DNA from: a virus
DNA: 60,630 bases
Direction: 5' to 3' (one strand)
Virus record (IMG/VR): IMGVR_UViG_3300046727_000269
Of this stretch, positions 1-60,630 are shown in pieces (position 1 is the stretch's first letter; the number at the start of each line of letters is the position of its first letter). The translations under genes and the position numbers were made by a program. The notes under the pieces were generated by a model that saw only the letters and a list, made by a program, of their open reading frames with translations, did no database searches and was not told the origin of the DNA.

Positions 1-127
1 GGGGGCGGGAGCGTTTGCGGGGCACGGTGACCTACCTCTTTTTGTTGCCTTTTCGTTTTCTGCGTACGTTGCCCACAGACTTCATCGGCAACTCTTCCCC
101 TTCATACACCAAAACTTTAGGAAGTGA
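1..127. repeat. Terminal overlap copy 1 (identical to 60504-60630); contig closes on itself
   Basis: nt 1-127 (gggggcgggagcgtttgcgg...ctttaggaagtga) recur base-for-base as the last 127 nt; genes run continuously across the junction. Confidence 0.9.
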
Positions 128-229
128 TTGACGCCATTGAGCGTACCCACAAGTACAGATACCAGTGCCAGTAGATTGGTCACAGGATCGTTCGTGGCCT
201 CGCTTAGCGTAGGATGTAGGTGTTGCCAT
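32..229 (-). CDS. Hypothetical small protein (65 aa), Cys-containing with basic C-terminal tail
   Basis: ORF track 32..235; ATG at 229 overlaps upstream stop by 1 nt (TGATG), GTG 235 is an alternative start; ends RRKRKGNKKR; no family recognised. Confidence 0.5.
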   Translation of the reverse strand: MATPTSYAKRGHERSCDQSTGTGICTCGYAQWRQSLPKVLVYEGEELPMKSVGNVRRKRKGNKKR

Positions 230-549
230 CAACACTCCCCCTCTTCCCTCACCACCTCCACCACCTCCACCACTTTATATTTCCCGTGGTGACCCTTCTC
301 AGCCCACTTCTTCAACCCGGCCCTTGCGCTCTCCAGTGTTGGGGAGAAGAACTGGTCCGGGGGTAGGGGGGAGTCGATGGAGGGGGAGGGGCGTGTGATG
401 GTGACGCGGAATTGTGACATTAGCTTTCCTCTGGGGTGGGGGCCATAATACCGTCCTGTATTCGAGCCTCGGAAATCCAAACCCACACCCCATCCTCTTT
501 TAATTTTGTACCGACAGACTTCATAGAGATAATCAAGTCGTCCGCTCAT
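229..549 (-). CDS. Hypothetical protein (106 aa)
   Basis: ORF track; ATG 549 overlaps the stop of the small upstream ORF (ATGA); tightly packed in the minus-strand operon. Confidence 0.55.
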   Translation of the reverse strand: MSGRLDYLYEVCRYKIKRGWGVGLDFRGSNTGRYYGPHPRGKLMSQFRVTITRPSPSIDSPLPPDQFFSPTLESARAGLKKWAEKGHHGKYKVVEVVEVVREEGEC

Positions 550-635
550 TCAATGGCAGAGTCTTTTTTAAGCCACGTTGAGTCGATGTAACGTGGGCCA
601 AAGTATGGGTTGACCATTACGATGAAGAGTTTCAT
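546..635 (-). CDS. Small ORF (29 aa, MKLFIVMVNPYFGPRYIDSTWLKKDSAIE)
   Basis: Hand translation; ATG 635 lies 8 nt after the TTTCACAGGGAAA motif with an AAGGA RBS; stop overlaps the next start (ATGA). Below the 60-aa track cutoff. Confidence 0.35.
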   Translation of the reverse strand: MKLFIVMVNPYFGPRYIDSTWLKKDSAIE

Positions 636-643
636 GAGTCCTT

Positions 644-656
644 TTTCCCTGTGAAA
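644..656 (-). promoter_or_regulatory. TTTCACAGGGAAA motif, exact copy, gene sense
   Basis: Minus strand reads TTTCACAGGGAAA-AAGGACTC-ATG (8 nt to ATG 635); sits between the ERCC4 gene stop (661) and the next ORF. Confidence 0.7.
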
Positions 657-660
657 GATT

Positions 661-1479
661 CTATCCTTCGTCCCTCAACCCTCTCACCTGATCGTAAATC
701 TTCTGTGCCAGTACCTTCCCGATCCCCGGCACCTTCCCATCGGGGTCCTTTACCTTCTCCAGTGCCTTCACGTCCGCCTGACACAGGGCATAGAGGGAAG
801 GGAAGTGGCGCTCGATTAGCCCCGACCTGTCCCACCCAATGCCATCGAGGGTGAAGGCAGCACGGCGGAGGGTAGAGGCTTTCGTCACCGTGACGTGATT
901 TTGTGGCCTATGGATGGCTACGTGGGCACTGTGTTTCTCCCAGGGTTTGGAGTACGAGTGGTGCAATGCCAAAACAAACTCCACGGTGCTTCTCTCATCT
1001 ACCGTATGCTTCACATGCAGGGGCGTACACATTTGCAGAGTGTTGAGGTACGCTTCCATCTCTAGGCTTACGAATGTCTGTGTACCGACTTGGCACGGCA
1101 CCCAGTCCCGGCCTCTCTTCGTCTCCAACATTCCCGTGGTCCAATTCGACCGATATCTCCCCTCTACAACTAACCACGATTCCGCCCCGTACTCACGGAA
1201 CAATTTGGGCAACTGTTCACCGGACAATCGCCCGGATCGTATGTCCGACAGTAGCCCTTTCACCGTTTTGCGCTCGATCCCAACAAGGACCGGCCCATCG
1301 GGACCATTGCCAGAAAAGCAGAAGTCCCCCGCGTCAAGTTGTTTGGGGTGGGCGGGTGGGTGGGTGCGGTGGGAACGGAGGAGGGTGAGCATGTCGGTGC
1401 CTACGGTACGGGCGGAGTCGTGCGGGTGGACGCGTTCTTTTTCGCGGAGGTCCACGTAGATGGGAGAGAGGTCGGTCAC
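661..1479 (-). CDS. ERCC4/XPF-Mus81-type structure-specific nuclease with C-terminal helix-hairpin-helix
   Basis: 272 aa; GDFCF...VGIERKTVKGLLSDIRSGRLSGEQ matches the GDxn-ERK-x3-D ERCC4 signature; C-terminal VPGIGKVLAQKI is HhH-like; GTG start. Confidence 0.8.
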   Translation of the reverse strand: MTDLSPIYVDLREKERVHPHDSARTVGTDMLTLLRSHRTHPPAHPKQLDAGDFCFSGNGPDGPVLVGIERKTVKGLLSDIRSGRLSGEQLPKLFREYGAESWLVVEGRYRSNWTTGMLETKRGRDWVPCQVGTQTFVSLEMEAYLNTLQMCTPLHVKHTVDERSTVEFVLALHHSYSKPWEKHSAHVAIHRPQNHVTVTKASTLRRAAFTLDGIGWDRSGLIERHFPSLYALCQADVKALEKVKDPDGKVPGIGKVLAQKIYDQVRGLRDEG

Positions 1480-1483
1480 GGAG

Positions 1484-1678
1484 TTACTGAACCATTCTTA
1501 CTAACAAAATATCAACTGCCGTCTTGGGATCTTTGGACGCTGGGCAGTCGGGAGAGACTTGTTTATGGTGCATCTCCACCAAATAACAAGCTACAGATAA
1601 AGGCGGGTCCTCTGGGAGTACATGGACGGACCTAGATTGGTTTGGTGAGCACATTGCACACCTGTAGAAAATCATCAT
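1484..1678 (-). CDS. Hypothetical small Cys-rich protein (64 aa)
   Basis: ORF track 1484..1687; ATG 1678 overlaps the upstream stop (ATGA); exactly fills the gap before the ERCC4 start; visibly A/T-richer than its neighbours. Confidence 0.4.
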   Translation of the reverse strand: MMIFYRCAMCSPNQSRSVHVLPEDPPLSVACYLVEMHHKQVSPDCPASKDPKTAVDILLVRMVQ

Positions 1679-1908
1679 ACCTGCCACCGCAACGGCTCCG
1701 GTTCACGACTGGGCGCGTAGTCGGGGGGAGGGGTGCCTTGGCAGTACTTAGACACAGCACCCACCCTCGGCACACTGGAGAACTTCTCACAGCTACAACG
1801 AATGCACGGACCACTCCCAGGGTGAATGATGCCACTCAGTCCCGGTTTAACGTGCTCCCGCATGTGGTGACCACACTTACAATGCGTTCTCATTCTCATC
1901 CTTTTCAT
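1675..1908 (-). CDS. Small zinc-binding protein with CxCGH...PCxxCxC motif (77 aa)
   Basis: MKRMRMRTHCKCGHHMREH...GPCIRCSCEKF; ATG 1908 overlaps the upstream stop (ATGA); motif recurs at 16764..16922 and inside 58233..59747. Confidence 0.6.
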   Translation of the reverse strand: MKRMRMRTHCKCGHHMREHVKPGLSGIIHPGSGPCIRCSCEKFSSVPRVGAVSKYCQGTPPPDYAPSREPEPLRWQV

Positions 1909-2756
1909 TGCCCCCACACCTCCGGTGTCAACATTGTATCCGGGAACACTTCCATCCCCAGGTTCCAAAACGTGCTCGTACCCTCTTTCGCCCGCCATAT
2001 CTTCCCCATCAGATTAGACCCAAACCTCGTAGCCTGTCTATCATCGAGGCACGTGTAGAAATCCTTGTAGATCCTATCCCACCCACACCATACCGCCATG
2101 TCCATCATGTATCCAATGTCCCCGTACCCTTGCCGGTCGTACTCCCCGGTCCATTCCCCCGGACTGTTGGGGTTGGCACCAGCCGCTTTTTTATATTGCT
2201 TCTTCACCTTGTGGACGAAGATGAGGTTGAGGTCGGGGCGTTTCTTGTAGAGGTCCCAGAACAGTTTTGTGTAGTCGGCATTCATCGTGCCCCTGACATC
2301 GAGGCGGGCATTCCCCTTGAGCTTGCCGTAGTACGCGAGTTCACACAGGTCCTTTACTCCCGTCCCCGTGTCCTGGACGAGGGTGCGGATCTTGGGATTG
2401 GCAAGCACAGCATAGTGTGCGTCTTTCGTCCTCTGCCACGCGTCCCACCAGGATTGATGCTGTACCTTATCCACGTCGGCGGCGGCGATTACCTTCGGGT
2501 CCGGCGCGTTCCAGTCCATCGCGAGGTCGTAGATTACGCGGCCTTTGGCGCGGGCCTCGCTGATGACGTTGGCGGTGCCGGGGTCGTTGTACACTACCGC
2601 GATAGGGTCCGGTGCCGTCATGAGGGCGTAGTAGGTCTTTCCACATTTGTCCAGGCCGTCGAGGTTGATCGCGAGGCGGGGGATGGTGGGCTTGGACTGG
2701 GTGGAGGTGAAGAATTGGTCGAATTGGGGGGTGGTGGTCATGCCGTTGGTGCTCAT
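1905..2756 (-). CDS. AAA_24 / Sak4-like RecA-fold ATPase (recombination mediator)
   Basis: 283 aa; Walker A-like INLDGLDKCGKTYYAL, followed by PIAVVYNDPG and TLVQDTGTG; sits next to an exonuclease gene as in Sak4 modules. Confidence 0.7.
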   Translation of the reverse strand: MSTNGMTTTPQFDQFFTSTQSKPTIPRLAINLDGLDKCGKTYYALMTAPDPIAVVYNDPGTANVISEARAKGRVIYDLAMDWNAPDPKVIAAADVDKVQHQSWWDAWQRTKDAHYAVLANPKIRTLVQDTGTGVKDLCELAYYGKLKGNARLDVRGTMNADYTKLFWDLYKKRPDLNLIFVHKVKKQYKKAAGANPNSPGEWTGEYDRQGYGDIGYMMDMAVWCGWDRIYKDFYTCLDDRQATRFGSNLMGKIWRAKEGTSTFWNLGMEVFPDTMLTPEVWGQ

Positions 2757-2998
2757 AGTTCTTGGATTTCCTTAATTACGTCGTTGATGCCCTTGAGGGT
2801 TATCTTGTGCTCCAACTCAGTGATGACCTTCCTCTGCCATTGAATCGTCCCGGCTTGGGCATCCCGTTCCAGCCTCAACGAGTTGATGGTTTGATACAGG
2901 TGCTCGATGGCCCCCATTGATATCCTGTGGCTCGTGTAGACCCAGCCTAGGAGGATGGCGACGAAGATGAAGGCCCAGAAAAAACTGTCGTGTATCAT
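2753..2998 (-). CDS. Hypothetical membrane protein (81 aa), N-terminal TM + coiled coil
   Basis: FFWAFIFVAILLGWVY hydrophobic segment; ATGA overlaps at both ends. Confidence 0.6.
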   Translation of the reverse strand: MIHDSFFWAFIFVAILLGWVYTSHRISMGAIEHLYQTINSLRLERDAQAGTIQWQRKVITELEHKITLKGINDVIKEIQEL

Positions 2999-3600
2999 GA
3001 GTGTTCCTCTCTTTTCACGTTGGCGTGATCCTTATTCCTCAGCACCATGTCCCATACGGAATCAATCTCCTCTTGCTCAAAGGTGACGGATTCGGGGCGG
3101 TATACCGGGTCGATCCCTTGGTAGTCCCCGCGCAAATACACGGGGTGGAAGATTACTGTGCAGTGCCCCGGACCGTACTGAGCCTGCAACATCTTCAGGT
3201 ACCCGCACGCCTGCCACATCCAAAGTTGGTTGGAGCCGAGGGGGTGCTTAGAACTCTTATACGTTGTCTTGAACTCGTGCAGGACCAAATCACAATCCAG
3301 CCCATCAGGAGTTCCGTGGACTCCATCTAGGCTCATCTCCCCCGGTTGCCAGATTAGGCCGGGGATTCTCGCCGCCATCCATTCTTCCCAGGCGAATCCC
3401 AGGGCGAATCGTACGCTCGTGCCCTTGTGAGGGCCGGGGCCGTTGGCAGTGTCTAGGACCTCGTTCAGGTCGTCCCCGTAGTCCTTGATGGTGCCGAGGG
3501 TGCGGGTGATGTAGAGGAGGACGCCAGAGAGATGCGTGCCGGTGGACCGGGTGGGGCCGGTACGGAGGGATAGAGGTTGTGGGTGAGGTTGGACGACCAT
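2995..3600 (-). CDS. PD-(D/E)XK exonuclease (YqaJ/lambda-Exo-like)
   Basis: HGTPDGLDCDLVLHEFKTTYKS fits the D...(D/E)xK core; start taken at ATG 3600 (MVVQPHP), 8 nt after the motif, rather than track start 3693. Confidence 0.7.
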   Translation of the reverse strand: MVVQPHPQPLSLRTGPTRSTGTHLSGVLLYITRTLGTIKDYGDDLNEVLDTANGPGPHKGTSVRFALGFAWEEWMAARIPGLIWQPGEMSLDGVHGTPDGLDCDLVLHEFKTTYKSSKHPLGSNQLWMWQACGYLKMLQAQYGPGHCTVIFHPVYLRGDYQGIDPVYRPESVTFEQEEIDSVWDMVLRNKDHANVKREEHS

Positions 3601-3608
3601 AAATAACT

Positions 3609-3621
3609 TTTCCCTGTGAAA
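3609..3621 (-). promoter_or_regulatory. TTTCACAGGGAAA motif, exact copy, gene sense
   Basis: Minus strand TTTTTTCACAGGGAAA-AGTTATTT-ATG (8 nt to ATG 3600). Confidence 0.7.
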
Positions 3622-3736
3622 AAATTCCGGGGACGGGTGGGAAATGGTGATATTGCTACCATCCCGCCCCCGGAGCCGGTACGGTGCCCTCACTCGATGA
3701 AAAGGAAAAGGCCCGTACCGAGGTCAAGGAGGAGTA

Positions 3737-4603
3737 TTACCCGGCCATCAGGATTCCACCTGATACCGTCCAGCCATTGCCCGCCGCGATCACCTCAAGA
3801 TTGGCCGCGTCCTTAAACAGTGCCGTGGCTTCTTTCACGATAGGCATACGGGCCGGGTTGTTGATGTTGTTGGCAACGCAGTAGTCGAGTACCGACTTGG
3901 CCGGGTTGCTGGAGAGGTCCACGGTACCAATGGACTTGAGGATGTTGGCGAGGTCCGGGGAGATACCGGACGGGGCGGTGCCGTTGGTGGCGGGCATGGA
4001 GACAACATTGGAGGGTACCTGTGCCTGAGCTTGAGGCATCGGAGCACCGGCCCTCGCCCCCGTCTCCCAAGCAAACTTGGCGTACGTCGGAACGTACACC
4101 TTGTTCTTCCGTTGCCCCTGCCCTGAAGCAGCCTGCCCCGGTTGCCGGTCCTGGAAATCCCGATCCTCCTGGTCCTGTTGGGCAAACATGATCTCGCTGC
4201 CCTCCAGCACGTGGACCCCCGCCCCTTCGTCCAGCTTGCCCTTGGGAAGGCCACAGGTGGACTTGAGTTTGTTGATGAGGTACTTGGAGCAATTGGATGA
4301 GTCGGAGATGCCGGTACGTCCGTGGAGAGCGAGACAGAACCCGCCTTGTGATGCCATGTCAGGGATGAACTCGACGGCGGGGCCGACGTTCCAGAACAAT
4401 TCCGTGGGTTTGCCTTCGTTACTCCCATCCGTGGGCTGGAACGTGATGAAGATGCCGCAGTTTGAATCCTTCGCCTGCTTACCGTTGTAGTCGTGGAGTT
4501 GATACCGGCACGATTTCACGATGCCGCGTCCTCCGGGGTAAAGAGCACCTACGGCAAACTCTTCGTTTGACACGCGGGTGGGGGTACTTTGTTGTGGGTG
4601 CAT
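3737..4603 (-). CDS. Hypothetical protein (288 aa); possible ssDNA-binding partner of the Sak4-like module
   Basis: ORF track; the only support for an SSB role is its position upstream of the exonuclease/ATPase genes; no OB-fold motif recognised. Confidence 0.55.
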   Translation of the reverse strand: MHPQQSTPTRVSNEEFAVGALYPGGRGIVKSCRYQLHDYNGKQAKDSNCGIFITFQPTDGSNEGKPTELFWNVGPAVEFIPDMASQGGFCLALHGRTGISDSSNCSKYLINKLKSTCGLPKGKLDEGAGVHVLEGSEIMFAQQDQEDRDFQDRQPGQAASGQGQRKNKVYVPTYAKFAWETGARAGAPMPQAQAQVPSNVVSMPATNGTAPSGISPDLANILKSIGTVDLSSNPAKSVLDYCVANNINNPARMPIVKEATALFKDAANLEVIAAGNGWTVSGGILMAG

Positions 4604-4646
4604 TGATTAGGTCCTTTGATCCTTTCTTGATTTGGTCTGAGTTGAA

Positions 4647-5228
4647 CTAACGCCGAAACGCTGGTTCGTCCCAGCGCTCAATAACGTACCTTTGCAGCCC
4701 CGGTGCCGTGACACATAGGAATGGGTCGGCATGGACTACGGATTTGTGCTTGTAGACTTCTGTGACTTGAAACTCCACGCGGTCCCCAAGATCACGGAAA
4801 ATCTTTTCAGCGGTCATGAGTACTTCCACGGGGATGGTTTGCTGGTAGACAATGGGACGGCCTGTTTTGTTGTCCCATCCACACTGACCACTCCGCATGG
4901 CTACCCAACGCCACTTGACGGTGATTGTAGTGGTGCTGTAGCGTTTCCGTCGTTTGACTTTGGGGAACTGGCTAACTTTGCCATTCATATACTTCTCAAC
5001 AGCGGTCAGTGGGTATACTGTGTAGTGGTTGTCGGACAGATACTTTTCTAGCTCGTACTGGCCGACGTGTTGAGCACCAGTCAGCCCCATGAAGTCAACG
5101 ATGCGTTGATGCTCAGTGAGGGCCTTGTTGCCCCGTTGAACCTTCACGGGGATACGGAGAGAATCAATATCTTCCCCAGTCTCTTCCTCTGTTACTGTGA
5201 CGAGTTGATCTTCTACATCCTCAGCCAT
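4647..5228 (-). CDS. Hypothetical protein (193 aa), acidic N-terminus
   Basis: ORF track; no family recognised. Confidence 0.6.
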   Translation of the reverse strand: MAEDVEDQLVTVTEEETGEDIDSLRIPVKVQRGNKALTEHQRIVDFMGLTGAQHVGQYELEKYLSDNHYTVYPLTAVEKYMNGKVSQFPKVKRRKRYSTTTITVKWRWVAMRSGQCGWDNKTGRPIVYQQTIPVEVLMTAEKIFRDLGDRVEFQVTEVYKHKSVVHADPFLCVTAPGLQRYVIERWDEPAFRR

Positions 5229-5247
5229 TGGGATCTCCTTTCTTGGG

Positions 5248-6789
5248 TTATGCTGCTACTGAAAGAGGGGGCGGTGGCACAGGTAGCTCGTTAGCATACC
5301 TTACCTGCCGCAGAAACCACGGCGGAAATAGATCACGGTTGCGCTTCAAAAACCAATTGGCATGGGCATCGAGTATAACTGTCTCAGCGCGGTCATCGAC
5401 CGCTCGCATAATCCGGCCCGTCTCCTGAACGAGGGTCTGCGCCGTGAGGTAGCTCAAGTATTCCGGGTCCGCCTCGTGTCTCGCCTTCATCACGGGGGAG
5501 CGGGCGTCGATGAAAGGGACTTTTATTATGATCTGAAATTCTGCATCGGTGTAGCTGAAATCGTACCCTGTTGTGATGGCCGGGGAAATGAGGATGGCAG
5601 GAGCACGGCACAGACGGAACTCTTCAATTGCCCCCTTCAATTCTCCCGCGTTCCTCGGGGCGATCATTATGGAACGGTTCCGAGAGTCGCGGAGAATGTC
5701 TTTCTGCCGTTGGTAACTTACCGTGTGGATCAACCCCTTGCGATCCTGCCGTTGGTCAATCAGCATGTCCATACGGCCTATGACTTCCTGCCACTGACCC
5801 TCCCCCATCTTGTGGTCAACGCGGCATGGGCCGAAGAGATAGACGGGGCACCGGGACGGATCGAAGGTGTGGTCCTGGGATAAGAATAGGGACTCCTCCT
5901 CTTTCACCCCGAGGAGTTGCAGAGTCTTGGGGACGACGGTAGCGGACACAAGCAGAATCTTCGGCACGTCACGGAATAGATATTTGTGCGTGTGGTCGGT
6001 CGGCCACAGGGGACTTATCAGCGTCTCGTCCTTGTTGCTCTCGTCCAGTATCCAGGACTCGGGTACGTTCGCCAGCCTCTCGATAGAGAAGGCGAGGGCA
6101 TCGACCATGACCAGTCCCTTGTGATTGTTGGACTCCTTCACCGACTTGAGATGAGACTGAACCTTGGGTAGCAGAAATTTGGCCCACGTGCGCCAGTGGG
6201 CGATAGGTTTGCCGTACGGAGGGAAGGATTGGAAGATGTTGTAGAGGTGATTGTTGTGGTAGTGGTTCAGTCTCACTTCAATGGCGGAGCACACCTCCTG
6301 GACGAGGGAGTGGGCCTCGTCACAGATGAGGATGGAGGCGGGGCCTACCCCTTCGCTGTGGATTGCCGAGGACAACGAGTAGGCATAATTCGTCAACGCG
6401 AGATTGGATTGTAGGAACGCTTGGCGAGATACTTGGTACCCGCATGAAGAGTTGCGGCACCCGAGGATTCTGCCGTCGTTGCAGGACCCCGCGTGCTCGA
6501 CGCAAGAGAAGTTTTGACGGCCCCGCATGTCGGTCAGGCCGGGGAAGCCGTCGTTAGAAAGTTGGTCCTGGAGGGACTTGGAGGCGGTATTGTAGATGGC
6601 ACGGCCTCCTGTGAGGATTGCCGAGGCTACTGCGTACCCTGTTTTGCCAAATCCTGTTGGCCCACACTGGGCAATGAACCGGCGATCCGTTGTCACCGTC
6701 GTCTCCACCGACTCCCATTGGCCGGGACGCCAGGATTGGAACTTGGGTGGGAGGCCCAGGTCAGCGGGAGTGATGAGGGAGGAAGTCAT
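5248..6789 (-). CDS. XPD/Rad3/DinG-like superfamily-2 helicase with Fe-S cluster cysteines
   Basis: 513 aa; Walker A CGPTGFGKTG, DEAH box ILICDEAHSL, four-Cys block FSCVEHAGSCNDGRILGCRNSSCGY between them. Confidence 0.85.
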   Translation of the reverse strand: MTSSLITPADLGLPPKFQSWRPGQWESVETTVTTDRRFIAQCGPTGFGKTGYAVASAILTGGRAIYNTASKSLQDQLSNDGFPGLTDMRGRQNFSCVEHAGSCNDGRILGCRNSSCGYQVSRQAFLQSNLALTNYAYSLSSAIHSEGVGPASILICDEAHSLVQEVCSAIEVRLNHYHNNHLYNIFQSFPPYGKPIAHWRTWAKFLLPKVQSHLKSVKESNNHKGLVMVDALAFSIERLANVPESWILDESNKDETLISPLWPTDHTHKYLFRDVPKILLVSATVVPKTLQLLGVKEEESLFLSQDHTFDPSRCPVYLFGPCRVDHKMGEGQWQEVIGRMDMLIDQRQDRKGLIHTVSYQRQKDILRDSRNRSIMIAPRNAGELKGAIEEFRLCRAPAILISPAITTGYDFSYTDAEFQIIIKVPFIDARSPVMKARHEADPEYLSYLTAQTLVQETGRIMRAVDDRAETVILDAHANWFLKRNRDLFPPWFLRQVRYANELPVPPPPLSVAA

Positions 6790-7067
6790 ACGTTGAACTT
6801 ATATTTCCTGCGCCATGCCTCTGTTTTTAGGTACAAAGCCTTCTCTTCTTCCGTTGGTTTGAGTCTCCACCCGTACTCTCCGAAACCCTCAAATGCCAAA
6901 ACGATCAGTAGTGCAATAGGCCCGGCGACTAGCCCCCACATTAAGGCGAAGGATAGAGCCTGCCGATGGCTCTGATCGGGGTACTCATGTTGGGTGTGTG
7001 CGAAAGTAAACCCCGCAGCCAAAAGCCCAAGGAGCAACCAACCGAGAATGAACAATGCTACGTCCAC
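6786..7067 (-). CDS. Small membrane protein (93 aa, two TM segments)
   Basis: Start taken at GTG 7067, 13 nt after the motif; ALFILGWLLLGLLAAGF and LMWGLVAGPIALLIVLAF; stop overlaps the helicase start (ATGA). Confidence 0.55.
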   Translation of the reverse strand: MDVALFILGWLLLGLLAAGFTFAHTQHEYPDQSHRQALSFALMWGLVAGPIALLIVLAFEGFGEYGWRLKPTEEEKALYLKTEAWRRKYKFNV

Positions 7068-7080
7068 TTTACCCGTTCCT

Positions 7081-7093
7081 TTTCCCTGTGAAA
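7081..7093 (-). promoter_or_regulatory. TTTCACAGGGAAA motif, exact copy, gene sense
   Basis: Lies 8 nt after the TAG of the zinc-ribbon ORF and 13 nt before GTG 7067. Confidence 0.7.
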
Positions 7094-7101
7094 ACTTCTT
7101 A

Positions 7102-7260
7102 CTACCTACTGCGCTTCTTTTTAGTGTCCTGCCTGTCCGCACTCGGTGACGGCATCGGACCTTCCCCGCATTCCTCACATGCTACGTTGCGTCCCATGTC
7201 GGATTGCGTGGCCCCACACCAAGGACACTTCACTTCTTCTACTGGTTCCAGTTTTTTCAT
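7102..7260 (-). CDS. Zinc-ribbon protein (52 aa)
   Basis: Hand translation MKKLEPVEEVKCPWCGATQSDMGRNVACEECGEGPM...KKKRSR; CxxC...CxxC; ATG 7260 shares 1 nt with the upstream stop (TGATG). Confidence 0.5.
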   Translation of the reverse strand: MKKLEPVEEVKCPWCGATQSDMGRNVACEECGEGPMPSPSADRQDTKKKRSR

Positions 7261-7985
7261 CACTGTTCCCTCAACCTAGGCCGGTGCTCATCGTCTGGCA
7301 CCACTTCGCTCCCACTCCCAATCCTCTTTACCGTTGCCGCGTACTCGCTCGGCTTCTTTACTGCCCCGCTCGCATTGAAGCAGTCCCGGTACTTGTGCTC
7401 GATCTCACCCTTGAATCGGCGGGTCCAGGTGGAGTCCTGCACCCCATCCAGCTTCGATCTGATAGCCCCCAGCATCTTCAACGCCTCGGCACTCTCCCCA
7501 GATCGCATGTGGCGGTCAATCTGAGCCTCGGTACGGGCCAGGGCTTCCTCCACCCGCGTCCTCATGTCGTCGTCCCGCGCCACCTCCATGATGGATTCGA
7601 GCGACGGGAGGATGTGTTTCTCGATGGAATTGCGTTGCGCTGTACACCAATACAGGTGCCGCTTCACAGCGTGGCGTATCATGGCGGCAACATCGATGTA
7701 GGGGAAGCGGAGGGACCGGACGATAATCTGTGCTGCCCTCACCATCGACGGGGGCATGGAGATATTCACCGTCATGTGGGCACCTCGGTCGTCTCTGCCC
7801 GCGATCACGAAGGTGTCTAGTTCTTCTATCGGGACTTCGGCATGCATGGAGCCGCAGGTGGGGCAGGGTACCATCACCTCTGGGTCCGCGTCGCGGTAGT
7901 CTATGTCGTCGGGGACGGAGCGAGTAGAGGAGGAAGGGACGTTATCGGGGTCCGAGTGGTGGTTACTGCCGTTGCGACGGGCCAT
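7260..7985 (-). CDS. Hypothetical protein (241 aa) with CPTCG zinc knuckle
   Basis: Start taken at ATG 7985 (MARRNGSNHH), just after the upstream stop at 7990; no family recognised. Confidence 0.6.
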   Translation of the reverse strand: MARRNGSNHHSDPDNVPSSSTRSVPDDIDYRDADPEVMVPCPTCGSMHAEVPIEELDTFVIAGRDDRGAHMTVNISMPPSMVRAAQIIVRSLRFPYIDVAAMIRHAVKRHLYWCTAQRNSIEKHILPSLESIMEVARDDDMRTRVEEALARTEAQIDRHMRSGESAEALKMLGAIRSKLDGVQDSTWTRRFKGEIEHKYRDCFNASGAVKKPSEYAATVKRIGSGSEVVPDDEHRPRLREQ

Positions 7986-7989
7986 GTGA

Positions 7990-8277
7990 TTAGATGTTCC
8001 CCTCAGATTTCTTAGCCTCATCGTAGATTGGGATGCACGGGCACTGGAATACCCCATGGTCCTCACATCGCTTGTGGGCTTGGGCAAACTCTTTGGCAGC
8101 GTCAATGTTCAGAAAGTCTTTATCCGGGAATTGAACAGCGTACATAGACTGCGGGCAACCCTTGTTCTTGGGATCGTATCTGGCTATCGACACAAACACC
8201 CGATCCCCAGAAATTCCAAACCAGTTTCCACCAACCTCTTTCCACTGCAACAGGGGTACACCAATCTCTTTAGACAT
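7990..8277 (-). CDS. Hypothetical protein (95 aa)
   Basis: ORF track; tightly packed. Confidence 0.6.
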   Translation of the reverse strand: MSKEIGVPLLQWKEVGGNWFGISGDRVFVSIARYDPKNKGCPQSMYAVQFPDKDFLNIDAAKEFAQAHKRCEDHGVFQCPCIPIYDEAKKSEGNI

Positions 8278-8280
8278 ATC

Positions 8281-8613
8281 TTAGTGCCCCCCCGGTGTCT
8301 TGCCCGTCGGAGGAATCAACGTGGCCCCGTACAGAGGATTCTCGGCCCGCCTGATGTACTCCGTAAGATTGTGGATCGCGGCCAATCCCTCGGCTTCCGC
8401 CATTCGGAGTTGGGCGAGTTGGACCTTGCAAAGGGCGACGGTGAGAGGGTCCTCAACAACATCCCTTAAGTCCGCGTTGACCTTAGACTCTCTCCCCGCC
8501 TCCACCAGCACCTTAATACATTCCGTCGTCGTGGCTACCCTCGCCTCGATCCCAGGCAATTGTGCCTTGGCCTGTTCCAACGCCTGCCTCTGCCTCGGAT
8601 CAGCGGGACCCAT
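8281..8613 (-). CDS. Hypothetical coiled-coil protein (110 aa)
   Basis: ORF track. Confidence 0.55.
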   Translation of the reverse strand: MGPADPRQRQALEQAKAQLPGIEARVATTTECIKVLVEAGRESKVNADLRDVVEDPLTVALCKVQLAQLRMAEAEGLAAIHNLTEYIRRAENPLYGATLIPPTGKTPGGH

Positions 8614-8878
8614 ACATCACCTCCAGTGCCGTCTGCTCTTTCCTCACGAACCTGTCCACGGTCTTGTGGGTGTCCACGATGGTATGGCACTTCTCCTTAT
8701 CCAACGTATCCCCGTCCGGCGTCACTACGACTCCCGGATTCTTTTGCTTTTTGAGGGTGATGGATAACGCGGCACAACGTACGTTGGAGAATCGGGCGAC
8801 TGGGTTGCCTTTGCCCGACACGACAATGTACGGGTGCTTGGCGGGATCAAGAAAGAGAAACTGACTCAGAACAGACAT
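8600..8878 (-). CDS. Hypothetical protein (92 aa), first gene of the leftward operon from the divergent region
   Basis: ORF track; start faces the 150-nt divergent region shared with the plus-strand HTH gene. Confidence 0.55.
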   Translation of the reverse strand: MSVLSQFLFLDPAKHPYIVVSGKGNPVARFSNVRCAALSITLKKQKNPGVVVTPDGDTLDKEKCHTIVDTHKTVDRFVRKEQTALEVMYGSR

Positions 8879-9028
8879 AGCAATACGGGTCTACTCCTGC
8901 TCGATTTTCAGACGATCAATTTTGGTGCAACCCAACTTAGGGACAGTAGCGAGTATAGGTGTATAAGCCACACCAAGTCAAGCCCCTTTTTAGATTTATT
9001 TTCACCACACCTGTGATACACTTTTGCC

Positions 9029-9247
9029 ATGAGCCTTTCACGGGTCGAAGACAACCTGGAAAAGACTACCAGCTACGCCATCTCCAAGAGTGTGGGGGTA
9101 GACGCAAGTCATGTACGACACATTCTCCGGGGTACACGGGTCCCTAGTTTAGAGGTCGCGGCACGGATCGCACGGAAACTCAACGTGAGTCTTGATATGT
9201 TCTACCGCTACTACTCACGGCAGAGCAAACAAACTCCAGTGAATTAG
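9029..9247 (+). CDS. XRE/Cro-CI-type helix-turn-helix regulator (72 aa)
   Basis: TTSYAISKSVGVDASHVRHILRGTRVPSLEVAARIARKL fits the HTH_3 pattern; divergent from the minus-strand operon. Confidence 0.75.
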   Translation: MSLSRVEDNLEKTTSYAISKSVGVDASHVRHILRGTRVPSLEVAARIARKLNVSLDMFYRYYSRQSKQTPVN

Positions 9248-9249
9248 TC

Positions 9250-9879
9250 TTGACACTCCCGCAGGAACACCCCAAGGAACACCGTACCTGGATTGGTATG
9301 CGTAAGCGGTGCTTTGACACAACCGATCCCGCGTACAAGCATTACGGCGGACGAGGTATCGTCGTGTGTGATGAGTGGAGACTTTCCTTTGCGGCGTTTT
9401 TTGCTCACATAGGACCGGCCCCGTCACCTAAGCATCAAGTAGATAGGTACCCAAATAATGACGGCGACTATGAACCTGGAAATGTGCGTTGGGCGACGAC
9501 TAAAGAGCAGTCAAGAAACAAACGCAACAACTCCTGGTACCTCGTGGACGGACTACACAAAATGGTGGGGACTGACGCAATAAAATTCTTAGGCAAGAAA
9601 CCAAACGCCTGCATAATACACCATCCGAGAGTGAAGATGCTGGAGAACACCTACAGAAGATACGACATGTTAGAACACCTGCAATTCACCATCGAATGCT
9701 ACAAGTCCGACATAGAAGAACACATGGATGGAGTAAAAGAGTTGACAGATCAAATCCGAGTCACTGAGTCCCTGATTGAGGAAGAGAAGGAAAGACGCCA
9801 GAGAATAGTGGATAAGGTTGCAGCTTCCAATCGGCGTTACGAAGAAGCAAAAATCAAAATGCGTGCGGCCTCGGCCTAG
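9250..9879 (+). CDS. HNH-like (degenerate) homing-endonuclease-type protein, paralog 1
   Basis: HRTWIGMRKRC...YGGRGIVVCDEW..F..F...VDRYPNNDGDYEPGNVRWATTKEQSRNKR; paralog of 30293..30952; TTG start 2 nt after the HTH stop; visibly A/T-richer. Confidence 0.65.
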   Translation: MTLPQEHPKEHRTWIGMRKRCFDTTDPAYKHYGGRGIVVCDEWRLSFAAFFAHIGPAPSPKHQVDRYPNNDGDYEPGNVRWATTKEQSRNKRNNSWYLVDGLHKMVGTDAIKFLGKKPNACIIHHPRVKMLENTYRRYDMLEHLQFTIECYKSDIEEHMDGVKELTDQIRVTESLIEEEKERRQRIVDKVAASNRRYEEAKIKMRAASA

Positions 9880-10172
9880 CCTAGTGCCCGTGAGCCTGGA
9901 CGCGTTCTATCGGTATTACTCGAAACAGGCCCAGGGGTCCGTGTCGGTGAATTAGCGAAGGACCGAAAGTTAATCAGACGTGACTCAACCATCAGTAGGT
10001 TAAACTCCAGCATCCGCCGATTGTGTTTTCTTTCCCTCTCCGCATGAGCCTCTATTTGTCTGACTCGTTCTGTGCAGACACCTAAGCGTAGGCCAATGTC
10101 TTTCAACGTGTAACCACGATCACGAAGGAGTAGGATAAACTCTCTCCGTTGGACGACCTGAGATCGGGTCAC
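9876..10172 (-). CDS. Stand-alone sigma-70 region-4-like HTH protein (98 aa)
   Basis: REFILLLRDRGYTLKDIGLRLGVCTERVRQIEAHA contains the ERVRQIE region 4.2 signature; GTG 10172 overlaps the upstream stop (GTGA); C-terminal 26 codons are antisense to the HTH relic. Confidence 0.6.
   Translation of the reverse strand: MTRSQVVQRREFILLLRDRGYTLKDIGLRLGVCTERVRQIEAHAERERKHNRRMLEFNLLMVESRLINFRSFANSPTRTPGPVSSNTDRTRPGSRALG
9887..9955 (+). pseudogene. Relic duplicate of the 3' end of the XRE-type HTH gene
   Basis: Encodes PVSLDAFYRYYSKQAQGSVSVN* versus the intact NVSLDMFYRYYSRQSKQTPVN* at 9182-9247; differences are mostly synonymous; both end GTGAATTAG. Confidence 0.7.
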
Positions 10173-10492
10173 GTGAGCCCCGCCCAAATCCTCGTGTTGA
10201 GGGTGATGATGACCTCCCTCTCCACGTCGTCCATCATCAACGCCACGAGGACGCGGTCCCCACCCTCGACCTGTTCCGGCTGATAGTCCGGGTGGGATTC
10301 CTTCCGAGGACTGATCTTGAGCACGGTGCCGGGCCACAGGATGTCGCCCGTACTCTTTTTCTGTGCTGTGCCGGGGAGGTGGAGGAGCCCGAGGTCAGAC
10401 ATCGTGGGGGGCTTGTCGAGGTGGATTATCGCCCTACCTGGGAGGGGGGAGATTCGCGCCACGTCAGACAGTGTAAGTGTGCCCGTGTTCAC
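10169..10492 (-). CDS. GroES/Cpn10-like co-chaperonin
   Basis: ISPLPGRAIIHLDKPP..GLLHLPGTAQKKSTGDIL...GGDRVLV parallels GroES IRPLHDRVIV...GIVLTGSAAEKSTRGEVL...VGDIVIF; GTG 10492 overlaps the upstream stop. Confidence 0.55.
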   Translation of the reverse strand: MNTGTLTLSDVARISPLPGRAIIHLDKPPTMSDLGLLHLPGTAQKKSTGDILWPGTVLKISPRKESHPDYQPEQVEGGDRVLVALMMDDVEREVIITLNTRIWAGLT

Positions 10493-10740
10493 GGTTGCAC
10501 CCCTCTCCACCTCTCCTCGAACTCATCCACCGCCTTGTCCGCCGCCAGTCTCGCGTCGTACACGCACTGATGGATACCTTCCTGGGTCGATGGCTCCCGG
10601 CCTTCGAGGAACGTGCTCAGGGCCGTCGTATAGATGTCCAGCCACAATTCGGATATCTCCTTGGCCCGTGCCCGTGTGTCAATCTGGGAACGGTCGCGGG
10701 GCTCGGGTTTTGGTTTGGGTTTTGGTTTGGTCCACGACAT
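10489..10740 (-). CDS. Hypothetical protein (83 aa) with KPKPKPKPEP N-terminus
   Basis: ORF track. Confidence 0.55.
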   Translation of the reverse strand: MSWTKPKPKPKPEPRDRSQIDTRARAKEISELWLDIYTTALSTFLEGREPSTQEGIHQCVYDARLAADKAVDEFEERWRGVQP

Positions 10741-10856
10741 GGGATTATTCTAGCTCCATTTTATAAAAATATACCTTACCTCACCTGATCGTACCTAGCC
10801 TAACCCAGCCTGACTACACCGGACCCAGCCCCAACACACTCGTCCACACCGCACCA
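10741..10856. repeat. Strand-asymmetric C+A-rich (GGT-rich on the coding strand) non-coding block, 3' flank of ORF 10857..11492
   Basis: Almost G-free on the plus strand; shares ACCTCACCT and ACCTAGCCT(A/T)ACCC words with block 11541-11660. Confidence 0.6.
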
Positions 10857-11492
10857 CTAATCTTGTGTAGTCTCAAACTTTGTCAACTGGTACCGCCCGA
10901 ACGTGGGCCGGAAATCTCCCACACCACAGATCCGGCCCGCGAGACTGAACACCTCGTGGAGAAGTTCTGGACTGACGTACTCGGGCAACACGACTTCAAA
11001 AGTCGCATCGACCTCCCACCCAGCCAACAGTGCGGGCCGGTGCCGTGTGATCCCGTTGCGTTGAATCATCACGCGGCGACGGTCGATGTAGTCCCAATCC
11101 TTCTTCCCGGTTGAGCAATACTCCTCCGTTGGGAAGATCGCCGCCTTGAACAGGTCCATCGCGGATTTCCGAGGTGACCTTGGGTCCTGTTTGAATTTGG
11201 CTGCAAGGACGATGGACATACGGAACTGTTCCGCTGGTACACACAGGATTCCCTTTTCGTTCCGGTACACGTAGGACTCCAAGTCGTCCTCTTTTTTCGC
11301 TTTGCTCCCTTTGGCCGCTTTCGACTTCGCCTCCACCCCGTCCACCGACCAACGGTGGAAGAGATAGGGAGCCGCCCCGTGGACTCGGACTGACACTGAG
11401 TAGGGCTTGTTGATGTCAATGATCCGTTCCGCGTCGTTCGACACGTCACCGATCATGGTAACTTTCTTCGCTGTTGCTACTGCACTTTTCAT
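10857..11492 (-). CDS. Hypothetical protein (211 aa) bracketed by GGT-rich non-coding blocks
   Basis: Start taken at ATG 11492 after AGGAGAACGGGTAAAA; C-terminal GVGDFRPTFGRY glycine-rich loop; no family recognised. Confidence 0.6.
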   Translation of the reverse strand: MKSAVATAKKVTMIGDVSNDAERIIDINKPYSVSVRVHGAAPYLFHRWSVDGVEAKSKAAKGSKAKKEDDLESYVYRNEKGILCVPAEQFRMSIVLAAKFKQDPRSPRKSAMDLFKAAIFPTEEYCSTGKKDWDYIDRRRVMIQRNGITRHRPALLAGWEVDATFEVVLPEYVSPELLHEVFSLAGRICGVGDFRPTFGRYQLTKFETTQD

Positions 11493-11540
11493 TTTTACCC
11501 GTTCTCCTGAATTGAATTTGACCTTACCGCACACAGCCAA

Positions 11541-11660
11541 GCCTGGGCGAACCCAAACTTACCTGACCTCACCTACCGAACCCCAGCTAACCAGCACCAC
11601 GCCATACCATGCCTTGCCATACCGCAACTCGGCTGACCTAGCCTTACCCCACCGAACCAC
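11541..11660. repeat. Strand-asymmetric C+A-rich non-coding block (5' leader of ORF 10857..11492)
   Basis: On the minus strand: GGTTCGGTGGGGTAAGGCTAGGTCAG ... GGTATGGC x2 ... GGGTTCGGTAGGTGAGGTCAGGTAAG; shares 9-15-nt words with 10741-10856. Confidence 0.6.
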
Positions 11661-11664
11661 GTCA

Positions 11665-11700
11665 GACTGTACAATAATCCAAAGGTTATTGAACAGTCAA
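11665..11700 (-). promoter_or_regulatory. Sigma-70-like promoter overlapped by a 13-bp inverted repeat (candidate operator)
   Basis: Minus strand TTGACT-18 nt-TATTGT; arms GACTGTTCAATAA / TTATTGTACAGTC (12 of 13 complementary) with an 8-nt spacer; directly after the recombinase stop. Confidence 0.45.
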
Positions 11701-11710
11701 GAGGGAATTG

Positions 11711-12364
11711 CTAAGAGGCGCGTTTGCGGGTGGAATGGGGGCGGGAATGGGGGGAGGGTTTTTGAACGGAGGAGGGAGAGGGGGAGAGTTCCCGGTAGAC
11801 GTTCAGGGCAGTGGACGCCGTGACGTTTAGACGGGTGCCTATGGCCCGCCAACTTAAACCCTCAGAATCCCTCAGGCGTAACACTTCGTCCCGTTTGAAC
11901 ACGATCCTAGGCCGTCCCAGGGTCTTCCCTTTGGCTTTGGCGGCACGGACGCCTGCAATGGTTCGTTCCCGAATGATTTCGCGTTCAAACTCCGCGACGG
12001 CGGCGAGGACTTGGAGGATGAGGGTGGAAACAGGGTTGGAGGCATCCGTGTCAATGCCTTGACTCACAGCAAGGAACCGGACACCATACCGCTTGAGGGA
12101 GTCCATTTGTTGGTGGAGGTGGAGGACGGAACGGGAGAAGCGATCCAGTTTCCACACAACCACTGTGTCGAAATCCCGTTGCTGGGCGGAAGTCATGAGG
12201 CGGTCGAGGGCGGGGCGGGAGGCTTTGGCACCGGACACACCGGAGTCCACATACTCGTGCGTGAGGGTCCAACCTCGACGGGAACAGTAGTCCCGCAGTT
12301 CTTTCAACTGGATTTCACAGTTCTGATCGTTGGTGGAAACGCGGGCGTACAAAACTACCTTCAC
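11711..12364 (-). CDS. Small serine recombinase (resolvase/invertase family) with C-terminal HTH
   Basis: VVLYARVSTNDQ catalytic-Ser motif, VVVWKLDRFSRS, ERTIAGVRAAKAKGKTLGRP, HTH LSWRAIGTRLNVTASTA; start taken at GTG 12364. Confidence 0.85.
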   Translation of the reverse strand: MKVVLYARVSTNDQNCEIQLKELRDYCSRRGWTLTHEYVDSGVSGAKASRPALDRLMTSAQQRDFDTVVVWKLDRFSRSVLHLHQQMDSLKRYGVRFLAVSQGIDTDASNPVSTLILQVLAAVAEFEREIIRERTIAGVRAAKAKGKTLGRPRIVFKRDEVLRLRDSEGLSWRAIGTRLNVTASTALNVYRELSPSPSSVQKPSPHSRPHSTRKRAS

Positions 12365-12380
12365 GTGGACTAGGATAGTG

Positions 12381-12414
12381 CCAATTTCCCCCTTTGGCAA
12401 TTAGGGGAAGTTGG
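12381..12414. repeat. Imperfect inverted repeat just upstream of the recombinase start (candidate recombination site or operator)
   Basis: CCAATTTCCCC-12 nt-GGGGAAGTTGG, 10 of 11 complementary. Confidence 0.4.
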
Positions 12415-12416
12415 GA

Positions 12417-12773
12417 TTAAGGGTCTATGTGGCGTTCCACGTAGGTCTTGTCTGGGGTGAAAGAGTACTGCCACCAGTTGTCACCAAGACAGAAGAAGAC
12501 GGACATGGGCTGGTGGACGTAGAAGGGCCAACGGTGGTTGCGTTCACGGATGCCTTCTAGGAAATCATCATCAGTCGGCGGCTCGTACCGGATCATACGA
12601 AGGTTGAGGGATTCGTCAATCTTGTTGAAGTCCCAAGTTTTGGGGTGTGGCCCCAGTTCTAAGAAGTGTAGTGGGCACTGGAGGTACAGGAGGCCGTTCT
12701 TCGTCACTGATAGTCCATAGCTGTCGAGGCAGGCGCGGATGTCGGCCAACTTGCTCTCGGCAGAAAACTCCAT
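12417..12773 (-). CDS. Hypothetical protein (118 aa)
   Basis: Start taken at ATG 12773 (MEFSAESKL) after a GGAGGTGGAG RBS region; no family recognised. Confidence 0.55.
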   Translation of the reverse strand: MEFSAESKLADIRACLDSYGLSVTKNGLLYLQCPLHFLELGPHPKTWDFNKIDESLNLRMIRYEPPTDDDFLEGIRERNHRWPFYVHQPMSVFFCLGDNWWQYSFTPDKTYVERHIDP

Positions 12774-12937
12774 CTTTACTTTCAACACTCCACCTCCAGA
12801 ACACCCACCCCGCTCGACCACCCCGCTAACGGGTAAACGTCGCTGATGAGTGTTCCGCAGGTCCCCGGCCCCGCGTAGGGGTGGTCGTGACACCGTTTCC
12901 GCGAAGGGCCTGCTACCCAGGCCGGGGAAAGTCAAAC

Positions 12938-13216
12938 TCAGTTCATAATGTGAGGCGACGGATTCATGCGATGGTACGTGTGCCCCGTCCTCAACGTGAT
13001 CTCAGTAATCACAATCAACGTCCCTCCCGCCCACTTGTAGAAGATCCGGTAGTCTGGCACTTTGGCACGATACACTGACCTTGATCCTCTCAGCCTGTCA
13101 CCGGCAAATAGTGGCTCCCGTTTGATGTCCTCGATCACAGACAGGACCTTATCCTGGACGTGAGCGGGGAGCCTTTTCAATTGCCCCTTCACCTTGGCCG
13201 TGTATTTGAGTCTCAC
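12938..13216 (-). CDS. RelE/ParE-family toxin
   Basis: 92 aa; LKRLPAHVQDKVLSVIEDIKREP...LRGSRSVYRAKVPDYRIFYKWAGGTLIVITEITLRTGHTY fits the RelE/ParE pattern; GTG start overlaps the antitoxin stop (GTGA). Confidence 0.7.
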   Translation of the reverse strand: MRLKYTAKVKGQLKRLPAHVQDKVLSVIEDIKREPLFAGDRLRGSRSVYRAKVPDYRIFYKWAGGTLIVITEITLRTGHTYHRMNPSPHIMN

Positions 13217-13383
13217 GACCGGCCTAACTCTCGTAGCACACGGGACTCCGCGATTAGCTTTCCATCGCGAGAGGATTGGAGAATCTTTCGGATTCTGGAG
13301 AGATCACGGGCATCCTCACGGTCCTGTGCCATCTGTGATCCTTTCCATCGTCGTGGTGAGTTCCGTTTTCTACGTAGTGCCAT
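13213..13383 (-). CDS. Putative antitoxin (56 aa from ATG 13383, or 39 aa from ATG 13332)
   Basis: Hand translation MALRRKRNSPRRWKGSQMAQDREDARDLSRIRKILQSSRDGKLIAESRVLRELGRS; translationally coupled to the toxin; below the track cutoff. Confidence 0.45.
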   Translation of the reverse strand: MALRRKRNSPRRWKGSQMAQDREDARDLSRIRKILQSSRDGKLIAESRVLRELGRS

Positions 13384-13448
13384 GCCTCAATCCTCTCAAG
13401 CCTTTTTGTGTGGGTCAATGCCCCCGTTTGTGGGGAGAACGTGAGGGG

Positions 13449-13486
13449 AATAAAAAACGGGCCGGATCACGGAGGACCCGGCCCGA
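13449..13486 (-). terminator. Rho-independent terminator for the minus strand
   Basis: Minus strand CGGGCCGG-12 nt loop-CCGGCCCG followed by TTTTTTATT; 40 nt downstream of CDS 13526..13843. Confidence 0.7.
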
Positions 13487-13525
13487 TTCAGGTTTACTAC
13501 TCGGAGGATACAACTCGGAATCTTG

Positions 13526-13843
13526 CTACGGAGCCGGGGCAGGCGTCGGCGTGGGTGCTGGTGCAGCCGGGTCAATCGCGTTGATCGCGGCGGTATTCGT
13601 CGCAATCCCGCTCAGTATCGCCGTCTGATCCGCCACGGGAACGATAGTCGCTGGGTCGGGTGGTGCCGGTACTCGCGTCTTCAACGCATCAATCGCCGTC
13701 GTCTGGGTGGCGAGTGCCGTCGTTACGTCATCTTTGAACATCCTTATCTCCTTTCCTAGGTGATTGAAGAGGGCGAGGACCACCAGGAGCAAAAAGAAAT
13801 TCAGTCCAAACGCCAGTGATATCGTCAATGCTGTCGATGGCAT
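13526..13843 (-). CDS. N-terminally anchored membrane protein with coiled coil and Pro-rich tail (holin or i-spanin-like lysis accessory)
   Basis: Start taken at ATG 13843 (MPSTALTISLAFGLNFFLLLVVLALF); directly downstream of the endolysin. Confidence 0.5.
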   Translation of the reverse strand: MPSTALTISLAFGLNFFLLLVVLALFNHLGKEIRMFKDDVTTALATQTTAIDALKTRVPAPPDPATIVPVADQTAILSGIATNTAAINAIDPAAPAPTPTPAPAP

Positions 13844-13866
13844 CTCACCCCTCTCCTGGGTAAAGT

Positions 13867-14382
13867 TTAGCTCACAATTGGTAGGGGTGGAAGTGAAATC
13901 TGAGCCTGAGCGAGGGTCACCACTTTGTCCGGGTCCAGCCCACCCGTACAACAGAGCACGTGGCCGTCTGTCGGGCTCGCTTCATTGTGGGACTTAACGT
14001 GGGTACGATCACACGGGATCTTGAGCACCCCACAGAGCCACGCAACCAACTTACTCGACGCCACGTACTGTTCCTCCGTTGCCGCCAATCCCTCCGCCGT
14101 CGCCGCGTGCTCGATCCCTACAGACCTACTGTTGACCTGGGACGCGTGCCACGTGGTATCGTTCAAGTCCACCAACTGGTACACCGTGCCATCTCTGTCG
14201 ATTACAAAGTGGGCCGAGACACGGTGAGGGTGGACACTGGCCCTGAACGTGGCGATGGCGGACGCTGCACTGGACCCCTCCGTGATGTGGAGGATGATGA
14301 GGTTTCGATTGGAGAGAAGGCCGGGGGCCGAGTGATCCACCAGTGGCTCCCATTTCGCGTCGGGGTAGAGTACAAGGCTCAT
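13867..14382 (-). CDS. N-acetylmuramoyl-L-alanine amidase (amidase_2/PGRP-type endolysin)
   Basis: 171 aa; IILHITEGS, SAHFVIDRDGTVYQLV, TWHASQVNSRSVGIEHA, HVKSHNE match the amidase_2 zinc-ligand pattern. Confidence 0.85.
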   Translation of the reverse strand: MSLVLYPDAKWEPLVDHSAPGLLSNRNLIILHITEGSSAASAIATFRASVHPHRVSAHFVIDRDGTVYQLVDLNDTTWHASQVNSRSVGIEHAATAEGLAATEEQYVASSKLVAWLCGVLKIPCDRTHVKSHNEASPTDGHVLCCTGGLDPDKVVTLAQAQISLPPLPIVS

Positions 14383-14603
14383 ATGGTCCCGTTTGACGCT
14401 GGGACATCACAGGAGAATGTTTTGCCATACTTCTCGGTCGAGTATATTCCCGTCTGCCCCGCCACGGAGTAAGTGGTGCCACCGCACACGGTGTCCGCTA
14501 CATAGGTCCCCGTGGCAGGCCCGCCCACGTTGATGTGAATGGCGGTAGTGCCTTGGGCGAGTGACAGGGCCGAGAATACGATCAGGGCTATACAGTGTTT
14601 CAC
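14379..14603 (-). CDS. Small secreted protein (74 aa)
   Basis: Signal peptide MKHCIALIVFSALSLAQG; INVGGPATGTYVAD resembles a malectin-type motif. Confidence 0.55.
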   Translation of the reverse strand: MKHCIALIVFSALSLAQGTTAIHINVGGPATGTYVADTVCGGTTYSVAGQTGIYSTEKYGKTFSCDVPASNGTI

Positions 14604-14848
14604 GGTGCTGGATTTAGTGGTGGTACCGACACCGGCCCAAGGGCAACAACCGGATGCGCCGCTTCGTCCGCCGCCACGGTGGTACGGGTGTCGGCATTGG
14701 TGGCGTACACGACCTGAGCCACAGTCGCCAACGTGTCCGGTGTGAGGGCGGGGTGTTTCTTAAACAACGCCATGATGTCCTCTACTAGCACTGGGGCCTC
14801 CTGGATCAGGAGGGAGATTACTGCGGGATTTGCAAGGATAGCGGCCAT
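14600..14848 (-). CDS. Hypothetical protein (82 aa)
   Basis: ORF track; 4-nt overlap with the downstream gene. Confidence 0.5.
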   Translation of the reverse strand: MAAILANPAVISLLIQEAPVLVEDIMALFKKHPALTPDTLATVAQVVYATNADTRTTVAADEAAHPVVALGPVSVPPLNPAP

Positions 14849-14849
14849 T

Positions 14850-15269
14850 TCATTGCACCTGTGCCTGGAGCTGAGTTAATACTGTTTTTACTGCTGTGAG
14901 TGCCGCCTGTACCGTCGCCTCCGTTGGGTTGGGGTTGGGGATCTGAAATCCCGTGAGGAGCACGATAATCTTTTGTTTCTGTACAGGCCACGAGTCGGAG
15001 GAGGCAATCTCCATCTCCACCTTGTCACTGACGAGGGTTGCCGACACGGACCAATCCTCAATCTGTTTCGTATTCCCCGCCGACAGTTTTCCCTGGTCCC
15101 TCATTGCAATGGATGTTTTCACCAATGCGTTGATGGAATCGGCCAACGTCTTGTTGATGTTGTGGGCCTGAGTCTGTGGGGAGTTGGTGACGGGGGAAGG
15201 GGTGGTGGCGGTAGGGGTGCCACATCCTACTAGCCCGAGGGTGATTACGAGTACCAAAAGAGTTTTCAT
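14850..15269 (-). CDS. Lipoprotein (139 aa)
   Basis: MKTLLVLVITLGLVGCGTP lipobox; ATG lies 8 nt after the mirrored motif variant with a GAAAAGGAAAAC RBS. Confidence 0.7.
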   Translation of the reverse strand: MKTLLVLVITLGLVGCGTPTATTPSPVTNSPQTQAHNINKTLADSINALVKTSIAMRDQGKLSAGNTKQIEDWSVSATLVSDKVEMEIASSDSWPVQKQKIIVLLTGFQIPNPNPTEATVQAALTAVKTVLTQLQAQVQ

Positions 15270-15277
15270 GTTTTCCT

Positions 15278-15290
15278 TTTCACCGGGAAA
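15278..15290 (+). promoter_or_regulatory. Motif variant TTTCACCGGGAAA (mirrored relative to gene direction)
   Basis: One mismatch (centre C). The minus strand reads TTTCCCGGTGAAA, contains the TGA stop of 15280..15786 and lies 8 nt before ATG 15269. Confidence 0.5.
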
Positions 15291-15786
15291 GAATCAGGAT
15301 ACCTACCAGAGTTGCGACACCCAACGCCATCATAGCACCTGGGTTGGAAGAAATGTCGGAGGGCGGGGACACGGAGGAATCGATAGGGAGGGGGCTACTA
15401 CCTGAGTCCGTGATGAGGGACTGGACACTCGTGCTCGGGTCCACCCCAAGGGCATTGGCAATCGACGCGGCGTAGGCCGGGGCATTCCCTCCCTGCCCAC
15501 TGCCCAACCATGAGTACGTTAGGTCCGAAATACTATCTCCCCGTGCCGCATCCACCTGGATCTGGTGTTGGAGGGCGGCGTAACCAGTAGCGTAGTCCGG
15601 GAACTTGGCGAATCCCCCGGCACCTGGGATGGCACCGAATGCCGACGCGTAATAGCTCGTGTACACGAGGTTTCCAGGGTTGTTGTTGACGTAAGCCAGT
15701 GACCCTGGGTAGTACCCTTCCACTTGTTGGATCGTCCCAGCTATCGTGTCGAGTGCTCCGGGGATTCCTAGCCCAAAGAGCCGCAT
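15280..15786 (-). CDS. NNNPGNL-motif protein with C-terminal membrane anchor (168 aa)
   Basis: MRLFGLGIPG N-terminus; YVNNNPGNLVY...FAKFPDYATGYAALQHQI; C-terminal MMALGVATLVGILIL. Confidence 0.6.
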   Translation of the reverse strand: MRLFGLGIPGALDTIAGTIQQVEGYYPGSLAYVNNNPGNLVYTSYYASAFGAIPGAGGFAKFPDYATGYAALQHQIQVDAARGDSISDLTYSWLGSGQGGNAPAYAASIANALGVDPSTSVQSLITDSGSSPLPIDSSVSPPSDISSNPGAMMALGVATLVGILILSR

Positions 15787-15789
15787 CGG

Positions 15790-16044
15790 TTACCTTAGTA
15801 GTACCGTCCGTTGGAACTCTTCAAGCCGTGTAATCCCCTTGCCATCTCCAAGTGGGTAATCGTCATAACACATGTGGGGCTTCAGTTCACGGATTGCATT
15901 TCCCAAAGACACGTATAGGCTAATCGCTTCGTCAGCGGACATGAACGCTTGAAATCCTCCGTCATTTTCTAGGACTATTATCGAACCTTTGTCGGTAGCC
16001 CTAGCTACTATGGCGGCGTTCTCTTGACTTAACGTCATGCTCAC
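15790..16044 (-). CDS. Hypothetical protein (84 aa)
   Basis: ORF track. Confidence 0.5.
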   Translation of the reverse strand: MSMTLSQENAAIVARATDKGSIIVLENDGGFQAFMSADEAISLYVSLGNAIRELKPHMCYDDYPLGDGKGITRLEEFQRTVLLR

Positions 16045-16053
16045 GAGGTTATT

Positions 16054-16764
16054 CTACCTCAATACGGTGGTGAGGGGGGACAACGTGGCGGGGCCAAAAC
16101 ACTCTCTTCGGTAGAACGGCTCCTGTGATGGATCGTGCCCCACGTACCACTCATACTTCCGTTCCCGCTCGGCCTTGTCCAGGTACCCATAGTGTAGGAG
16201 TCGGATCGGTTCCGGCTCGTGCAATCGTGGCTCACAGGAGATATGGGAGACGGGGACACTGGTAGGGTGCAGAGGGCCGGAATGATTCCTAAACTCCATG
16301 TCGGGCCGGATCAAACGGAATATCGACGGCCTGTAACATTTCGCATAGTGCCCATCCGTTCGTACCGCGTTCACCGAGTCCCACAGGTAAAGGATCTGTA
16401 CCGTCCAATGATTCATCACGTGGCCGAGGGACGAGAGGTAGAGCTTAGGGCGATCCTCCTCCACTAACACCTCATCCCCGTCAATTGAGAATACCCAATA
16501 CTGTGACCCTGGCCCGATCCAATCGAGGGGGATGGTGCTGGTGATGGCCCTCAGTAACCACGTCTTGTCACGCGCCTCGTCCAAGCCAGTGAACGGGGAA
16601 AGGAAATACCGGCACTTGTCATAGGCGTGGATGATGTCGGGGGTCGAGTCGGTGGAATGGTCGTCAAGGACGAAGATTTTGTCACAGACCGGGAGGATGG
16701 ATTGGAGGCACTGGTGGAGGTATTTTTCTTCGTTGAATACACGGAGCATTCCGTAGACGGGCAC
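16054..16764 (-). CDS. Family-2 glycosyltransferase
   Basis: YGMLRVFNEEKYLHQCLQSILPVCDKIFVLDDHSTDSTPDI; paralog of 16919..17686. Confidence 0.8.
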   Translation of the reverse strand: MPVYGMLRVFNEEKYLHQCLQSILPVCDKIFVLDDHSTDSTPDIIHAYDKCRYFLSPFTGLDEARDKTWLLRAITSTIPLDWIGPGSQYWVFSIDGDEVLVEEDRPKLYLSSLGHVMNHWTVQILYLWDSVNAVRTDGHYAKCYRPSIFRLIRPDMEFRNHSGPLHPTSVPVSHISCEPRLHEPEPIRLLHYGYLDKAERERKYEWYVGHDPSQEPFYRRECFGPATLSPLTTVLR

Positions 16765-16922
16765 TACTTTTCTCTCCGATCTAGTGGAGTGAACTCAACA
16801 CACTCACATCCCGATATGATGCAGGGCCAAGGTTGGTCTCTATAAATGTCGTGGCACGCTATCGTGTGCCCACAATGAATGCACTGGTCGGAAATCAACG
16901 TGGGCATGTCCGGTTCAATCAT
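16764..16922 (-). CDS. Small zinc-binding protein with CxxCGH...PCxxxxCxC motif (52 aa)
   Basis: MIEPDMPTLISDQCIHCGHTIACHDIYRDQPWPCIISGCECVEF; ATGA overlap with the upstream gene. Confidence 0.55.
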   Translation of the reverse strand: MIEPDMPTLISDQCIHCGHTIACHDIYRDQPWPCIISGCECVEFTPLDRREK

Positions 16923-17686
16923 CCTACTTTCTCCACTCTCAACGGCCCCGCCCACTTCAACTTCGCTTCCCTCGGCACCCACACCACGTCCCCTTGAACA
17001 ATATGCCGGTACCCATCCTCCGTCATATTCTCCGGGTCAATCTGGTTGTACCATTTATATTTCCGCAACCGATCCTCCTTGTCCATGTACCCGTAATGCA
17101 GGAGTCGGGCTGGGCTCGGGCACGAGTGGTGCAAAAGCTCCTGTGGAATGTTTGAGCAGTGAAAGTTAGCCCCGTTCCCCCAGGGGGTGGACATGTAGGT
17201 AAAGGCGCGGTTCATCAGGCGAAACAGGGACGGACGCCGAAACTCCCCATACACCCCGTCCACCCTCACCTGATCCGGGGAATCCCATAGGTATAGGATT
17301 CTCGGGCTATGCACGTGCTGTGGGCCTTTCACGGCGTCGGCAAGTATCTCCCAGTCACCCGCCGCCAACTCCTCGTCACCGTCTATCGCAAGGCACCAGT
17401 AGGGGGAGGCTTCGTTGCCACTCAGGTAGTGTTGATCTCCGTTGGGGACCTTGCCGAAGAGTTTTTGCAGGAGCCAATTTTTATCGCGGGACTCATCGAG
17501 GCCGACGAACTCGGACCTGTATACCGTGGTGCAGGGAAGGCCCTCGCAGATTTCTACGGTATTGTCTGCTGATCCGTCGTCCAAAACAAACACCCAGGAA
17601 CACAGGGGCAATATCGAGTGGATTACCCGTGCGATCCACCGGCCTTCGTTTTTCACACGCAACATGCCGAACACGGTAGGTGTCAT
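16919..17686 (-). CDS. Family-2 glycosyltransferase
   Basis: FGMLRVKNEGRWIARVIHSILPLCSWVFVLDDGSADNTVEI. Confidence 0.8.
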   Translation of the reverse strand: MTPTVFGMLRVKNEGRWIARVIHSILPLCSWVFVLDDGSADNTVEICEGLPCTTVYRSEFVGLDESRDKNWLLQKLFGKVPNGDQHYLSGNEASPYWCLAIDGDEELAAGDWEILADAVKGPQHVHSPRILYLWDSPDQVRVDGVYGEFRRPSLFRLMNRAFTYMSTPWGNGANFHCSNIPQELLHHSCPSPARLLHYGYMDKEDRLRKYKWYNQIDPENMTEDGYRHIVQGDVVWVPREAKLKWAGPLRVEKVG

Positions 17687-17874
17687 AGTCCATGTCGTAT
17701 AAAAAACTCTTCGTCCAGGATATCGGAGATCCGAACACCAGTCCGTTTAACGTCCTGTGGCCGGACAGGATTGTTGGCGGGATTCTTGGCCGCTTTCTTC
17801 CCAGCCTTCCGTTTCATGGCGGAGACTTGGCCGGGGGAAAGTTTCTTTTTTACCCTAGATAATTCTGTTGCCAT
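17683..17874 (-). CDS. Small basic protein (63 aa)
   Basis: ORF track; KKKLSPGQVSAMKRKAGKKAAKNPANNPVRP; overlaps the upstream gene end by 20 nt. Confidence 0.4.
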   Translation of the reverse strand: MATELSRVKKKLSPGQVSAMKRKAGKKAAKNPANNPVRPQDVKRTGVRISDILDEEFFIRHGL

Positions 17875-18718
17875 AAAACCCCCTGGGCCGTGGCACCTTA
17901 ATCAGATCCCACTCGGTGCCATCGATCACCACCGTCTCGGGGGATGCGTTCAGCCCCGGCAACTTGCTCTTAAAATACTTCTCCATGTGGAGGGCATTCG
18001 TGTTCCAGTCGAGTACCCTCAACACATTCTCGGAATGGTAGTTCACGTTCTTCCCACAGAAGTATGCCAACTCTTCATTCATCCACCGCACGATCCCGGC
18101 ATTGATCCTCTCCAACGATTCAGGCGACCGGGAGGATGTCTCGTCGTGGGTGACAGCGACTTCTGGCACGCACGCTATCTGGTACCCGGCGATACGTAGC
18201 CTCCGACACCAGTTCACTTCCTCATGGTGGCCTATTTCCGTGTTGAACGGTCCCACCGTCCTCTGTGCCATTCTACTCGTGACCCAACAGAATCCAGCGG
18301 ACCAAAGACACTCGGTATATTGTCCATTGTTCACGGGGTAATGCCCGTGGCCGGGGAATACTAATCCGAGGGAGTGAAACCTGTCCAGGAATGAACACAG
18401 AGACTCGTCCCATCCTGGACTTTGGACATAAGCATCGTTATCGAGGTATCCGATGTATTCGGTGGTAGCCAATTGAAACAGTTTGTTGACGGCTCCTGCG
18501 TAACCAGAGTTGGCTTGGACAATAGGCACAATCCTACCGTCAGAGTTGCAAACCGTTTTAAGAACCTCTTGAGCATCCACACTCTCCTGTGAACCGTCGT
18601 CGTTATGAATAACAAAGAGTCGCCAGTCGGTGGTGCTGAATTGTTGCACGTACTGGATGGTCCGGCGTAACTTCTCGGGGGAACGGAAGGACGCGATGCC
18701 AATGTCTAGTCGTCGCAT
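17855..18718 (-). CDS. Family-2 glycosyltransferase
   Basis: LDIGIASFRSPEKLRRTIQYV...WRLFVIHNDDGSQES; DNDAY motif. Confidence 0.8.
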   Translation of the reverse strand: MRRLDIGIASFRSPEKLRRTIQYVQQFSTTDWRLFVIHNDDGSQESVDAQEVLKTVCNSDGRIVPIVQANSGYAGAVNKLFQLATTEYIGYLDNDAYVQSPGWDESLCSFLDRFHSLGLVFPGHGHYPVNNGQYTECLWSAGFCWVTSRMAQRTVGPFNTEIGHHEEVNWCRRLRIAGYQIACVPEVAVTHDETSSRSPESLERINAGIVRWMNEELAYFCGKNVNYHSENVLRVLDWNTNALHMEKYFKSKLPGLNASPETVVIDGTEWDLIKVPRPRGFYGNRII

Positions 18719-18724
18719 AAAACT

Positions 18725-18838
18725 TTAGGCACGTACGGAGTTTTTGTCCAGGCCCACCGACCGATAGCCGCCGTGTTGTAAGCCATTATCCATTGAATTG
18801 GATTTCGATAGAGAGCCGGGGTCCTCCAAGTCATCCAT
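18725..18838 (-). CDS. Small ORF (37 aa)
   Basis: MDDLEDPGSLSKSNSMDNG...; fills the gap between the two glycosyltransferase genes; weak evidence. Confidence 0.3.
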   Translation of the reverse strand: MDDLEDPGSLSKSNSMDNGLQHGGYRSVGLDKNSVRA

Positions 18839-18866
18839 AGCCAATTCACGTAGGCACGTATAAGTG

Positions 18867-19586
18867 TCATAATCCCATCTCCACCACGGCCCGTTGCAAC
18901 TCTTCAACACTCGGCTCCACCAGTTTCACCGCCCTCTCATTGACCTGTGGCATATCCGGGGTGAAGCTCACGATGATTTGTTTCTTGCCAAAGAGTGCCG
19001 CGACGTTGGTAAAACTCGATAGCACCCCAACGAACCCCGCCGACCCCAACACAGCATTCACCATCGCCTCGAATCCTTGGTTGGGCAACATCTCCCACCC
19101 CGGCCCCGGCTCGTACTCTCCAGGTAGCCCTACCGCTTTTACCGGCCTTGCGTACGTCACTTCCCTCACCACCATTCGGCAATTCTTCCAGTCGTGCCTT
19201 GTGTAAGGATGGACCACCGTATAGTCCCCGTCCACCACCTCGATCCCGTGGACTTCCAAAGGTTCCGCAAATCCCTCACACTCCCCTGCGTGGATGACTT
19301 GTTCCTGTGGGTACTCACTCGTCACAAATTTTAGGGCCGGTGATATTGCAAGGAACCCTTTACCCGGACAGAACTCGTGTTCCACCACGTCCGGGTCCTC
19401 AATCACCCTCTCTATTTTGTAATCCGCTCCCTTGACATACTTCTTCGCCCACTCCCATACAGGCAACGAGTAGGACCCTGAGACGAGATGTACGTCACGG
19501 TCCCGGCATAGGCCCACGACGGCGGGTAGGTGAGTCCAGGAGTCACCCATGAGGAACCCAACGGAAGAGACTACAATTGGTGTCAC
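18867..19586 (-). CDS. GT9-like (heptosyltransferase-type) glycosyltransferase
   Basis: SVGFLMGDSWTHLPAVVGL near the N-terminus and GFVGVLSSFTNVAALFGKKQIIVSF near the C-terminus resemble GT9 patterns; GTG 19586 overlaps the upstream stop (GTGA). Confidence 0.55.
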   Translation of the reverse strand: MTPIVVSSVGFLMGDSWTHLPAVVGLCRDRDVHLVSGSYSLPVWEWAKKYVKGADYKIERVIEDPDVVEHEFCPGKGFLAISPALKFVTSEYPQEQVIHAGECEGFAEPLEVHGIEVVDGDYTVVHPYTRHDWKNCRMVVREVTYARPVKAVGLPGEYEPGPGWEMLPNQGFEAMVNAVLGSAGFVGVLSSFTNVAALFGKKQIIVSFTPDMPQVNERAVKLVEPSVEELQRAVVEMGL

Positions 19587-20203
19587 ACCTTCTCCAGTAA
19601 CGCCATGGGAAACACGGGCTCCCCTCCCGAGTCCAGTTGCCGCCACCCGTTCTGAAGCAGGTATGGGATGAGGAAAATGCCCTTGCCGTCGTACGTTACC
19701 GGGTCGGTATCGTCAATCAGCATCAGACTCCCCGGTACGAAGCAAGCCGGGTCGAACTGTTTGTGCAGTTCAATGTAAAAAGACGGGATCTCCGGGTGAC
19801 GTTTCACGAACGCTTTATAATCGTTCTCACAGATCAACTCGAATCCCGCATCCACGTACAGCAACGCGATGGGCTCGTGCAGGCCAGGGACCCAATCGTA
19901 GGCATCGCCTAGGGTAATCTCCGGGAGTGCCGAGTACTCGGGGATGTAGGTTTCGAGGATCGTCCTGCAATTCCTCACCGCCCCTTCTCGGACATCGATG
20001 GACTTGATCCGCGCCCCGTACTTCCCCGCGTACCATGCGTACGCCAACATCGCGTTACCAAGTCCGTTGGGGTTGTAGGATTCGGAAGTGCCGATTTCAA
20101 CGATCAAGGGGTTGCCGCCCACTCTTCTTTCGTTGACCAATTCCAGTGTCCGCTTCAACGTCTTCTCCCGGCCAAAAGGCGGGTGCCCGGTCCAGTCAAT
20201 CAT
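19583..20203 (-). CDS. Class I SAM-dependent methyltransferase-like protein
   Basis: Start taken at ATG 20203 (MIDWTGHPPF), 12 nt after the motif; LIVEIGTSESY motif I-like, LLYVDAG. Confidence 0.6.
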   Translation of the reverse strand: MIDWTGHPPFGREKTLKRTLELVNERRVGGNPLIVEIGTSESYNPNGLGNAMLAYAWYAGKYGARIKSIDVREGAVRNCRTILETYIPEYSALPEITLGDAYDWVPGLHEPIALLYVDAGFELICENDYKAFVKRHPEIPSFYIELHKQFDPACFVPGSLMLIDDTDPVTYDGKGIFLIPYLLQNGWRQLDSGGEPVFPMALLEKV

Positions 20204-20613
20204 TTTGTGCCTCCCTTTCCCTGTGAAAAAGACCATTCCCAATTCTTCACTTCATGCTCGTCCTGGTCGTCGGGTCGCCACGCGGGACTCGGCATGTTGA
20301 GGACGTAGGCAAACCCATCCCCCTCGTTGTACAGTGCGGCGGGGACTCCAGGACTCACGGGGATAGGGTCGTCCTCTTCATCCACCACGGTACTGATGTA
20401 GACCCCTTGGCTAGTCCGTATCACGAGGTGGACTGTGCCTAGGATCACCTTAAACAACCCCCGACGTTTCATGTGGAGGTGTGGGCCTTTCACTGTGAAA
20501 GGTGAAATCACCGTCAAGTACACTTGGTCAACTGGTGGGCCGTCCAGCACGTTCCAAATCGGGACGAGATATCCGTTTATCTTACCGTCACTCCCTTTCG
20601 TCTCAATTTTCAT
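20200..20613 (-). CDS. Cupin-fold sugar epimerase/isomerase (RmlC or WxcM/FdtA-like)
   Basis: 137 aa; KGPHLHMKRRGLFKVILGTVHLVI; neighbours are nucleotide-sugar enzymes; last codons contain motif copy 20216-20228. Confidence 0.6.
   Translation of the reverse strand: MKIETKGSDGKINGYLVPIWNVLDGPPVDQVYLTVISPFTVKGPHLHMKRRGLFKVILGTVHLVIRTSQGVYISTVVDEEDDPIPVSPGVPAALYNEGDGFAYVLNMPSPAWRPDDQDEHEVKNWEWSFSQGKGGTK
20216..20228 (-). promoter_or_regulatory. TTTCACAGGGAAA motif, exact copy, gene sense
   Basis: Embedded in the last codons (FSQGKGGTK*) of the cupin gene; 12 nt before ATG 20203. Confidence 0.65.
20488..20500. promoter_or_regulatory. Motif variant TTTCACTGTGAAA (perfect 6-1-6 palindrome)
   Basis: One mismatch to the main motif; lies inside the cupin coding sequence. 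Confidence 0.35.
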
Positions 20614-22181
20614 AACGGTTTCCTATACCAATTGCTCGACTCCTGTACGAACCCGATGGAGTTGAGCAATGGGTCCCAGTCCTTTTCAAAATGATCGTTC
20701 ACGGTCAGGTGCATGGGAATACTCCCCTGTGGGCCACTACCACAATTGAAGGCGTTTTGTGCGAAAAACAATCCCCCCGGCACCAAGTTTCCGTAGATGG
20801 CCCGTACCCACTCCTCGACATTAGGAACGTGCTCCAGGAAGTCCGCCGACACGATAGCATCGAATGCCCCTAGTGGGATGTCAAAGTCAAGCCTATCTCC
20901 GGGATAGCTGATGGGAGTGAAGGTGCCCGTCTCTAGCAACTGAATCACGTGCCCACGCATCTGGAAACTGGACTCGGCAAAGTTGGCAATCCGGCTCCAG
21001 TAGAGGTCGTTGTAGCACGGCGACATCCCGGCCTGCGCCACGGCAAGGGATAAGTCCCCGGTCCCGTCCCCGAGGCATAGTACCGTTTTCTTCCCGTCCG
21101 CCTTCAACCTGTCCACGATCCCCTTGCACATCCCCACGTAGTTGAATCCAGGATGCACGTGGTACGCCGTCAACTCCCAGATGTACGCCTCCGTCTCTCG
21201 GTACCACGCCGTCAACTCTTCGTCAGTCGTAGGATTGGCCCGCCTAAAATCCTCTGCCACCTCCCCGTGCAAAGTGCCAAACCCACTCTCCAGCTTTTGC
21301 AAACACGTCTCGTGTGGCAGGTGGAGGAACGCGGCAATCTCTTTCGACTTGTAATGCACGTCATCGGCCTGTCTTGATTCCCACTCTTGACGAAGACGGA
21401 TCAGACCGTTAGCCAGAGATACCGTGTGGTACGATCCCACCTCGTACGGTCCCGTCGTGTCCAGAGGCCGAGGCGCTAATCCCGGTAGATCCTCGTGCTT
21501 CACCGGAACCACGTCCTGGTTGCTTGCCAAGAGCACCGCCAATTCGTACCGGGATACTCGCGTGGGGCCACCTACGTAGTGGATGGACCGCGTAGGAGGG
21601 GCTTGACACAGCTTCCAAATCATCTCCGCCACGTCCCACGCAAATGCGACGGCAAAGTATCTGTCGTCTACCGATTGGTGCTCTTGGCCTGCCAACATTC
21701 TTTCAGCGGGATTCTCTCGCCCTATGCCGGGGAAGGGGCGAATACCAAGGACGAAGGTGGGGCGGACGATGGTGTAGTTACTGTACCCACCAAACGCTAA
21801 GTAGTCATCCGCTTTACGTTTTTGCTCACCATAAGCATTCACGGGGTCCAGTGCCGCTTGACTACTTGCATGGATCAGGTGTTTGTTGTGGGTATCACAC
21901 CATGTCACCAGAGCATCAACAAGGTCACAGTTCACTTCCCAATATCTCACTGATGGACTCTGCTCTACTACATCCGGCCTACTCTCACCGGCCAAGTTTA
22001 CAACCACGTCTGGCATCAACTCATTCAATAAGTCGTCAGGTTCATTCACACGGAATGCGTCAAATCCCCGGTACAAATGGCTCTCAGTCCTCCGTGTGAA
22101 TGTGGCGTCCACTCCCACTGGCACCGACACGTGCAAATGTTGACCGATGATACCCCCGGCCCCGATCACTACCACTTTCAT
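20610..22181 (-). CDS. Fusion protein: NAD(P)-dependent sugar reductase/epimerase (RmlD-like) + SAM methyltransferase
   Basis: Start ATG 22181 (ATGA overlap); MKVVVIGAGGIIGQHL Rossmann motif; C-terminal half has VLCLGDGTGDLSLAVAQAG and LVPGGLFFAQ methyltransferase motifs. Confidence 0.75.
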   Translation of the reverse strand: MKVVVIGAGGIIGQHLHVSVPVGVDATFTRRTESHLYRGFDAFRVNEPDDLLNELMPDVVVNLAGESRPDVVEQSPSVRYWEVNCDLVDALVTWCDTHNKHLIHASSQAALDPVNAYGEQKRKADDYLAFGGYSNYTIVRPTFVLGIRPFPGIGRENPAERMLAGQEHQSVDDRYFAVAFAWDVAEMIWKLCQAPPTRSIHYVGGPTRVSRYELAVLLASNQDVVPVKHEDLPGLAPRPLDTTGPYEVGSYHTVSLANGLIRLRQEWESRQADDVHYKSKEIAAFLHLPHETCLQKLESGFGTLHGEVAEDFRRANPTTDEELTAWYRETEAYIWELTAYHVHPGFNYVGMCKGIVDRLKADGKKTVLCLGDGTGDLSLAVAQAGMSPCYNDLYWSRIANFAESSFQMRGHVIQLLETGTFTPISYPGDRLDFDIPLGAFDAIVSADFLEHVPNVEEWVRAIYGNLVPGGLFFAQNAFNCGSGPQGSIPMHLTVNDHFEKDWDPLLNSIGFVQESSNWYRKPL

Positions 22182-22924
22182 ACCGTCACCTCCGGGAACA
22201 ATGCCGCCCACTCGCTCTCTTCCCTCTTCTTCCCATGATTATCCACTCCCCATTTCTCGATGAAGAGTTTCAGGTTGGGTTTGAAGTCGGCGGGTTGGCC
22301 TGAACGAAAAGAGGAGCGAAGTGTGGAGTGGTCCACGTAGCAGAGGTCGTACACCCCAATCTTCAACCCTGCCTCTCGCACCGCTGCACAAAAGTCATCG
22401 TCCTCGACAGCGTAATCTACATACCGTTCATCGAGGAGTCCAGGGTAAGGTTCTGTTTTGAGGGGGAGATTGAATGTATGGCGAGGGATGTACACACAGA
22501 GGAAACAAACCATCCGGGGCTCATCCCTCAACCCCTTCCTATCCCCGTATGGCCTTACCGTTTGGTTCGGATTCCCTGCCGCGTCCGTTACTGCCGCGAT
22601 CACCCCATACTCAGGGTTGGCCTTACTCACGGCTTCCATCTTCGTGAACCCGTCCGGTGTCTTGAGAATGGCATCGTCATTCAACAGAATCACGTCATCG
22701 TCCCCCGCCGCTCGAATCCCAATGTTGGCGTTGCGGGCAAAGATGAAAGGCTTCTCCCCAGCCACGTATCGAATCAACCCGGACGTAGGGTACTCAGCAT
22801 ACACACCTTCCAACCCATCGTCCACAACAATGATCTTGGCGTCGGGCTCATTGGACCTGACGGCACCTACACAGGTTCTTAGGTTGTTGATGTTCTTGCT
22901 CAGTATAACGACGGAAAATCCCAC
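22178..22924 (-). CDS. Family-2 glycosyltransferase
   Basis: FSVVILSKNINNLRTCVGAVRSNEPDAKIIVVDDGLEG; GTG start 15 nt after the motif. Confidence 0.8.
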   Translation of the reverse strand: MGFSVVILSKNINNLRTCVGAVRSNEPDAKIIVVDDGLEGVYAEYPTSGLIRYVAGEKPFIFARNANIGIRAAGDDDVILLNDDAILKTPDGFTKMEAVSKANPEYGVIAAVTDAAGNPNQTVRPYGDRKGLRDEPRMVCFLCVYIPRHTFNLPLKTEPYPGLLDERYVDYAVEDDDFCAAVREAGLKIGVYDLCYVDHSTLRSSFRSGQPADFKPNLKLFIEKWGVDNHGKKREESEWAALFPEVTV

Positions 22925-22939
22925 ACGTGTACCTACCCT

Positions 22940-22952
22940 TTTCCCTGTGAAA
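22940..22952 (-). promoter_or_regulatory. TTTCACAGGGAAA motif, exact copy, gene sense
   Basis: In the 71-nt gap heading the glycosylation operon; 15 nt before GTG 22924. Confidence 0.7.
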
Positions 22953-22995
22953 GACTATTGAGCTTTACCCGTTCTACGTGCTCGGGGACAGTCTA

Positions 22996-23460
22996 TCACT
23001 TGATGCACTCAAGCACAACTCTTATTTTCCACACTTCCTCGTACGCGTCCTGGTAGGCCGTTTCCCCAATCTCCAGGATCTTGAACCTCGCGGTAATTCC
23101 GTACAGGCCCGCGAGCCGATTCACCGCAAAGCTCCCCGCCTCGTAGTACTGGAAACTATTGAGGCACCACCCCGACTTATGCGTAGGGTCCTGCCAGTAC
23201 CCGGCACCTCGGCTCGCGTTGGGGGTGATAATCTCTACCCTCGCCCCCGCCCCCATCACCCGGTGAAGCTCATTCATGAAGTGGATGCGGTCGGCAATGT
23301 GCTCGATGATGTCGTGGGCAATTACTTCCGTTACCGACGACGTTTCCCAGGGCCAAGGGAGGGACAGGTCCACAATCGCGTCGGCGGGAGGCCCTACGTC
23401 CACGTTAGTAAATCCAGGGAGGAGGATATCCGCACAACCGAGGTTCAGTTTCTTAATCAT
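22996..23460 (-). CDS. SAM-dependent methyltransferase (Methyltransf_11-like)
   Basis: 154 aa; KLNLGCADILLPGFTNVD...VTEVIAHDIIEHI...ELHRVMGAGARVEIITP. Confidence 0.7.
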   Translation of the reverse strand: MIKKLNLGCADILLPGFTNVDVGPPADAIVDLSLPWPWETSSVTEVIAHDIIEHIADRIHFMNELHRVMGAGARVEIITPNASRGAGYWQDPTHKSGWCLNSFQYYEAGSFAVNRLAGLYGITARFKILEIGETAYQDAYEEVWKIRVVLECIK

Positions 23461-25562
23461 TGGCGGGACACGTTCCCTCCTACTGTGACAATGACCGATC
23501 CGCCTCTAGATGTTGGTATCACTGATAAATTGCTCATAACCGGAACGCCAGTGTTAGCCGTGCGAAGTGCGGCATATAGGGTGTTGTCTGTGACCGTAAC
23601 GGGGATGGTGATAGACACGGGAGTGAACTCCAGGCAGGTAGGCAACAGCGTACATAGATCAATTTGCAACGGAGAATAGCCCAAAAGATCCCATGCTCCC
23701 CCTACCGCACTCCCCCCTGGAACCGTCCCAGGACCATTGTAAATCACTCCATTCACATCCATACCAAAGGTAATGACCCCTGTAGAATAGGCTCCCCCAA
23801 AAGCGAAATTGTATGTCACATTGTAGGTTCCGTTTGGAACGATATATTTAAATCTGAGATCATCACCGAACCAGCAAGTCTGATACAACCCGACATCAGT
23901 CAGTGGGGGCCACCCGAACGGGCTGTAGCATACCGTATTCCCCGCAAGTCTCCAGATCGCTCCGTTCCCCGTATACCAGATGTTCCCATTCGCGTCTGGG
24001 CCATAATTACCATCCGGCGCAAGGCTTGACCCGTTAAGGTGGATGTAAATTCCCGTGTTCGGGTAGCTAAATACGTTGAAGTAAATCGCTTGGCTACTAT
24101 CCGCTGTTGGCGTGATGGTGACTATAGTAGTCTGCCGACTTGCACAAGTTGCGGGAGGCGTATAAAGTCCGCCGCTGGTCAATGTGCCGATCGATGGACT
24201 CATGGTAGCCGTAAATGTTGTAGTCCCTGAGCCGTTTACCCACACCGGGAGTTGATACGCGGGAGCCCCACACATAAAAGAATATCCAATCGATTGCGCA
24301 GTTCCGACCATTACGGGCTGTAGGATTACAGGCATCGTGGAAGATTCGGATGAACCGTTCGTTGCAATCACAGTGACAAAATCATCCGGCGTCACTGAAC
24401 CATTAGCGGGATCGACGCGACCTGTTTGATAGCCGGGAGAGGTCACAGTCATGTCTTCTAAAGAAGATTCGTCTACAACCTCAAATTGGGTTGCCGGAAC
24501 TCCTCCTCCACCAAGCATCTCCTGTTCAAGAGCGTAGAAAAGAGTATATGTCCCAACGGCATCCGTCATGGTTTGAACAGCCATGCGGTTCCCGCCGTCG
24601 TCCATGAAGAGGCCATAGTCCTTTACAGCGGTCAGGAAGCATTGTACGGCAGTACTATACCCAGAAATGTTAAATGAAGATTTCAGGCGCACCCTGGTTC
24701 CATACGGGATCATCCCAGCGAAAGGGTTGGGAATCGCCGTGGCGGGCCAGACGAAGTAGTTTGCATTTAGGCTATTATCTAGCGTGAACCGAAATCCATG
24801 CTTGATCGGTACCCCGTTGTCAATACAGTTCTGTATTTCCGAGTAGCGTAACGCTAGGGGGATCATGGGCATCCCAGAGGCATCGGCAGTTCCGGTTGTA
24901 GGCTGAATGTAGTTGTCGTGATACTTGTATCCGCTCTGGGCGTTACAGGTTATGCACTCGCCGACATTATCCCCAATTTTGTAGGGGGCATACACTTCGT
25001 AGAAAGTTCCGTCCTGCCGATTGACCCCCAACACATGATGGTCATTAGCCGGACTTCCGAAAAAACCAGCCTCAACTCCGATATCCGCTATCCCGAGCCA
25101 CGGGAAATTGGCGTTCTGTCCCGAGGTGTAGTTAAAGAGCATCGGGATCGTAGGCGTCAAATTTGTATACAAGTTCTGAGGAAAACTGATTTCCAAGTGC
25201 AGCGCTTGAGACCCTACTTGAGTTTGCAGATATGTGGTCAGCCCAGCATCGGTAGGTAGCGCATCGATGCGGGTGTTTATCACGTGATCGTTTGGGAGCG
25301 CCTGCACGCCTAGGAAGTTATTTTTGGCTGTCACTGATGAAGGGGCCGTATAGAGACCAGTGGAAGAGTTTATGGAACCCTTGCTTCCAGCCGCCAGGGT
25401 CCAGGTAACAGCCTGATTTGCCGTTAACGTCATTGTGGTATTTGCGGCTACGCAGGGGATCGGGCCTCCTGGGTCTGGATGGCAAGTAGTCGTTCCGGGG
25501 GTGATCGTAGGTGCAACTGCCCAGCAGTTAATCACCGTTAAGAAGAAAATAATCCTGTTCAT
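23457..25562 (-). CDS. Large signal-peptide protein (701 aa), Ig-like N-terminal region, Thr/Ser/Asn/Gly-rich
   Basis: Start ATG 25562 (MNRIIFFLTVINCWAVAPT); TLTANQAVTWTLAAGSKGSINSSTGLYTAP is Big-like; many NxS/T sequons. Confidence 0.7.
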   Translation of the reverse strand: MNRIIFFLTVINCWAVAPTITPGTTTCHPDPGGPIPCVAANTTMTLTANQAVTWTLAAGSKGSINSSTGLYTAPSSVTAKNNFLGVQALPNDHVINTRIDALPTDAGLTTYLQTQVGSQALHLEISFPQNLYTNLTPTIPMLFNYTSGQNANFPWLGIADIGVEAGFFGSPANDHHVLGVNRQDGTFYEVYAPYKIGDNVGECITCNAQSGYKYHDNYIQPTTGTADASGMPMIPLALRYSEIQNCIDNGVPIKHGFRFTLDNSLNANYFVWPATAIPNPFAGMIPYGTRVRLKSSFNISGYSTAVQCFLTAVKDYGLFMDDGGNRMAVQTMTDAVGTYTLFYALEQEMLGGGGVPATQFEVVDESSLEDMTVTSPGYQTGRVDPANGSVTPDDFVTVIATNGSSESSTMPVILQPVMVGTAQSIGYSFMCGAPAYQLPVWVNGSGTTTFTATMSPSIGTLTSGGLYTPPATCASRQTTIVTITPTADSSQAIYFNVFSYPNTGIYIHLNGSSLAPDGNYGPDANGNIWYTGNGAIWRLAGNTVCYSPFGWPPLTDVGLYQTCWFGDDLRFKYIVPNGTYNVTYNFAFGGAYSTGVITFGMDVNGVIYNGPGTVPGGSAVGGAWDLLGYSPLQIDLCTLLPTCLEFTPVSITIPVTVTDNTLYAALRTANTGVPVMSNLSVIPTSRGGSVIVTVGGNVSRQ

Positions 25563-25563
25563 T

Positions 25564-26283
25564 TTATTGCCCCAAGAAGACTGCATTTGCGGCAACGCAG
25601 ACTCCGGCACTAGCAGTCCACGTTGGATTCACCGTACCAGAGCTTACTAGATAACTAGCTCGGCCACCAAAGTTTGATCCCGATCCAGGCATATTGGTTA
25701 GTTCATTGGCGGTGAATCCAAGGTCTACGGTGAAAGTTGCATTCGCCGCCGAAGCTGTCCCCGTCAATGTGACGCTATTTGAATTGCTGGGCGTCTCGCT
25801 TCCCCCCTGGCAGGTACTAGCTCCCGTTGCGCCCTTATCCGAACCGGCGTCAAATACTCCGCTTGTCTTCATCCCACTGAATACGAAGTAGCAAACATCA
25901 GAGAAGCTGGCTGCGACAGAAACGGAGAGAGAGTGCCCCGTGGACATGGACGCGGGGTTCTGCTCATAGAACACCTGAATAGAGGCATCACCCGTGAAAG
26001 CATAACGAGTGAGCGTAGTAATGCTGTTTCCTTGATCGTCTGTGACTACAGGAACGCCGAAATCGTATCCTATGGCGTAGCCCGCTATGAAGTTCCCTCC
26101 GGTGGCGTTGAAGGTTGGAGTAGTGCCGCCGTTAGCACCCAGAATCACGCAATCGCCCGTAATAAAAGTTGGAGTGGTTCCCCCGGAGCTAGCCTTGCCT
26201 GCCAGGATCGGAAGAAGGATCTGCGCTCGCAGGTTGCAGAGTGGAGCCAAAAGAAGAATAAATGCTAGGAGATAATTTGTCAT
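25564..26283 (-). CDS. Signal-peptide protein (239 aa)
   Basis: Start ATG 26283 (MTNYLLAFILLLAPLCNLRAQ), 2 nt after the upstream stop. Confidence 0.6.
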   Translation of the reverse strand: MTNYLLAFILLLAPLCNLRAQILLPILAGKASSGGTTPTFITGDCVILGANGGTTPTFNATGGNFIAGYAIGYDFGVPVVTDDQGNSITTLTRYAFTGDASIQVFYEQNPASMSTGHSLSVSVAASFSDVCYFVFSGMKTSGVFDAGSDKGATGASTCQGGSETPSNSNSVTLTGTASAANATFTVDLGFTANELTNMPGSGSNFGGRASYLVSSGTVNPTWTASAGVCVAANAVFLGQ

Positions 26284-26285
26284 GC

Positions 26286-27725
26286 TCAGTGCTTCGTCCA
26301 TGTCCCCGAGTGCGGTAGGAACATCCAGTGCGTCGAGTCGATTCCATAAACGCAAGCTCCATCGCGGGCCGCGCCACCTGAGGTCACGTTGCCGCCCGTC
26401 GCCGTCAGCGTGCCATCGGTGAACACCATAAACTGACCGCTCGCCGAGGTGGAGAACGTGAGCACGCCAGTGTCCGCCGCCGACCCATTCCACCCATTGT
26501 CGATACAGCGTTGGAGCCCTGATGCCGCCGTTGGCAAAGTGTACGTTACTCCTGCCCCCGCCGTTGCTTCTTGATTGACTGTAAACGCCGTTGAAAGGAC
26601 TGCACTCGTCCCAGTGGTAATGACTGTGACAGCACTCCCCGACAACACAATCCAATTGGTCCCATTACAGTAGATTGATACATGATTTGTCCCGCTCCCC
26701 GCTACCACGGCCCCCTGCTCAGTTGTAGTTGAGTCCGTTACAGTGCCGATCGTGCCGTCGTAAGAGGATGAACAGGATGGGAAGTTGCTAAAGGCTACTG
26801 GTGGGTATTCCGTACCGTGCCACAGTGAACTTGGGACGGAAGCCACGGCACTCTGGTAAGAGGCACCGTCCCATGTAAAATCCTGTAGAGTAGTCGCTCC
26901 AGATGTGCAATCGGGAGCTACTCCTCCCTTGAAGATTGCATTGTACGCTACCGTACGACAGGATGTGTCCTGTATCCAAATGATTCGGTAAGGCCCAGAT
27001 CCGTGAGGATTGCTAGGTACACCTAAAGTTGTGTTCCCGGACGCCATCGTTATTACCGTGACGTTGGATAAACTCCAGTCAATAGTAGTGGTGCCCCCTG
27101 ATACGTAGGTAGTGGTACTGGGTGGTGCCCAAGTCAAGGCTTTAGAGGCGTTGATGGACCCGTCAGACCCTTGGTTGAGATTAGCAGGCCCACAGATACC
27201 AGCACCAACAAACAACTGTATGTCTCCAGCAACACCTTGAGGACAATTACTCCCTGACCCACCACCACCGCTTCCGGCGTACCCAGTTTTGTATCCATAT
27301 AGGACACCAAATACCGTCCCCGTTCCCGTCAACCCAGACAGAGTGACCCGGATGAAGGGGATGTCTACGGTGCCGTTCTTAAACGTCGTCACGGCCCCGG
27401 TAGTAGAGGTGTTAGGGTTCGCCCCCGTAGCGACGGTACCGGCGTACGTGACCCAGGAACCGGGAGTGGTAGGGGTAGAGGCGGGGGCGGACTGCACCGT
27501 GATGGTGAGTCCGCTGAACCCCACGGAGGTATATTGAAACGTCCACGTTTGACAGGCGGTGAAGTAATTGGCAAAAGTGGATGTAGACCCCGCCGTGGTG
27601 CGATTGTTTATCAATATCACACAGTCCGGGGGCGGTGGATTGTTCTGGGCACGCGCATCTTTCCCTGTGAAAAGGGCCAATGCCATCAGTAGAACAAAAA
27701 GCGAAGCGTACTTTTTCGGTCGCAT
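26286..27725 (-). CDS. Signal-peptide protein (479 aa), Thr/Ser/Gly/Asn-rich
   Basis: Start ATG 27725 (MRPKKYASLFVLLMALALFTGKDARAQNN); sequons NRT, NTS, NGT, NVT, NTT, NGS; motif copy lies inside the signal-peptide codons. Confidence 0.7.
   Translation of the reverse strand: MRPKKYASLFVLLMALALFTGKDARAQNNPPPPDCVILINNRTTAGSTSTFANYFTACQTWTFQYTSVGFSGLTITVQSAPASTPTTPGSWVTYAGTVATGANPNTSTTGAVTTFKNGTVDIPFIRVTLSGLTGTGTVFGVLYGYKTGYAGSGGGGSGSNCPQGVAGDIQLFVGAGICGPANLNQGSDGSINASKALTWAPPSTTTYVSGGTTTIDWSLSNVTVITMASGNTTLGVPSNPHGSGPYRIIWIQDTSCRTVAYNAIFKGGVAPDCTSGATTLQDFTWDGASYQSAVASVPSSLWHGTEYPPVAFSNFPSCSSSYDGTIGTVTDSTTTEQGAVVAGSGTNHVSIYCNGTNWIVLSGSAVTVITTGTSAVLSTAFTVNQEATAGAGVTYTLPTAASGLQRCIDNGWNGSAADTGVLTFSTSASGQFMVFTDGTLTATGGNVTSGGAARDGACVYGIDSTHWMFLPHSGTWTKH
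27660..27672 (-). promoter_or_regulatory. TTTCACAGGGAAA motif, exact copy, gene sense, intragenic
   Basis: Encodes LFTGK within the signal peptide of 26286..27725, 53 nt after its ATG. Confidence 0.5.
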
Positions 27726-27726
27726 C

Positions 27727-28068
27727 TTATTTCCTTCCATGTTCGTTGCGTCCATTGTGCTCATCGTCGAGCTTATCCAACCTTCGTGCAATGTCTTTCT
27801 GAACTAGCTCATCCTGTACCAGATGTACTTCCACTTGCCTACTTAGGTCCACGAGCTTTTGACGGGACCCATTCACATCTTTCCTCGTCTCGTCCACCTT
27901 CAACTCAACACGATCTATCTTGCCGCTCAGGCTCTCAAACTCATTCAGGTTCTGGATATGCCGGATCTCCACACGCTTGTCCCAACGGTGGTAAGCGAAT
28001 AAGACCCCGCCGACTGTTCCTACTCCTGTGATAATGTTCCCCAGGCTTATGGTTGTGTCGAAAACCAC
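27727..28068 (-). CDS. Membrane-anchored coiled-coil protein (113 aa)
   Basis: ITGVGTVGGVLFAY TM segment followed by a heptad-like charged region. Confidence 0.6.
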   Translation of the reverse strand: MVFDTTISLGNIITGVGTVGGVLFAYHRWDKRVEIRHIQNLNEFESLSGKIDRVELKVDETRKDVNGSRQKLVDLSRQVEVHLVQDELVQKDIARRLDKLDDEHNGRNEHGRK

Positions 28069-28098
28069 CGCTTTGGCCCTTTCTTACGTCCATATTTT

Positions 28099-30225
28099 TT
28101 AGTGCCTCGGCCAGAAGTACCCGTGCAGTCCCGCGACTACGTTCCCCACCCCCGCCGTCAGTGCCCCCGTGACGTTCGGTGCCGCGACGATGTACCGGAT
28201 CAGATCACCGGACCTGACTTGAAGCCCCCCGGCAATGGGTGACATGTTCTGTAGCGTGCCGATGCTCACCTCCATCAACCCACAGTCCCGCATGAAGCGG
28301 CCCGCAGATTCCAGCCGCCAAACAATGTCCCCAGAGCCCTCGACAAAGATTGGCACGGGGAACGCGGTGGGATCGGTAATGTACCCGTGGTACTGGCCCA
28401 GGATCACGCCATCGTAGCCTATGGGGACACGGAACTGGAATATCACGTTGTCACCCGAGGCCACCGTGGGTAACGGGATCGCCCCGGTAGGATTGAAGGC
28501 GATGGCTCCCTCGGGCGGTCCCATCGGCACTTCCTCGTGCTCGGAAAAGTTCCCGCCCCAGTCCCGCTCGTCAGTACAAAAACAGAACGGCTTCACCCCA
28601 CACTTGAGGAGTTCCCGGTTGATGAGCTTATAGAGGAGGTATTCTCGGCCTAAGCACGAATCAAAGTGGTTGAGGATGACGTGAATGAATCCTCTACCCC
28701 CCGTTGACGGTACTGGCGGGATGACGATAGAGCAATTTGCAGTTGCCGTTGCCCCGAGTGAATCAGTCGCTTGCACCGTGAAGGAGAAGGTGCCGGACAG
28801 TAATGGAATCCCCGTGATGATGCCGGTGGCGGGATCGAGGGTTAGGCCAGGTGGGAGAGAACCGGAAATGATGGCGTAGGTGTAAGGGGGCGTACCACCT
28901 GTCGCTACTACCGTCCCCGTGTAGAGGATGTTCAACGTGGCGGAACCGATGGGACACGTGACGATGACGGGGGCCACGACTCCTATGGATAAATGAAACT
29001 GCCCTTGATATATCTCCGTCCCCGCTTGAATTGGGAAAAGTCCAATCATTGCTCTGACGCCAAAACTAAGTTGGCGAACAGAGACAGAGTTGGGGGTGTT
29101 CTCCCCGTTAAGACCACCCGCTTGAGGCGGTGGCGTAACGGGGGGGTCCACCGCCTTGTCCCAGTAGACCGATTCCACCGCCCAAGGTCCTACCAACGCG
29201 GGGGACGTGGACTGGAGTACTTGATTCGGAGTATTCCCCGGCCCAGGCCCTTGCCACGTCCACATGGAGGTGAGAGTGAGGCCGTCTGGCGAAATGCAGA
29301 AGTCCGTCCAGAAAGTGTCCTCGTCCGCATTGATATCCGAGGCCACCACCACCGTTGCAAACACTGGCGGCGACACACTCATATCTGCCGTAAGCATGGT
29401 TGGTTGGATGGTGGAGGGGGTAGGGAAGAAGGGGAGGCACCAACCAATCTTGTTTTCCGCCGCTACAAATTTCCCCTGCGCGTTCCACCCTTGGCCGAGA
29501 TCGTAGCGATTGTCGTTCCAAGGGGTGGAGTAGGGGAACGCGACGGATTTTGCCGAGAACCCACCACCCGAGGTCCAGGTAGCCACGTAGTACTGGGCAT
29601 CCACCTGTGAGTCCCACGTCATCACCACCGTGTCGGCATTGTCAATCCCCATGAGGTTGACGAAGTTTGAAGCGGATAGACTGCCCGCCTGGAGTAGGTG
29701 AGGGGTGCCCCAGACTCCCGCTGAGGAACACGTTACCGCGAGTACGCTACCGGTGCCTGATGACGTATCCGTGTAGAATGCAACAAAGGTCCCCGTTGAG
29801 GTCCGTGCTAGAAGTTGGTTTGGTGCCGAGGCCCCCGCATTCGGCCCCCCCGTGGCAATCGAAGTCCACGTGTCGGTAGCCATGTTGAAACTGAAAATCG
29901 ACAGTGGGTTAGAAAACTTACCTACCCCTTGTTGCGTGAGGATGTAAAGGATATTGCCGCCAGACGACGGGTAGAAGCAGGAACTAAACCAGTCTTGGAT
30001 TCCCCCTGTTGGTGCTCCTGGGATGTCTTGTTCGGTGAAGGTCACTCCACTGTCAGTGGATTTGAAAACCCCGGTACGGATTGCTACCTGGGTAACGGCG
30101 TCGAAGACGGACAATACTTCGTAGATCGCGCCACCGCGCTCAAACGGGCCTTGGTTTCCGTCTCCTAGGTTGTACCCATAGATGATGTCCCCAGGCTGAA
30201 TGATGTGTGGTGTTGGTCCCGGCAT
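28099..30225 (-). CDS. Fibre/spike-like protein (708 aa): propeller-like N-terminus, Ig-like domain, C-terminal domain paralogous to 30955..31623
   Basis: Asp-box-like STDSGVTF; TGGTPPYTYAIISGSLPPGLTLDPATGIITGIP Ig-type repeat; C-terminal VPIGYDGV...FVEGSGDIVWRLESAGRFMRD...GYFWPRH matches the neighbouring 222-aa protein. Confidence 0.75.
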   Translation of the reverse strand: MPGPTPHIIQPGDIIYGYNLGDGNQGPFERGGAIYEVLSVFDAVTQVAIRTGVFKSTDSGVTFTEQDIPGAPTGGIQDWFSSCFYPSSGGNILYILTQQGVGKFSNPLSIFSFNMATDTWTSIATGGPNAGASAPNQLLARTSTGTFVAFYTDTSSGTGSVLAVTCSSAGVWGTPHLLQAGSLSASNFVNLMGIDNADTVVMTWDSQVDAQYYVATWTSGGGFSAKSVAFPYSTPWNDNRYDLGQGWNAQGKFVAAENKIGWCLPFFPTPSTIQPTMLTADMSVSPPVFATVVVASDINADEDTFWTDFCISPDGLTLTSMWTWQGPGPGNTPNQVLQSTSPALVGPWAVESVYWDKAVDPPVTPPPQAGGLNGENTPNSVSVRQLSFGVRAMIGLFPIQAGTEIYQGQFHLSIGVVAPVIVTCPIGSATLNILYTGTVVATGGTPPYTYAIISGSLPPGLTLDPATGIITGIPLLSGTFSFTVQATDSLGATATANCSIVIPPVPSTGGRGFIHVILNHFDSCLGREYLLYKLINRELLKCGVKPFCFCTDERDWGGNFSEHEEVPMGPPEGAIAFNPTGAIPLPTVASGDNVIFQFRVPIGYDGVILGQYHGYITDPTAFPVPIFVEGSGDIVWRLESAGRFMRDCGLMEVSIGTLQNMSPIAGGLQVRSGDLIRYIVAAPNVTGALTAGVGNVVAGLHGYFWPRH

Positions 30226-30247
30226 CTTTTCTTATTCCGGGTTCAGA

Positions 30248-30283
30248 CTACCGGGGGTACACGAACCACCCCGTGATGCTACA
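30248..30283 (-). pseudogene. Relic duplicate of the last 11 codons of gene 30955..31623
   Basis: Minus strand TGT AGC ATC ACG GGG TGG TTC GTG TAC CCC CGG TAG = CSITGWFVYPR*; the intact gene ends VSITGWVYPR*; they share AGCATCACGGG and then differ synonymously. Confidence 0.65.
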
Positions 30284-30292
30284 ATCAAATTC

Positions 30293-30952
30293 ATGCCCAC
30301 AGTTCCAAAACTGATCCCAAAAGCTGGTGATAGATTTGGACTCTGGACAGTGCTCGGCCCTGCCAGGGAGAAACATAACTATCGTGCGCGTTATTACTTT
30401 TGCCTTTGCGACTGTGGCACTGAAAGGGACGTGAATGTATACCGCCTCAGAGAAAGAACGTATTGCAGTTATGCACGCCATGAGGTAGGAAACACTGTTC
30501 ATGGGTTGTGTCGCGTGAAGGGAGCAGACGGACGTTCGATCAGAGATAAACAGACACCCGAGTATGTTGCATGGCGCAATATGAAACAGCGTTGCTACAA
30601 TCCAAATTTCTCTGGGTATGAGAGGTGGGGTGGTCGCGGCATCACCGTTTGCACTCGTTGGCTTGAGTCGTTTGAAAACTTTTTTCAGGACATGGGTAAA
30701 CGCCCAAGCTCCCGTCACACACTTGAACGCAAGAACAATTCTCTCAACTACACTCCTAACAATTGCAAATGGGCAACGAGAGAAAGGCAGTCGAACAACA
30801 CTAGGACTAATCGAATCCTCACGCACAACGGGAAGAGCCTGACTGTGGCTGATTGGGCCAGGGAAACGGGGATCTCCTACGTCGTTCTTTCGAGCCGTGT
30901 TAGGTATGGATGGTCCATTGAAAGAATACTCACGGCCCCAGTGAGAAAATAA
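30293..30952 (+). CDS. HNH-like (degenerate) homing-endonuclease-type protein, paralog 2
   Basis: EYVAWRNMKQRC...WGGRGITVCTRWLESFENFFQDMGKRP...LERKNNSLNYTPNNCKWATRERQSNNTR plus C-terminal HTH-like GKSLTVADWARETGIS; plus strand inside a minus-strand block; A/T-richer. Confidence 0.7.
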   Translation: MPTVPKLIPKAGDRFGLWTVLGPAREKHNYRARYYFCLCDCGTERDVNVYRLRERTYCSYARHEVGNTVHGLCRVKGADGRSIRDKQTPEYVAWRNMKQRCYNPNFSGYERWGGRGITVCTRWLESFENFFQDMGKRPSSRHTLERKNNSLNYTPNNCKWATRERQSNNTRTNRILTHNGKSLTVADWARETGISYVVLSSRVRYGWSIERILTAPVRK

Positions 30953-30954
30953 AT

Positions 30955-31623
30955 TCATCGAGGATATACCCATCCCGTGATGCTGACCACGATCTTACTC
31001 GTCGCGTTGATTCGTGCGTCGGCTCCGGGGGCGAAGGCGACGAAGAACTGAAGGATGTCCTCGGACCATACCCTAAGTCCGCCTCGTGGTACCGGGCTAG
31101 GTGACGTGAGACTGCCCAGGCTCGTCTTGATGTTCCCGTGGTCACGGAGGAAGCGGCCCGAGGCACTGAGCCGCCAGATGAGGTCACCGGACCCTTCCAC
31201 AAACCCCGTGGCGGTACCTCCAGCCCCCGGCAGAATCCCGCATACCACATCGGTAATCACACCATCGTATCCGACCGGCACCAACTCATTGCCCGATTGT
31301 GTGTTGAACGGGACCTGAGTATCAAGCCCGTTGAATCCCACCATCCCTGGGACTGCCAACAGGCCAATGGGCTTAAACCGTCTCCCCTCGGCGGGCATCG
31401 CGATCCAAGGGCGGGTAGTGTAGGGGGTGCGACCTCGGGGGCAACATATTTTACGTAATCCACCTCCCGCCACCATTTGGTTCCACAGCATCCGGTCAGA
31501 GTTCAGACAGGCATCGTACGAGTTGGGCCGTTGTGACGGCTTCTGGAGGCACGTGTTGATGATTACCGTGCTACGAGTTGTTTGGTACGCCGGTATTACC
31601 GCGTTGCCCTGTTGTGGGTCCAT
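30955..31623 (-). CDS. Virion-associated candidate (222 aa), paralog of the C-terminal domain of the 708-aa protein
   Basis: VPVGYDGVITD...FVEGSGDLIWRLSASGRFLRDHG...ITGWVYPR aligns with the C-terminus of 28099..30225. Confidence 0.65.
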   Translation of the reverse strand: MDPQQGNAVIPAYQTTRSTVIINTCLQKPSQRPNSYDACLNSDRMLWNQMVAGGGLRKICCPRGRTPYTTRPWIAMPAEGRRFKPIGLLAVPGMVGFNGLDTQVPFNTQSGNELVPVGYDGVITDVVCGILPGAGGTATGFVEGSGDLIWRLSASGRFLRDHGNIKTSLGSLTSPSPVPRGGLRVWSEDILQFFVAFAPGADARINATSKIVVSITGWVYPR

Positions 31624-32256
31624 CTATATCACCGCCTCTTCATACAACCCCGATTGCATCAGGAGTTGGCGCATCTGTTCCGGTGGTACGCACGGCTCGG
31701 CAATGAGGAGAGTGACTTGGCACGTCAAGGATTGACCAATGGGTGGCGTGCTCGTGTCCACGAGGCGATTGTAAATCTCAACGTCGATTAGACCCGGCTC
31801 TCCAATCAGTCCCGGTTGGGCGAACAGGAACGGGTTGCGGCGATTCTGACTACCATTCGCCGGACTCGCACAGGCGATTTGGTACGAGTAGATGTAGTCA
31901 GAGAAGAGGGCTGTTTCCGTACAGGCGTCGGTAACCTGCACATGGACATCTCCGTTGATGGTGCCCTGGACCAGGGAATCGTTGAGGGAGGCAGGGGCCG
32001 AGAAACAAATCCCCCAGAGGTATGATCCGGGGAGACAGTTCACTTGCCGCTCGATCTGAGTGAAGGGACCGATGGGGTTCTCGTTGTCGTCGGCGTCGGG
32101 GATGAGGTAGTGACGGCAACGGTACCCACGGGAGCGGCGGAGGACTTCCATTTGCGCGAGGGCACTGGCACGGTACGTCGTGCTGAGGTACAGCATACTC
32201 GCACTCAGTACGAATCCGTCGAGGATCGGGGGGTAGTCGATATTGGTCCCGCTCAT
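31624..32256 (-). CDS. Beta-rich structural candidate (210 aa)
   Basis: ORF track; abuts both neighbours (adjacent stop/start and ATGA overlap). Confidence 0.65.
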   Translation of the reverse strand: MSGTNIDYPPILDGFVLSASMLYLSTTYRASALAQMEVLRRSRGYRCRHYLIPDADDNENPIGPFTQIERQVNCLPGSYLWGICFSAPASLNDSLVQGTINGDVHVQVTDACTETALFSDYIYSYQIACASPANGSQNRRNPFLFAQPGLIGEPGLIDVEIYNRLVDTSTPPIGQSLTCQVTLLIAEPCVPPEQMRQLLMQSGLYEEAVI

Positions 32257-32402
32257 TGCAACGTCAACCTCTCTTTAAGACGGAAATTCTCCCAGCGCAA
32301 GGATGAGATCACCTCCCCTAACCGGCGTAGATTGTACGAGGCCAAGAAGGAATGGAAGGCCGGTTCCTTCCCAGGGTCGTGGTACAGTCCATCGGAATAC
32401 AT
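32253..32402 (-). CDS. Small ORF (49 aa)
   Basis: MYSDGLYHDPGKEPAFHSF...; fills the 175-nt gap; stop overlaps the next start (ATGA); weak RBS. Confidence 0.35.
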   Translation of the reverse strand: MYSDGLYHDPGKEPAFHSFLASYNLRRLGEVISSLRWENFRLKERLTLQ

Positions 32403-32431
32403 CACGGTGTTGTCACGGGCCTGTGTCACCC

Positions 32432-33286
32432 CTAGCACGGTATCCTCCGTACTCCGTGGAGCAGGAGTTGGAACGTCTGGGGGAGAACTGTCGGTGAAAA
32501 CAGTAGGCTCCAAATGTCGAAGTAGATGGCCCCATTCACGGGGAACAGGATCGGAGGGCACGGCCAGAAATTGAACTCACCAGAACTGGTTTGTGGGTTC
32601 AGATGGAAGAACATATTGGAGAGGACGGGACGGTTGCTCCTCGCCATTCGATTGTTGTCGTACAGGGTGACCTTGAACTGGGAGGACTGTTGGTTGTCTT
32701 GTAGTGCGAGTTCAATCCTGCGTAGCTCGAAATCGAAGTCCTCAACCTTGATCTGAATTTGCGTCGGCCCATTCACCACTCCCCCCGTGGTCGCGTAATT
32801 GTTGATGGAGAGGGTGTAGGGGATCGCGTACGGCTTCTCGTAATACTTGTAGGCGGACGGTACCGGGTCCGACACCGTGTTGGCCCGTCTCTTAGCTCCG
32901 GTGTAAACCATCTGGGACTTGTACAGAGTGGTCCCGGTATCCGTCCCCGCCACCACCAACGCCACCGTTTGGAGGTCTTGCCGGATGTAACTGTTGTCCG
33001 GGTACCAGAGTTCAGGAGTCACCACCATATTGGCGAACTGATTCGCCGCCGTGCCCAACGTCATGAAGTCGGAGGACCTGAACCTCCCTTGCCAGTCGTA
33101 GAACTTGAGGCCCTGGGCGATGGTCGAGAGGCCGGACCAATAACGGAGAAGGAAATCCCCGTCTACCACGTGAGGGCCGACTTGGAATAGCGTTTGCCCA
33201 TTCGCAATCCCACTTACATCCTGGGCATCAAACACGTACTGGTAGAACGTGTCGCCGAATCCCGTTGGTGTTGTGTAATCGTACAC
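32432..33286 (-). CDS. Two-unit jelly-roll-like protein (284 aa), candidate double-jelly-roll major capsid protein
   Basis: Two internal units (GDFLLRYW...KFYDWQGRF...ELWYPDNSYIRQDL and FDFELRRI...VTLYDNNRM...PILFPVNGAIYFDIW) resemble the single unit of 33294..33719. Confidence 0.6.
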   Translation of the reverse strand: MYDYTTPTGFGDTFYQYVFDAQDVSGIANGQTLFQVGPHVVDGDFLLRYWSGLSTIAQGLKFYDWQGRFRSSDFMTLGTAANQFANMVVTPELWYPDNSYIRQDLQTVALVVAGTDTGTTLYKSQMVYTGAKRRANTVSDPVPSAYKYYEKPYAIPYTLSINNYATTGGVVNGPTQIQIKVEDFDFELRRIELALQDNQQSSQFKVTLYDNNRMARSNRPVLSNMFFHLNPQTSSGEFNFWPCPPILFPVNGAIYFDIWSLLFSPTVLPQTFQLLLHGVRRIPC

Positions 33287-33293
33287 GGGGACT

Positions 33294-33719
33294 CTACGCT
33301 CCCTGGGCGACTTGGTAACGGTTCGCCCCGATGAAAAGGATCTGTCCAGTATTCGTCGCCACGCTCAAATCCTGGATATTCAGGTAGATCCTGCCGCCAG
33401 CGGGATAGAAAATCTCCGGGAACATGGGGAAGGGATCACCGGGGGAGTTGGGAAGGTTCGTGCTGAACGTCAACCCCGAACTCAGGTAGTACCCTTGCCC
33501 GTCTTGGAACTGCACGGCGAAGAGGCCAGTGGATTGAAACACGAGCCCTCTCCACACGAAGTCGGCTTCCGTGAAGATACTCACCACCTGCCCCTGTAAA
33601 AGTTGTGACGCCGTGAGGGAAATGTTGTACGTGTAGTTGAAAGGTACCTCGATGTACCCGACCCCCAAGTTGTCCCCCGCGATGCCTTGCACGGCGGGTG
33701 GTGCTATTGGATTCTGCAT
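33294..33719 (-). CDS. One-unit jelly-roll-like protein (141 aa), candidate penton or minor capsid protein
   Basis: ADFVWRGLVFQSTGLFAVQFQDGQGYYLSS...FPEIFYPAGGRIYLNIQDL; strong RBS TTAAGGAGCG before the ATG. Confidence 0.6.
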   Translation of the reverse strand: MQNPIAPPAVQGIAGDNLGVGYIEVPFNYTYNISLTASQLLQGQVVSIFTEADFVWRGLVFQSTGLFAVQFQDGQGYYLSSGLTFSTNLPNSPGDPFPMFPEIFYPAGGRIYLNIQDLSVATNTGQILFIGANRYQVAQGA

Positions 33720-33778
33720 GGTATCGCGCTCCTTAAAAATCTTTCGGGCATACGGCCCCGACTCTTACCCATTACCTT

Positions 33779-33791
33779 TTTCCCTGTGAAA
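33779..33791 (-). promoter_or_regulatory. TTTCACAGGGAAA motif, exact copy, gene sense
   Basis: 59 nt upstream of ATG 33719; 6 nt before a 22-codon mini-ORF (MGKSRGRMPERFLRSAIPCRIQ) that overlaps that start. Confidence 0.65.
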
Positions 33792-33881
33792 GGCCGGAGT
33801 GCCGCCGCGTGGGAGGGATAAGGGGGACGCGAGCAACGCCCCAATTCCCCTGGGTAAGCAGCACCCCGGACCCATCGGACT

Positions 33882-33920
33882 CGCGGGGTGGAGGAACGGG
33901 TAAGGAACCCCACCCCCGCG
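33882..33920 (-). other. GC-rich hairpin downstream of the capsid-like gene (attenuator or terminator-like, no U tract)
   Basis: CGCGGGGTGG / CCACCCC(C)GCG arms, 10 bp with one bulge and a 17-nt loop; 34 nt after the stop of 33954..34598. Confidence 0.4.
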
Positions 33921-33953
33921 AGAACTCGCAACAACGAAAGAGGACCAGTATTC

Positions 33954-34598
33954 CTACTGGACGCCTCTCGCGTGTAGACCGTCGAGAATCACTTGCATGT
34001 TGAGACCAGTACCACCGCCCGATGTCGTGGTAAGGGTAACGCTGGTCCCTACCAACTGGCAATAGAACGACGCTTGGTTGTCAATCACGATGTTGATTCC
34101 CAACTCGTGCCGGTGCATCTTCCCCGGCATTCCGTTGGTAAGAGCGGTACTGGCCGAAGAGAACCCCGTCACGCCGCCGCCGACCGGATAGAAGATCAGA
34201 GGCGCACGGTTGTAGGATTTTTCGCCAATCCAGAACTCCAGAGCGAAGGACCGGAGCATGGTGTTGAGATCCGCGAGGAGGGTCCCCGCATCAAACCACA
34301 GTCCAATCCCCATTGCGGCGAAGGCTTGAGGGGCGTCCAACCGTTTTGCGGTTTGTACGTTGGTGTCCGCCAACGTCTTCCCCGTTTGATTGCCAGTGGT
34401 GAAAAACTGGGTCAAATTGGTGATGACTGCTCCCGCCGCCCAAGGTGCGTTTGTTGCGGGATTCCAGGAACGATCATACAACGGCTCGTGCTGGACATCC
34501 ATCGCGTTGGGCTGATACGTGGTGCCGGAAAATTGGTTTTGAATCCAATTCGCCAGTCCCAGTGCATCGGCCCCGCCAACTACTTGTGTGCTAGGCAT
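33954..34598 (-). CDS. Capsid-like beta-rich structural protein (214 aa)
   Basis: ORF track; followed by a strong hairpin, consistent with a highly expressed structural gene; FALEFWIGEKSYNRAPLIFYPVGGGVTG; no family assigned by eye. Confidence 0.6.
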   Translation of the reverse strand: MPSTQVVGGADALGLANWIQNQFSGTTYQPNAMDVQHEPLYDRSWNPATNAPWAAGAVITNLTQFFTTGNQTGKTLADTNVQTAKRLDAPQAFAAMGIGLWFDAGTLLADLNTMLRSFALEFWIGEKSYNRAPLIFYPVGGGVTGFSSASTALTNGMPGKMHRHELGINIVIDNQASFYCQLVGTSVTLTTTSGGGTGLNMQVILDGLHARGVQ

Positions 34599-34655
34599 AT
34601 ATTTGTGTTTTCATTTTCCTTTCTGAGATGAGCGTGGCAAAGGGCGAGTGCCCTA

Positions 34656-35669
34656 CTACCGCCTCCCTCCGAATGCCCCACGGAACGCGCCCATACCGGC
34701 ACCTGCCGAGATCGGGACCACGCCCATCTTAATGGGGTTCTGCGGGACGACGTAGGAACCGGGGATGATGTCGCCTACCCCGGAAAGAGCCAAGCGACCG
34801 GACAGGGTGGGCGGGGCAAACGCATTGAGCGCCGCACTCGCCGTCTGAGCCAAGCCACCGAGGAGCACCGCGTCGGCAAATGCACCGGGCGATACCTTGC
34901 GAGCGAGCATCCCGGCCACGAACGCCCCGGCCCCGGTAACGAGGACGGAAATGAAGCTGGACGTGCCGAACGTCGATAACAGCGATGCGGGAACGAGGGT
35001 GGGGAGATATTTTGTCGCCGCCACGCCCACGAGCACACCCCCCGTCATCATCAGAAGGTCTTTCCCACTGGACCTCCCGAAGATTGCGGGATTGTGTCGG
35101 CGGGAATAGTGCCGGTTATGACGGCGGCGAGGATTAGCCCGCCGACGATGCTGCCGATTCCCTGTCTTTCGTCGATAACCGAACGCCTTGGCCCACGCGG
35201 GTGGGGCATTGCGTCTCCGCCGTGCTACACGGCGCGGGTTGGTGGTACGACGACGATGATAATTCCGTTTTCGTCTTGCCATGTGACTCCTTTTCTTTCG
35301 TGGATTTATCGCGCCTAGTTCAATAAGCACGGGGTTGGAGACGCGGCTTCGGCGGTACGATTTCCGCTTGTTACGCGCCTTGGAACGGCGGCGGGGATTT
35401 GATGAGACTCCTAGTCGCCGTAACTCGGTTCGGAGCATCCCGACGATGCTCGATGATTTCTTAGTCGCCTTGCGTTTGCGCGTGTACCGGCGCTTGGATG
35501 TGGCGGTGCGCTTGCGGGGATTCTTTCGCGCCTTGGCCCGCTTCCGTTTGACGAAGTGGCCGAGACGGTTGCGGAAACGGCGCTTGGTGCCCGTGGCCCG
35601 CTTCCTCCGTACCTTGATCCGCTTCCGTCGTGGGTTCGCCACCCGGATTAACTTTCCTACTGTCGCCAT
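34656..35669 (-). CDS. Arg/Lys-rich NP-repeat protein with hydrophobic Gly/Ala-rich C-terminal half (337 aa)
   Basis: Nine xNPxx repeats (ANPRR, KNPRK, SNPRR, SNPVL, INPRK, TNPRR, ANPRR, HNPAI, QNPIK); the first ~200 aa are extremely basic; C-terminal TM-like segments and PGSYVVPQNP motif. Confidence 0.75.
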   Translation of the reverse strand: MATVGKLIRVANPRRKRIKVRRKRATGTKRRFRNRLGHFVKRKRAKARKNPRKRTATSKRRYTRKRKATKKSSSIVGMLRTELRRLGVSSNPRRRSKARNKRKSYRRSRVSNPVLIELGAINPRKKRSHMARRKRNYHRRRTTNPRRVARRRRNAPPAWAKAFGYRRKTGNRQHRRRANPRRRHNRHYSRRHNPAIFGRSSGKDLLMMTGGVLVGVAATKYLPTLVPASLLSTFGTSSFISVLVTGAGAFVAGMLARKVSPGAFADAVLLGGLAQTASAALNAFAPPTLSGRLALSGVGDIIPGSYVVPQNPIKMGVVPISAGAGMGAFRGAFGGRR

Positions 35670-35684
35670 GTTTTCCTTTCTAAA

Positions 35685-37520
35685 CTAGTGCTCCAGACCC
35701 GGACTCGTTCCAATCAAGGGCTGGTTGACGAAATAAATTCCACCAGACAGTAGTAGCTTCTGGTTTCGTTTGTCGTAGATGAGCGTGGGTAGCTCACCTG
35801 TTCCAAATGTCGTGTCCTTCGGGGGGACGGCATCTTGCCATAGGTCACCACCGCGTGGGGGCTTGGTTTCTTTCGGGCCATGTATGTGGATGTATTCCGT
35901 CAGGCCGTCTTCACTCCCGCCGTCGCCAAATACTTTTTCAGTCCTGTAGTTGACTCCCCAGACTTCACCGATGGTTATGAGTTCTTTTTCAGCGAGGTCA
36001 CCGTCGATCTTTAGGGCGTCTAAGTCAAGGGACTGGTCACCTCCAATCAGGCTTAGATTTTTCCCGTCTTCGGTCGAGCACAGAAGCACGTGGTCAGGGT
36101 TGGAACTTTTGCGTGGGTTCATCCTCATGAGACGAACCTTCTCCCCTTCCTTCCGTGATTCCTTGGCGATTTGTAAAGCCTCTTTCTTCGACAGACCGGA
36201 CCCTGTGTGGACCTGTACCCCGTCCTCGTCCACGACCTTGTACACACCACGGTCTAGGGCACGTTTAAACCAGGGATTCCCCTTCACCCCCACGGCCCGC
36301 AACCCCTTATCCGCCGCTCCCGCCACCATCCCGGTGAACGCGTCGATGGGACGGTAGATGGCCCCTACCGTGTCGCCTACGAATCGTTGGGAGGAGGCGA
36401 AGGGGCCAGAGGCATGACCATTCCCAGGATTAGGCTTCTTACCGATTGGCAACACAACCTTTTCCAACACGTCCTCGTCGAGTGCAATCCTTGCGGACTT
36501 CAACATTTCTTCCGTGCCATGGGCGAACGGTTTCCAGTAGTTCCCACGCTTATGCCGATACAGTAGCCAGAGTGTATGTGTGTCCTTGGGATTGGGCCTC
36601 TGCTTCGTCCAGTGGTCGATAAACTTCTTCGCATCCTTAACACTGTCGAACACACTGTCCCGCTCAATCCCCGGCACCACGTACCCGTCCTTTGATTCGG
36701 ACTTGTAGATGGTGTGGTGCTTGTACTCCGTGGCGGTATGGAACTTGTGGCCCGAGGGGACGTGCATTATCGTGGTGCGGGTCAACGAGTTGAAGGGCCA
36801 GATGTTGGAGCGACGTGGGTTTTCTTGGATATCTGCATACCCATCCTCATAGCCATCCCGCCAATCCCACTCTAAGAAGTAATGATCTCTCTCATCCTTG
36901 GTTTTTAGCCAAGTTTCAAACTCCGCACGTTCTTTACGCTCCTTAGTACTATCGTGTTCTGAGGCTGCCTCACCCGCCGTGTAACCCATTGAGTAGGCGA
37001 GTTCACCATCTCGGTAATTTTGAGTGTGAAAATCCGGGTTAGACTGTTTGTGTGGGTTATTCACCTTCCTACTTTCAAATCCCAACGTGACATCGTACCC
37101 ACTCACCGTCCGCACCTTCAATCCCACCAGTTCCCCCAGTGCCGCGAGGTTACTGTGGTAATGCTCCTTCTCCTCGTACTCGTCGATGGCAGTGGATGGG
37201 GTCCCGTGGAAGGAGGAGTACATGGATTCTGCCCCACCTTCAGGGTTACGCTTCTTCTCCCTCAGCTTTTCCGGGTCACCGTCCAAGTTCCTGATTGACT
37301 GATTGATGGCGCCTTCCCAGTCAGGCCAGATAGTGTCACGCAACTGACCGATTGTTGGCCCGCCTTCTGTGATACGCATGTCATCTGTGTAGGCTGGATG
37401 TCTGGCAACCAATTTGAGAAGGAAGTTTTGTTTCTTACGTAGACGAGTACGGTACTTGTCAGACATGAAGGGATTGCCCTTGGTCTGTCCCATGCCCCGT
37501 CTTGTCGCCTGTGCTGCCAT
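35685..37520 (-). CDS. Large virion candidate (611 aa) with ten NP repeats
   Basis: GNPFM, RNPEG, NNPHK, SNPDF, ENPRR, PNPKD, PNPGN, GNPWF, MNPRK, SNPDH; ATG lies 2 nt after the motif, so the true start may be the downstream MGQTKGNPF. Confidence 0.7.
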   Translation of the reverse strand: MAAQATRRGMGQTKGNPFMSDKYRTRLRKKQNFLLKLVARHPAYTDDMRITEGGPTIGQLRDTIWPDWEGAINQSIRNLDGDPEKLREKKRNPEGGAESMYSSFHGTPSTAIDEYEEKEHYHSNLAALGELVGLKVRTVSGYDVTLGFESRKVNNPHKQSNPDFHTQNYRDGELAYSMGYTAGEAASEHDSTKERKERAEFETWLKTKDERDHYFLEWDWRDGYEDGYADIQENPRRSNIWPFNSLTRTTIMHVPSGHKFHTATEYKHHTIYKSESKDGYVVPGIERDSVFDSVKDAKKFIDHWTKQRPNPKDTHTLWLLYRHKRGNYWKPFAHGTEEMLKSARIALDEDVLEKVVLPIGKKPNPGNGHASGPFASSQRFVGDTVGAIYRPIDAFTGMVAGAADKGLRAVGVKGNPWFKRALDRGVYKVVDEDGVQVHTGSGLSKKEALQIAKESRKEGEKVRLMRMNPRKSSNPDHVLLCSTEDGKNLSLIGGDQSLDLDALKIDGDLAEKELITIGEVWGVNYRTEKVFGDGGSEDGLTEYIHIHGPKETKPPRGGDLWQDAVPPKDTTFGTGELPTLIYDKRNQKLLLSGGIYFVNQPLIGTSPGLEH

Positions 37521-37522
37521 TC

Positions 37523-37535
37523 TTTCCCTGTGAAA
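37523..37535 (-). promoter_or_regulatory. TTTCACAGGGAAA motif, exact copy, gene sense
   Basis: In the 22-nt gap between stop 37543 and ATG 37520. Confidence 0.65.
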
Positions 37536-37542
37536 AACTCTC

Positions 37543-38001
37543 TTACAGCTTCGGTGCTGCTTCCTCTCCTGCCTTCACCACTCCCGGACCAACCACAGGA
37601 GTAACCGGCACTCCCGCCGCCACCGCCGCGACATCCGCCGCCCTCCCTTTCACGGCGGTATTGTAGATGAGCCAATTGAACCCGTACGACTTCATAGCAC
37701 TCACCCCCGCGCTGTAAATGGCCGGTCCCGTCAACCCCGTGATCGTCAATGCCCCCAGGCTCGGGTCATAGTGGTAATGAATCCCCACCCCCGCGATCAA
37801 CGCGGCCAGCCACGATAACGCCCTGTTCAGCCCCGACGACTCCTGGGAGAAAGCCTTGAGCACGGGCCACTGACTGTTCTTCACCGCCTGGATGAGAGCA
37901 ACGGAAATGGCAGAGGTCGAGATTATCGCGGGCAAATCCGTCGATACCGCCATCGGGTTCTCCACCGCCGCCTGTGCCGCCGCTTGAAGTAATAGCATCA
38001 T
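37543..38001 (-). CDS. Membrane protein (152 aa)
   Basis: Start taken at ATG 38001 (MMLLLQAAAQ); several hydrophobic Ala/Gly-rich segments. Confidence 0.55.
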   Translation of the reverse strand: MMLLLQAAAQAAVENPMAVSTDLPAIISTSAISVALIQAVKNSQWPVLKAFSQESSGLNRALSWLAALIAGVGIHYHYDPSLGALTITGLTGPAIYSAGVSAMKSYGFNWLIYNTAVKGRAADVAAVAAGVPVTPVVGPGVVKAGEEAAPKL

Positions 38002-38036
38002 CCTAAAGTTGCTCCCACGCCCCCTTCCCCTTCCCC

Positions 38037-38258
38037 TTACCTGCCCCTCTCCCAAAATGGACGAGTGACATCGCCACCGCTCCCCGTGTAATTCAACTCA
38101 CGATTTGCAAACAGGAGGATGAGGATAATCAGCAACACCCCTACCGCCCACTTCGCCGGGGCGAAGGTAGGAAACGATCTATCGCACACGTAGAACAACC
38201 CCCACCCGAGGGCGGCGAGTACCGCGATGCCGATGATGATTTCAATGAGTTGGCCCAT
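38037..38258 (-). CDS. Small membrane protein (73 aa, two TM)
   Basis: Start ATG 38258 after TAAGGAGTTCAAC; LIEIIIGIAVLAALGWGLFYV and WAVGVLLIILILLF. Confidence 0.55.
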   Translation of the reverse strand: MGQLIEIIIGIAVLAALGWGLFYVCDRSFPTFAPAKWAVGVLLIILILLFANRELNYTGSGGDVTRPFWERGR

Positions 38259-38268
38259 GTTGAACTCC

Positions 38269-38739
38269 TTAGAACGCCTTCGCCGCCGCCCGGTACGCCC
38301 GTCTCCCTCTCCCCGCGTACGAGTGTTGCTCCCCACCTACGAACATGAACAGGGCCAGTGCCGCACCTGCCGCCCAGACTGGGACGCCAAAGAATGTCGA
38401 CTGCAACGCGGCCATATAGTTCCCAGCGGAAAGGTTCCCGGTAAAGGTCCCGTAGTCCGTGGTGAAGTCACCCAAGCCACGGATACCATTGATCTGGCCC
38501 CCGCCACATCCACCCCCACAGCCTCCCCCGCACCCGCACCCACTCACACCCTGACCAATCAGCTTCGTCTGTCCCCGCGTGTAATCCTTCACGGGATTCT
38601 GTGGGACTGGAAATGATCCGGGTAGAATCTCACTGATGCCGCGAATGTACTTCACCGGTTGCACGGGATTCTGCGGCACAACATAGAATCCGGGTAAGAG
38701 ATCCCCAAGCCCCGGTGCCGGATGATGACTGAGTTGCAT
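38269..38739 (-). CDS. Membrane protein (156 aa) with two PGxxxVPQNP motifs and a Gly/Cys-rich stretch
   Basis: GLGDLLPGFYVVPQNPVQ and SEILPGSFPVPQNPVK; GCGCGGGCGGGCGGG; TM FFGVPVWAAGAALALFMFVGG. Confidence 0.6.
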   Translation of the reverse strand: MQLSHHPAPGLGDLLPGFYVVPQNPVQPVKYIRGISEILPGSFPVPQNPVKDYTRGQTKLIGQGVSGCGCGGGCGGGCGGGQINGIRGLGDFTTDYGTFTGNLSAGNYMAALQSTFFGVPVWAAGAALALFMFVGGEQHSYAGRGRRAYRAAAKAF

Positions 38740-38756
38740 AATCTTTTTCCTCTCCC

Positions 38757-39221
38757 CTATTCCTTCGCCAGAAAAAACGCCCCGACCACCCCAGCCAAAA
38801 GCAGGGTTGTTGTCGAGAGCCCAAACAGGTTCGACGTGCTCGGGTTCGTCAGGGCCGCACTGGTGCTCCCGCTCGCCAAGTTAATCACGCCACCTTGCAA
38901 CATCACTCCGGGACACAGGGGCATCGTATTGTTCAGTGCATCCAGGGCGGAGATGATTTGCCCTCTCAAGTCCCCCGCTGGGAGTGCGTTTATTACGGTA
39001 GCGATCACACTCACGTTGATGTTGGTGGGGATGTACCCAGTAAGATTCGTCGTCACCGAGTTCACCGTCATCATCTGCCCCGCCCAGTTGTTCAGAGTGT
39101 TCTGGATGTCGGACTCGTACACCCCAGTACAATCCCCCGTGACGTTGAATGAGATTACCGTGCCGGGTTGGAGTACGTCCGTATCACTCATCCCGAGATT
39201 TCCCAGCCCGTGCAATCTCAT
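38757..39221 (-). CDS. C-terminally anchored membrane protein (154 aa)
   Basis: MRLHGLGNLG N-terminus; C-terminal TTTLLLAGVVGAFFLAKE. Confidence 0.6.
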   Translation of the reverse strand: MRLHGLGNLGMSDTDVLQPGTVISFNVTGDCTGVYESDIQNTLNNWAGQMMTVNSVTTNLTGYIPTNINVSVIATVINALPAGDLRGQIISALDALNNTMPLCPGVMLQGGVINLASGSTSAALTNPSTSNLFGLSTTTLLLAGVVGAFFLAKE

Positions 39222-39228
39222 CCCTTTC

Positions 39229-39555
39229 CTACCGTCTCCCCTTTAAAAGAAAGAACGCGAGTATCCCCCCTGCAACATAGAGGTACGTGTTGGGAATCCC
39301 CGCAATCAAACTGGACGTGGACGGAATTGGGAGACAGGCCAAATCGTTCGGGTCCATGTATTGCCCACTCGGACACGCGGCACTGATGTTAGGGGGACAA
39401 TACGTCTGCCCCGGTGCCAGTGGTCCCATCGACCCTTGCGGAATACAGGGAGGTGGGGCCGACGCCGTAGCGCACCCGGCAATGGTATCCCCCGTGATGG
39501 GATCGACCGCCCCCACCACACACGTCCCGTCCGTCGCCACCACTCCCATCCTCAT
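39229..39555 (-). CDS. Cys-rich C-terminally anchored membrane protein (108 aa)
   Basis: Start ATG 39555 (ATGA overlap); C-terminal YLYVAGGILAFFLL. Confidence 0.55.
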   Translation of the reverse strand: MRMGVVATDGTCVVGAVDPITGDTIAGCATASAPPPCIPQGSMGPLAPGQTYCPPNISAACPSGQYMDPNDLACLPIPSTSSLIAGIPNTYLYVAGGILAFFLLKGRR

Positions 39556-39752
39556 TTCTTTGCGGCTCCTAATGCCACCACGCCCGCCCCGACCAACCAG
39601 AACCACCAGGGAGTATCACAGGCGGTGGCACTGGTCCCGCTCACTCCCGTATCGACCCCACTTGCCTCCGCTGCCGTTTGCGTTGGCCCCGCCACGGTAA
39701 CGTAGGGCCTCGCCTGACAGTCCATCTGGTTAAACCAGCCCAGGCACATCAT
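39552..39752 (-). CDS. Small C-terminally anchored membrane protein (66 aa)
   Basis: C-terminal PWWFWLVGAGVVALGAAKK. Confidence 0.5.
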   Translation of the reverse strand: MMCLGWFNQMDCQARPYVTVAGPTQTAAEASGVDTGVSGTSATACDTPWWFWLVGAGVVALGAAKK

Positions 39753-40366
39753 TGGATTGTTTGACCTCCTACGGGACGGTTGCGGAAAACGGACGGGGCT
39801 CCGATCCGGGGCCGGTTGTTTGCGAGGCTACCGCCGAAACTCATGGAGGGGACTTGAGCCACCGTGTTGGCCGGAACCACGCCACGCAACCCACTCACCC
39901 CTACGTTGGGATTGGCCGGGTTAATCCCCGCCGCCGTCAGCGCAGAAAGGAACTGGTCCACGCTCATCCCCGGCATGGGGTCAACTCGGGCACCGAACGC
40001 GGCACCGAACTGTTGGCCGGTTAAAGCCGGTGGGTACAGTTGATTCCGGTAATAATCCCACTGGTCGGCATTCATACTCGTGACACCGCCCGCCGCCGTC
40101 AGGAGTTTGGTTCGTACGTCCGCCGTTGTGCTGGGGGCCGGTTGCGTGGACCCGCCTGGAGTCTGGGTCTGGGTCGTGACGGTGGTGGTGGCAGGGGCCG
40201 TGGATTGTGCCGCCCCACCAAACCACGTGTCCCACCAAGTCAGGGCTACCTGTTGCCCCGAGGCATTGAACGCGGCACCGGATGGCCCGTACCTCGTCAC
40301 GTACCAATACGCGGCACCCAGCCCCCCGACCACCAGTACCATCGTCATCATGTTGTCTTTTTTCAT
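39749..40366 (-). CDS. N-terminally anchored membrane protein (205 aa)
   Basis: MMTMVLVVGGLGAAYWYV TM; Thr/Pro/Gln-rich ectodomain. Confidence 0.6.
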   Translation of the reverse strand: MKKDNMMTMVLVVGGLGAAYWYVTRYGPSGAAFNASGQQVALTWWDTWFGGAAQSTAPATTTVTTQTQTPGGSTQPAPSTTADVRTKLLTAAGGVTSMNADQWDYYRNQLYPPALTGQQFGAAFGARVDPMPGMSVDQFLSALTAAGINPANPNVGVSGLRGVVPANTVAQVPSMSFGGSLANNRPRIGAPSVFRNRPVGGQTIQ

Positions 40367-40659
40367 TACTCGTGTCCCTTCTTCCCACCAAACATGAGGA
40401 AGGCCAGTCCCGCGAGAATCCCCGCCGCCAATAGGGGATTGTCATTCACCCACTGGTTGATCCCGGAACAGGAGGGGCCTACCACTACGGGGGTGCTATT
40501 GGTGATGGAGGGCATCGGGTTGAGCAGGGATGAGGGAGTAAGCCCCGGTTGCGGTGACGCCGTAAGAAGCTGGGAGGTCGCGGTCATGGACGGCATCGAC
40601 GAGGTAGTGGATACCGGCATCGAATCTGCGGGGGTCGAGATGTAAGAGAGTTCAGCCAT
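40366..40659 (-). CDS. C-terminally anchored Ser/Thr/Pro-rich membrane protein (97 aa)
   Basis: C-terminal PLLAAGILAGLAFLMFGG. Confidence 0.55.
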   Translation of the reverse strand: MAELSYISTPADSMPVSTTSSMPSMTATSQLLTASPQPGLTPSSLLNPMPSITNSTPVVVGPSCSGINQWVNDNPLLAAGILAGLAFLMFGGKKGHE

Positions 40660-40662
40660 ATC

Positions 40663-40974
40663 CTAGTTCTCCATCAACTTTCCAACAAAAAATCCGACAC
40701 CACCAAACACTACCGCCGCCCAACTCGGGTTGTGAATCATATCGTGAGGGCCACCAATCTCAGCACACAACGTCATTGGATTATCCGGTGGAGACTGACC
40801 AACGGGCAAAGTTATCTGTTGCCCGGTTTGAAGATTCTGCCACGCAATTGTGCCTTGTCCTCCAGCCGTAAGCAAAGACATTTGTGTCCAGTGCGTTCCA
40901 CTTGACGTAGTTCCACCACACATCAGCTTTGGGCCAACGAACGCACCGACCGCAGCTAAGATGAATGGCATCAT
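40663..40974 (-). CDS. Membrane protein (103 aa, TM at both ends)
   Basis: Start ATG 40974 (ATGA overlap); MMPFILAAVGAFVGPKL and AAVVFGGVGFFVGKL. Confidence 0.55.
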   Translation of the reverse strand: MMPFILAAVGAFVGPKLMCGGTTSSGTHWTQMSLLTAGGQGTIAWQNLQTGQQITLPVGQSPPDNPMTLCAEIGGPHDMIHNPSWAAVVFGGVGFFVGKLMEN

Positions 40975-41654
40975 TTCTTCTTCATCACCATCAGCAACAC
41001 GACGGCACCACCGGCCAGTGCTACCCACATTGGTATACCGACGAATGGGATTGGGTCAGTGAGCCAGCTCCAGCTATACGTCGCCGGTCCCGTGTTCGTA
41101 ATACTCGTACCGTTCGCCAGTGCCACACTCCCACCCTGAGTCTGGTTGTTCACGACCTGGGTACTCGTCACGGGAGTAGTGACCACGGGTGGAGCCAGTA
41201 CGTTGCCACCAGCTTGGTTTGTCGTCACCCCCGTCGTGTTGGGTGCCACGGTATTGAGCACATTCGGTGCCGGGACGTACGTGGGGGGAGCCACGATCTG
41301 TCCTGATTGAATCAGGTAGGCAGTATTCGCTACCGTGCTGTTGTACGCGGCGGTATATTGCGCCACGTAGGAACTGATGAGGGCAGAGACGGAATTGGGA
41401 TCACAAGGAGTAGGGCTCACGTCCGCGCACGCGTTGATGGCGGCACTCGTCAACGTCTCCTGTACAACTGCGGGAGTGGCCGCGTTGCCCTGCTCTACGG
41501 CAAACTGCAACCCGTTCATAAACGAGTTGAAGTAGGTGGTGATTTGCCCCGTCAAGTCGTACGCCCCGAGCCCGTGGACGCCGGTTGGTAATCCCGGCAC
41601 CGTCAGGGCGGGGACGATTCCGTTGAGGCGGGGGGAGAAGTCGGAAAGTCTCAT
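40971..41654 (-). CDS. C-terminally anchored protein (227 aa), MRLSDFSP N-terminus
   Basis: Start ATG 41654; shares GACTTCTCCCCC (DFSP) with the next gene upstream; C-terminal IPMWVALAGGAVVLLMVM. Confidence 0.6.
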   Translation of the reverse strand: MRLSDFSPRLNGIVPALTVPGLPTGVHGLGAYDLTGQITTYFNSFMNGLQFAVEQGNAATPAVVQETLTSAAINACADVSPTPCDPNSVSALISSYVAQYTAAYNSTVANTAYLIQSGQIVAPPTYVPAPNVLNTVAPNTTGVTTNQAGGNVLAPPVVTTPVTSTQVVNNQTQGGSVALANGTSITNTGPATYSWSWLTDPIPFVGIPMWVALAGGAVVLLMVMKKK

Positions 41655-41659
41655 GTGAT

Positions 41660-42478
41660 TTAATCGCCCCCCATCATCGTGAAGGCGAGCACCCCGCCCC
41701 CGATTAAAAGCAGTGGGAGTGGAAAGGAGGAAAGGAATCCACCCCCACTCGCACCTGTAGTCGTGGAACCGGATGCGGAACTTGATCCCGCCAACAGTGC
41801 CAACGCTTGCCCCGCCTCGGGTGGATCGGGGACGACGGTAGGATCGTTCGCAATGGGATCGCGGAGGTCGGCGAACGCATCGCACCCGGTACACAGGCCA
41901 CCGCCGACTTGTACTGCGTTGGGAGCATTGCAGCACCAGGAGGAGGCACCGCCTCTCTGCCGTTCACTGATGCACCGTTGACCAGCGGCACCCAACGAGG
42001 GATCACCACAGGCTTTTACCAGTGCCGTCCAACCTACATCGAAATTGTTCAACGCGGCCAACTGGAGGGACTTGTAGTGGACCGGGGCATTCATGTACTG
42101 GTTAAGATTCTGCTGCCAGTACGTTTGGAGTTGGTTGGCAATACTCGTTGCCGCCACACACGTCTGCCCGCACCCCCTGAAGAGGGAGGCGATACCGATA
42201 CCGATTGCCGCGAGGCCCACCACGATGGCTGCAATTGGTGCGGCGGGTCCGAACGCGGCGGAAATCATTCCCATGTGCGCGAGGCCGGTAAGAATGGTCC
42301 CAGTCATTGCCGCCCCCTGCATTGCTTCGGATGCGATGGTGGTGGAAGTGACATCGAGGCCGAGGGAACCTACACCAGTGCCCCGTGTACCCTTGGCCCG
42401 TGCGTAGGTACGCGGGGCGAATGCGCTGGGGATGAATGCGAGGGGGTGGCCCGTGGTGGGGGAGAAGTCGAGGCGCAT
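41660..42478 (-). CDS. Membrane protein (272 aa), MRLDFSP N-terminus, Cys-rich ectodomain
   Basis: Start ATG 42478; TM IAAIVVGLAAIGIGIASLF and C-terminal LLLIGGGVLAFTMMGG. Confidence 0.6.
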   Translation of the reverse strand: MRLDFSPTTGHPLAFIPSAFAPRTYARAKGTRGTGVGSLGLDVTSTTIASEAMQGAAMTGTILTGLAHMGMISAAFGPAAPIAAIVVGLAAIGIGIASLFRGCGQTCVAATSIANQLQTYWQQNLNQYMNAPVHYKSLQLAALNNFDVGWTALVKACGDPSLGAAGQRCISERQRGGASSWCCNAPNAVQVGGGLCTGCDAFADLRDPIANDPTVVPDPPEAGQALALLAGSSSASGSTTTGASGGGFLSSFPLPLLLIGGGVLAFTMMGGD

Positions 42479-42675
42479 TAGAATCTGATATCCTCGACTT
42501 GAAATGTCATCCCTAAAACGACTGGTACGATCACGCAAAGTACGAATCGCGGCACGTAAGAAAAGTGGGAACAAAAAGCATCGACGTAGTAGTAGTGGGA
42601 GTGAAGTTGTTGTCCTATGCGCGATAGGAATGGCAGTTGGCTACTGGCTTGGCAAACTTGGCAAACGGCCCTCAT
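42478..42675 (-). CDS. Small Cys-rich membrane protein (65 aa)
   Basis: ORF track; TAATG overlap with the downstream gene and 1-nt gap after the upstream mini-ORF. Confidence 0.45.
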   Translation of the reverse strand: MRAVCQVCQASSQLPFLSRIGQQLHSHYYYVDAFCSHFSYVPRFVLCVIVPVVLGMTFQVEDIRF

Positions 42676-42676
42676 T

Positions 42677-42763
42677 TTAGAATCCCGCTTCCTTCCGTGC
42701 GTACTTCTTCAGTCTCGACTTACTCTCAGCGGGCATCACCAAGTAGGAACCGTTGTAGGCCAT
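42677..42763 (-). CDS. Mini-ORF (28 aa, MAYNGSYLVMPAESKSRLKKYARKEAGF)
   Basis: Hand translation; GGAG RBS; fills the gap exactly; weak. Confidence 0.3.
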   Translation of the reverse strand: MAYNGSYLVMPAESKSRLKKYARKEAGF

Positions 42764-42771
42764 CGTCTCCG

Positions 42772-43380
42772 TTACCGTCCCCGGCTCATCATCATGAACG
42801 CGAGTCCCACCACCGCCACCATCATTAACGTGCTACTGTTGATCCCCCCGAAACTCCCGCTCCCAATCGGCGTCACGAAACTCCCTTGCGCCCCGCCCCC
42901 GGTATTTCCATAGATCCCCGGAAGGTTCTGGGTATTCCCCGTGGGCTGAGAATAAATCACATTCCCCTGTGGGTCCTTGTAATACGTCCCAGGGTTCTGT
43001 GCCGCCATGATCTTCGCCATGCTCGTGCTGGACACGTTGATGACGTTCGCCAGTGCATTCCAATTGAAGTCGGGGCTCCCGGATGGAATAACGGTAGGAA
43101 CAGTACCCCCGCCTCCCGCCCCCGGTGCCGCCCCGCCACTATCCATCGTGCCGAGGTACACGGAACCATCGGGGCACATTCCCCCGGCATCCACCTGGGC
43201 ATTCAAACAGTCCCCAATCCCCTGCACCCCTCTCACCCCGCCCCGACTCTGCATCCGGTCCACGCCACCCACGAGTAACCGTTGCGCCCCCCAGTCCACG
43301 CGGCGATACTGTCGAGGAATCATCAATTCAGCCGGTAGACTTCTCGCCCCCGGTGGCAGTGTCTGAGTAATGACGTTCAT
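42772..43380 (-). CDS. C-terminally anchored Gly-rich protein (202 aa)
   Basis: C-terminal STLMMVAVVGLAFMMMS; stop and start abut the neighbouring genes. Confidence 0.6.
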   Translation of the reverse strand: MNVITQTLPPGARSLPAELMIPRQYRRVDWGAQRLLVGGVDRMQSRGGVRGVQGIGDCLNAQVDAGGMCPDGSVYLGTMDSGGAAPGAGGGGTVPTVIPSGSPDFNWNALANVINVSSTSMAKIMAAQNPGTYYKDPQGNVIYSQPTGNTQNLPGIYGNTGGGAQGSFVTPIGSGSFGGINSSTLMMVAVVGLAFMMMSRGR

Positions 43381-43848
43381 CTAATCGTTCCTCCATTCCG
43401 GGAACACGCCGCCCAATTTCTCCACCATCTGAATCCGGGTGGCGTCGGGCATATTCGTCAGCCCGTTGATCTGGATGAAGCTCCCCACGTCGATGATGGT
43501 CTGCAACATTCCGTCCGGCGTGGGGAACGTCCCCGTGATGGTATAGATGCGCGGGTCCTCATCCCCGCCCGCGTTGAAGTATTGCAACTTGCAAAACGGT
43601 GGGTACGAGTGATTCAATCCCGTGTCCGCGATCTCAAGCACGGCCCGTTCCGCGTTATCAAACGTGAGGAGTTCCAAATACTCCACGAGATCGTTGCACT
43701 GGTGCTTGGTGGCGAATCCCAGCATTTCACGTAGGGGGAGTTGTGGCGTCCAGGGGAATTTCTGGTTGGGATCGAACGGGACGTACATCGCGTCCTCTTT
43801 CGTGGGACGAATCACTTGCTTGAGGCTTGCGGGTAAAGGGAGTGTCAT
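43381..43848 (-). CDS. Hypothetical soluble protein (155 aa)
   Basis: ORF track; stop and start abut the neighbouring genes. Confidence 0.6.
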   Translation of the reverse strand: MTLPLPASLKQVIRPTKEDAMYVPFDPNQKFPWTPQLPLREMLGFATKHQCNDLVEYLELLTFDNAERAVLEIADTGLNHSYPPFCKLQYFNAGGDEDPRIYTITGTFPTPDGMLQTIIDVGSFIQINGLTNMPDATRIQMVEKLGGVFPEWRND

Positions 43849-44577
43849 TTAACTGTGTGCCACCTTCCAAACTTGTTTCGCGCCCCACCAGATACCGAGG
43901 GCGAGTGCCGCCGTACCTACCGCGTTCCCCACGAGCCAAGCCAACCGATCCCACACGGGCCACTCTTTATACTTCCCGTATTGGTTGGGGACTTCCCACC
44001 CCGGATACTCGCCATGACTGGCATCAAGGGGGAGGCGTTCCACTTGGCCCGCGTCATTCACGGGGTACGCCACGACATACACGTGGGAGAACTGGGTAGG
44101 TACTCTTTCATCCGCCCCGACAGTCACAAAGGCGCACCCGATCCCATTCGCCTTCAATAACGCGGCCAAGTAGCACGAGAAGTCGTCACAGTCCCCTACC
44201 CCCTTGCCCTCGTCCACGTACCGGGCCATGTCGAGGGGCCGGATACTCGTCTCAATCACTTCCTCTTCGGGATATCCCCCGATCCCCGCCCCCGTCACCT
44301 CGTCCCGCTGGAATCGAATCCTGCCATTCTTCTTCCACGCGTGTTGATAGAGGGAGTAGGCGCGGGACTTCTCGGACCCCTCGCCTGCCAGTCCTACTGC
44401 CCTCGCCTTGAACCACGGGTCCGCACTGTCCTGGGCGGCACGCTCCAGCATGAGTGCCAACGTCTGCCCCACCTGGGTATCCGGGTCCCAGCTTAGGTTC
44501 TGAACCCGGTACTTCACCTCGCCCAATTGGGAATGGTACTGGGTGCCCTGTGCCCCGGCCTGAAATCCCAGTCTCAT
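43849..44577 (-). CDS. Transglutaminase-like cysteine protease-fold protein with C-terminal membrane anchor
   Basis: KGVGDCDDFSCYLAALLKANGI ... FSHVYVVAY ... LPLDASHG gives a Cys-His-Asp arrangement; C-terminal LVGNAVGTAALALGIWWG. Confidence 0.65.
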   Translation of the reverse strand: MRLGFQAGAQGTQYHSQLGEVKYRVQNLSWDPDTQVGQTLALMLERAAQDSADPWFKARAVGLAGEGSEKSRAYSLYQHAWKKNGRIRFQRDEVTGAGIGGYPEEEVIETSIRPLDMARYVDEGKGVGDCDDFSCYLAALLKANGIGCAFVTVGADERVPTQFSHVYVVAYPVNDAGQVERLPLDASHGEYPGWEVPNQYGKYKEWPVWDRLAWLVGNAVGTAALALGIWWGAKQVWKVAHS

Positions 44578-44600
44578 ATAAAGGAAGGCCCTCGCCCACC

Positions 44601-44613
44601 TTTCCCTGTGAAA
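44601..44613 (-). promoter_or_regulatory. TTTCACAGGGAAA motif, exact copy, gene sense, at the head of the leftward virion operon
   Basis: 23 nt upstream of ATG 44577, inside the 176-nt divergent region. Confidence 0.7.
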
Positions 44614-44741
44614 GAATTGGGCCGCTCAATACCTGTTGGGTTGAGTAGGCGGGCGACTAGCACCCTGGGAGCGGCCACGGAGGGAGTTTTGCACACTTTG
44701 GAGGTTCGTAACAGGTACTAGGTATTGGTAACTGTGTCTCC

Positions 44742-44756
44742 GGTACTCCCAGTACC
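44742..44756. promoter_or_regulatory. Perfect inverted repeat GGTACT-ccc-AGTACC in the divergent region (candidate operator)
   Basis: A third GGTACT lies 24 nt upstream (44714-44719). Confidence 0.35.
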
Positions 44757-44789
44757 CTGCCCATGACACTTGCGCATCAATAACTTGCC

Positions 44790-46694
44790 GTGTATAGTAG
44801 GTCGTCAGGGAGAAAAAGAGCCTTGGCGACCCCAATCAACACGGAAATTGATGACACCGAGGGCCTGGAAGAGGTCACGGATGCAACCTTAGTGGACCCA
44901 GACTCCCCTTATGAGTCTTCCGAGTCCCAATTGGCCGCCGATCGGTCCCACCATGCCAAACCTGGGGCAAAAGGTGGTGGACCAAGGAAAGATGGCATCA
45001 AAACGGGGACGGTAGACGTGGACCTGCCCATTCCCACCCCTCGGTACCGCGTTTTCAAGTCGGACTCGACCAATCCCAACCAGTCCTCTAAGTCGGGATG
45101 GAACTACGGCAATACATTACCCGAGTGGGCCAAGGCGAAACTCGTTTACTACGTGTATCGAGACTGGCCCGTGCTCCTCGATCCGGGGTTTGACGAAGAA
45201 GAGGAAGTGTACGACCGGCAATACAAGTACATCGACAAGATTTCCGGCAACGAACCCATCCAGGACGACATGGACCTACTCCATCGTTATGGCTGTGGGA
45301 CCTACCGAGTCGTCGCCAAGGACTCATCCTCAAAGCGGAAAGTAGATAAGCCCGTATTCACGGTATGGGTGATGAACGTGGGTGGGGCCGACTACAAATC
45401 CAACCCACCGACCGACGCCCGCATCAACGACGTTGAACAGGTGGACCTGAACCATCCCGCTAATAAGTCCTACGTAGCGTACCTCCGTGGGCAGGGGAAG
45501 TTACCGGAGCAGTTGAACTCAAGACAAGTGGAGGGGGAGATGGCGCAAGTACAGATTATCGAGAAGCTCACTGACAAGATGGTGCAGATGGCCGAGAACA
45601 CGTCCACAGGCAAAAACAAAGACGCCGGAGTGCTCCAGGACGCCATGAAAGGCGCGATGGATGTGATGCAGAAGGGGGCGGAGGCGGCGATTAAAACGAC
45701 TCAGGAAGCGAACGAGTATGCCGCCAAGGTTCGGAATGAGGCGGAGGCTAACCGGCCCGCCGCCACTGCTACCTCCGACCCCATGATGTTGGCGTTGAAA
45801 ATCGTGGAGCTAATCCACAGTGAACGCCCCGCCCCCACTCCCGGCACCGACGCGAGGTACGACGCACTCCAGGCTCAATTGGCCCAGTTACAACAAAGTC
45901 AGATTGACAGGTTGGCAAAACAAGTCGAGACACTGTTGGATGCCAAGGTTACCGGCCCCGCCGCCTCCACTTCCCCTTTCTCTGCCATGAATGAAGGACT
46001 CGATTCGTTGGAGAAGTTCAGCACCGTGATGGATCGCCTCAAAGGTGGGAAGGAAGAAGGGGAGGATGCCGTGACCGACACCATAGCCGACGCCGCCCCC
46101 AAGTGGATGCGGCCTATCCTCCCGATCCTCCCCGGCCTCGCGCAAGGTTTAATGGGATGGCTGCAAACAAGGAATCAGCAACCTCAACTTACCTACTACC
46201 AGACGGCGGATGGCCGAATCCTGCCCATCGCCATCCCCCAGGTTATGCCCCAGCCTCAACAGATCCAGGCTCCCCCTATGCAATGGAACGGGCCGACCCG
46301 TCCCCAACAGCAATTCGGACCCCAGCCCGTGCCGTCTCCCGCCAGTGCCCCCGCCCAGGACCCCATCTACGCCCTGCTATCTTCCATCACCATTCCCCTC
46401 CTCAACAACCTGCAAGTGAACGGCACGGGTACAGATTTCGCGGATTGGTTCATCGGGGGGTACGGGCAGGATGTGTATGACGACGTGAGCCAACTTGGAC
46501 CCGATACTCTATTCCAGGCGGTATCCACGTTCCCCCCCATCACATCCAATCCCATCTACGCTCAGACTCCGGTAGAGCAGGTGCAGAAGTTCATTACCGA
46601 GTTCTGTGATCCGAACTGGCCGGACGAAGGGGAGGGAGAAGGAAATGGGGCGGGGGTAGGGACGGAGCCGGGGACGGGGCCAGTCCCAGCATAA
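44790..46694 (+). CDS. Large plus-strand protein (634 aa or less): globular N-terminus, coiled-coil/Ala-Gln-rich centre, hydrophobic segment, Gln/Pro-rich region
   Basis: ORF track; start uncertain (GTG 44790 or a downstream TTG after AGGGAG); no family recognised; the only large plus-strand gene. Confidence 0.7.
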   Translation: MYSRSSGRKRALATPINTEIDDTEGLEEVTDATLVDPDSPYESSESQLAADRSHHAKPGAKGGGPRKDGIKTGTVDVDLPIPTPRYRVFKSDSTNPNQSSKSGWNYGNTLPEWAKAKLVYYVYRDWPVLLDPGFDEEEEVYDRQYKYIDKISGNEPIQDDMDLLHRYGCGTYRVVAKDSSSKRKVDKPVFTVWVMNVGGADYKSNPPTDARINDVEQVDLNHPANKSYVAYLRGQGKLPEQLNSRQVEGEMAQVQIIEKLTDKMVQMAENTSTGKNKDAGVLQDAMKGAMDVMQKGAEAAIKTTQEANEYAAKVRNEAEANRPAATATSDPMMLALKIVELIHSERPAPTPGTDARYDALQAQLAQLQQSQIDRLAKQVETLLDAKVTGPAASTSPFSAMNEGLDSLEKFSTVMDRLKGGKEEGEDAVTDTIADAAPKWMRPILPILPGLAQGLMGWLQTRNQQPQLTYYQTADGRILPIAIPQVMPQPQQIQAPPMQWNGPTRPQQQFGPQPVPSPASAPAQDPIYALLSSITIPLLNNLQVNGTGTDFADWFIGGYGQDVYDDVSQLGPDTLFQAVSTFPPITSNPIYAQTPVEQVQKFITEFCDPNWPDEGEGEGNGAGVGTEPGTGPVPA

Positions 46695-46702
46695 AATAAA
46701 AA

Positions 46703-46742
46703 GGGCGAGGTGAAGGTGCGTCCACTACCCTCACGCTCGCCC
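46703..46742. terminator. Bidirectional terminator hairpin between convergent genes
   Basis: GGGCGAGGTGAAGGT-loop-ACCCTCACGCTCGCCC; the minus strand continues with TTTTTATTTTAT, the plus strand is preceded by AAAAA. Confidence 0.65.
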
Positions 46743-46789
46743 ATTTCCGTCCCAGGGGTCGGAGGCCACCCAGGACGGTACCTTTGACG

Positions 46790-47716
46790 TTACCGGGGTG
46801 CCACCAACACGAGCACCCTCTTGTGCAACGCCTTCATACTCATCTTGCCCGCCAGGAACCCCTTGAGGCACGCGTACAGTTCCAACGCCTTCTTGTCGGC
46901 GGCAACGATTTTACCCTCCGCCGCCTTGATGGTGCCCACCTGAGCCTCCACGGACTCATACAACTCTTCCGCGTCGGGGGTCGATGCCTTCGCCTTCTTC
47001 CGCCCTTGCTTCCCCTTGCGTCCCTTTTTCTTCTTCGCCTTGGATGCCTTGGCGGAGGCGGTGCCGGTGGTAGGATTCTCCAACTCAGCCAGTAGCTCGT
47101 CCTGTTCAACCTCGGACAATGCGGGGAGCACTTCCATGACACGGGACGACACGAGGCCCCTGTGAATCTTGGTTTGAATTTCCTTACGGAGGCCGATCAA
47201 CGCCAGCAATCGAGTTACCGACGTGGGACTCAGCCCCAGTACCTTCCCCGCCGCCCCCTTCCCCATCCCACCTACCTCCACCTTTTCCTTCAGGATGTAC
47301 GCCTTGTCCATTGGGCTCAGGTCGGTGCGCTGCAAGTTCTCGTCCAGGTTCACCCCTTCCGATGGCCCCGAGATTACCGTGGCCCGGATCGGTACCGGGT
47401 GCCCCTCATCAGCGAGTAACCGCAACGCCCCTACTCGCTGATACCCCGCTTCCAATTGATGGGTGGCCCCGTCGCCATTCGCCTCGACCGGGTACACGAT
47501 CACGGGGTTGATTAGCCCCTGCTCTCGGATCGAGTCGGCCAACTTGCGAATGTCCTGGGCCGGTACCGGGAACTTTCTCAGGTTCCGCCCCTCCTCCACC
47601 CGGAGCTTGTCCAAGGCCAATTCAATGACCGGCCCCTCGACCTTGGCCCCCGTCCCCGTCATCGGCTCGTTGCTCACGCGGACGCTCGGCCCGCTCTTAC
47701 CCTTTTTGTTACCCAT
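46790..47716 (-). CDS. ParB N-terminal-domain protein
   Basis: IRKLADSIREQGLINPVIVYPV...HQLEAGYQRVGALRLL matches the ParB/Srx core; basic C-terminal tail; start taken at ATG 47716. Confidence 0.8.
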   Translation of the reverse strand: MGNKKGKSGPSVRVSNEPMTGTGAKVEGPVIELALDKLRVEEGRNLRKFPVPAQDIRKLADSIREQGLINPVIVYPVEANGDGATHQLEAGYQRVGALRLLADEGHPVPIRATVISGPSEGVNLDENLQRTDLSPMDKAYILKEKVEVGGMGKGAAGKVLGLSPTSVTRLLALIGLRKEIQTKIHRGLVSSRVMEVLPALSEVEQDELLAELENPTTGTASAKASKAKKKKGRKGKQGRKKAKASTPDAEELYESVEAQVGTIKAAEGKIVAADKKALELYACLKGFLAGKMSMKALHKRVLVLVAPR

Positions 47717-48113
47717 AGATGGGTTCTCCTTCCCCTTCGTCGTCGTCATCGTCTTCATCGTCACCAGGGCCGAGGTCGGCGGTCGGGGTGGTCACGTCGT
47801 CTCCTTCAACTTCCGGCACGTCGTCACCGTCATCATCCTCGTCGTCCTCGTCCCCCTCGTCGTCCTCTTCGTCTTCAGGCTCAACGTGTTCCAACGCCTT
47901 CGCCTCGTAAACCCATGAGGGTAGTAGGCTCTCCACGTTCTGAGCCTCGTCCCCCGCCCCTTCCGGCAAATCTACAAACGCGAGGTACTTCTTACCGTTT
48001 GGAGCTTCCCATTCCAGGGGTTCCCCAAACGGGACTAATTCCGATTCGTCCTCACCTAGGCACAGTTTGTATCCGTCCGGGACGGTAAGTAAGCGTACGT
48101 CTGAATGGGCCAT
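47709..48113 (-). CDS. Protein with an extremely acidic C-terminal tail (134 aa)
   Basis: EPEDEEDDEGDEDDEDDDGDDVPEVEGDD...GDDEDDDDDEGEGE. Confidence 0.6.
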   Translation of the reverse strand: MAHSDVRLLTVPDGYKLCLGEDESELVPFGEPLEWEAPNGKKYLAFVDLPEGAGDEAQNVESLLPSWVYEAKALEHVEPEDEEDDEGDEDDEDDDGDDVPEVEGDDVTTPTADLGPGDDEDDDDDEGEGEPIYG

Positions 48114-48182
48114 AGATTGTGCGTTGTACCCGTTCCTTTCCTTAATCAGTTTGGGGGAGGGGAGGGGGCCGTGTCAAGGGTT

Positions 48183-48195
48183 TTTCACAGGGAAA
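48183..48195 (+). promoter_or_regulatory. TTTCACAGGGAAA motif, exact copy, the only one in plus sense
   Basis: In the 92-nt gap between 48206..48454 and 47709..48113; the minus strand reads TTTCCCTGTGAAA-AACCCTTGACACGG, about 70 nt upstream of ATG 48113. Confidence 0.55.
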
Positions 48196-48205
48196 GAGGG
48201 TGGAT

Positions 48206-48454
48206 TCACTCGGCCACCGCCTTATAGTGATACGGCAAGTTTTCCGCTATGTTTGTCATCCAGCCAACACTTCGGTAAAAAGCCAGGGCCTCATGCTTAG
48301 GAACCTCTTCAATAAGCACGATCTTGGTCCCCACCGGGATAACGGAGCCTGCCGTCTTTTGTATCATCGTCGCTGGAAGTCTGGTAGGCACATCTGACAT
48401 AGCGACGATGTACCCAAATCTCTCTAAGGCTTCCTGTGCCGTTAGCTTCTTCAC
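48206..48454 (-). CDS. Hypothetical protein (82 aa)
   Basis: Start taken at GTG 48454 (GTGA overlap with the upstream stop). Confidence 0.5.
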   Translation of the reverse strand: MKKLTAQEALERFGYIVAMSDVPTRLPATMIQKTAGSVIPVGTKIVLIEEVPKHEALAFYRSVGWMTNIAENLPYHYKAVAE

Positions 48455-49131
48455 TCTCCCCCCTTCGGTCCCGTCACGCGTACCGTCGTGTATTCCTTCC
48501 GCTTCGTACACTGGGCAATCGTCTCAGCCGGTACCCCCGCCAGCACCAACGCCTCCTTGTCCAGGGTACTATTGCTCCCGTTCACCTTCGCCACCGTCCA
48601 GTCCTCCCACGTCACCTTCTCCACCCCTTGCCGGTCAAAGAATCCAAGCAGGGACTTGTTAATGACCTCGATCCTCTCCTTGATCCTGTCCGCGTCCGTC
48701 TTGAGGGAGATACGCTCCTGGAACAGTTCCCGGAGGAGTTCGGGCTTGCCGGGGAACTCGATCCCCCACAGGAGTTCCGCGTCCTCGATGGAGTAGGACT
48801 CACCCTTGGTCGGCCCTATCCCCGTCAAAGGCACCATCGTAGGTAATGTTGGAACACCACGCACCATAACTGTGACTTCCACTGGCCCTACCTCAGCCTC
48901 CACCACCGGCACCGGCCCTGTGTTCCCGTCTTTGAACCCATTCAACTCCTCACTCAACATGGAAAGGGCCGCTTTCTTCGTCACCCCGTACGCCGTCACC
49001 CCCAGACACTCGGCCTGCCACTTGCCCCCATCCACCTTTTCTACCACGTAGTCCAACCCTTCCAATGGGTCCGTCTTAGGGGGAGCCTTTGGTTTAGGTT
49101 CCGCTCCCGGTTCTCGTTTTGCTCTCGGCAT
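48451..49131 (-). CDS. Hypothetical protein (226 aa)
   Basis: ORF track; basic/Pro-rich N-terminus; no family recognised. Confidence 0.6.
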   Translation of the reverse strand: MPRAKREPGAEPKPKAPPKTDPLEGLDYVVEKVDGGKWQAECLGVTAYGVTKKAALSMLSEELNGFKDGNTGPVPVVEAEVGPVEVTVMVRGVPTLPTMVPLTGIGPTKGESYSIEDAELLWGIEFPGKPELLRELFQERISLKTDADRIKERIEVINKSLLGFFDRQGVEKVTWEDWTVAKVNGSNSTLDKEALVLAGVPAETIAQCTKRKEYTTVRVTGPKGGE

Positions 49132-49165
49132 TTTGCTCGTTTACCCGTTCCTTTCAGATTTTGAA

Positions 49166-49324
49166 TTACCAAACTTTCCCGTTCTCGGAGTCCAACACAA
49201 ACGTCTGAACACTGAGTTCCCCACTGTGGGACTGCACACACTTCTCCGCAAGTTCATTAGTAGAGAACACACCAACGATGGCCCAAGCGTACTCGGCACT
49301 CATATAGACCACAAACACTTCCAT
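49166..49324 (-). CDS. Small ORF (52 aa)
   Basis: MEVFVVYMSAEYAWAIVGVF...; ATG lies 5 nt after the upstream stop. Confidence 0.4.
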   Translation of the reverse strand: MEVFVVYMSAEYAWAIVGVFSTNELAEKCVQSHSGELSVQTFVLDSENGKVW

Positions 49325-49329
49325 TTGAG

Positions 49330-49527
49330 CTACTGACCACCAGTTTCTAACTCCCGCACCCACCGCTCCTGTACCACCGCCGCTCGTCTCCCGTGTAGTC
49401 CCCGTACGTGTACCGCGTGCCGGTGCAACCACCAGGACAACTGTTCGACCGTGTTGACGTACCCGTGCCCCACGAGGCACACCCCGACCCAACACAGGAC
49501 GAGGATGAGGACGTATACCAGCGTCAT
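49330..49527 (-). CDS. Small membrane protein (65 aa)
   Basis: MTLVYVLILVLCWVGVCLVG; ATGA overlap with the upstream gene. Confidence 0.5.
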   Translation of the reverse strand: MTLVYVLILVLCWVGVCLVGHGYVNTVEQLSWWLHRHAVHVRGLHGRRAAVVQERWVRELETGGQ

Positions 49528-49886
49528 AGCCCTAGTGCCCTCCGCTCTTTTGGTGTGAGCTTAGCCAACGCCGTCTTACGTTCCTTCTCTTCCTTCTCCC
49601 GTTCGATGTCCGCTAGGATGTGGTCCTTGTGCCATTCCTTCAGCCTACGTGACATCGCGTTGCTCTGGTTGCAGAGTTGGGCAAGACGTTTGGAGGACAG
49701 ACCTTTTAAGAAGGTACAGAGAGTCGGCACCAAATCCAACTCACAATACTCATCCTGTGCCGCTGTACTCACAGACTTTGGGACCTTTGATCCTTCCTGT
49801 CCGTAGCACCACTCCAACAGTTCCGCCGTTTTCTGAAGGGCACGTTCTTTCCCGTTCGGCTCCATGTAGCTTGAATCACAGGGCAT
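49524..49886 (-). CDS. Hypothetical protein (120 aa)
   Basis: Start ATG 49886 after GAGGAGAAAACAGA. Confidence 0.55.
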   Translation of the reverse strand: MPCDSSYMEPNGKERALQKTAELLEWCYGQEGSKVPKSVSTAAQDEYCELDLVPTLCTFLKGLSSKRLAQLCNQSNAMSRRLKEWHKDHILADIEREKEEKERKTALAKLTPKERRALGL

Positions 49887-50004
49887 TCTGTTTTCTCCTC
49901 GTGGGCAACCCCAACTCCACCGTCCACACCCCACACTCCCTCATCTTCTTCCGGCGATACCATCTACAGTGCCGCCACAGGAACAGGTCGATCACTTTAG
50001 CCAT
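49876..50004 (-). CDS. Small basic ORF (42 aa)
   Basis: MAKVIDLFLWRHCRWYRRKKMRECG...; GGGAGGAG RBS sits within the helicase stop region. Confidence 0.35.
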   Translation of the reverse strand: MAKVIDLFLWRHCRWYRRKKMRECGVWTVELGLPTRRKQNAL

Positions 50005-50008
50005 AAAA

Positions 50009-51547
50009 TTACTCCTCCCACCACTCGGAATTTTGACCGCCCTTTTTTGGGTCGGGCACAGGTACACACACGTCCACGAGTTCTCGCTTAGCCCGCGTTA
50101 CCGCAACGTAGGCTAGGTTCCGCTCTCCCTCGATGTCGGCCTCAGTCTTGGCCCACTTGGACGGCTGGTACCGATTCCGACCCAGGATAAACACACGATC
50201 CCACTCACGGCCCTTCGCACGGTGAATCGTACAGAGCCTCACGAGGTCCTGTCCCTGGTACTGCCCCTCGCCAAAGGTCATTTCAAGTTTCTGGACCAAC
50301 CGGCGCACCGGCTCATCTCCCCCCACGTCCTCCATCAGGTCCCGGAGTATCCCCACCTTCTCCCCGACCCACTCCGCCTTGTCCTCTCGACCTTTGCCCC
50401 GCCACTTCTCCAACTCCTTCTCCAGGTGGCCGGACAGGAGGACATCCAACTGATCTACGGTAATGTCCCCGCCCCATTTCGTGGCGAGGGCAATGATGGC
50501 TTTCCCACTCTGGCCCTCGACGATGCAGGGGATGCCATTGTTGCGGAGGCGGCGGGCGACCCCTACCAAGGGGCGAGTATTCCGGCACAGGATGGCGTCC
50601 TTGCCAGGGACCAGTGACTCCCCCCAGAACTTGAGGTGGGAAATGGTACGGACGGTGCCTTCAGGATTCTCCTCGTGCGCCGTGTAGTCAGGACACCACG
50701 TTTGCGCGAGGGCCACCACTGATTTAGGGCACCGATACGTAATGTTCAAGGGCAACTCATCCGCCCCAGTCACATCTCTGATTAGGTCCATCGCGTTAGC
50801 CGTGGCCCCGGCGAAATGAAAGATACACTGGAAATCGTCGCCTACCGCAATGACCCGGCCACCAGTTTTGAGCACGTGGAGGGCCATCAGGCGACGGGTG
50901 GCACTGGTATCCTGGCACTCATCAATCATTACCGTGTCGTACAATTCTGGCTTTCCCTGTGAAAACATGAGGGGGAGGAGGAGCATGTCACTGAAGTCGA
51001 TCCTCCCCTCGTCGCACGCCATCCTCACCGATTCCTTGTATGTCTTGATGCACTCGGTGATAATCCGTGCCGGTGTGATCCCACTAGGCACCTCATCCCA
51101 AAGGTCGTAGTCGTCAAATAGTTTCTCCCATGACGTAACACTGTCGATGGCGGGGAGACCAGGGATGCCGAACCCAATGTGCTTGGCGTACTCTACCGCG
51201 TCCACCAGGACATCGGCGTGTGCCCGGTCCCACTGGGCGTGGGTCTTAGCGATGGCACGGACTTTGCGCCCGTCCACCTCGTTCTTGCTACGAATCTTGC
51301 GCCACTGGGAGAAGCCCACGGAATGGAGGGTGGCGGCGGTGGCGTACGGATTGCCCGTGATGCGGGACCCGAGTTCATCGGCAATGCTCTTGTTAAAAGC
51401 GCAGAGGAGTGTATGGCCCACGGTGCGATTGGCGCATTCCACGAGCACGGTAGATTTCCCCGTGCCTGCCCTCGCTTTAATAATGAGGGAATCACGGCTC
51501 TGTTGAACTTTCGCGTAGATGAGAAGTTGCTGTTCCGACCAATTCAT
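50009..51547 (-). CDS. UvrD/PcrA/Rep-type superfamily-1 helicase
   Basis: Start ATG 51547 after GTAAGGAGACTAGTCAA; Walker A ARAGTGKSTV, MIDECQDTS, TIHRAKGREWD, YVAVTRAK. Confidence 0.85.
   Translation of the reverse strand: MNWSEQQLLIYAKVQQSRDSLIIKARAGTGKSTVLVECANRTVGHTLLCAFNKSIADELGSRITGNPYATAATLHSVGFSQWRKIRSKNEVDGRKVRAIAKTHAQWDRAHADVLVDAVEYAKHIGFGIPGLPAIDSVTSWEKLFDDYDLWDEVPSGITPARIITECIKTYKESVRMACDEGRIDFSDMLLLPLMFSQGKPELYDTVMIDECQDTSATRRLMALHVLKTGGRVIAVGDDFQCIFHFAGATANAMDLIRDVTGADELPLNITYRCPKSVVALAQTWCPDYTAHEENPEGTVRTISHLKFWGESLVPGKDAILCRNTRPLVGVARRLRNNGIPCIVEGQSGKAIIALATKWGGDITVDQLDVLLSGHLEKELEKWRGKGREDKAEWVGEKVGILRDLMEDVGGDEPVRRLVQKLEMTFGEGQYQGQDLVRLCTIHRAKGREWDRVFILGRNRYQPSKWAKTEADIEGERNLAYVAVTRAKRELVDVCVPVPDPKKGGQNSEWWEE
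50952..50964 (-). promoter_or_regulatory. TTTCACAGGGAAA motif, exact copy, gene sense, intragenic (helicase)
   Basis: Encodes MFSQGK within 50009..51547. Confidence 0.45.
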
Positions 51548-51605
51548 TTGACTAGTCTCCTTACCCTTCCCTAGCCTACCCCTAATTGTGGCACGATTGC
51601 AAGAG

Positions 51606-51797
51606 TTATTTTTTCTTTTTCCCTGTGAAAGGGAGGACAGTACCCTCACCCTTACCCGTGCCCCGGTCCTTGCAATGCCCCCTCGCCTCCCTCGCCCCCT
51701 CACACTTCACCCCACAGAACGTACAGTACCGGGGACGGAGCTTAGGCCCGGTACGGATACGGGGGGTAAGGTCTGGGGCAGTGGTACGCTTGCTCAC
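51606..51797 (-). CDS. Small zinc-ribbon-like basic protein (63 aa)
   Basis: GTG start with GTGA overlap; YCTFCGVKCEGAREARGHC; last codons (PFTGKKKK*) contain motif copy 51618-51630. Confidence 0.5.
   Translation of the reverse strand: MSKRTTAPDLTPRIRTGPKLRPRYCTFCGVKCEGAREARGHCKDRGTGKGEGTVLPFTGKKKK
51618..51630 (-). promoter_or_regulatory. TTTCACAGGGAAA motif, exact copy, gene sense
   Basis: 70 nt upstream of the helicase ATG 51547. Confidence 0.65.
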
Positions 51798-52234
51798 GGC
51801 TTAGGCTTCCGGGCTGGCTCATCGGCGGTGTGCTCCTCGCTCAGCGGGGCGAGGGCAAGTTCCGCCTGCATTCGTTGAAGCGTTAGCGATTTCACGTAAC
51901 CCGGTTGGCATCCGAGACCATCCACGCAGTCCCGCAGCAACTTCCGCAGCCGGTCGCACTCCTCGCGTGCCGCCTGTAACTCTTTCCGTTGATTTACTCG
52001 ATCAGTCGCGTGCGCTTCCAACTCCGCTTCGTTGTCATAAACTCCGTGGCGCTCCATGAGGGCGGTTTCTTCCGCCCTGCGACGTTCAATCAACTTGCAA
52101 ACCATCTGGTAGTCGCGTGCCTCGTTGATTCTTCGGTCATAAGACATATACAGCGTAATTAGCTCGTTACGCATATCACCCACAGTCCAGGGCAGCGGTT
52201 GGGTGTTCTGTACGGGGCGGTCATCGTTGGGCAT
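51794..52234 (-). CDS. Hypothetical coiled-coil protein (146 aa)
   Basis: ORF track. Confidence 0.55.
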   Translation of the reverse strand: MPNDDRPVQNTQPLPWTVGDMRNELITLYMSYDRRINEARDYQMVCKLIERRRAEETALMERHGVYDNEAELEAHATDRVNQRKELQAAREECDRLRKLLRDCVDGLGCQPGYVKSLTLQRMQAELALAPLSEEHTADEPARKPKP

Positions 52235-52364
52235 TGGGTTTCTCCTGGTCGTATGGCACCCATGCTGCTCCGCAGTTTCCGCAGGTTAGGCCCCAATCGT
52301 AGCGATCCAAGAATCCTACGTGGTTGCAAAGCATTCTGACATCTGGATACGTCACTTGTTTCAT
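52221..52364 (-). CDS. Small Cys-containing ORF (47 aa)
   Basis: Hand translation MKQVTYPDVRMLCNHVGFLDRYDWGLTCGNCGAAWVPYDQEKPNAQR; GAGGA RBS; 14-nt overlap with the next gene. Confidence 0.35.
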   Translation of the reverse strand: MKQVTYPDVRMLCNHVGFLDRYDWGLTCGNCGAAWVPYDQEKPNAQR

Positions 52365-52380
52365 TGACTGAATCTCATCC

Positions 52381-52590
52381 TCACGACTTGGCATCTTTCC
52401 CCTCCTTGGCGATCAGGGCGGCGCGTTCTTCCGGCGAGTCAATCGTCATGGTGTAGCCACAGCACTTCGGCCATCCGTTACGCAGGCAATCCGCACCGTC
52501 CACATGCTGCGTTCGCCCGCAATGGGTACACCACACCTGCCCGCGTGACAGGCTCGGATGGACGGTGGCGAGCTTCGAGTAGTCGGTCAT
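52381..52590 (-). CDS. Zinc-finger protein (69 aa)
   Basis: VWCTHCGRTQHVDGADCLRNGWPKCCGYTM. Confidence 0.55.
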   Translation of the reverse strand: MTDYSKLATVHPSLSRGQVWCTHCGRTQHVDGADCLRNGWPKCCGYTMTIDSPEERAALIAKEGKDAKS

Positions 52591-53231
52591 CGCGCCTCCA
52601 GGAGCTTCATGATTGCGTCGGTGGTCTTCTCAAGCCGGGGGTGCCAGTGAGTTAAACCTTGTTTTACGGCTTCGCGCACCTGCTCCCTCGTGATCGCCGT
52701 TGGCCCAAGGTATTCCCCGAGCCATCCCAGCACGTCCCGTGCCTCATCCTCAGTGACCGTGATCGATCCAACAGCGCAGTCGCCAGCCACGCGCTCCAGC
52801 TTGTACCGGGGACGTTGCCCGGCGGCGGCAGATAGCGCGCCTGGAAGAATCTGCGTGACATAGGCACCTTCGGGGCGGGTGCGGTCCAGGGTCGCTTTCG
52901 GACGTATCGAATCCCCATTCCCGCAACGGATGCAGGTTAAGCCTTCGATTGATGGCGCGGGAGCCGCTTGCGCTGCTGGCCCTTGATGCCATTCACAATA
53001 TTCAATCTTGAGCACTGCCTCTTCTGGCACTTGGGGAGTGTAAACAAATGGCCCATCCAGGATCACAACGGCACACGTACATGGTCCCGATGGCGCACTC
53101 GCCGGGGCGGGCGCTTCGGCTTTCAGTGCGCGCTCGGCGAGGTTACATAGGTTTCGCGTTTCCGCTAGTGTCGCACCACGTACACGAATCTCCGCGATCC
53201 GTTCCAGCGTCAGCCGTTCACTCTGGCTCAT
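52587..53231 (-). CDS. Hypothetical protein (214 aa)
   Basis: Start ATG 53231 (ATGA overlap). Confidence 0.55.
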   Translation of the reverse strand: MSQSERLTLERIAEIRVRGATLAETRNLCNLAERALKAEAPAPASAPSGPCTCAVVILDGPFVYTPQVPEEAVLKIEYCEWHQGPAAQAAPAPSIEGLTCIRCGNGDSIRPKATLDRTRPEGAYVTQILPGALSAAAGQRPRYKLERVAGDCAVGSITVTEDEARDVLGWLGEYLGPTAITREQVREAVKQGLTHWHPRLEKTTDAIMKLLEAR

Positions 53232-53473
53232 TGTTCCGCTCTCTTTCCCAACCACTCTTCCAACTTCACCCGTACCAGTGCCTCGGTGATGAGGGTGGGC
53301 TTTTTCGTTACACGGACGATCAGGGTGCCGGGGCCGGAGTGGTATTCGTATTCCGCCGTGATCCCCTTGGCCGTCAACGTGCCCCTGTCCTCAGTTAAAG
53401 GGATGCCCAGGGTGAGAAGGCGGGCACGGGCGGATTGGATCTGTGATTCTGTCAGTGCAAATTTCAACTCCAT
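53228..53473 (-). CDS. Hypothetical protein (81 aa)
   Basis: ORF track; TAATG overlap with the upstream gene. Confidence 0.5.
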   Translation of the reverse strand: MELKFALTESQIQSARARLLTLGIPLTEDRGTLTAKGITAEYEYHSGPGTLIVRVTKKPTLITEALVRVKLEEWLGKRAEQ

Positions 53474-54003
53474 TACTTTTCTCCAAAGGCCCTTTGAATA
53501 GCCTCTCCAAAATGACTAGTCTCGGTGTTCCCCGCTTTCATCTCTGCTAACAGGTCCTCCGTTATGTTGTCGGCAATCTTCTCAAACAACCTAATCTCCT
53601 CCATCAACCTCCCCCACGTCACGGTGGCGAGGGGTCCGATAGGCTCGTTACAAGGCATCAGAGGTTTATTGGATCTGGACGTTGACGAGGCCATTTCAAT
53701 AAACCTGTGGCACGGTTGGCACAAGTTAACGATCTCCGGTGCATCCCCCAGGATCTCTTGACGTGCAACCTTTGGAATCTTCCAAGAAATTCTCTGTGGT
53801 ACTCGGTGGTGACGGGAAATTGTTTTAGGGTGGTAGTGACCACAAGCAGCACACGAGACATTCTCCACCGTCTTTTCCGTGGAAGGCCCGCGTAGGATTG
53901 CCAACTCTGCCTCAAGGCCACGGACACGTTTTTGTAGCTTCCGCATCTCTTGTTGACGAGCGGTACAACTACTGCACGTGTGAGTGGTCCGAGTAAGTGT
54001 CAC
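53473..54003 (-). CDS. HNH endonuclease
   Basis: CAACGHYHPKTISRHHRVPQR...EIVNLCQPCHRFIE (H-N-H with flanking Cys pairs); GTG 54003 overlaps the polymerase stop (GTGA). Confidence 0.75.
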   Translation of the reverse strand: MTLTRTTHTCSSCTARQQEMRKLQKRVRGLEAELAILRGPSTEKTVENVSCAACGHYHPKTISRHHRVPQRISWKIPKVARQEILGDAPEIVNLCQPCHRFIEMASSTSRSNKPLMPCNEPIGPLATVTWGRLMEEIRLFEKIADNITEDLLAEMKAGNTETSHFGEAIQRAFGEK

Positions 54004-55397
54004 AGGTCCCCCCACCTTTCTCCAAACTCCAAACTACTTTCACTCGGGACGTTCAAACTCACACTGCCCTCCATCGTGGCCCTCGCGTACTGCCCGAACT
54101 CTTCCGCGTGCCGTACGTCTACATCTGCCAATATCTGATCGTGGATTTGCAGAGCCGGGGTGCATCGGTAACTCTTGTTCCGTTTCTCCATCTCCACGTT
54201 GGTTTCCGCCATGGCCAACTTCACCCCACCTTGGCTTGAACTTTGCTCGTAATGATTCCCCGCCTTCCGCGTCCCCTCATTCACCAGCCTCATGTGGGTA
54301 GACTTCGCCTCGGGAACAAGCCGGGGCCTACCAAACGCATCCCATACAAGTCCGTACCTCTTGGCACGGGTATATTGCAGGTCCATGAAGGCGCGGAGGC
54401 GGGGATAGATTCCAAAGAACTGGTCAATGAAGGACTGACACTTCGCCTCGGACCAGCGTATGGCCCCTTCACTCTCTTTTAATATGTTTCGCTGGAGTCC
54501 AAGGGCAGTGAGGCCGTACAGTACGCCAAATCCCAGGTTCTTGGTGGGGGCACGTTCCTCTCTTTTGATACGCTCAAACTCGGGCGACTTCTTATCCATC
54601 GCCATGACGGTATCGTAGTCCCGGCCAAAGATGGCACAGGTATTTTTCCAGTGGATGTCTTGGCCGAGATAGAACACTTCCATCATGACTGGGTCCTGGG
54701 AACCGTGAGCGGCCCACCTCATCTCATCCTGGGAGCGGTCAACAGAAACGAACGTGCAGCCGGGGGATGCAATAAAGGCGTTGCGTACGGCTTTACCCAG
54801 TGGTGCAGTCTTGCCATTGACGGTAACGAGTGTTTTGCTCCTTGCCGAGACGTTTTGCAAATTTGGTCGTGATGATGACAACCGGCCCGTTGCCGCCACC
54901 GTTGGGTTGAAAGTCGTGTGGAGGTAAGAATCGGAATCAACTAACAAAGGCAACGGTTCAGTGTACGTGTTCTTAGTTTTGTCCAACTCTCGCCAATCAA
55001 GAATCAGGTTTACTATTGGACTACGTGACTTGAAAACTTCTAGGATGTCATCAGACGTGGTATACCGCATTCCTTTGGGTGTCATCGGTACGGGATCATC
55101 GCCCTGAATCTTCATGTGCTCAAACAAGAGACGGGAAACATGGTCCGGCGATCCAACGGAGAATGGCGTCAACTTCCCTTTGTACGAATCCTGGTACGCG
55201 CCCAGGTGTACCCCCATCTCAAACTCGATGTCGGAGATTTGCCGGTTGATTTCGACGGTAAGGGAGTTGATGTAGGGGACATCGAGCCTCACCCCGTACT
55301 TGTGCATGTCCCGAATCATGGGGAGGGCCGCGATATCGAGGGCATGGGTGTTGGCAGGGTCAGGCCAGTCCTCCGAGAAATGAATCCCACCCCACAT
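54000..55397 (-). CDS. Family-A DNA polymerase, polymerase (thumb/palm/fingers) part only
   Basis: Motif A FVSVDRSQDEMRWAAH, motif B RAPTKNLGFGVLYG, motif C LQIHDQILADV; start ATG 55397 (MWGGIHF), 1 nt after the upstream stop. Confidence 0.9.
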   Translation of the reverse strand: MWGGIHFSEDWPDPANTHALDIAALPMIRDMHKYGVRLDVPYINSLTVEINRQISDIEFEMGVHLGAYQDSYKGKLTPFSVGSPDHVSRLLFEHMKIQGDDPVPMTPKGMRYTTSDDILEVFKSRSPIVNLILDWRELDKTKNTYTEPLPLLVDSDSYLHTTFNPTVAATGRLSSSRPNLQNVSARSKTLVTVNGKTAPLGKAVRNAFIASPGCTFVSVDRSQDEMRWAAHGSQDPVMMEVFYLGQDIHWKNTCAIFGRDYDTVMAMDKKSPEFERIKREERAPTKNLGFGVLYGLTALGLQRNILKESEGAIRWSEAKCQSFIDQFFGIYPRLRAFMDLQYTRAKRYGLVWDAFGRPRLVPEAKSTHMRLVNEGTRKAGNHYEQSSSQGGVKLAMAETNVEMEKRNKSYRCTPALQIHDQILADVDVRHAEEFGQYARATMEGSVSLNVPSESSLEFGERWGDL

Positions 55398-55398
55398 C

Positions 55399-55614
55399 CT
55401 AGTAATCGTCCTTGAGCAAGAAGAAGTACATGGCCGCAATTGTGCCCACCGAAAAAAGCACCATCAGAGTTGTCGCCGGAATCTGCCAGAGGACGGGGTG
55501 ATTTGGGTCCCACGGACATACGGCGTCAAAAGCTAGACGAGGGACGAGCAACAGAAAATCGGACAGAGAGAATAGTATGACTCGGCCACAACCTTCAAAA
55601 AAGCTTTTCATCAT
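55399..55614 (-). CDS. Small membrane protein (71 aa)
   Basis: VILFSLSDFLLLV and LMVLFSVGTIAAMYFFLL. Confidence 0.5.
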   Translation of the reverse strand: MMKSFFEGCGRVILFSLSDFLLLVPRLAFDAVCPWDPNHPVLWQIPATTLMVLFSVGTIAAMYFFLLKDDY

Positions 55615-55729
55615 TTAGTCCTTGTCTGGTGTATCCCGTGGTACGGGCACAACCACGCGAGTTCGGTACCGAGAGCGGAGAATAGAATCGGCGTCCAATG
55701 AGGGCGACACCACCAGAGGGAGGGGCCGG

Positions 55730-56191
55730 TCATGGATGAATCTCCACGACGGTAAACCTGTCGTCCAGGATCGGAGCTATGACGGCGCGTACGTCGGACC
55801 ATTGTAGGTGCCCGTTCCCACAACCGGGCCGGGGAAGATACACGTGGTCCATATTCGCAACCCGTTCATCAGTACTTAATAGACGTGCAGTTCGGTCTAT
55901 CAATTCCATGTCCGCCGTGTCGCCCCAATGCCATTTGACCCGGAAAGTAATTAGACGCCACTCAGGGAAAACGAAAACTGGAAAATTGAGTAGCCCTCGG
56001 GAAGGTGGGCCATAAAAAAGTAGTTCTTTCCCGACTGCATAAGGGAACTGCGGAAATCTACTCGCTGCCTGTTTTGCAATCCCTCGCCCCATCACACAGG
56101 CCCCGTCCCGTCGCACGGTCCCATTCGTCGTGATGCAGATGTAGTGCCCTTGCGCGTGGAAGTCCCAGAGGTCACCAGTAATCTCTTTCAT
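55730..56191 (-). CDS. Macro domain protein (Poa1p-like ADP-ribose-binding/hydrolase fold)
   Basis: ITGDLWDF..HYICITTNGTVRRDGACVMGRGIAKQAASRFP ... VYLPRPGCGNGHLQWSDV fit the macro-domain N- and C-terminal signatures. Confidence 0.7.
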   Translation of the reverse strand: MKEITGDLWDFHAQGHYICITTNGTVRRDGACVMGRGIAKQAASRFPQFPYAVGKELLFYGPPSRGLLNFPVFVFPEWRLITFRVKWHWGDTADMELIDRTARLLSTDERVANMDHVYLPRPGCGNGHLQWSDVRAVIAPILDDRFTVVEIHP

Positions 56192-56334
56192 CGCTCGTCT
56201 TTCCCCTTCCCCTCAAACATGAACTTGACCACGTGCCAGATCAAAAAATACGTCACCGCGATCCCCTCGGCTAAAACGATGACGGCAACCAAAACCAACA
56301 TCCCGTCCAGTACCCAGTCTCGCCAGTGGATCAT
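56188..56334 (-). CDS. Small membrane ORF (48 aa)
   Basis: MIHWRDWVLDGMLVLVAVIVLAEGIAVTYFLIW; stop overlaps the macro-domain start (ATGA); the track start (TTG 56412) is possible instead. Confidence 0.35.
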   Translation of the reverse strand: MIHWRDWVLDGMLVLVAVIVLAEGIAVTYFLIWHVVKFMFEGKGKDER

Positions 56335-56482
56335 ACCGTCACCTGCCCTTTTTAAAATCGATTCGTAGGGGTCTGCCCCGCTCCAGGTGCAATCGGGGCC
56401 GTATCCACCCAATACCGGGACACCCCCAGGGGGCTTACAACGCGTCCTAGAGCGTTTGTTCCCTTTTCATTCGCCTTGGGCC

Positions 56483-56495
56483 TTTCACCGGGAAA
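56483..56495 (+). promoter_or_regulatory. Motif variant TTTCACCGGGAAA (mirrored)
   Basis: The minus strand TTTCCCGGTGAAA contains the TGA stop of 56485..56877. Confidence 0.4.
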
Positions 56496-56877
56496 GATTT
56501 GCATTTTGAGCCTCCCTTTTCGCCGCCAACTTCGCCAATCTCTTCCTCGTCTCCTCCTGGTGCTCCCGTTCCAGCTTCACTGCCAGTTGATCCAATTGCC
56601 TGTCCGCTTCCTTCTGCCGTTCCATTTCCAATCTCCTCGCCTCTTCCTCATCGGTGAAAGAATGGGTCAGGTGTACGCCGATCACGTTCAGCAGGCTCTC
56701 GACGCCACGGGAGAGTTTCACTTGGCTCCAGGAATCCTTGGTCCCCTTTTTGAACGTGTGATTACCTACCGTGAAGTCACGGAGCACTACCCCGTTCTTC
56801 GCCAGGGGCTCCGGTTTAACCGTATGCACTTTCACCTTGGCCTGCTTGGGAACGATTCTGAGTTTCTTTTTTCTCAC
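56485..56877 (-). CDS. Hypothetical protein (130 aa), basic N-terminus, charged coiled-coil C-terminus
   Basis: ORF track, GTG start. Confidence 0.5.
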   Translation of the reverse strand: MRKKKLRIVPKQAKVKVHTVKPEPLAKNGVVLRDFTVGNHTFKKGTKDSWSQVKLSRGVESLLNVIGVHLTHSFTDEEEARRLEMERQKEADRQLDQLAVKLEREHQEETRKRLAKLAAKREAQNANLSR

Positions 56878-56880
56878 GGG

Positions 56881-57252
56881 CTACCGGATCTCGTCGTAGT
56901 ACTTCCTGTCTTCCGTTCGATAGTCGTCCTTGGTTTTCCGTTTCGTCCTCAACGTGTACATCAATAGATCATGGAACCACTTTTCAAGGATTGGGAAATG
57001 ATATTTGACCGTCATCCGTTCGCACGCCTCACATACCGGGACCGGGAGGCGGGAACTGCGGCGGACCATCAACGTGAGGGTAGATGGGAGCACGCCAATG
57101 GTCCGCGCCAATTCCTCCCAGGTCATGCCGGTATACTCCTTCAACAGGCCCAACGCCTCCCCGATGGTCTGGGGTTTGACCTCGCGGGGCCGGTGGCTCC
57201 GATGGTAGGTGCGGAACAGGCGTTGGTAAAAAGATTCTTCGGTCTGTGCCAC
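56881..57252 (-). CDS. HTH-containing protein (123 aa)
   Basis: MTWEELARTIGVLPSTLTLMVRR is HTH-like; GTG 57252 shares 1 nt with the upstream stop. Confidence 0.5.
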   Translation of the reverse strand: MAQTEESFYQRLFRTYHRSHRPREVKPQTIGEALGLLKEYTGMTWEELARTIGVLPSTLTLMVRRSSRLPVPVCEACERMTVKYHFPILEKWFHDLLMYTLRTKRKTKDDYRTEDRKYYDEIR

Positions 57253-57683
57253 TACAGCATCTCCATGACTCTCACCTTGCGCCGGAAGGTGTTCCACAAC
57301 TCCGTCATTACCCCCGCTTCAATTTGGGCCACGAGGATGGGGGTGAGGCGCATCTGGGCCTCCTGTGGGGCGTTCCACGTGCCTCCTGATATCGTCCGCA
57401 TCTGCTGGTCGTGGTACAGGTACTCGACATCGATCCCGTCGTCGGTAGCGTACGCGTTGCATACGATCTCGGAACGGGTCAAGGGTGACTCTTGGAGGAA
57501 GAAAGAAACTCGGAGTGTGTACGGATCTTCAGTTGCCGTTACCAATTTACCTGTGCTCCCTGTTTTCGATTTGCTCGTGCGCCCGGTGCCGGTACCCTTA
57601 CCCTCGCCACTGCCCCGTCCCAGTACCCTTCTCTTATAACATACATGGATATAAATATACAAGGCTTGTACAACGATATTCAT
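57252..57683 (-). CDS. Hypothetical protein (143 aa or less, start uncertain)
   Basis: ORF track; the 5' third lies in an A/T-rich stretch that may be non-coding. Confidence 0.4.
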   Translation of the reverse strand: MNIVVQALYIYIHVCYKRRVLGRGSGEGKGTGTGRTSKSKTGSTGKLVTATEDPYTLRVSFFLQESPLTRSEIVCNAYATDDGIDVEYLYHDQQMRTISGGTWNAPQEAQMRLTPILVAQIEAGVMTELWNTFRRKVRVMEML

Positions 57684-57768
57684 GTATAGGGGGTCTGGGG
57701 GGGACGAAACTAAAAATTACGGTGTTTTGGGGGTTGGTATACAGCTTTTGTTCTCTTTTTGTTCCCTT

Positions 57769-58257
57769 TCATGCCCTACCATTCACCTTGTTCCAGACTC
57801 TCAGAGCTTCATTAATGTGTTGCCAAGTTGCCAAGAGTTCAGCTTGTATTTTGCGCTCAACTCGTACTTTCCTTTTCTTCGGGGGTGTAATTTTAGTGCG
57901 CTGGACTCGATACACGCCGTAGATTCTTTGACCACTTGAGATTCTTTGGCTGCGTAAAACATGTTGGCGATTACTGACTGGTTTGAGTCTTTTGATGAGT
58001 CGGATCTCAAGCTGTTCCCTCTCTTCAATCTCACGGTATTTGAAGGTTAGTTGGCTTGCCTCCGCTAGAACTCCCAAAGCACGTTTTAGATGGCCATTCA
58101 GCCTCTTTCGTAGGTTCTTGGATTCCCCAACGTATCTCAGTAACCCATCGAGGTATATGACGTAAACGCCCGAAGATTGTGGGACTGTGTTGATGCCGTC
58201 GATGGTTGCAGATTTCCAGCGCGACAAAGTTTTCACAGGAAAAGAAACGGTTGGCAC
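57769..58257 (-). CDS. GIY-YIG nuclease (homing-endonuclease type)
   Basis: SGVYVIYLDGLLRYVGESKNLRKRLNGHLKR; A/T-richer than its surroundings; overlaps the end of the exonuclease gene by 25 nt. Confidence 0.75.
   Translation of the reverse strand: MPTVSFPVKTLSRWKSATIDGINTVPQSSGVYVIYLDGLLRYVGESKNLRKRLNGHLKRALGVLAEASQLTFKYREIEEREQLEIRLIKRLKPVSNRQHVLRSQRISSGQRIYGVYRVQRTKITPPKKRKVRVERKIQAELLATWQHINEALRVWNKVNGRA
58231..58243 (+). promoter_or_regulatory. Motif variant TTTCACAGGAAAA (one mismatch, plus sense)
   Basis: Inside the first codons of the GIY-YIG gene; weak. Confidence 0.25.
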
Positions 58258-59747
58258 TTCTCAAGGTACAGGTGCAGACGGAGGGTTGAGTCGGCATCTC
58301 TCACGGCATAGTGTACGAGTTCCTTCTCAGGTACGTGAGCGACACTCGCTACCGGCCACTCTCCAACGTAATCCACCGCGTACCCTCGGTCCCATTCATG
58401 CCACGCTCTCACCCGCTTCCACGGATCGACAAAGGGGTAGTCGTCTTCATCGTCCATGTCGAGTTCTTCCGCGACTTGGTGATTTTCAATTGCCGTGATG
58501 AGGTTGACGGTTTTGCGATGCAGGAGAGAGTGCCGTTTCTCTTCCTCAGTCAGTGGGGACCGCTTGTTGTGTTTGTGCCTCTTACATAAACACAAAGTAC
58601 ACGGTCCTGTGCGTCGTTTAGTTTTGCCCCTTCCTTCATGTACCGCCGTCGCGTGACCGCAGATACATGTGAGTACTTTGCTCCCCGGCTCAAACGTCGC
58701 CTTCACTCTTTTCAGCCACTCCACCATCCTCGGGATCGAGTGGGGGTATACCGTATCCCTGAAGCTCGTCATGCTCATGTGAAGATATCGGTACGCCAAC
58801 ATCTTCAACGAGAGAGAGCCTCGTGCCCCACGCCCAGCCTCGTCGTCATCACCGCCCCCACCTAGACACAGGTTGTACGCGTGGACCATCGTATCAGTGA
58901 AGGTACCGATGGTGAGGTCCAGTGCATCGAACACTGTAACGTCGTGGAGGTAGTTGTGGAACGCCAGTTCAGCAGAAGTTACTTTCAACCATCGGCGGAG
59001 GTACGCCAACGTGTGCTCATCCTTCACATAGATCAGTCTGCCCGTCCCAGGAGTGTGGGATACCGTGACGCAGTAGGGGGATTTGTCAGGGAGGGATTCC
59101 GTGTCACAGGCGAGAAGTAACACCGCGTTCATGTCATCCAAATACTCGTCCAACTCGTTTGGCCCACGGCATACCCTGTAGTCCGGCTCCGGGTACGGGT
59201 CACTCGGCCACGTGAATGTCCCCCGGTCCAACTCCGCCAGCATCTTCCTTAGCCCGTCGAAGTCGTTCAACAACGGGATCATGTAGGCGGCTTGGCGCAT
59301 CCCAGCGGTAATGTGGTGAGTCGGATAAACGATCCCCGACCAAGACCCCCATTTAGCCTGCCGTGGAATCCCGTGGTCGGTCGTTACGTTAATCCCAAAC
59401 AGGCTACAGCTTACGGCACCGGACAGGACCAGGACCTGTGGCTTGACCTGCTCCAGCATCGGCCCGAGGTGGATCGAGGCACAGGACATGGCTTGTTCAG
59501 GAGTAGGGTTGGCGTAGTCCGGTTCACTGCACCACCGGGCGTTGGCAAGGAAGATTTCGGACCTCGGGATGTTCAAGAGGGTGAGGTATAGGCCCTCTAG
59601 TTCCTGTCCCGTGGGTCCGCACAGGGGTCGCCCATAGGCATCTTCTTTGTGGTGGGGAGCCTCAGCAAGTAAGGCCACCCGGCATGGGATGGGGCCTTCG
59701 GGGAGGACGGGGGGACGGTATTTAGGACAGAGGGAGCACCGCGTCAT
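58233..59747 (-). CDS. Family-4 uracil-DNA glycosylase fused to the 3'-5' exonuclease domain of family-A polymerase
   Basis: UDG4: CSLCPK..., LLAEAPHHKEDAYGRPLCGPTGQEL, IVYPTHHI; exonuclease: LLLACDTESL (Exo I), HNYLHDVTVF (Exo II), YAVRDADSTL (Exo III); Zn insert CICGHATAVHEG...GPCTLCLCKRH. Confidence 0.85.
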   Translation of the reverse strand: MTRCSLCPKYRPPVLPEGPIPCRVALLAEAPHHKEDAYGRPLCGPTGQELEGLYLTLLNIPRSEIFLANARWCSEPDYANPTPEQAMSCASIHLGPMLEQVKPQVLVLSGAVSCSLFGINVTTDHGIPRQAKWGSWSGIVYPTHHITAGMRQAAYMIPLLNDFDGLRKMLAELDRGTFTWPSDPYPEPDYRVCRGPNELDEYLDDMNAVLLLACDTESLPDKSPYCVTVSHTPGTGRLIYVKDEHTLAYLRRWLKVTSAELAFHNYLHDVTVFDALDLTIGTFTDTMVHAYNLCLGGGGDDDEAGRGARGSLSLKMLAYRYLHMSMTSFRDTVYPHSIPRMVEWLKRVKATFEPGSKVLTCICGHATAVHEGRGKTKRRTGPCTLCLCKRHKHNKRSPLTEEEKRHSLLHRKTVNLITAIENHQVAEELDMDDEDDYPFVDPWKRVRAWHEWDRGYAVDYVGEWPVASVAHVPEKELVHYAVRDADSTLRLHLYLEKCQPFLFL

Positions 59748-60088
59748 TGCCTAAACACAAACACTGGTTTGCCCCTCAACGTCATTTGGGCGATCATGTG
59801 ACGGGTGCCGTTGCTCTGCCCATCCCACAAGGCAATCAGGGCGTCGGCGTAATCCGCCATCTGCACATTCCGTGCAAACCCGGCAGACTTCCCGAGATTG
59901 TTCCAGTCGGCGGGGAAGCGGCGGATTGGTTTGTTGTTTTCAAATGCCCAAATTTCTCCCAACCTATCAATACCCCGTGCCGTACCCGAGACTACTTCAG
60001 AGACTTTTAAGCCGGATTCTTTAACGGCACGACAGATGAGGCCAGGGTGAGCGAGGATGTTGCGGGAACCGGCGATGATGACTTTCAC
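59744..60088 (-). CDS. SLOG-superfamily protein (DUF2493/YspA-like)
   Basis: MKVIIAGSRN...VVSGTARGIDRLGEIWA...FPADWNNLGKSAGFARNVQMADYADALIALWDGQSNGTRHMI. Confidence 0.75.
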   Translation of the reverse strand: MKVIIAGSRNILAHPGLICRAVKESGLKVSEVVSGTARGIDRLGEIWAFENNKPIRRFPADWNNLGKSAGFARNVQMADYADALIALWDGQSNGTRHMIAQMTLRGKPVFVFRQ

Positions 60089-60528
60089 GTGCGTAGGCTC
60101 CTGTCATACTCTTTTCTCTTCTCCACATCCCCCACCACTTCATACGCGGAATTGATCCGTTGCATCTTAATACTGTTCCCCGTCTTGGGCACATCGGGGT
60201 GGTAGATGCGACTGAGTGCCCGGTACGCCGCCTGGATCACTTCTTGCCTCGCGTCCTTGGATACCCCTAAGACATCGTAGTGGTGGGGCCAGACGCGGGG
60301 TACCGGCACAGGGTCCCGGCCCGTCCTGGGACGTTTCCCGGCCTTTCCCTCGGCCTTTGGTGGGGGAGGGGGAACCTGCCCCTGTGCCCCCTGTTGCCTC
60401 AGTAACACCTCTTGGAGGTCGTAGGTAGCGTCCTCGACGAAATCCAGGACCGTATCCCGCAACCCACTAAAGAACTGTTCGAGCGGGGACGGGGGAGGGT
60501 GGCGGGGGCGGGAGCGTTTGCGGGGCAC
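60085..60528 (-). CDS. J-domain (DnaJ-like) protein
   Basis: HYDVLGVSKDARQEVIQAAYRALSRIYHPDV with the HPD tripeptide; GTG start lies inside the terminal 127-nt overlap. Confidence 0.8.
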   Translation of the reverse strand: MPRKRSRPRHPPPSPLEQFFSGLRDTVLDFVEDATYDLQEVLLRQQGAQGQVPPPPPKAEGKAGKRPRTGRDPVPVPRVWPHHYDVLGVSKDARQEVIQAAYRALSRIYHPDVPKTGNSIKMQRINSAYEVVGDVEKRKEYDRSLRT

Positions 60529-60630
60529 GGTGACCTACCTCTTTTTGTTGCCTTTTCGTTTTCTGCGTACGTTGCCCACAGACTTCATCGGCAACTCTTC
60601 CCCTTCATACACCAAAACTTTAGGAAGTGA
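60504..60630. repeat. Terminal overlap copy 2 (identical to 1-127)
   Basis: Base-for-base identity with nt 1-127; contains a truncated second copy of the 3' part of ORF 32..229. Confidence 0.9.

Follow-up and report, generated by a model that had tools for sequence, protein, structure and literature searches.

What kind of particle does a 60-kb virus build when its structural genes show no tailed-phage hallmark? The window analysed here, a 60,630-nt stretch of DNA from an uncultured soil virus, raises this question. A first-pass annotation had read its virion genes as those of a tailless, membrane-containing jelly-roll virus. Our follow-up favours the same reading: a double jelly-roll (DJR) protein, its single jelly-roll (SJR) paralogue, a basic protein and a series of membrane proteins lie in one module whose arrangement is syntenic in eight relatives. 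The virion is probably a tailless icosahedral jelly-roll shell with a virus-encoded lipid membrane, of the PRD1 or PM2 kind.

Genome and structural operon

The first 127 bp of the window (1..127, unstranded) form an exact direct terminal repeat with 60504..60630. This repeat is an assembly overlap and marks a closed (circular or circularly permuted) genome of 60,503 bp once the overlap is removed. Because the genome is complete, the absence of a gene from it is meaningful.

The morphogenesis genes form a single long minus-strand operon running from 44577 down to about 23457. Its first product is papain-fold-like and membrane-anchored; about 13 small membrane proteins, most of them tail-anchored, and a charged protein of 611 aa come next. 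A basic protein, a 214-aa β-sandwich, a 141-aa SJR protein and a 284-aa DJR protein follow, and then conserved 210-aa and 222-aa proteins and a 708-aa putative spike with an Ig domain. At 50% identity the family falls into at least 374 clusters, which are all uncultured and many of which lie on 57-67-kb contigs. The IMG/VR catalogue lists three relatives; none was found in 185,579 species-representative genomes, and the family was not found in Pfam, PHROGs, GenBank phages or the literature searched.

Jelly-roll proteins

The candidate major capsid protein is the 284-aa DJR product of 32432..33286 (minus strand), identified with AlphaFold2, Foldseek and hhalign. Its model has a pLDDT of 89.8 and a pTM of 0.88. 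The best Foldseek matches in the PDB are PHM, PM2 P2 (E 3.3e-4, prob 0.97), PR772 P3, STIV, SGIV and DUF2961/GH172, which cover three of the four DJR families recognised in PMC8812541. DJR capsid proteins and cellular DJR relatives are thus the best structural neighbours in the comparison that the first-pass annotation had proposed, the top match being the enzyme PHM and not a capsid protein. Scores are E about 1e-5 to 1e-4 with TM 0.2-0.3 (about 0.25) and rmsd ~17 Å, and the mutual orientation of the barrels may thus differ from that in capsomer-forming DJR proteins. Matches in BFVD include capsid proteins of tectivirus GC1, Satyrvirus and pithoviruses, and also tailed-phage jelly-roll tail-fibre and receptor-binding proteins. 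At the profile level the parvovirus VP2 jelly roll matches weakly (E 0.05), and no sequence link was found from these jelly-roll proteins to any characterised capsid family.

With its N-terminal and C-terminal halves aligning to each other (hhalign 97.2%, E 3e-11), the 284-aa protein is a tandem duplication of one jelly-roll unit. The 141-aa SJR protein (33294..33719, minus strand), a candidate penton (five-fold vertex) protein, matches the two halves by BLASTP (E 6e-5 and 1e-3) and hhalign (97.2%, E 3.5e-11, and 95.8%, E 7e-9), with the unrelated 214-, 210-, 222- and 156-aa families as negative controls in the same hhalign run. The first-pass annotation had extended the repeated unit over 31624..34598. 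It stands within 32432..33719, with two copies in the 284-aa ORF and one in the 141-aa ORF, but not beyond: 33954..34598 encodes a different β-sandwich, and no assignable fold was found for 30955..31623 or for 31624..32256 (minus strand), whose 210-aa product is a conserved structural-module protein (34-54% identity in eight relatives).

DJR capsid proteins grow towers in the D'E' loop, and it is this loop of their second jelly roll that holds an insertion of ~110 aa in the family's 400-aa variants. In other family lineages, one jelly-roll unit is joined to FG-GAP propellers. The conserved histidine cluster of PHM is not found in the DJR family, which has no invariant and one nearly invariant histidine in 64 sequences. 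The DJR protein would form pseudo-hexameric capsomers and its SJR paralogue the pentons.

Within the module, conservation is highest for the 141-aa protein (51-75% identity among relatives), with the 214-aa protein (33954..34598, minus strand; 45-66% across relatives) in second place. Both are more conserved than the DJR protein, which may therefore not be the major shell component. From its predicted structure and conservation, the 214-aa protein is a candidate second shell, cement or vertex protein. Its model, an N-terminal helix and a β-sandwich (pLDDT 80, pTM 0.70), matches only jelly rolls (IBDV VP2, TNF/C1q and the FLiP penton), all non-significantly (best E 0.04). The gene is the first of the shell genes and is followed by an unusually long intergenic gap with a GC-rich hairpin; the gap is kept in relatives.

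It is unlikely that the 214-aa protein, alone or with the 141-aa SJR protein, is the major shell and the DJR protein a minor, vertex or decoration component, an arrangement that would recall sphaerolipoviruses or portogloboviruses with their capsids of vertical single jelly rolls. The higher conservation and larger size of its family (146 clusters versus 96 for the DJR family, at 90% identity) argue for this role, as do its uniformly jelly-roll fold matches, FLiP penton and IBDV VP2 included, and its place as first shell gene before a conserved gap and hairpin that could raise its expression level. Against it, those matches are non-significant and the model is moderate. TNF/C1q-like jelly rolls, moreover, typify trimeric spike knobs such as PRD1 P5 rather than shells. 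The textbook pairing of hexon and penton is a DJR protein accompanied by its SJR paralogue.

Membrane, basic and surface proteins

The first gene of the operon (43849..44577, minus strand) encodes a 242-aa protein with a weak transglutaminase-core match (PF01841, E 3.4e-4, below the gathering score; papain-like Cys peptidase fold) and, by hydropathy, a hydrophobic anchor at its C-terminus. It is a candidate virion-associated peptidase or cell-wall enzyme. The block at 37543..43848 (minus strand) contains 14 small ORFs of ~65-270 aa after start refinement. None has a Pfam or PHROG match, and in 12 or 13 there are one or two hydrophobic segments, for the most part tail anchors at the C-terminus. 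Six of the block's families (at 37543, 39229, 39552, 39749, 40366 and 41660) are kept and syntenic in relatives. Over 37543..44577, 13-14 of the 15 minus-strand ORFs carry at least one hydrophobic segment, much as the first-pass annotation had described; in a crude automatic gene set, such segments occur in 10 of 13 genes inside this interval versus 19 of 78 outside (Fisher p = 4e-4). The proteins of 37543..43848 are a predicted viral membrane proteome, and the small membrane proteins would populate a host-derived lipid vesicle.

One of them, a 156-aa tail-anchored protein (38269..38739, minus strand) conserved in 8/8 relatives, has two copies of an N-terminal G[DE][IL]xxGx[FY]xVPQNP motif. 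A single terminal VPQNP motif also ends the 337-aa basic protein (34656..35669, minus strand). Composition and hydropathy divide the latter into an N-terminal ~190 residues with 42% Lys+Arg and repeated NPRR-type motifs and a C-terminal ~140 residues that are Gly/Ala-rich and hydrophobic (membrane segments), which agrees with its earlier description as an Arg/Lys-rich protein with a hydrophobic C-terminal half. Seven of the eight relatives are alike (38-43% K+R), and the eighth, L006, has a truncated ORF call (228 aa, 15%). The protein may be a membrane-tethered core protein that condenses the DNA. The VPQNP peptide, common to the two membrane proteins, may serve as the dock between membrane and shell. 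Topologically, it is awkward for the Lys/Arg domain to lie inside the membrane together with the DNA.

The candidate spike or receptor-binding protein of 708 aa (28099..30225, minus strand; PF05345, E 5.8e-13) starts with ~415 variable residues, which precede a He_PIG Ig-like domain (residues 418-502) and a C-terminal domain that is conserved. Its C-terminal ~190 residues are homologous to the 222-aa protein (30955..31623, minus strand; BLASTP E 6e-23), a candidate vertex or spike-anchoring protein. Relatives encode the anchoring domain once in short form and once or twice in long form, and the two proteins may together build a vertex and receptor-binding complex. An HNH homing endonuclease gene (30200..30952, plus strand; phrog_374, E 8e-58) sits between the two genes and is absent there in relatives; it is a mobile insertion and not a virion part. 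Downstream of the spike, 23457..27725 (minus strand) encodes three proteins rich in Ser, Thr and Gly, with lengths of 479, 239 and 701 aa once their starts were refined, which may serve as fibre or surface proteins. Relatives keep the first ~150 residues of the 479-aa one. All three have signal-peptide-like N-termini, which one would not expect if the virion is assembled in the cytoplasm.

These large proteins beside the spike gene, the many membrane proteins and the failure to find a packaging motor would suit a pleomorphic, externally enveloped or otherwise non-icosahedral virus, a membrane-wrapped nucleoprotein whose jelly-roll proteins bind carbohydrate or form surface spikes. Carbohydrate-active proteins of cells can also have the DJR fold, and a glycosylation island borders the module. 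We consider this even less likely than a 214-aa shell: the pleomorphic membrane viruses known so far are small in genome and poor in structural proteins, the DJR family lacks the PHM-type histidine cluster, and without an icosahedral shell it would be hard to account for a conserved DJR protein, its SJR paralogue and a vertex-type short/long pair.

Tailed-phage hallmarks and packaging motor

Pfam and PHROGs scans covered roughly 50 ORFs: all of at least 200 aa except the 209-aa HNH-like product of 9250..9879, the 219-aa product of 19583..20242 and six sugar-island/recombinase ORFs, plus most of the smaller module ORFs. No terminase, portal, HK97 capsid, tape measure, tube or sheath was matched among them. 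The virion module of a complete genome is thus without recognisable tailed-phage hallmarks, as first noted, and the finding named beforehand as contradicting a tailless virus, an HK97 capsid with portal and terminase among these ORFs, did not emerge. The sole 'tape measure' PHROG match, the 168-aa ORF at 15280..15786, has instead a cell-wall-hydrolase-type domain of ~95 residues. The 611-aa highly charged protein (35685..37520, minus strand), placed by profile scans and synteny, has no P-loop and no Pfam/PHROGs family match; only its C-terminal ~135 residues are kept in most of the eight relatives, a conservation pattern that is not portal-like. The 634-aa coiled-coil and Pro/Gln-rich protein (44790..46694, plus strand), divergent from the operon, has no family, PDB or P-loop match.

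Walker-A motifs occur genome-wide only in two helicases and the 283-aa product of 1905..2756 (minus strand), confirming the latter as the only non-helicase P-loop protein. It was rejected as a packaging ATPase: its family is AAA_24 (Sak4/RecA-like; 21/36 homologues match PF13479, best E 1.2e-10) and it lies in the replication-recombination module. The motif search found no FtsK/HerA-type ATPase in the complete genome, in agreement with the first-pass annotation, and in ~157 kb of structural-module loci of the eight relatives it gave one non-conserved match, in the 611-aa homologue of L003. Most PRD1-like viruses have a packaging ATPase as a hallmark, unlike the present genome. DJR viruses without such an ATPase are on record, namely FLiP-like viruses and a metagenomic group (PMC8812541).

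The predicted replication module (split PolA, AAA_24, a Cas4-like nuclease and two helicases) is of a type common in tailed phages, which makes the genome a chimera of such a module and a jelly-roll morphogenesis module. The replication genes would also fit a highly divergent tailed phage whose head genes escape Pfam and PHROGs and whose jelly rolls are tail-fibre or baseplate parts, as would the tail and receptor-binding proteins among the BFVD matches and a circular map whose terminal overlap fits headful packaging; structure prediction, besides, covered two proteins. This is nevertheless very improbable. No candidate terminase exists in a complete genome with Walker-A motifs only in helicases and AAA_24, none of the roughly 50 ORFs matches a head, portal or tail family, the large proteins are conserved at one end only (611 aa) or have signal-peptide-like N-termini, and eight relatives have the same absence.

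Lysis and sugar-modification genes

A lysis cassette (13867..15786, minus strand; PF01510, E 1.6e-27; phrog_2276, phrog_873) encodes an Amidase_2 endolysin, a lipoprotein, two small ORFs with an N-terminal membrane segment and the 168-aa protein, whose wall-hydrolase-type domain is followed by a C-terminal anchor. The Amidase_2 cassette points to a peptidoglycan-bearing bacterial host, probably diderm and Gram-negative. Between the structural and lysis genes, a sugar-modification island (16054..23460, minus strand) encodes GT2 glycosyltransferases, an RmlD/epimerase-methyltransferase fusion and a methyltransferase; comparable sugar genes flank the structural module in relatives. The genome also encodes ParB and a serine recombinase. 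That these two genes, the large island and an enzyme as top PDB match mark a plasmid-like element, with the DJR as a cellular-type sugar-active or sugar-binding protein of a surface-glycan island, is hardly credible given the lysis cassette (endolysin, lipoprotein, small membrane proteins), phage-type HNH homing endonucleases, three IMG/VR relatives against none among the 185,579 genomes, relatives' contigs clustering tightly at 57-67 kb, and no conjugation genes detected in the genome.

Virion assembly and lineage

For the membrane-containing jelly-roll virus that we favour, virion shape, membrane and packaging mode are what we infer from these genes. With a circular map and no encoded packaging motor, the genome may not be pumped into a preformed procapsid. 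Speculatively, the Lys/Arg-rich membrane-anchored protein would instead condense the genome, and membrane and shell would assemble around it.

The first-pass annotation had given cultured membrane viruses genomes of roughly 10-31 kb, an upper limit that Salisaeta phage SSIP-1, at about 44 kb, exceeds. The annotation's proposal of a new kind of prokaryotic virus survives at a lower level: the lineage or variant is new, but its virion belongs to an architectural class already known. Most likely, the genome stands for a new lineage of bacterial viruses with a DJR protein and a membrane, large in genome and devoid of a packaging ATPase.

Genome and relatives

The last 127 bp of the stretch repeat its start exactly, in direct and not inverted orientation. 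Such an overlap marks a closed assembly, which gives a unit of 60,503 bp with its full gene set visible: a complete genome, of about 60 kb, of a virus infecting a peptidoglycan-bearing bacterium. Its late operon is conserved, and the folds that can be recognised in it are jelly rolls, encoded beside densely packed genes for membrane proteins. Roughly five-sixths of the window's genes lie on the minus strand, and no tRNA genes were found in the 60,503-bp unit.

We compared the operon with the structural-module loci of eight relatives (L001–L008). These loci come from metagenomes, forest soil among them, and three lie on IMG/VR contigs of 41–61 kb. In all eight the gene order is the same: membrane proteins, a large protein, a basic protein, the 214-aa protein, a single jelly-roll (SJR) protein, a double jelly-roll (DJR) protein, the 210-aa and 222-aa proteins and the spike. 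Relatives are absent among 185,579 GTDB species (one genome each), and tblastn with the 284-aa DJR protein and the 214-aa protein gave no match in 50,697 GenBank phage records.

All ORFs of at least 200 aa and most of the smaller module ORFs were scanned against Pfam and/or PHROGs; an HNH-like ORF (9250..9879), a 219-aa ORF (19583..20242) and six sugar-island/recombinase ORFs were left out. Outside 28099–44577 the genome encodes an ERCC4 nuclease, a DEAD_2 helicase and a UvrD helicase. The two halves of a family-A DNA polymerase lie in separate genes about 2.8 kb apart: one carries the PolA polymerase domain (54000..55439; PF00476, E = 7e-78), the other a UDG-family domain with the 3'-5' exonuclease half (58233..59747). 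Identity to any phage PolA is about 30%. This replication and recombination module (PolA, an AAA_24 ATPase, helicases) is of a type common in tailed phages.

Three further genes, all on the minus strand, fit a circular replicon and may point to a plasmid-like prophage or to dimer resolution. They encode a ParB protein with HTH_ParB and ParB_N domains (46790..47764), a serine recombinase/resolvase recognised by eye from its N-terminal motif (11711..12400) and a weak second ParB-like nuclease (4647..5228). An HNH homing endonuclease gene (30200..30952, plus strand; phrog_374, E = 8e-58) is inserted at the junction of the spike and 222-aa genes, where the relatives have none. HNH genes also mark other module junctions (9250..9879, plus; 53473..54015, minus), and one homing endonuclease gene abuts the gene for the PolA polymerase domain.

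Jelly-roll proteins

The 284-aa protein (32432..33286) has 96 homologue clusters at 90% identity, many of them on contigs of 57–67 kb and none with a Pfam domain. With clustering at 50% identity, an exhaustive profile search enlarged the family to at least 374 clusters; for 323 the E-value was under 1e-10. An AlphaFold2 model built from a 64-sequence alignment is all-β (pLDDT 89.8, pTM 0.88) and consists of two blocks of about eight strands. Foldseek against the PDB returned PHM as the best match (E = 1.2e-4) and P2 of phage PM2 as the best viral one (2vvf; E = 3.3e-4, probability 0.97), followed by PR772 P3 (E = 5e-4), the STIV and SGIV capsid proteins, a DUF2961 protein (4kq7) and GH172 (8ah3). 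Against predicted viral structures the matches included capsid proteins of tectivirus GC1 (E = 1.4e-4), Satyrvirus and pithoviruses, together with jelly-roll tail and receptor-binding proteins of tailed phages. Exactly four families have the DJR fold, namely viral DJR capsid proteins, DUF2961, PNGase F and PHM (PMC8812541), so this match list is essentially the DJR fold itself.

The model has the feature that defines the capsid protein of the Bamfordvirae/Tectiliviricetes (PRD1- and PM2-like DJR viruses), two jelly-roll barrels in one chain, at TM-scores of 0.2–0.3 (0.25 to P2) and an rmsd of about 17 Å. Given these values, the orientation of one barrel to the other may differ from that in solved capsomers. 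When the 284-aa protein, the 283-aa AAA_24 protein and the 214-, 222-, 210-, 611- and 634-aa proteins were searched against the PDB by sequence and by profile, nothing significant emerged; the one hint, below threshold, was a parvovirus VP2 jelly roll for the 284-aa protein (E = 0.05).

DJR capsid proteins usually build outward-facing towers in the D'E' loop, between strands four and five of the second barrel. Variants of 400 aa carry about 110 extra residues at residue 199/200 of the 284-aa protein, which is this loop. With monomer prediction, the position of that variable insertion is the sole indirect hint of vertical barrels and trimeric, pseudo-hexameric capsomers. The DJR gene is present as two ORFs in L004 (9992..11273; P0092–P0094) and L008 (9941..10924; P0158–P0160), split at the same loop; this could be a sequencing error, a genuine split or recoding.

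Some members of the family are much longer. P0192, P0200, P0215, P0220, P0243 and P0283 have 510–745 aa, with the jelly-roll part at the C-terminus; that part corresponds to the C-terminal unit only, except in P0215, which has a whole DJR. Both of the long proteins that had a Pfam match carry FG-GAP β-propeller repeats upstream, and proteins of 550–750 aa from other branches of the family join FG-GAP propellers to one jelly-roll unit. This suggests that the unit doubles as an anchor for host-recognition domains.

The two halves of the 284-aa family are homologous to each other in profile–profile alignment (hhalign probability 97.2%, E = 3e-11). The adjacent 141-aa protein (33294..33719) is a third copy of the unit, matching the halves at 97.2% and 95.8% (E = 3.5e-11 and 7e-9), and pairwise BLASTP also aligns it to the 284-aa protein (E = 6e-5). 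The 214-, 210-, 222- and 156-aa families, run as negative controls, all scored below 1.5% against the unit. The first-pass annotation had described one repeated jelly-roll-like unit across 31624..34598. The repeat is real within 32432..33719, and the wider range was too broad, since hhalign linked none of these four families to the unit. As a free copy of the jelly-roll unit next to the DJR gene, the 141-aa protein is a candidate SJR penton; the 222-aa protein is also a vertex candidate. Recognisable homology between the capsid barrels and a free SJR is the most unusual molecular feature of this virus.

The 214-aa family (33954..34598 here) is larger (146 clusters) and more conserved than the 284-aa family, with 45–66% identity in distant relatives. 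Its model has an N-terminal helix followed by a β-sandwich (pLDDT 80, pTM 0.70). The top fold matches are all jelly rolls (IBDV VP2, TNF/C1q domains, the FLiP penton, polyomavirus VP1), none of them significant (best E = 0.04). In a variant of the jelly-roll virion the 214-aa protein would be the main shell protein. We consider this improbable and take the 284-aa DJR protein as the likelier capsomer. The 210-aa (31624..32256) and 222-aa (30955..31623) proteins had no fold assignable from sequence or profile searches of the PDB.

The operon is tightly packed apart from a 234-nt non-coding gap after the 214-aa gene (33720..33953, minus strand), and gaps of about 100–250 nt occur at the matching position in L001 and L005–L008. 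The gap holds a GC-rich hairpin, CUCGCGGGGGUGG...CCACCCCGCGAG; its overall fold is marginal (z = -1.8). A promoter-like site (34640..34613) lies just upstream of the 214-aa gene; the scan for promoters and terminators over 27.5–47 kb did not exceed shuffled expectation.

Spike, basic and membrane proteins

The 222-aa protein is homologous to the final ~190 residues of the 708-aa candidate spike (28099..30225; E = 6e-23), whose N-terminal region is variable and which also contains an Ig-like domain (He_PIG, E = 5.8e-13). Likewise, the relatives encode one short and one or two long proteins with this common domain. Downstream of the spike gene, three consecutive large Ser/Thr/Gly-rich proteins are encoded at 23457..27725 (minus strand), of 479, 239 and 701 aa after start refinement. 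They have signal-peptide-like hydrophobic N-termini, which would be unexpected for virion proteins assembled in the cytoplasm, and the first ~150 residues of the 479-aa protein are the only part conserved in relatives.

The 337-aa protein (34656..35669) is 42% Lys+Arg across its first 190 residues and has a Gly/Ala-rich, hydrophobic C-terminal half. An Arg/Lys-rich protein of this build had been noted from the sequence, and it recurs in seven of the eight relatives (38–43% Lys+Arg); the ORF called in L006 is cut short (228 aa, 15%). The basic half of these homologues is frequently overlooked in gene calling. The motif G[DE][IL]xxGx[FY]xVPQNP[IVL] occurs once at the C-terminus of the 337-aa protein (34748) and twice near the N-terminus of the otherwise unrelated, tail-anchored 156-aa protein of the membrane block (38269..38739; sites at 38607 and 38679), all on the minus strand, and is found in L001–L008 as well. 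It is retained in seven of eight 337-aa homologues (L007 lacks it) and in all eight 156-aa homologues, at capsid-protein identities of just 31–55%. The motif might act in docking, or it might mark a site of processing.

The region 37543–44577 contains 15 consecutive minus-strand ORFs. In 13–14 of them there are one or two hydrophobic segments, most of which lie at the very C-terminus. The series of small membrane proteins proposed for this region is therefore substantiated: in a crude automatic gene set, 10 of 13 genes inside it have membrane segments versus 19 of 78 outside (Fisher p = 4e-4). Six of the families are conserved at syntenic positions in relatives. The first gene of the operon (43849..44577, minus) has a weak match to a transglutaminase core (E = 3.4e-4, below the gathering score). 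Apart from this and He_PIG, Pfam and PHROGs contain nothing for the module proteins, and NCBI-sourced names are equally silent on them. Two adjacent membrane proteins (40971..41654 and 41660..42478, minus) have near-identical starts (MRLSDFSP and MRLDFSP) and may be paralogues; the latter is rich in Cys, contains two hydrophobic segments and shares 46% identity with its L007 counterpart.

Lysis and sugar-modification genes

The lysis cassette (13867..15786, minus strand) comprises an Amidase_2 endolysin (E = 1.6e-27), two small ORFs with N-terminal membrane segments, a lipoprotein with an LVGC lipobox and a 168-aa protein. This composition suggests a bacterial host that is probably diderm. The 168-aa protein has a terminal membrane anchor and a wall-hydrolase-type domain otherwise found within tape-measure/endolysin PHROGs. 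A sugar-modification island (16054..23460, minus) adjoins the structural genes and encodes several GT2 glycosyltransferases, an RmlD/epimerase–methyltransferase fusion and a cupin-like ORF. Near the structural loci of relatives there are SLT or Amidase_2 lysis genes and sugar-modification genes too, with islands at 10800..13540 in L005 and 5146..7640 in L006; the relatives' islands have DegT and hexapeptide transferases. These islands raise the possibility that virus-encoded enzymes glycosylate virion proteins.

Tailed-phage hallmarks and packaging ATPase

The first-pass annotation held that the virion module lacks every tailed-phage hallmark. The database searches agree: among the ORFs scanned with Pfam and PHROGs there was no family match to a terminase, portal, HK97-type capsid, tape measure, tube, sheath or baseplate. 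The lone 'tape measure' PHROG match is a hydrolase-type domain of about 95 residues in the 168-aa membrane-anchored protein of the lysis cassette. For membership in Caudoviricetes, a large terminase subunit was sought and no terminase profile matched, every ORF with a Walker-A motif being assigned. Profiles likewise gave no HK97 capsid or portal, and the two modelled proteins (284 and 214 aa) are β-sandwiches and not of HK97 fold, a comparison of limited sensitivity because the models cover these two ORFs; no tail genes were found in the scanned ORFs. The 611-aa (35685..37520) and 634-aa (44790..46694) proteins, checked as portal or terminase candidates, had no family, PDB or P-loop match. The 611-aa protein is unlikely to be a portal: in most of the eight relatives its conservation is confined to the final ~135 residues, a pattern not expected of one.

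A six-frame Walker-A search restricted real P-loops to the two helicases and the 283-aa ORF at 1905..2756. The latter belongs to the AAA_24 family (Sak4/RecA-like), with 21 of 36 homologues matching PF13479 (best E = 1.2e-10), which rules it out as a packaging ATPase and agrees with its earlier description as the only non-helicase P-loop protein. By the same search the complete genome has no packaging ATPase of the FtsK/HerA superfamily (A32/P9-like). The initial reading had already failed to recognise one, and none is present in the structural loci of the eight relatives, where about 157 kb holds a single, non-conserved Walker-A-like match.

Comparison with known systems

In fold and gene logic this virus comes closest to PM2 (Corticoviridae, Vinavirales) and the PRD1-type tectiviruses. 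PM2 has a tailless capsid, an internal membrane and many small membrane proteins. Its DJR protein is compact as here (P2, 269 aa in the PDB chain, versus 284 aa), and both genome maps are circular. However, the PM2 genome is about 10 kb and encodes a rolling-circle Rep and the P9 ATPase, whereas this one is 60.5 kb, encodes PolA, two helicases and AAA_24, and lacks a packaging ATPase. The GenBank phages searched show no sequence similarity, and the TM-score to P2 is only 0.25.

In the Tectiviridae (PRD1, PR772, Gluconobacter phage GC1; Kalamavirales), capsid proteins (PR772 P3, GC1) match the 284-aa model. Shared features are an SJR penton candidate, small membrane proteins encoded as a block in the late operon, and a wall hydrolase of virion type. 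The vertex of PRD1 (P31/P5) pairs a base protein with a spike having a domain in common; here too a short candidate vertex protein and a longer candidate spike share a domain, although it is C-terminal and not N-terminal. Tectivirus genomes are linear, measure about 15–18 kb, carry inverted terminal repeats and encode a terminal protein, a protein-primed PolB and the FtsK/HerA-type ATPase P9. The present genome has none of these: it measures 60,503 bp and its polymerase is of family A. Unlike in tectiviruses, a sequence relationship still connects both jelly rolls with the penton candidate.

FLiP has an ssDNA genome of about 9 kb, and its penton is among the non-significant fold matches of the 214-aa model. 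DJR groups without a packaging ATPase exist, namely the FLiP-like Finnlakeviridae and a metagenomic 'Odin'-type group, and have small, simply organised genomes (PMC8812541). The missing ATPase is thus not disqualifying, and the combination of a DJR capsid protein with no FtsK/HerA ATPase is shared with these groups. By contrast with both groups, the genome here is of dsDNA type and 60.5 kb long, and it brings its own modules for polymerase, recombination, glycosylation and lysis.

Helvetiavirae-type viruses (Sphaerolipoviridae, Thermus phage P23-77) and the Salisaeta phage SSIP-1, a cultured membrane-containing phage of about 44 kb, are tailless, with an internal membrane and adjacent vertical-SJR capsid genes. 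These viruses have a packaging ATPase and make their capsids from two SJR proteins encoded separately, whereas here two units are fused in one DJR chain, a third copy is free and there is no ATPase.

Cellular DJR proteins (PHM, PNGase F, DUF2961/GH172) have the same two-jelly-roll fold. The 64-sequence alignment of the 284-aa family has no invariant histidine and one nearly invariant one, which argues against a PHM-like enzyme. The conserved histidine cluster with which PHM binds copper is missing, and Pfam gave no match to PF11175 or the PHM families. Unlike the cellular proteins, the gene lies in a viral structural operon and not in a sugar-utilisation locus.

The ANME-1 DJR viruses are not large, with genomes of 10–11 kb, and a myxophage described in a preprint is unrelated. 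Full-text literature searches found no description of a comparable bacterial DJR lineage of about 60 kb. Genomes of the Preplasmiviricota as now circumscribed, the phylum to which prokaryotic DJR viruses belong, are characterised as comparatively short dsDNA under 50 kb (PMC11071308); this genome has 60.5 kb and those of its relatives 57–67 kb. Membership in the Corticoviridae and Tectiviridae fails on genome size and topology, polymerase type and packaging ATPase. Together with a size above 50 kb and no described counterpart, this leads us to rate them as a new and large lineage of jelly-roll bacterial viruses that lack the ATPase and probably contain a membrane.

Proposed virion

A tailless jelly-roll virus with an internal membrane had been proposed from the sequence, and the analysis supports that interpretation as far as computation allows. 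We consider it fairly likely that the virion is tailless, built from jelly rolls and membrane-associated. The 284-aa DJR protein would form trimeric, pseudo-hexameric capsomers, the free 141-aa paralogue the pentons, and the 222-aa/708-aa pair the vertex and receptor-binding complex. Tail-anchored proteins may sit in a host-derived membrane that would turn its cytoplasmic face to the shell, and the VPQNP peptide would connect membrane to shell. More speculatively, given a circular map and the lack of a motor, the Lys/Arg-rich, membrane-anchored 337-aa protein might condense the DNA, and membrane and shell might assemble around it.

Significance

Cultured tailless, membrane-containing phages are few and small. 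A broader claim is tentative: the 57–67-kb soil elements might form a new order- or class-level varidnavirus lineage comprising the largest prokaryotic DJR viruses to date, with the capsid duplication preserved and with motor-free encapsidation. A soil lineage this widespread, with genomes of about 60 kb and a DJR capsid gene set, would raise the known size ceiling of the architecture in prokaryotes, and would show that a replication module of tailed-phage type (PolA, AAA_24, helicases) can go together with a morphogenesis module based on jelly rolls. It would also add a large group now missed by virus-detection tools and protein family databases. The lack of a packaging ATPase at this genome size, together with a conserved basic membrane-anchored protein, makes motor-free encapsidation experimentally testable. 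If the model is true, a circular 60-kb genome would be encapsidated without a motor, a histone-like Lys/Arg-rich protein condensing the DNA and VPQNP serving as the connection.

The origin of DJR capsid proteins is under debate (PMC8812541), and the homology between the barrels and the free SJR bears on whether they arose by duplication within viruses or by capture from cellular DUF2961-like proteins. If true, the step from SJR to DJR would still be legible in sequence, the barrels and the free penton-type jelly roll being paralogous, and it would be a viral duplication within one lineage, independent of the proposed DUF2961 origin.

Follow-up and report, generated by a model that had tools for sequence, protein, structure and literature searches.

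A conserved cassette of single and tandem jelly-roll units in a ~60-kb uncultured bacterial virus: a possible vertex or spike-base complex

Among known bacterial viruses, those with jelly-roll capsids have small genomes, of about 9-45 kb, and sequence comparison no longer recognises the kinship of their diverged capsid barrels. In PRD1, the N-terminal domain of the spike protein P5 resembles the penton protein P31. Sulfolobus polyhedral virus 1 (SPV1), of the family Portogloboviridae, infects archaea and has a genome of 20 kb; it has a single-jelly-roll shell over a membrane, a basic protein that condenses its DNA, and no known packaging ATPase. Genomes of Preplasmiviricota are smaller than 50 kb (PMC11071308). 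In HCIV-1 and HHIV-2, the penton protein VP9 has one barrel and an N-terminal helix, and the spike VP16 consists of four jelly rolls crowning the penton (PMC6414509). An origin of double-barrel proteins by fusion of single-barrel genes has been argued from structures only (PMC8812541, PMC6414509). In the virus described here, a predicted one-barrel protein and both predicted barrels of a two-barrel protein are still recognisably homologous, and among its relatives a single gene or a pair of genes encodes the two barrels, or the barrels are fused to receptor-binding heads. Should these prove to be virion proteins, the question of fusion could be put to the test by phylogeny and expression.

The window, i.e., the whole 60,630-nucleotide stretch of virus record IMGVR_UViG_3300046727_000269, is a complete genome of ~60.5 kb with a 127-bp terminal overlap (features in Table 1). 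The open reading frames (ORFs) of p284, p141, and p214 are as an earlier sequence-only reading gave them, all on the minus strand. That reading recognised one repeat, occurring once in p141 and twice in p284, and the motifs it quoted lie where it placed them (p284 residues 43, 60, 91, 184, 205, and 244; p141 residues 52, 68, and 100). The repeat is far beyond chance. BLASTP of p141 against p284 as single sequences returns two separate alignments, one with the N half (E 6e-5) and one with the C half (E 1e-3). With family alignments of 71 p284 and 60 p141 relatives, hhalign matches p141 to the N half at E 1e-13 and to the C half at E 1.6e-8, and the two halves to each other at E 2.9e-11, each alignment spanning nearly all of the ~140-aa unit. 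When the three types of unit (u141, uN, and uC) are aligned jointly (p141 numbering), F54, P101, G131, and R134 are invariant, and R57, D73, Y105, I111, and F129 are nearly so. The resulting motif is [D]F-x2-R ... YD ... P-x3-YP-x2-G-x-I-x-D ... F-x-G-x-x-R. By these sequence comparisons p141, over its full length, is homologous to each of the adjoining p284 halves. C-terminal motifs picked out by eye (P-x-hFYP-x-GG and h-x-G-x-x-R) had suggested the same unit in p214, p210, p222, and p708. This was rejected: all-against-all hhalign of ortholog alignments does not link the unit to any of the four (E >= 0.03), and the only real link among the four themselves is between p222 and the C-terminus of p708 (E 6e-47).

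Table 1. Positions of the features discussed in the text
Feature	Position	Strand	Description
p283	1905..2756		283-aa P-loop ORF, unassigned
p708	28099..30225	-	N-terminal head, He_PIG Ig domain (residues 418-502), p222-like C-terminal domain
p222-like domain of p708	28105..28674	-	residues 518-707
p222	30955..31623	-	stand-alone copy of p708 C-terminal domain
p210	31624..32256	-	conserved cassette member
p284	32432..33286	-	284 aa, GTG start; tandem of two homologous ~140-aa units, predicted jelly rolls
uC	32435..32866	-	p284 residues 141-284, C-terminal unit
uN	32867..33286	-	p284 residues 1-140, N-terminal unit
p141	33294..33719	-	141 aa, one copy of the ~140-aa unit
Hairpin	33880..33923	-	GC-rich, 30 nt after p214 stop, about -29 kcal/mol
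p214	33954..34598	-	most conserved cassette protein; predicted N-terminal helix and beta-sandwich
p337	34656..35669	-	90 Lys/Arg vs 5 Asp/Glu; long basic N-terminal part, hydrophobic C-terminal third
Run of small proteins	37543..44577	-	p170, p99, p156, p154, p125, p205, p97, p121, p321, p304, p202, p242; one hydrophobic segment each, mostly at the extreme C-terminus

The AlphaFold2 model of p284 (pLDDT 89.6, pTM 0.87) has two all-beta domains of ~8 strands each, connected by a 12-residue linker. The prediction is thus of one polypeptide that forms two eight-stranded jelly rolls in succession, and p141, judged by its homology, would have the same fold. Foldseek returns PHM as the top match (E 6e-5) along with the tectivirus GC1 major capsid protein (MCP; E 5e-5), PM2 P2 (E 9.7e-5, prob 0.99), and PR772 P3 (E 3e-4); a Satyrvirus MCP, DUF2961 (4kq7), CBM22, and phage tail-fibre models are also matched. 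The best matches cover three of the four protein families known for the double-jelly-roll (DJR) fold (PMC8812541). Both the all-beta two-domain model and these matches bear out the earlier description of the unit as a jelly-roll-type beta-sandwich and of p284 as a tandem of two.

The sequence-only reading went further and took p284 for a candidate DJR major capsid protein and p141 for its penton. If so, the surviving similarity would come from a duplication that was recent or has diverged slowly. Two units in one chain, the single-unit paralogue next door, and the capsid proteins among the matches all speak for this reading, and p141 is plausible as a penton-type single jelly roll; such pentons have one jelly roll of ~120-150 aa and a gene beside those of the shell, and they sit as pentamers at the five-fold vertices. 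The structural comparison, however, supports it only in part. PM2 P2 and PR772 P3 are among the best matches, but Foldseek gives no global superposition of the whole p284 chain on any DJR capsid protein, a comparison that reflects how the two barrels are oriented to each other, on which the pseudo-hexagonal trimer of known capsid proteins rests. In its alignments of the monomer model, TM to every DJR protein is at most 0.27 (about 0.25) with an rmsd of 16-19 Å, despite the model pTM of 0.87 (PM2 P2: TMq 0.25, 16.6 Å; PR772 P3: TMq 0.24-0.25, about 19 Å). A helix after strands F/F' is found in DJR capsid proteins and DUF2961 but not in PNGase F (PMC8812541). By DSSP, the only helices in the p284 model are residues 53-56 and 223-226, and neither domain has one between strands F and G. 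Single sequences and family profiles of p284, p141, and the unit have no match to capsid families in Pfam, PHROGs, NCBIfam, or PDB sequences. Profiles of p284, p141, the merged unit, p214, and p210 likewise find nothing significant in the PDB, and weak matches to parvovirus VP2 (E 0.05-0.9) and FlgG (E 0.11) were taken as chance.

The arrangement of the two genes also bears on their roles. The Shine-Dalgarno sequence of p141 is the consensus AAGGAG, 8 nt before its ATG, and this ribosome-binding site is stronger than that of p284. A gap of 7 nt, with no signal in it, separates the p141 stop from the p284 start, which fits similar copy numbers. Such tight coupling, with the stronger site on p141, is odd for a penton and capsid protein, for which a ratio of 1:20-40 is a rough estimate in a 60-kb particle. 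Systematic use of weak start codons by p284 orthologues was considered and dropped, as their starts are mixed (ATG 7, GTG 4, other 3).

Family scans with Pfam, PHROGs, and NCBIfam, covering essentially all ORFs longer than 130 aa, identify a replication module, lysins, and several glycosyltransferases as well as one epimerase-methyltransferase. In the complete genome these scans find no terminase, portal, HK97 capsid, or tail protein, and no tape-measure or baseplate match; no FtsK/HerA packaging ATPase is found either. Only four ORFs in the genome have a Walker-A motif: two encode helicases, one is a chance match in a resolvase, and the fourth is p283. No large P-loop ORF is left without assignment as a terminase candidate. 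p283 was considered as the packaging ATPase but finds no support in that role; it sits among recombination genes and has no match in Pfam, PHROGs, NCBIfam, or PDB. By eye, p283 resembles Sak4/AAA_24. None of 12 relatives has a Walker-A ORF within 10 kb of the cassette. The genome encodes at least ten small membrane-anchored proteins. Those of the 37543..44577 run, of which p156, p205, and p97 are kept in relatives, are candidate virion membrane proteins, and p337, also kept, is a candidate DNA-condensing, membrane-anchored (protamine-like) protein. Because the tailed-phage hallmarks and the FtsK/HerA ATPase are missing while the membrane proteins and p337 are present, the virion is likely to be non-tailed and membrane-containing. 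The tail-less, membrane-rich context would also suit the DJR capsid reading, but the missing packaging ATPase tells against it, as most viruses with DJR capsids encode an FtsK/HerA type in their morphogenetic module. Many tailed phages have polymerases ~30% identical to the one encoded here, a likeness that we take to say nothing about virion type.

p214 has a structure prediction of moderate confidence (pLDDT 78.7). Its Foldseek matches are weak but all of them are jelly rolls (best E 0.09); those to 6h82_E (TMq 0.35, E 0.35) and 6oj0_Z (E 0.31) are not significant. The strong hairpin noted earlier after this gene is real, and its position is conserved: in nine of 12 related genomes, at least 93% of random windows from the same locus fold less well than the 100 nt past the p214 stop. 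It is the local hairpin alone that stands out, as folding of the whole p214-p141 spacer is unremarkable (z = -1.8), and simple scans for promoters and terminators do not exceed the shuffle expectation. The hairpin is a candidate attenuator or mRNA-stabilising 3' structure. The sequence-only reading had suspected p214 of being an abundant shell protein; with its conservation and its hairpin, we favour it over p284 as the major-shell candidate.

p284 relatives fall into 96 clusters at 90% identity, and at 50% the family, a metagenomic one, counts 373 representatives; p141 relatives form 124 clusters at 54-94% identity. One of the 28 collection matches is in IMG/VR. The family has no match in 50,697 GenBank phage records or in 185,579 reference bacterial and archaeal genomes, and megablast and tblastn against GenBank phages match neither the region nor p284. 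Neither a cultured member nor a description of the lineage in the literature was found. The family marks a widespread ~60-kb virus lineage largely missed by marker-based virus detection. The cassette order is p214-p141-p284-p210-p222-head protein, and p214-u141-[uN,uC]-p210-p222 is kept in all long related loci, distant clades included. p210 has no match in PDB, Pfam, or PHROGs. p222 matches a fucose-binding lectin marginally (33 residues, E 0.0025), which is no more than a lead. p708 is a candidate receptor-binding spike.

Within this conserved cassette, conservation is lower for p284 than for p214 or p141. Mean identity over nine genomes is 53% for p214, 50% for p141, and 38% for p284. L017 and L021 have tandem duplicate uN-uC genes with a ~120-aa insertion in the D'E' loop. 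In L029, where the contig stops 1.4 kb upstream of the cassette, the sole copy seen is a 745-aa propeller-linker-uN-uC protein (P0396), and its head is homologous to that of p708. L030 (viewed over +-10 kb only) and ten further representatives have a uN-only gene and an FG-GAP propeller fused to uC. The propeller heads on uN-uC or uC are 400-450 aa long. In L031, a plain uN-uC gene adjoins a split, head-bearing pair, and L007 has two p141-like genes. A split of p284 in L024 was not counted as a clean separation of units, since the break lies inside an inserted segment and could be a sequencing error. Whatever the fusion state, all genomes keep exactly three unit types, i.e., u141, uN, and uC. 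A head-p222 fusion is present in all six genomes with plain p284 and in none of the five with modified p284. Heads on p222 and heads or insertions on uN/uC are thus mutually exclusive, a pattern that may be partly phylogenetic as the genomes are not independent. Compared by sequence, heads are shuffled between two anchors, one of the p222 type and one of the uN/uC type. With its low identity, duplication, insertions, splitting, and propeller fusion in relatives, p284 behaves as a host-interaction (spike or vertex) protein and not as a major capsid protein.

We therefore propose, with a probability of roughly 0.4, that p141 and p284 form a vertex or spike-base complex of an undescribed ~60-kb, probably tail-less, membrane-containing phage whose shell is built by p214. 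Both proteins would derive from one ~140-aa jelly-roll unit by duplication, the halves of p284 by tandem duplication or fusion, and on the particle surface they would form one assembly. Its conserved, penton-like base would be p141. p284, its paralogue beside it, would be an anchoring platform for the receptor-binding head, as would p222; the head would be carried by the p222-type domain in this genome (p708) and by uC or the whole uN-uC in relatives. p214 would make up the bulk of the shell, and it could be produced in surplus relative to the genes downstream, its message ending or pausing at the conserved hairpin. In this proposal we infer presence in the virion, vertex position, stoichiometry, and the role of p214.

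Several observations weigh against a vertex role. True DJR capsid proteins are among the best p284 matches, with probabilities up to 0.99, and p214 is predicted at moderate confidence without a significant structural match. The D'E'-loop insertions also resemble the 'towers' of capsomers. The plain copies in L031 could be capsomers and its head-bearing copies special capsomers, and a plain p284 copy might sit elsewhere in the L029 and L030 genomes, for which the loci are partial. It is not obvious why one vertex would need two anchor systems, p141/p284 and p222/p708. The insertions and the plain L031 copy would also suit p284 as the DJR major capsid protein, a reading which we nevertheless regard as unlikely. 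Known DJR major capsid proteins make up trimeric capsomers and outnumber all other virion proteins; for p284 the indirect signs (conservation, head fusions, and gene order) point away from such a role. As a capsid protein p284 would be less conserved than both p214 and p141, and in L029 and the L030 clade, where the only copies seen bear propellers, each capsomer would have three bulky heads. The vertex or spike-base role is favoured because p284 is less conserved, duplicated, insertion-bearing, split, or propeller-headed in relatives; of the original proposal, the tandem jelly rolls, the DJR-fold matches, the tail-less membrane context, and a plausible penton in p141 are retained.

In a shell like that of Helvetiavirae, p141 and p284 would be co-major proteins of heteromeric pseudo-hexagonal capsomers, e.g., two p141 and two p284 giving six barrels. 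The two genes are tightly coupled, the small one ahead of the large one, and in this they match the consecutive capsid genes found in viruses whose capsids have two single-barrel proteins (PMC6414509, PMC6356626). The constancy of the three unit types fits, as does the location of uN and uC on separate polypeptides in the L030 clade and L031. If true, jelly-roll capsid genes that lie consecutively would have fused and split naturally within this family. We consider this quite unlikely: the head fusions and conservation tell against it as they do against the DJR capsid, there is no sequence match to the P23-77, HHIV-2, or HCIV-1 capsid chains in the PDB and no packaging ATPase, and copy number is not constant (L017 and L021 each have a second uN-uC gene, L007 a second p141-like gene). 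Moreover, p214 would have no role although it is the most conserved and is followed by the hairpin.

In fibre proteins the conserved anchor is usually N-terminal. It is improbable that p141 and p284, instead of belonging to the shell, are carbohydrate-binding or adhesin fibre modules of a very divergent tailed or other virus, or non-virion PHM/PNGase F-like proteins tied to the glycosylation genes: PHM entries top the Foldseek list, which includes CBM22, DUF2961, and tail-fibre models, fusions to FG-GAP or other propellers and Ig-like domains are typical of adhesins, the genome has its glycosyltransferases and epimerase-methyltransferase, and HK97 capsids and portals of divergent phages can evade Pfam and PHROGs, but the complete genome has neither a terminase candidate nor tail, tape-measure, or baseplate matches, p141 and p284 have no signal peptide or membrane segment, the conserved anchor is C-terminal, family genome sizes lie tightly at 55-67 kb as for a capsid-limited virus, and in the 71-sequence alignment of p284 the invariant residue types are P, E, D, Q, G, R, F, L, S, and C (including the C-terminal Cys), with one nearly invariant His (H228) and no Met, and hence no invariant His/Met for PHM-like copper.

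A wider proposal, a rather unlikely one, is that this uncultured, unclassified lineage of ~55-67-kb bacterial viruses builds icosahedral membrane particles from jelly-roll proteins without a packaging ATPase and condenses its DNA with a membrane-anchored protamine-like protein. The common origin of its capsid and vertex barrels would still be visible in sequence, and their separate, fused, and head-bearing forms would link single- and double-barrel virion proteins, independently of known Varidnaviria.

Among described proteins, the cellular DJR proteins PHM, PNGase F, and DUF2961 (PMC8812541) also have two consecutive jelly rolls, and like PNGase F, p284 is without helices after strands F/F'. 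They differ in TM (about 0.25), in the conserved metal-binding His or Met that p284 does not have, and in that p284 belongs to a conserved virus morphogenesis-like cassette and to a family absent from the 185,579 reference genomes. As for SPV1, p337 together with the missing ATPase may suggest assembly around condensed DNA in the same manner. Unlike in SPV1, p337 has a hydrophobic, membrane-anchor-like C-terminal part, and the sole link is the non-significant p214-6oj0_Z match.

Helvetiavirae, with two vertical single-barrel capsid proteins (VP16/VP17 of P23-77; VP7/VP4 of HCIV-1 and HHIV-2), share with this virus the consecutive small and large jelly-roll genes and an internal membrane with dedicated membrane proteins, predicted here. 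The single barrel with an N-terminal helix of their penton is the architecture predicted for p214. VP16/VP17 and VP7/VP4 are not among the Foldseek matches of p284, and the sequence searches of the PDB do not match them; the best structural match is the insignificant one of p214 to 6h82_E. The large protein here is two-barrelled, the ATPase is absent, and the lineage is a bacterial, soil-type one with a ~60-kb genome.

The PRD1/PM2 type (Bamfordvirae; MCP P3/P2, penton P31/P1, spike P5) is similar in its jelly-roll blocks, in a two-barrel protein adjoining a one-barrel protein, and in its many small virion membrane proteins, which are candidate ones here. Both also have a stand-alone base and a head-bearing protein that share a domain (p222 and p708 in this genome; u141 and uC-head in relatives). 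The genome here, however, is four to six times larger and has no FtsK/HerA ATPase, and neither a global structural match nor a profile match in Pfam, PHROGs, NCBIfam, or PDB sequences links the two. C-terminal instead of N-terminal is the place of the shared anchor domain, the barrels keep detectable sequence similarity, and the two-barrel protein is variable and, in relatives, head-bearing.

The ORFs p214, p141, and p284 (proteins of the window are named by length in amino acids) lie where the sequence-only reading had placed them, and p284 begins 7 nt past the p141 stop. The repeat which that reading had described, once in p141 and twice in p284, is real, and the motifs quoted for it are found at their residues. 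BLASTP gives two independent alignments between p141 and p284, at residues 42-133 (E = 6e-5) and 155-281 (E = 1e-3). When the family alignments are compared by hhalign, the N and C halves of p284 (uN and uC) match each other (E = 2.9e-11), and each matches p141 (E = 1e-13 for uN, 1.6e-8 for uC). Because these three pairings cover almost the full unit of ~140 aa, and F54, P101, G131, and R134 are invariant across the three unit types in the joint alignment, the repeat represents domain-level homology and not a short motif. All relatives gathered (96 clusters for p284, 124 for p141) are unnamed metagenomic proteins, and the p284, p141, and merged-unit profiles have no match in Pfam, PHROGs, NCBIfam, or PDB sequences. 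The number of unit-bearing genes varies among members of the lineage; related loci with tandem copies are included in the table.

Positions of features in the window and, where named, in related loci
Feature	Position	Strand	Description
p214	33954..34598	-	ORF
p141	33294..33719	-	ORF
p284	32432..33286	-	ORF, GTG start
Mini-ORF	34599-34626	-	seven codons, ATGAAAACACAAATATATGCCTAG
p337	34656-35669	-	
p156	38269-38739	-	
p242	43849-44577	-	
p717, p501, short-form p363	23457-27791	-	
Glycosyltransferase block	16054-23460	-	
HNH endonuclease	30200-30952	+	PHROG 374, E = 8e-58
p284-p210 gap	32257-32431		175 nt, non-coding
Hairpin in gap	32354-32371		terminator-like
Family A polymerase domain, 3'-5' exonuclease (UDG-like fusion)	54000-55439, 57769-58257, 58233-59747		genes ~2.8 kb apart
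DnaJ (J) domain protein	60085-60528	-	small, E = 1e-17
DnaJ counterpart, L031	1472-1921		
Terminal direct repeat	1-127, 60504-60630		exact, 127 bp
p141-like genes, L007	68-475, 495-926		tandem
p284-like genes, L017	3729-5938		tandem
p284-like genes, L021	10001-12543		tandem

AlphaFold2, run with a 71-sequence alignment, predicts for p284 two all-beta domains of ~8 strands each with a 12-residue linker between them (pLDDT 89.6, pTM 0.87). The only two helices are short (residues 53-56 and 223-226). In the PDB, Foldseek matches this model to many PHM entries (best E = 6.4e-5), PM2 capsid protein P2 (E = 9.7e-5, probability 0.99), PR772 P3 (E = 3.2e-4), and DUF2961 4kq7 (E = 4.9e-3), as well as to birnavirus VP2 and tandem carbohydrate-binding modules. 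Among viral models, the tectivirus GC1 MCP (E = 5.1e-5) and giant-virus capsid proteins are found, interspersed with tail-fibre models. The double-jelly-roll (DJR) fold comprises exactly four families: viral capsid proteins, DUF2961, PNGase F, and PHM (PMC8812541). Because the best matches fall among these families, p284 as modelled would belong to the DJR fold class. With PM2 P2 and PR772 P3 included, this agrees with the sequence-only reading, in which p284 is a candidate DJR major capsid protein and p141 a candidate single-jelly-roll penton. All TM-scores, however, are 0.27 or lower with rmsd of 16-19 A, implying that the predicted mutual orientation of the barrels fits no DJR family, and the model lacks the helix that capsid proteins have after each of strands F and F'. 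In the model the fold class is retained but the capsid-like arrangement is not, and we consider the DJR-capsid-plus-penton reading unlikely.

An exhaustive profile search collected 373 representatives at 50% identity, of which 323 have E <= 1e-10. None is found in 185,579 reference genomes or 50,697 GenBank phage records, IMG/VR holds only one member, and no description of the lineage was found in the literature. Lengths of related contigs cluster at 55-67 kb. The gene order p156-p611-p337-p214-p141-p284-p210-p222-head protein is kept in all long ones, distant clades included. Since counterparts of p222 and p708 (the head protein of the window) adjoin in relatives, the HNH gene that separates them on the opposite strand looks like a mobile insertion in the structural cassette. 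Counterparts of p284 and p210 abut or overlap in relatives; in the window a gap lies between them.

Identity averaged over nine genomes is 53% in p214, 50% in p141, and 37-39% in uN, uC, p210, and p222. The position of p284 is plastic. Six genomes have a plain p284 (276-298 aa). In L017 and L021 the gene is present twice in tandem, with ~120 aa inserted between strands D' and E'. The sole p284-type copy seen in L029 has 745 aa, consisting of a 450-aa head, a Pro/Ala linker, and uN-uC. L030 has a uN gene of 126 aa and, after it, a 570-aa fusion of an FG-GAP propeller with uC, an architecture found in 10 further representatives, and L031 has a plain copy plus a split, head-bearing pair. The L029 head and the N-terminal head of p708 are homologous (E = 2e-4, with a second collinear segment); at its C-terminus p708 carries a homologue of p222 (E = 6e-47). 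In the eleven scorable genomes, a head on a p222-type domain never occurs together with a head or insertion on uN/uC (6/6 vs 0/5), a pattern and not a statistic, as these genomes are mutually related. Given this exclusion and the shuffled heads, p284 and p222 look as if they can replace each other as anchors for receptor-binding heads.

The identical ends mark the window as a complete genome, 60,503 bp long, that was assembled as a circle. It encodes a family A DNA polymerase and, apart from it, an exonuclease/UDG-like protein, UvrD-like and DEAD_2 helicases, ParB, an ERCC4 nuclease, a resolvase, HNH and GIY-YIG endonucleases, an amidase endolysin, a lysozyme-like protein, several glycosyltransferases, and one epimerase-methyltransferase. 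The polymerase and exonuclease genes are separated by a GIY-YIG endonuclease and two ORFs on the plus strand, suggesting that mobile elements have split the polymerase. The glycosyltransferase block, which includes a methyltransferase and a 533-aa RmlD-like epimerase-methyltransferase fusion, has genes similar to some in distant relatives (L031) and may act in glycosylating virion proteins or the host surface. The lineage conserves the DnaJ-domain gene, which is co-chaperone-like.

Family scans of ORFs longer than ~130 aa found no terminase, portal, HK97-type capsid, tail protein, or FtsK/HerA ATPase. The Walker A motif occurs in only four ORFs, namely two helicases, the resolvase (a chance match), and a 283-aa ORF among recombination genes, and in none of the large unassigned proteins. 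Upstream of the cassette (37.5-44.6 kb), at least 10 small proteins each have one hydrophobic segment, which in most of them lies at the extreme C-terminal end. p337, encoded directly before p214, has 90 Lys/Arg vs 5 Asp/Glu, and its C-terminal third is hydrophobic. The lack of recognisable tail, terminase, and ATPase genes, the membrane proteins, and the basic p337 together suggest a particle that probably has no tail but a lipid membrane, and that is perhaps assembled around protein-condensed DNA. A short motif in the C-terminus of p337, GDIIPGSYVVPQNPIK, recurs in the N-terminus of p156 as GDLLPGFYVVPQNPVQ and again as LPGSFPVPQNPVK, and may be a docking peptide. p242 ends in a hydrophobic segment and has no family match; its GVGDCDDFSCYLAALL stretch resembles, by eye, the region around the catalytic Cys in transglutaminase-like proteases. 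Exported proteins are unusual beside phage structural genes. p717, p501, and the short form of p363 start with signal-peptide-like hydrophobic segments and are otherwise rich in Thr, Ser, Gly, and Asn; in relatives, p501-like genes lie downstream of spike genes.

We tentatively propose, with a probability of about 40%, that p141 and p284 are co-expressed jelly-roll paralogues that would make up the vertex or spike base of a phage with a membrane but no tail. In this model p222/p708 would be a second module built on the same principle, and p214 the main shell protein. That p141 and p284 instead build a heteromeric capsomer is more doubtful than the DJR capsid, and a role for them outside the shell is least probable of these readings; part of the probability goes to none of them.

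As for p214 as the shell protein, the strong hairpin noticed after its gene holds up: a stable hairpin lies 3' of p214, and in 9 of 12 genomes the sequence there folds better than at least 93% of same-locus random windows. Such hairpins often follow genes whose product is needed in excess. The mini-ORF, just past an AAGGA motif, overlaps the p214 start codon with its end and may couple or control p214 translation. The p214 model (pLDDT 78.7) has an N-terminal helix and a beta-sandwich, and its Foldseek matches, although non-significant, are all jelly rolls (TNF/C1q, HHIV-2 chains, SPV1, FLiP penton, D13). Because of these matches, and because the predicted helix-plus-barrel layout is that of the haloarchaeal penton VP9 (PMC6414509), p214 is a candidate for the major shell protein or a penton.
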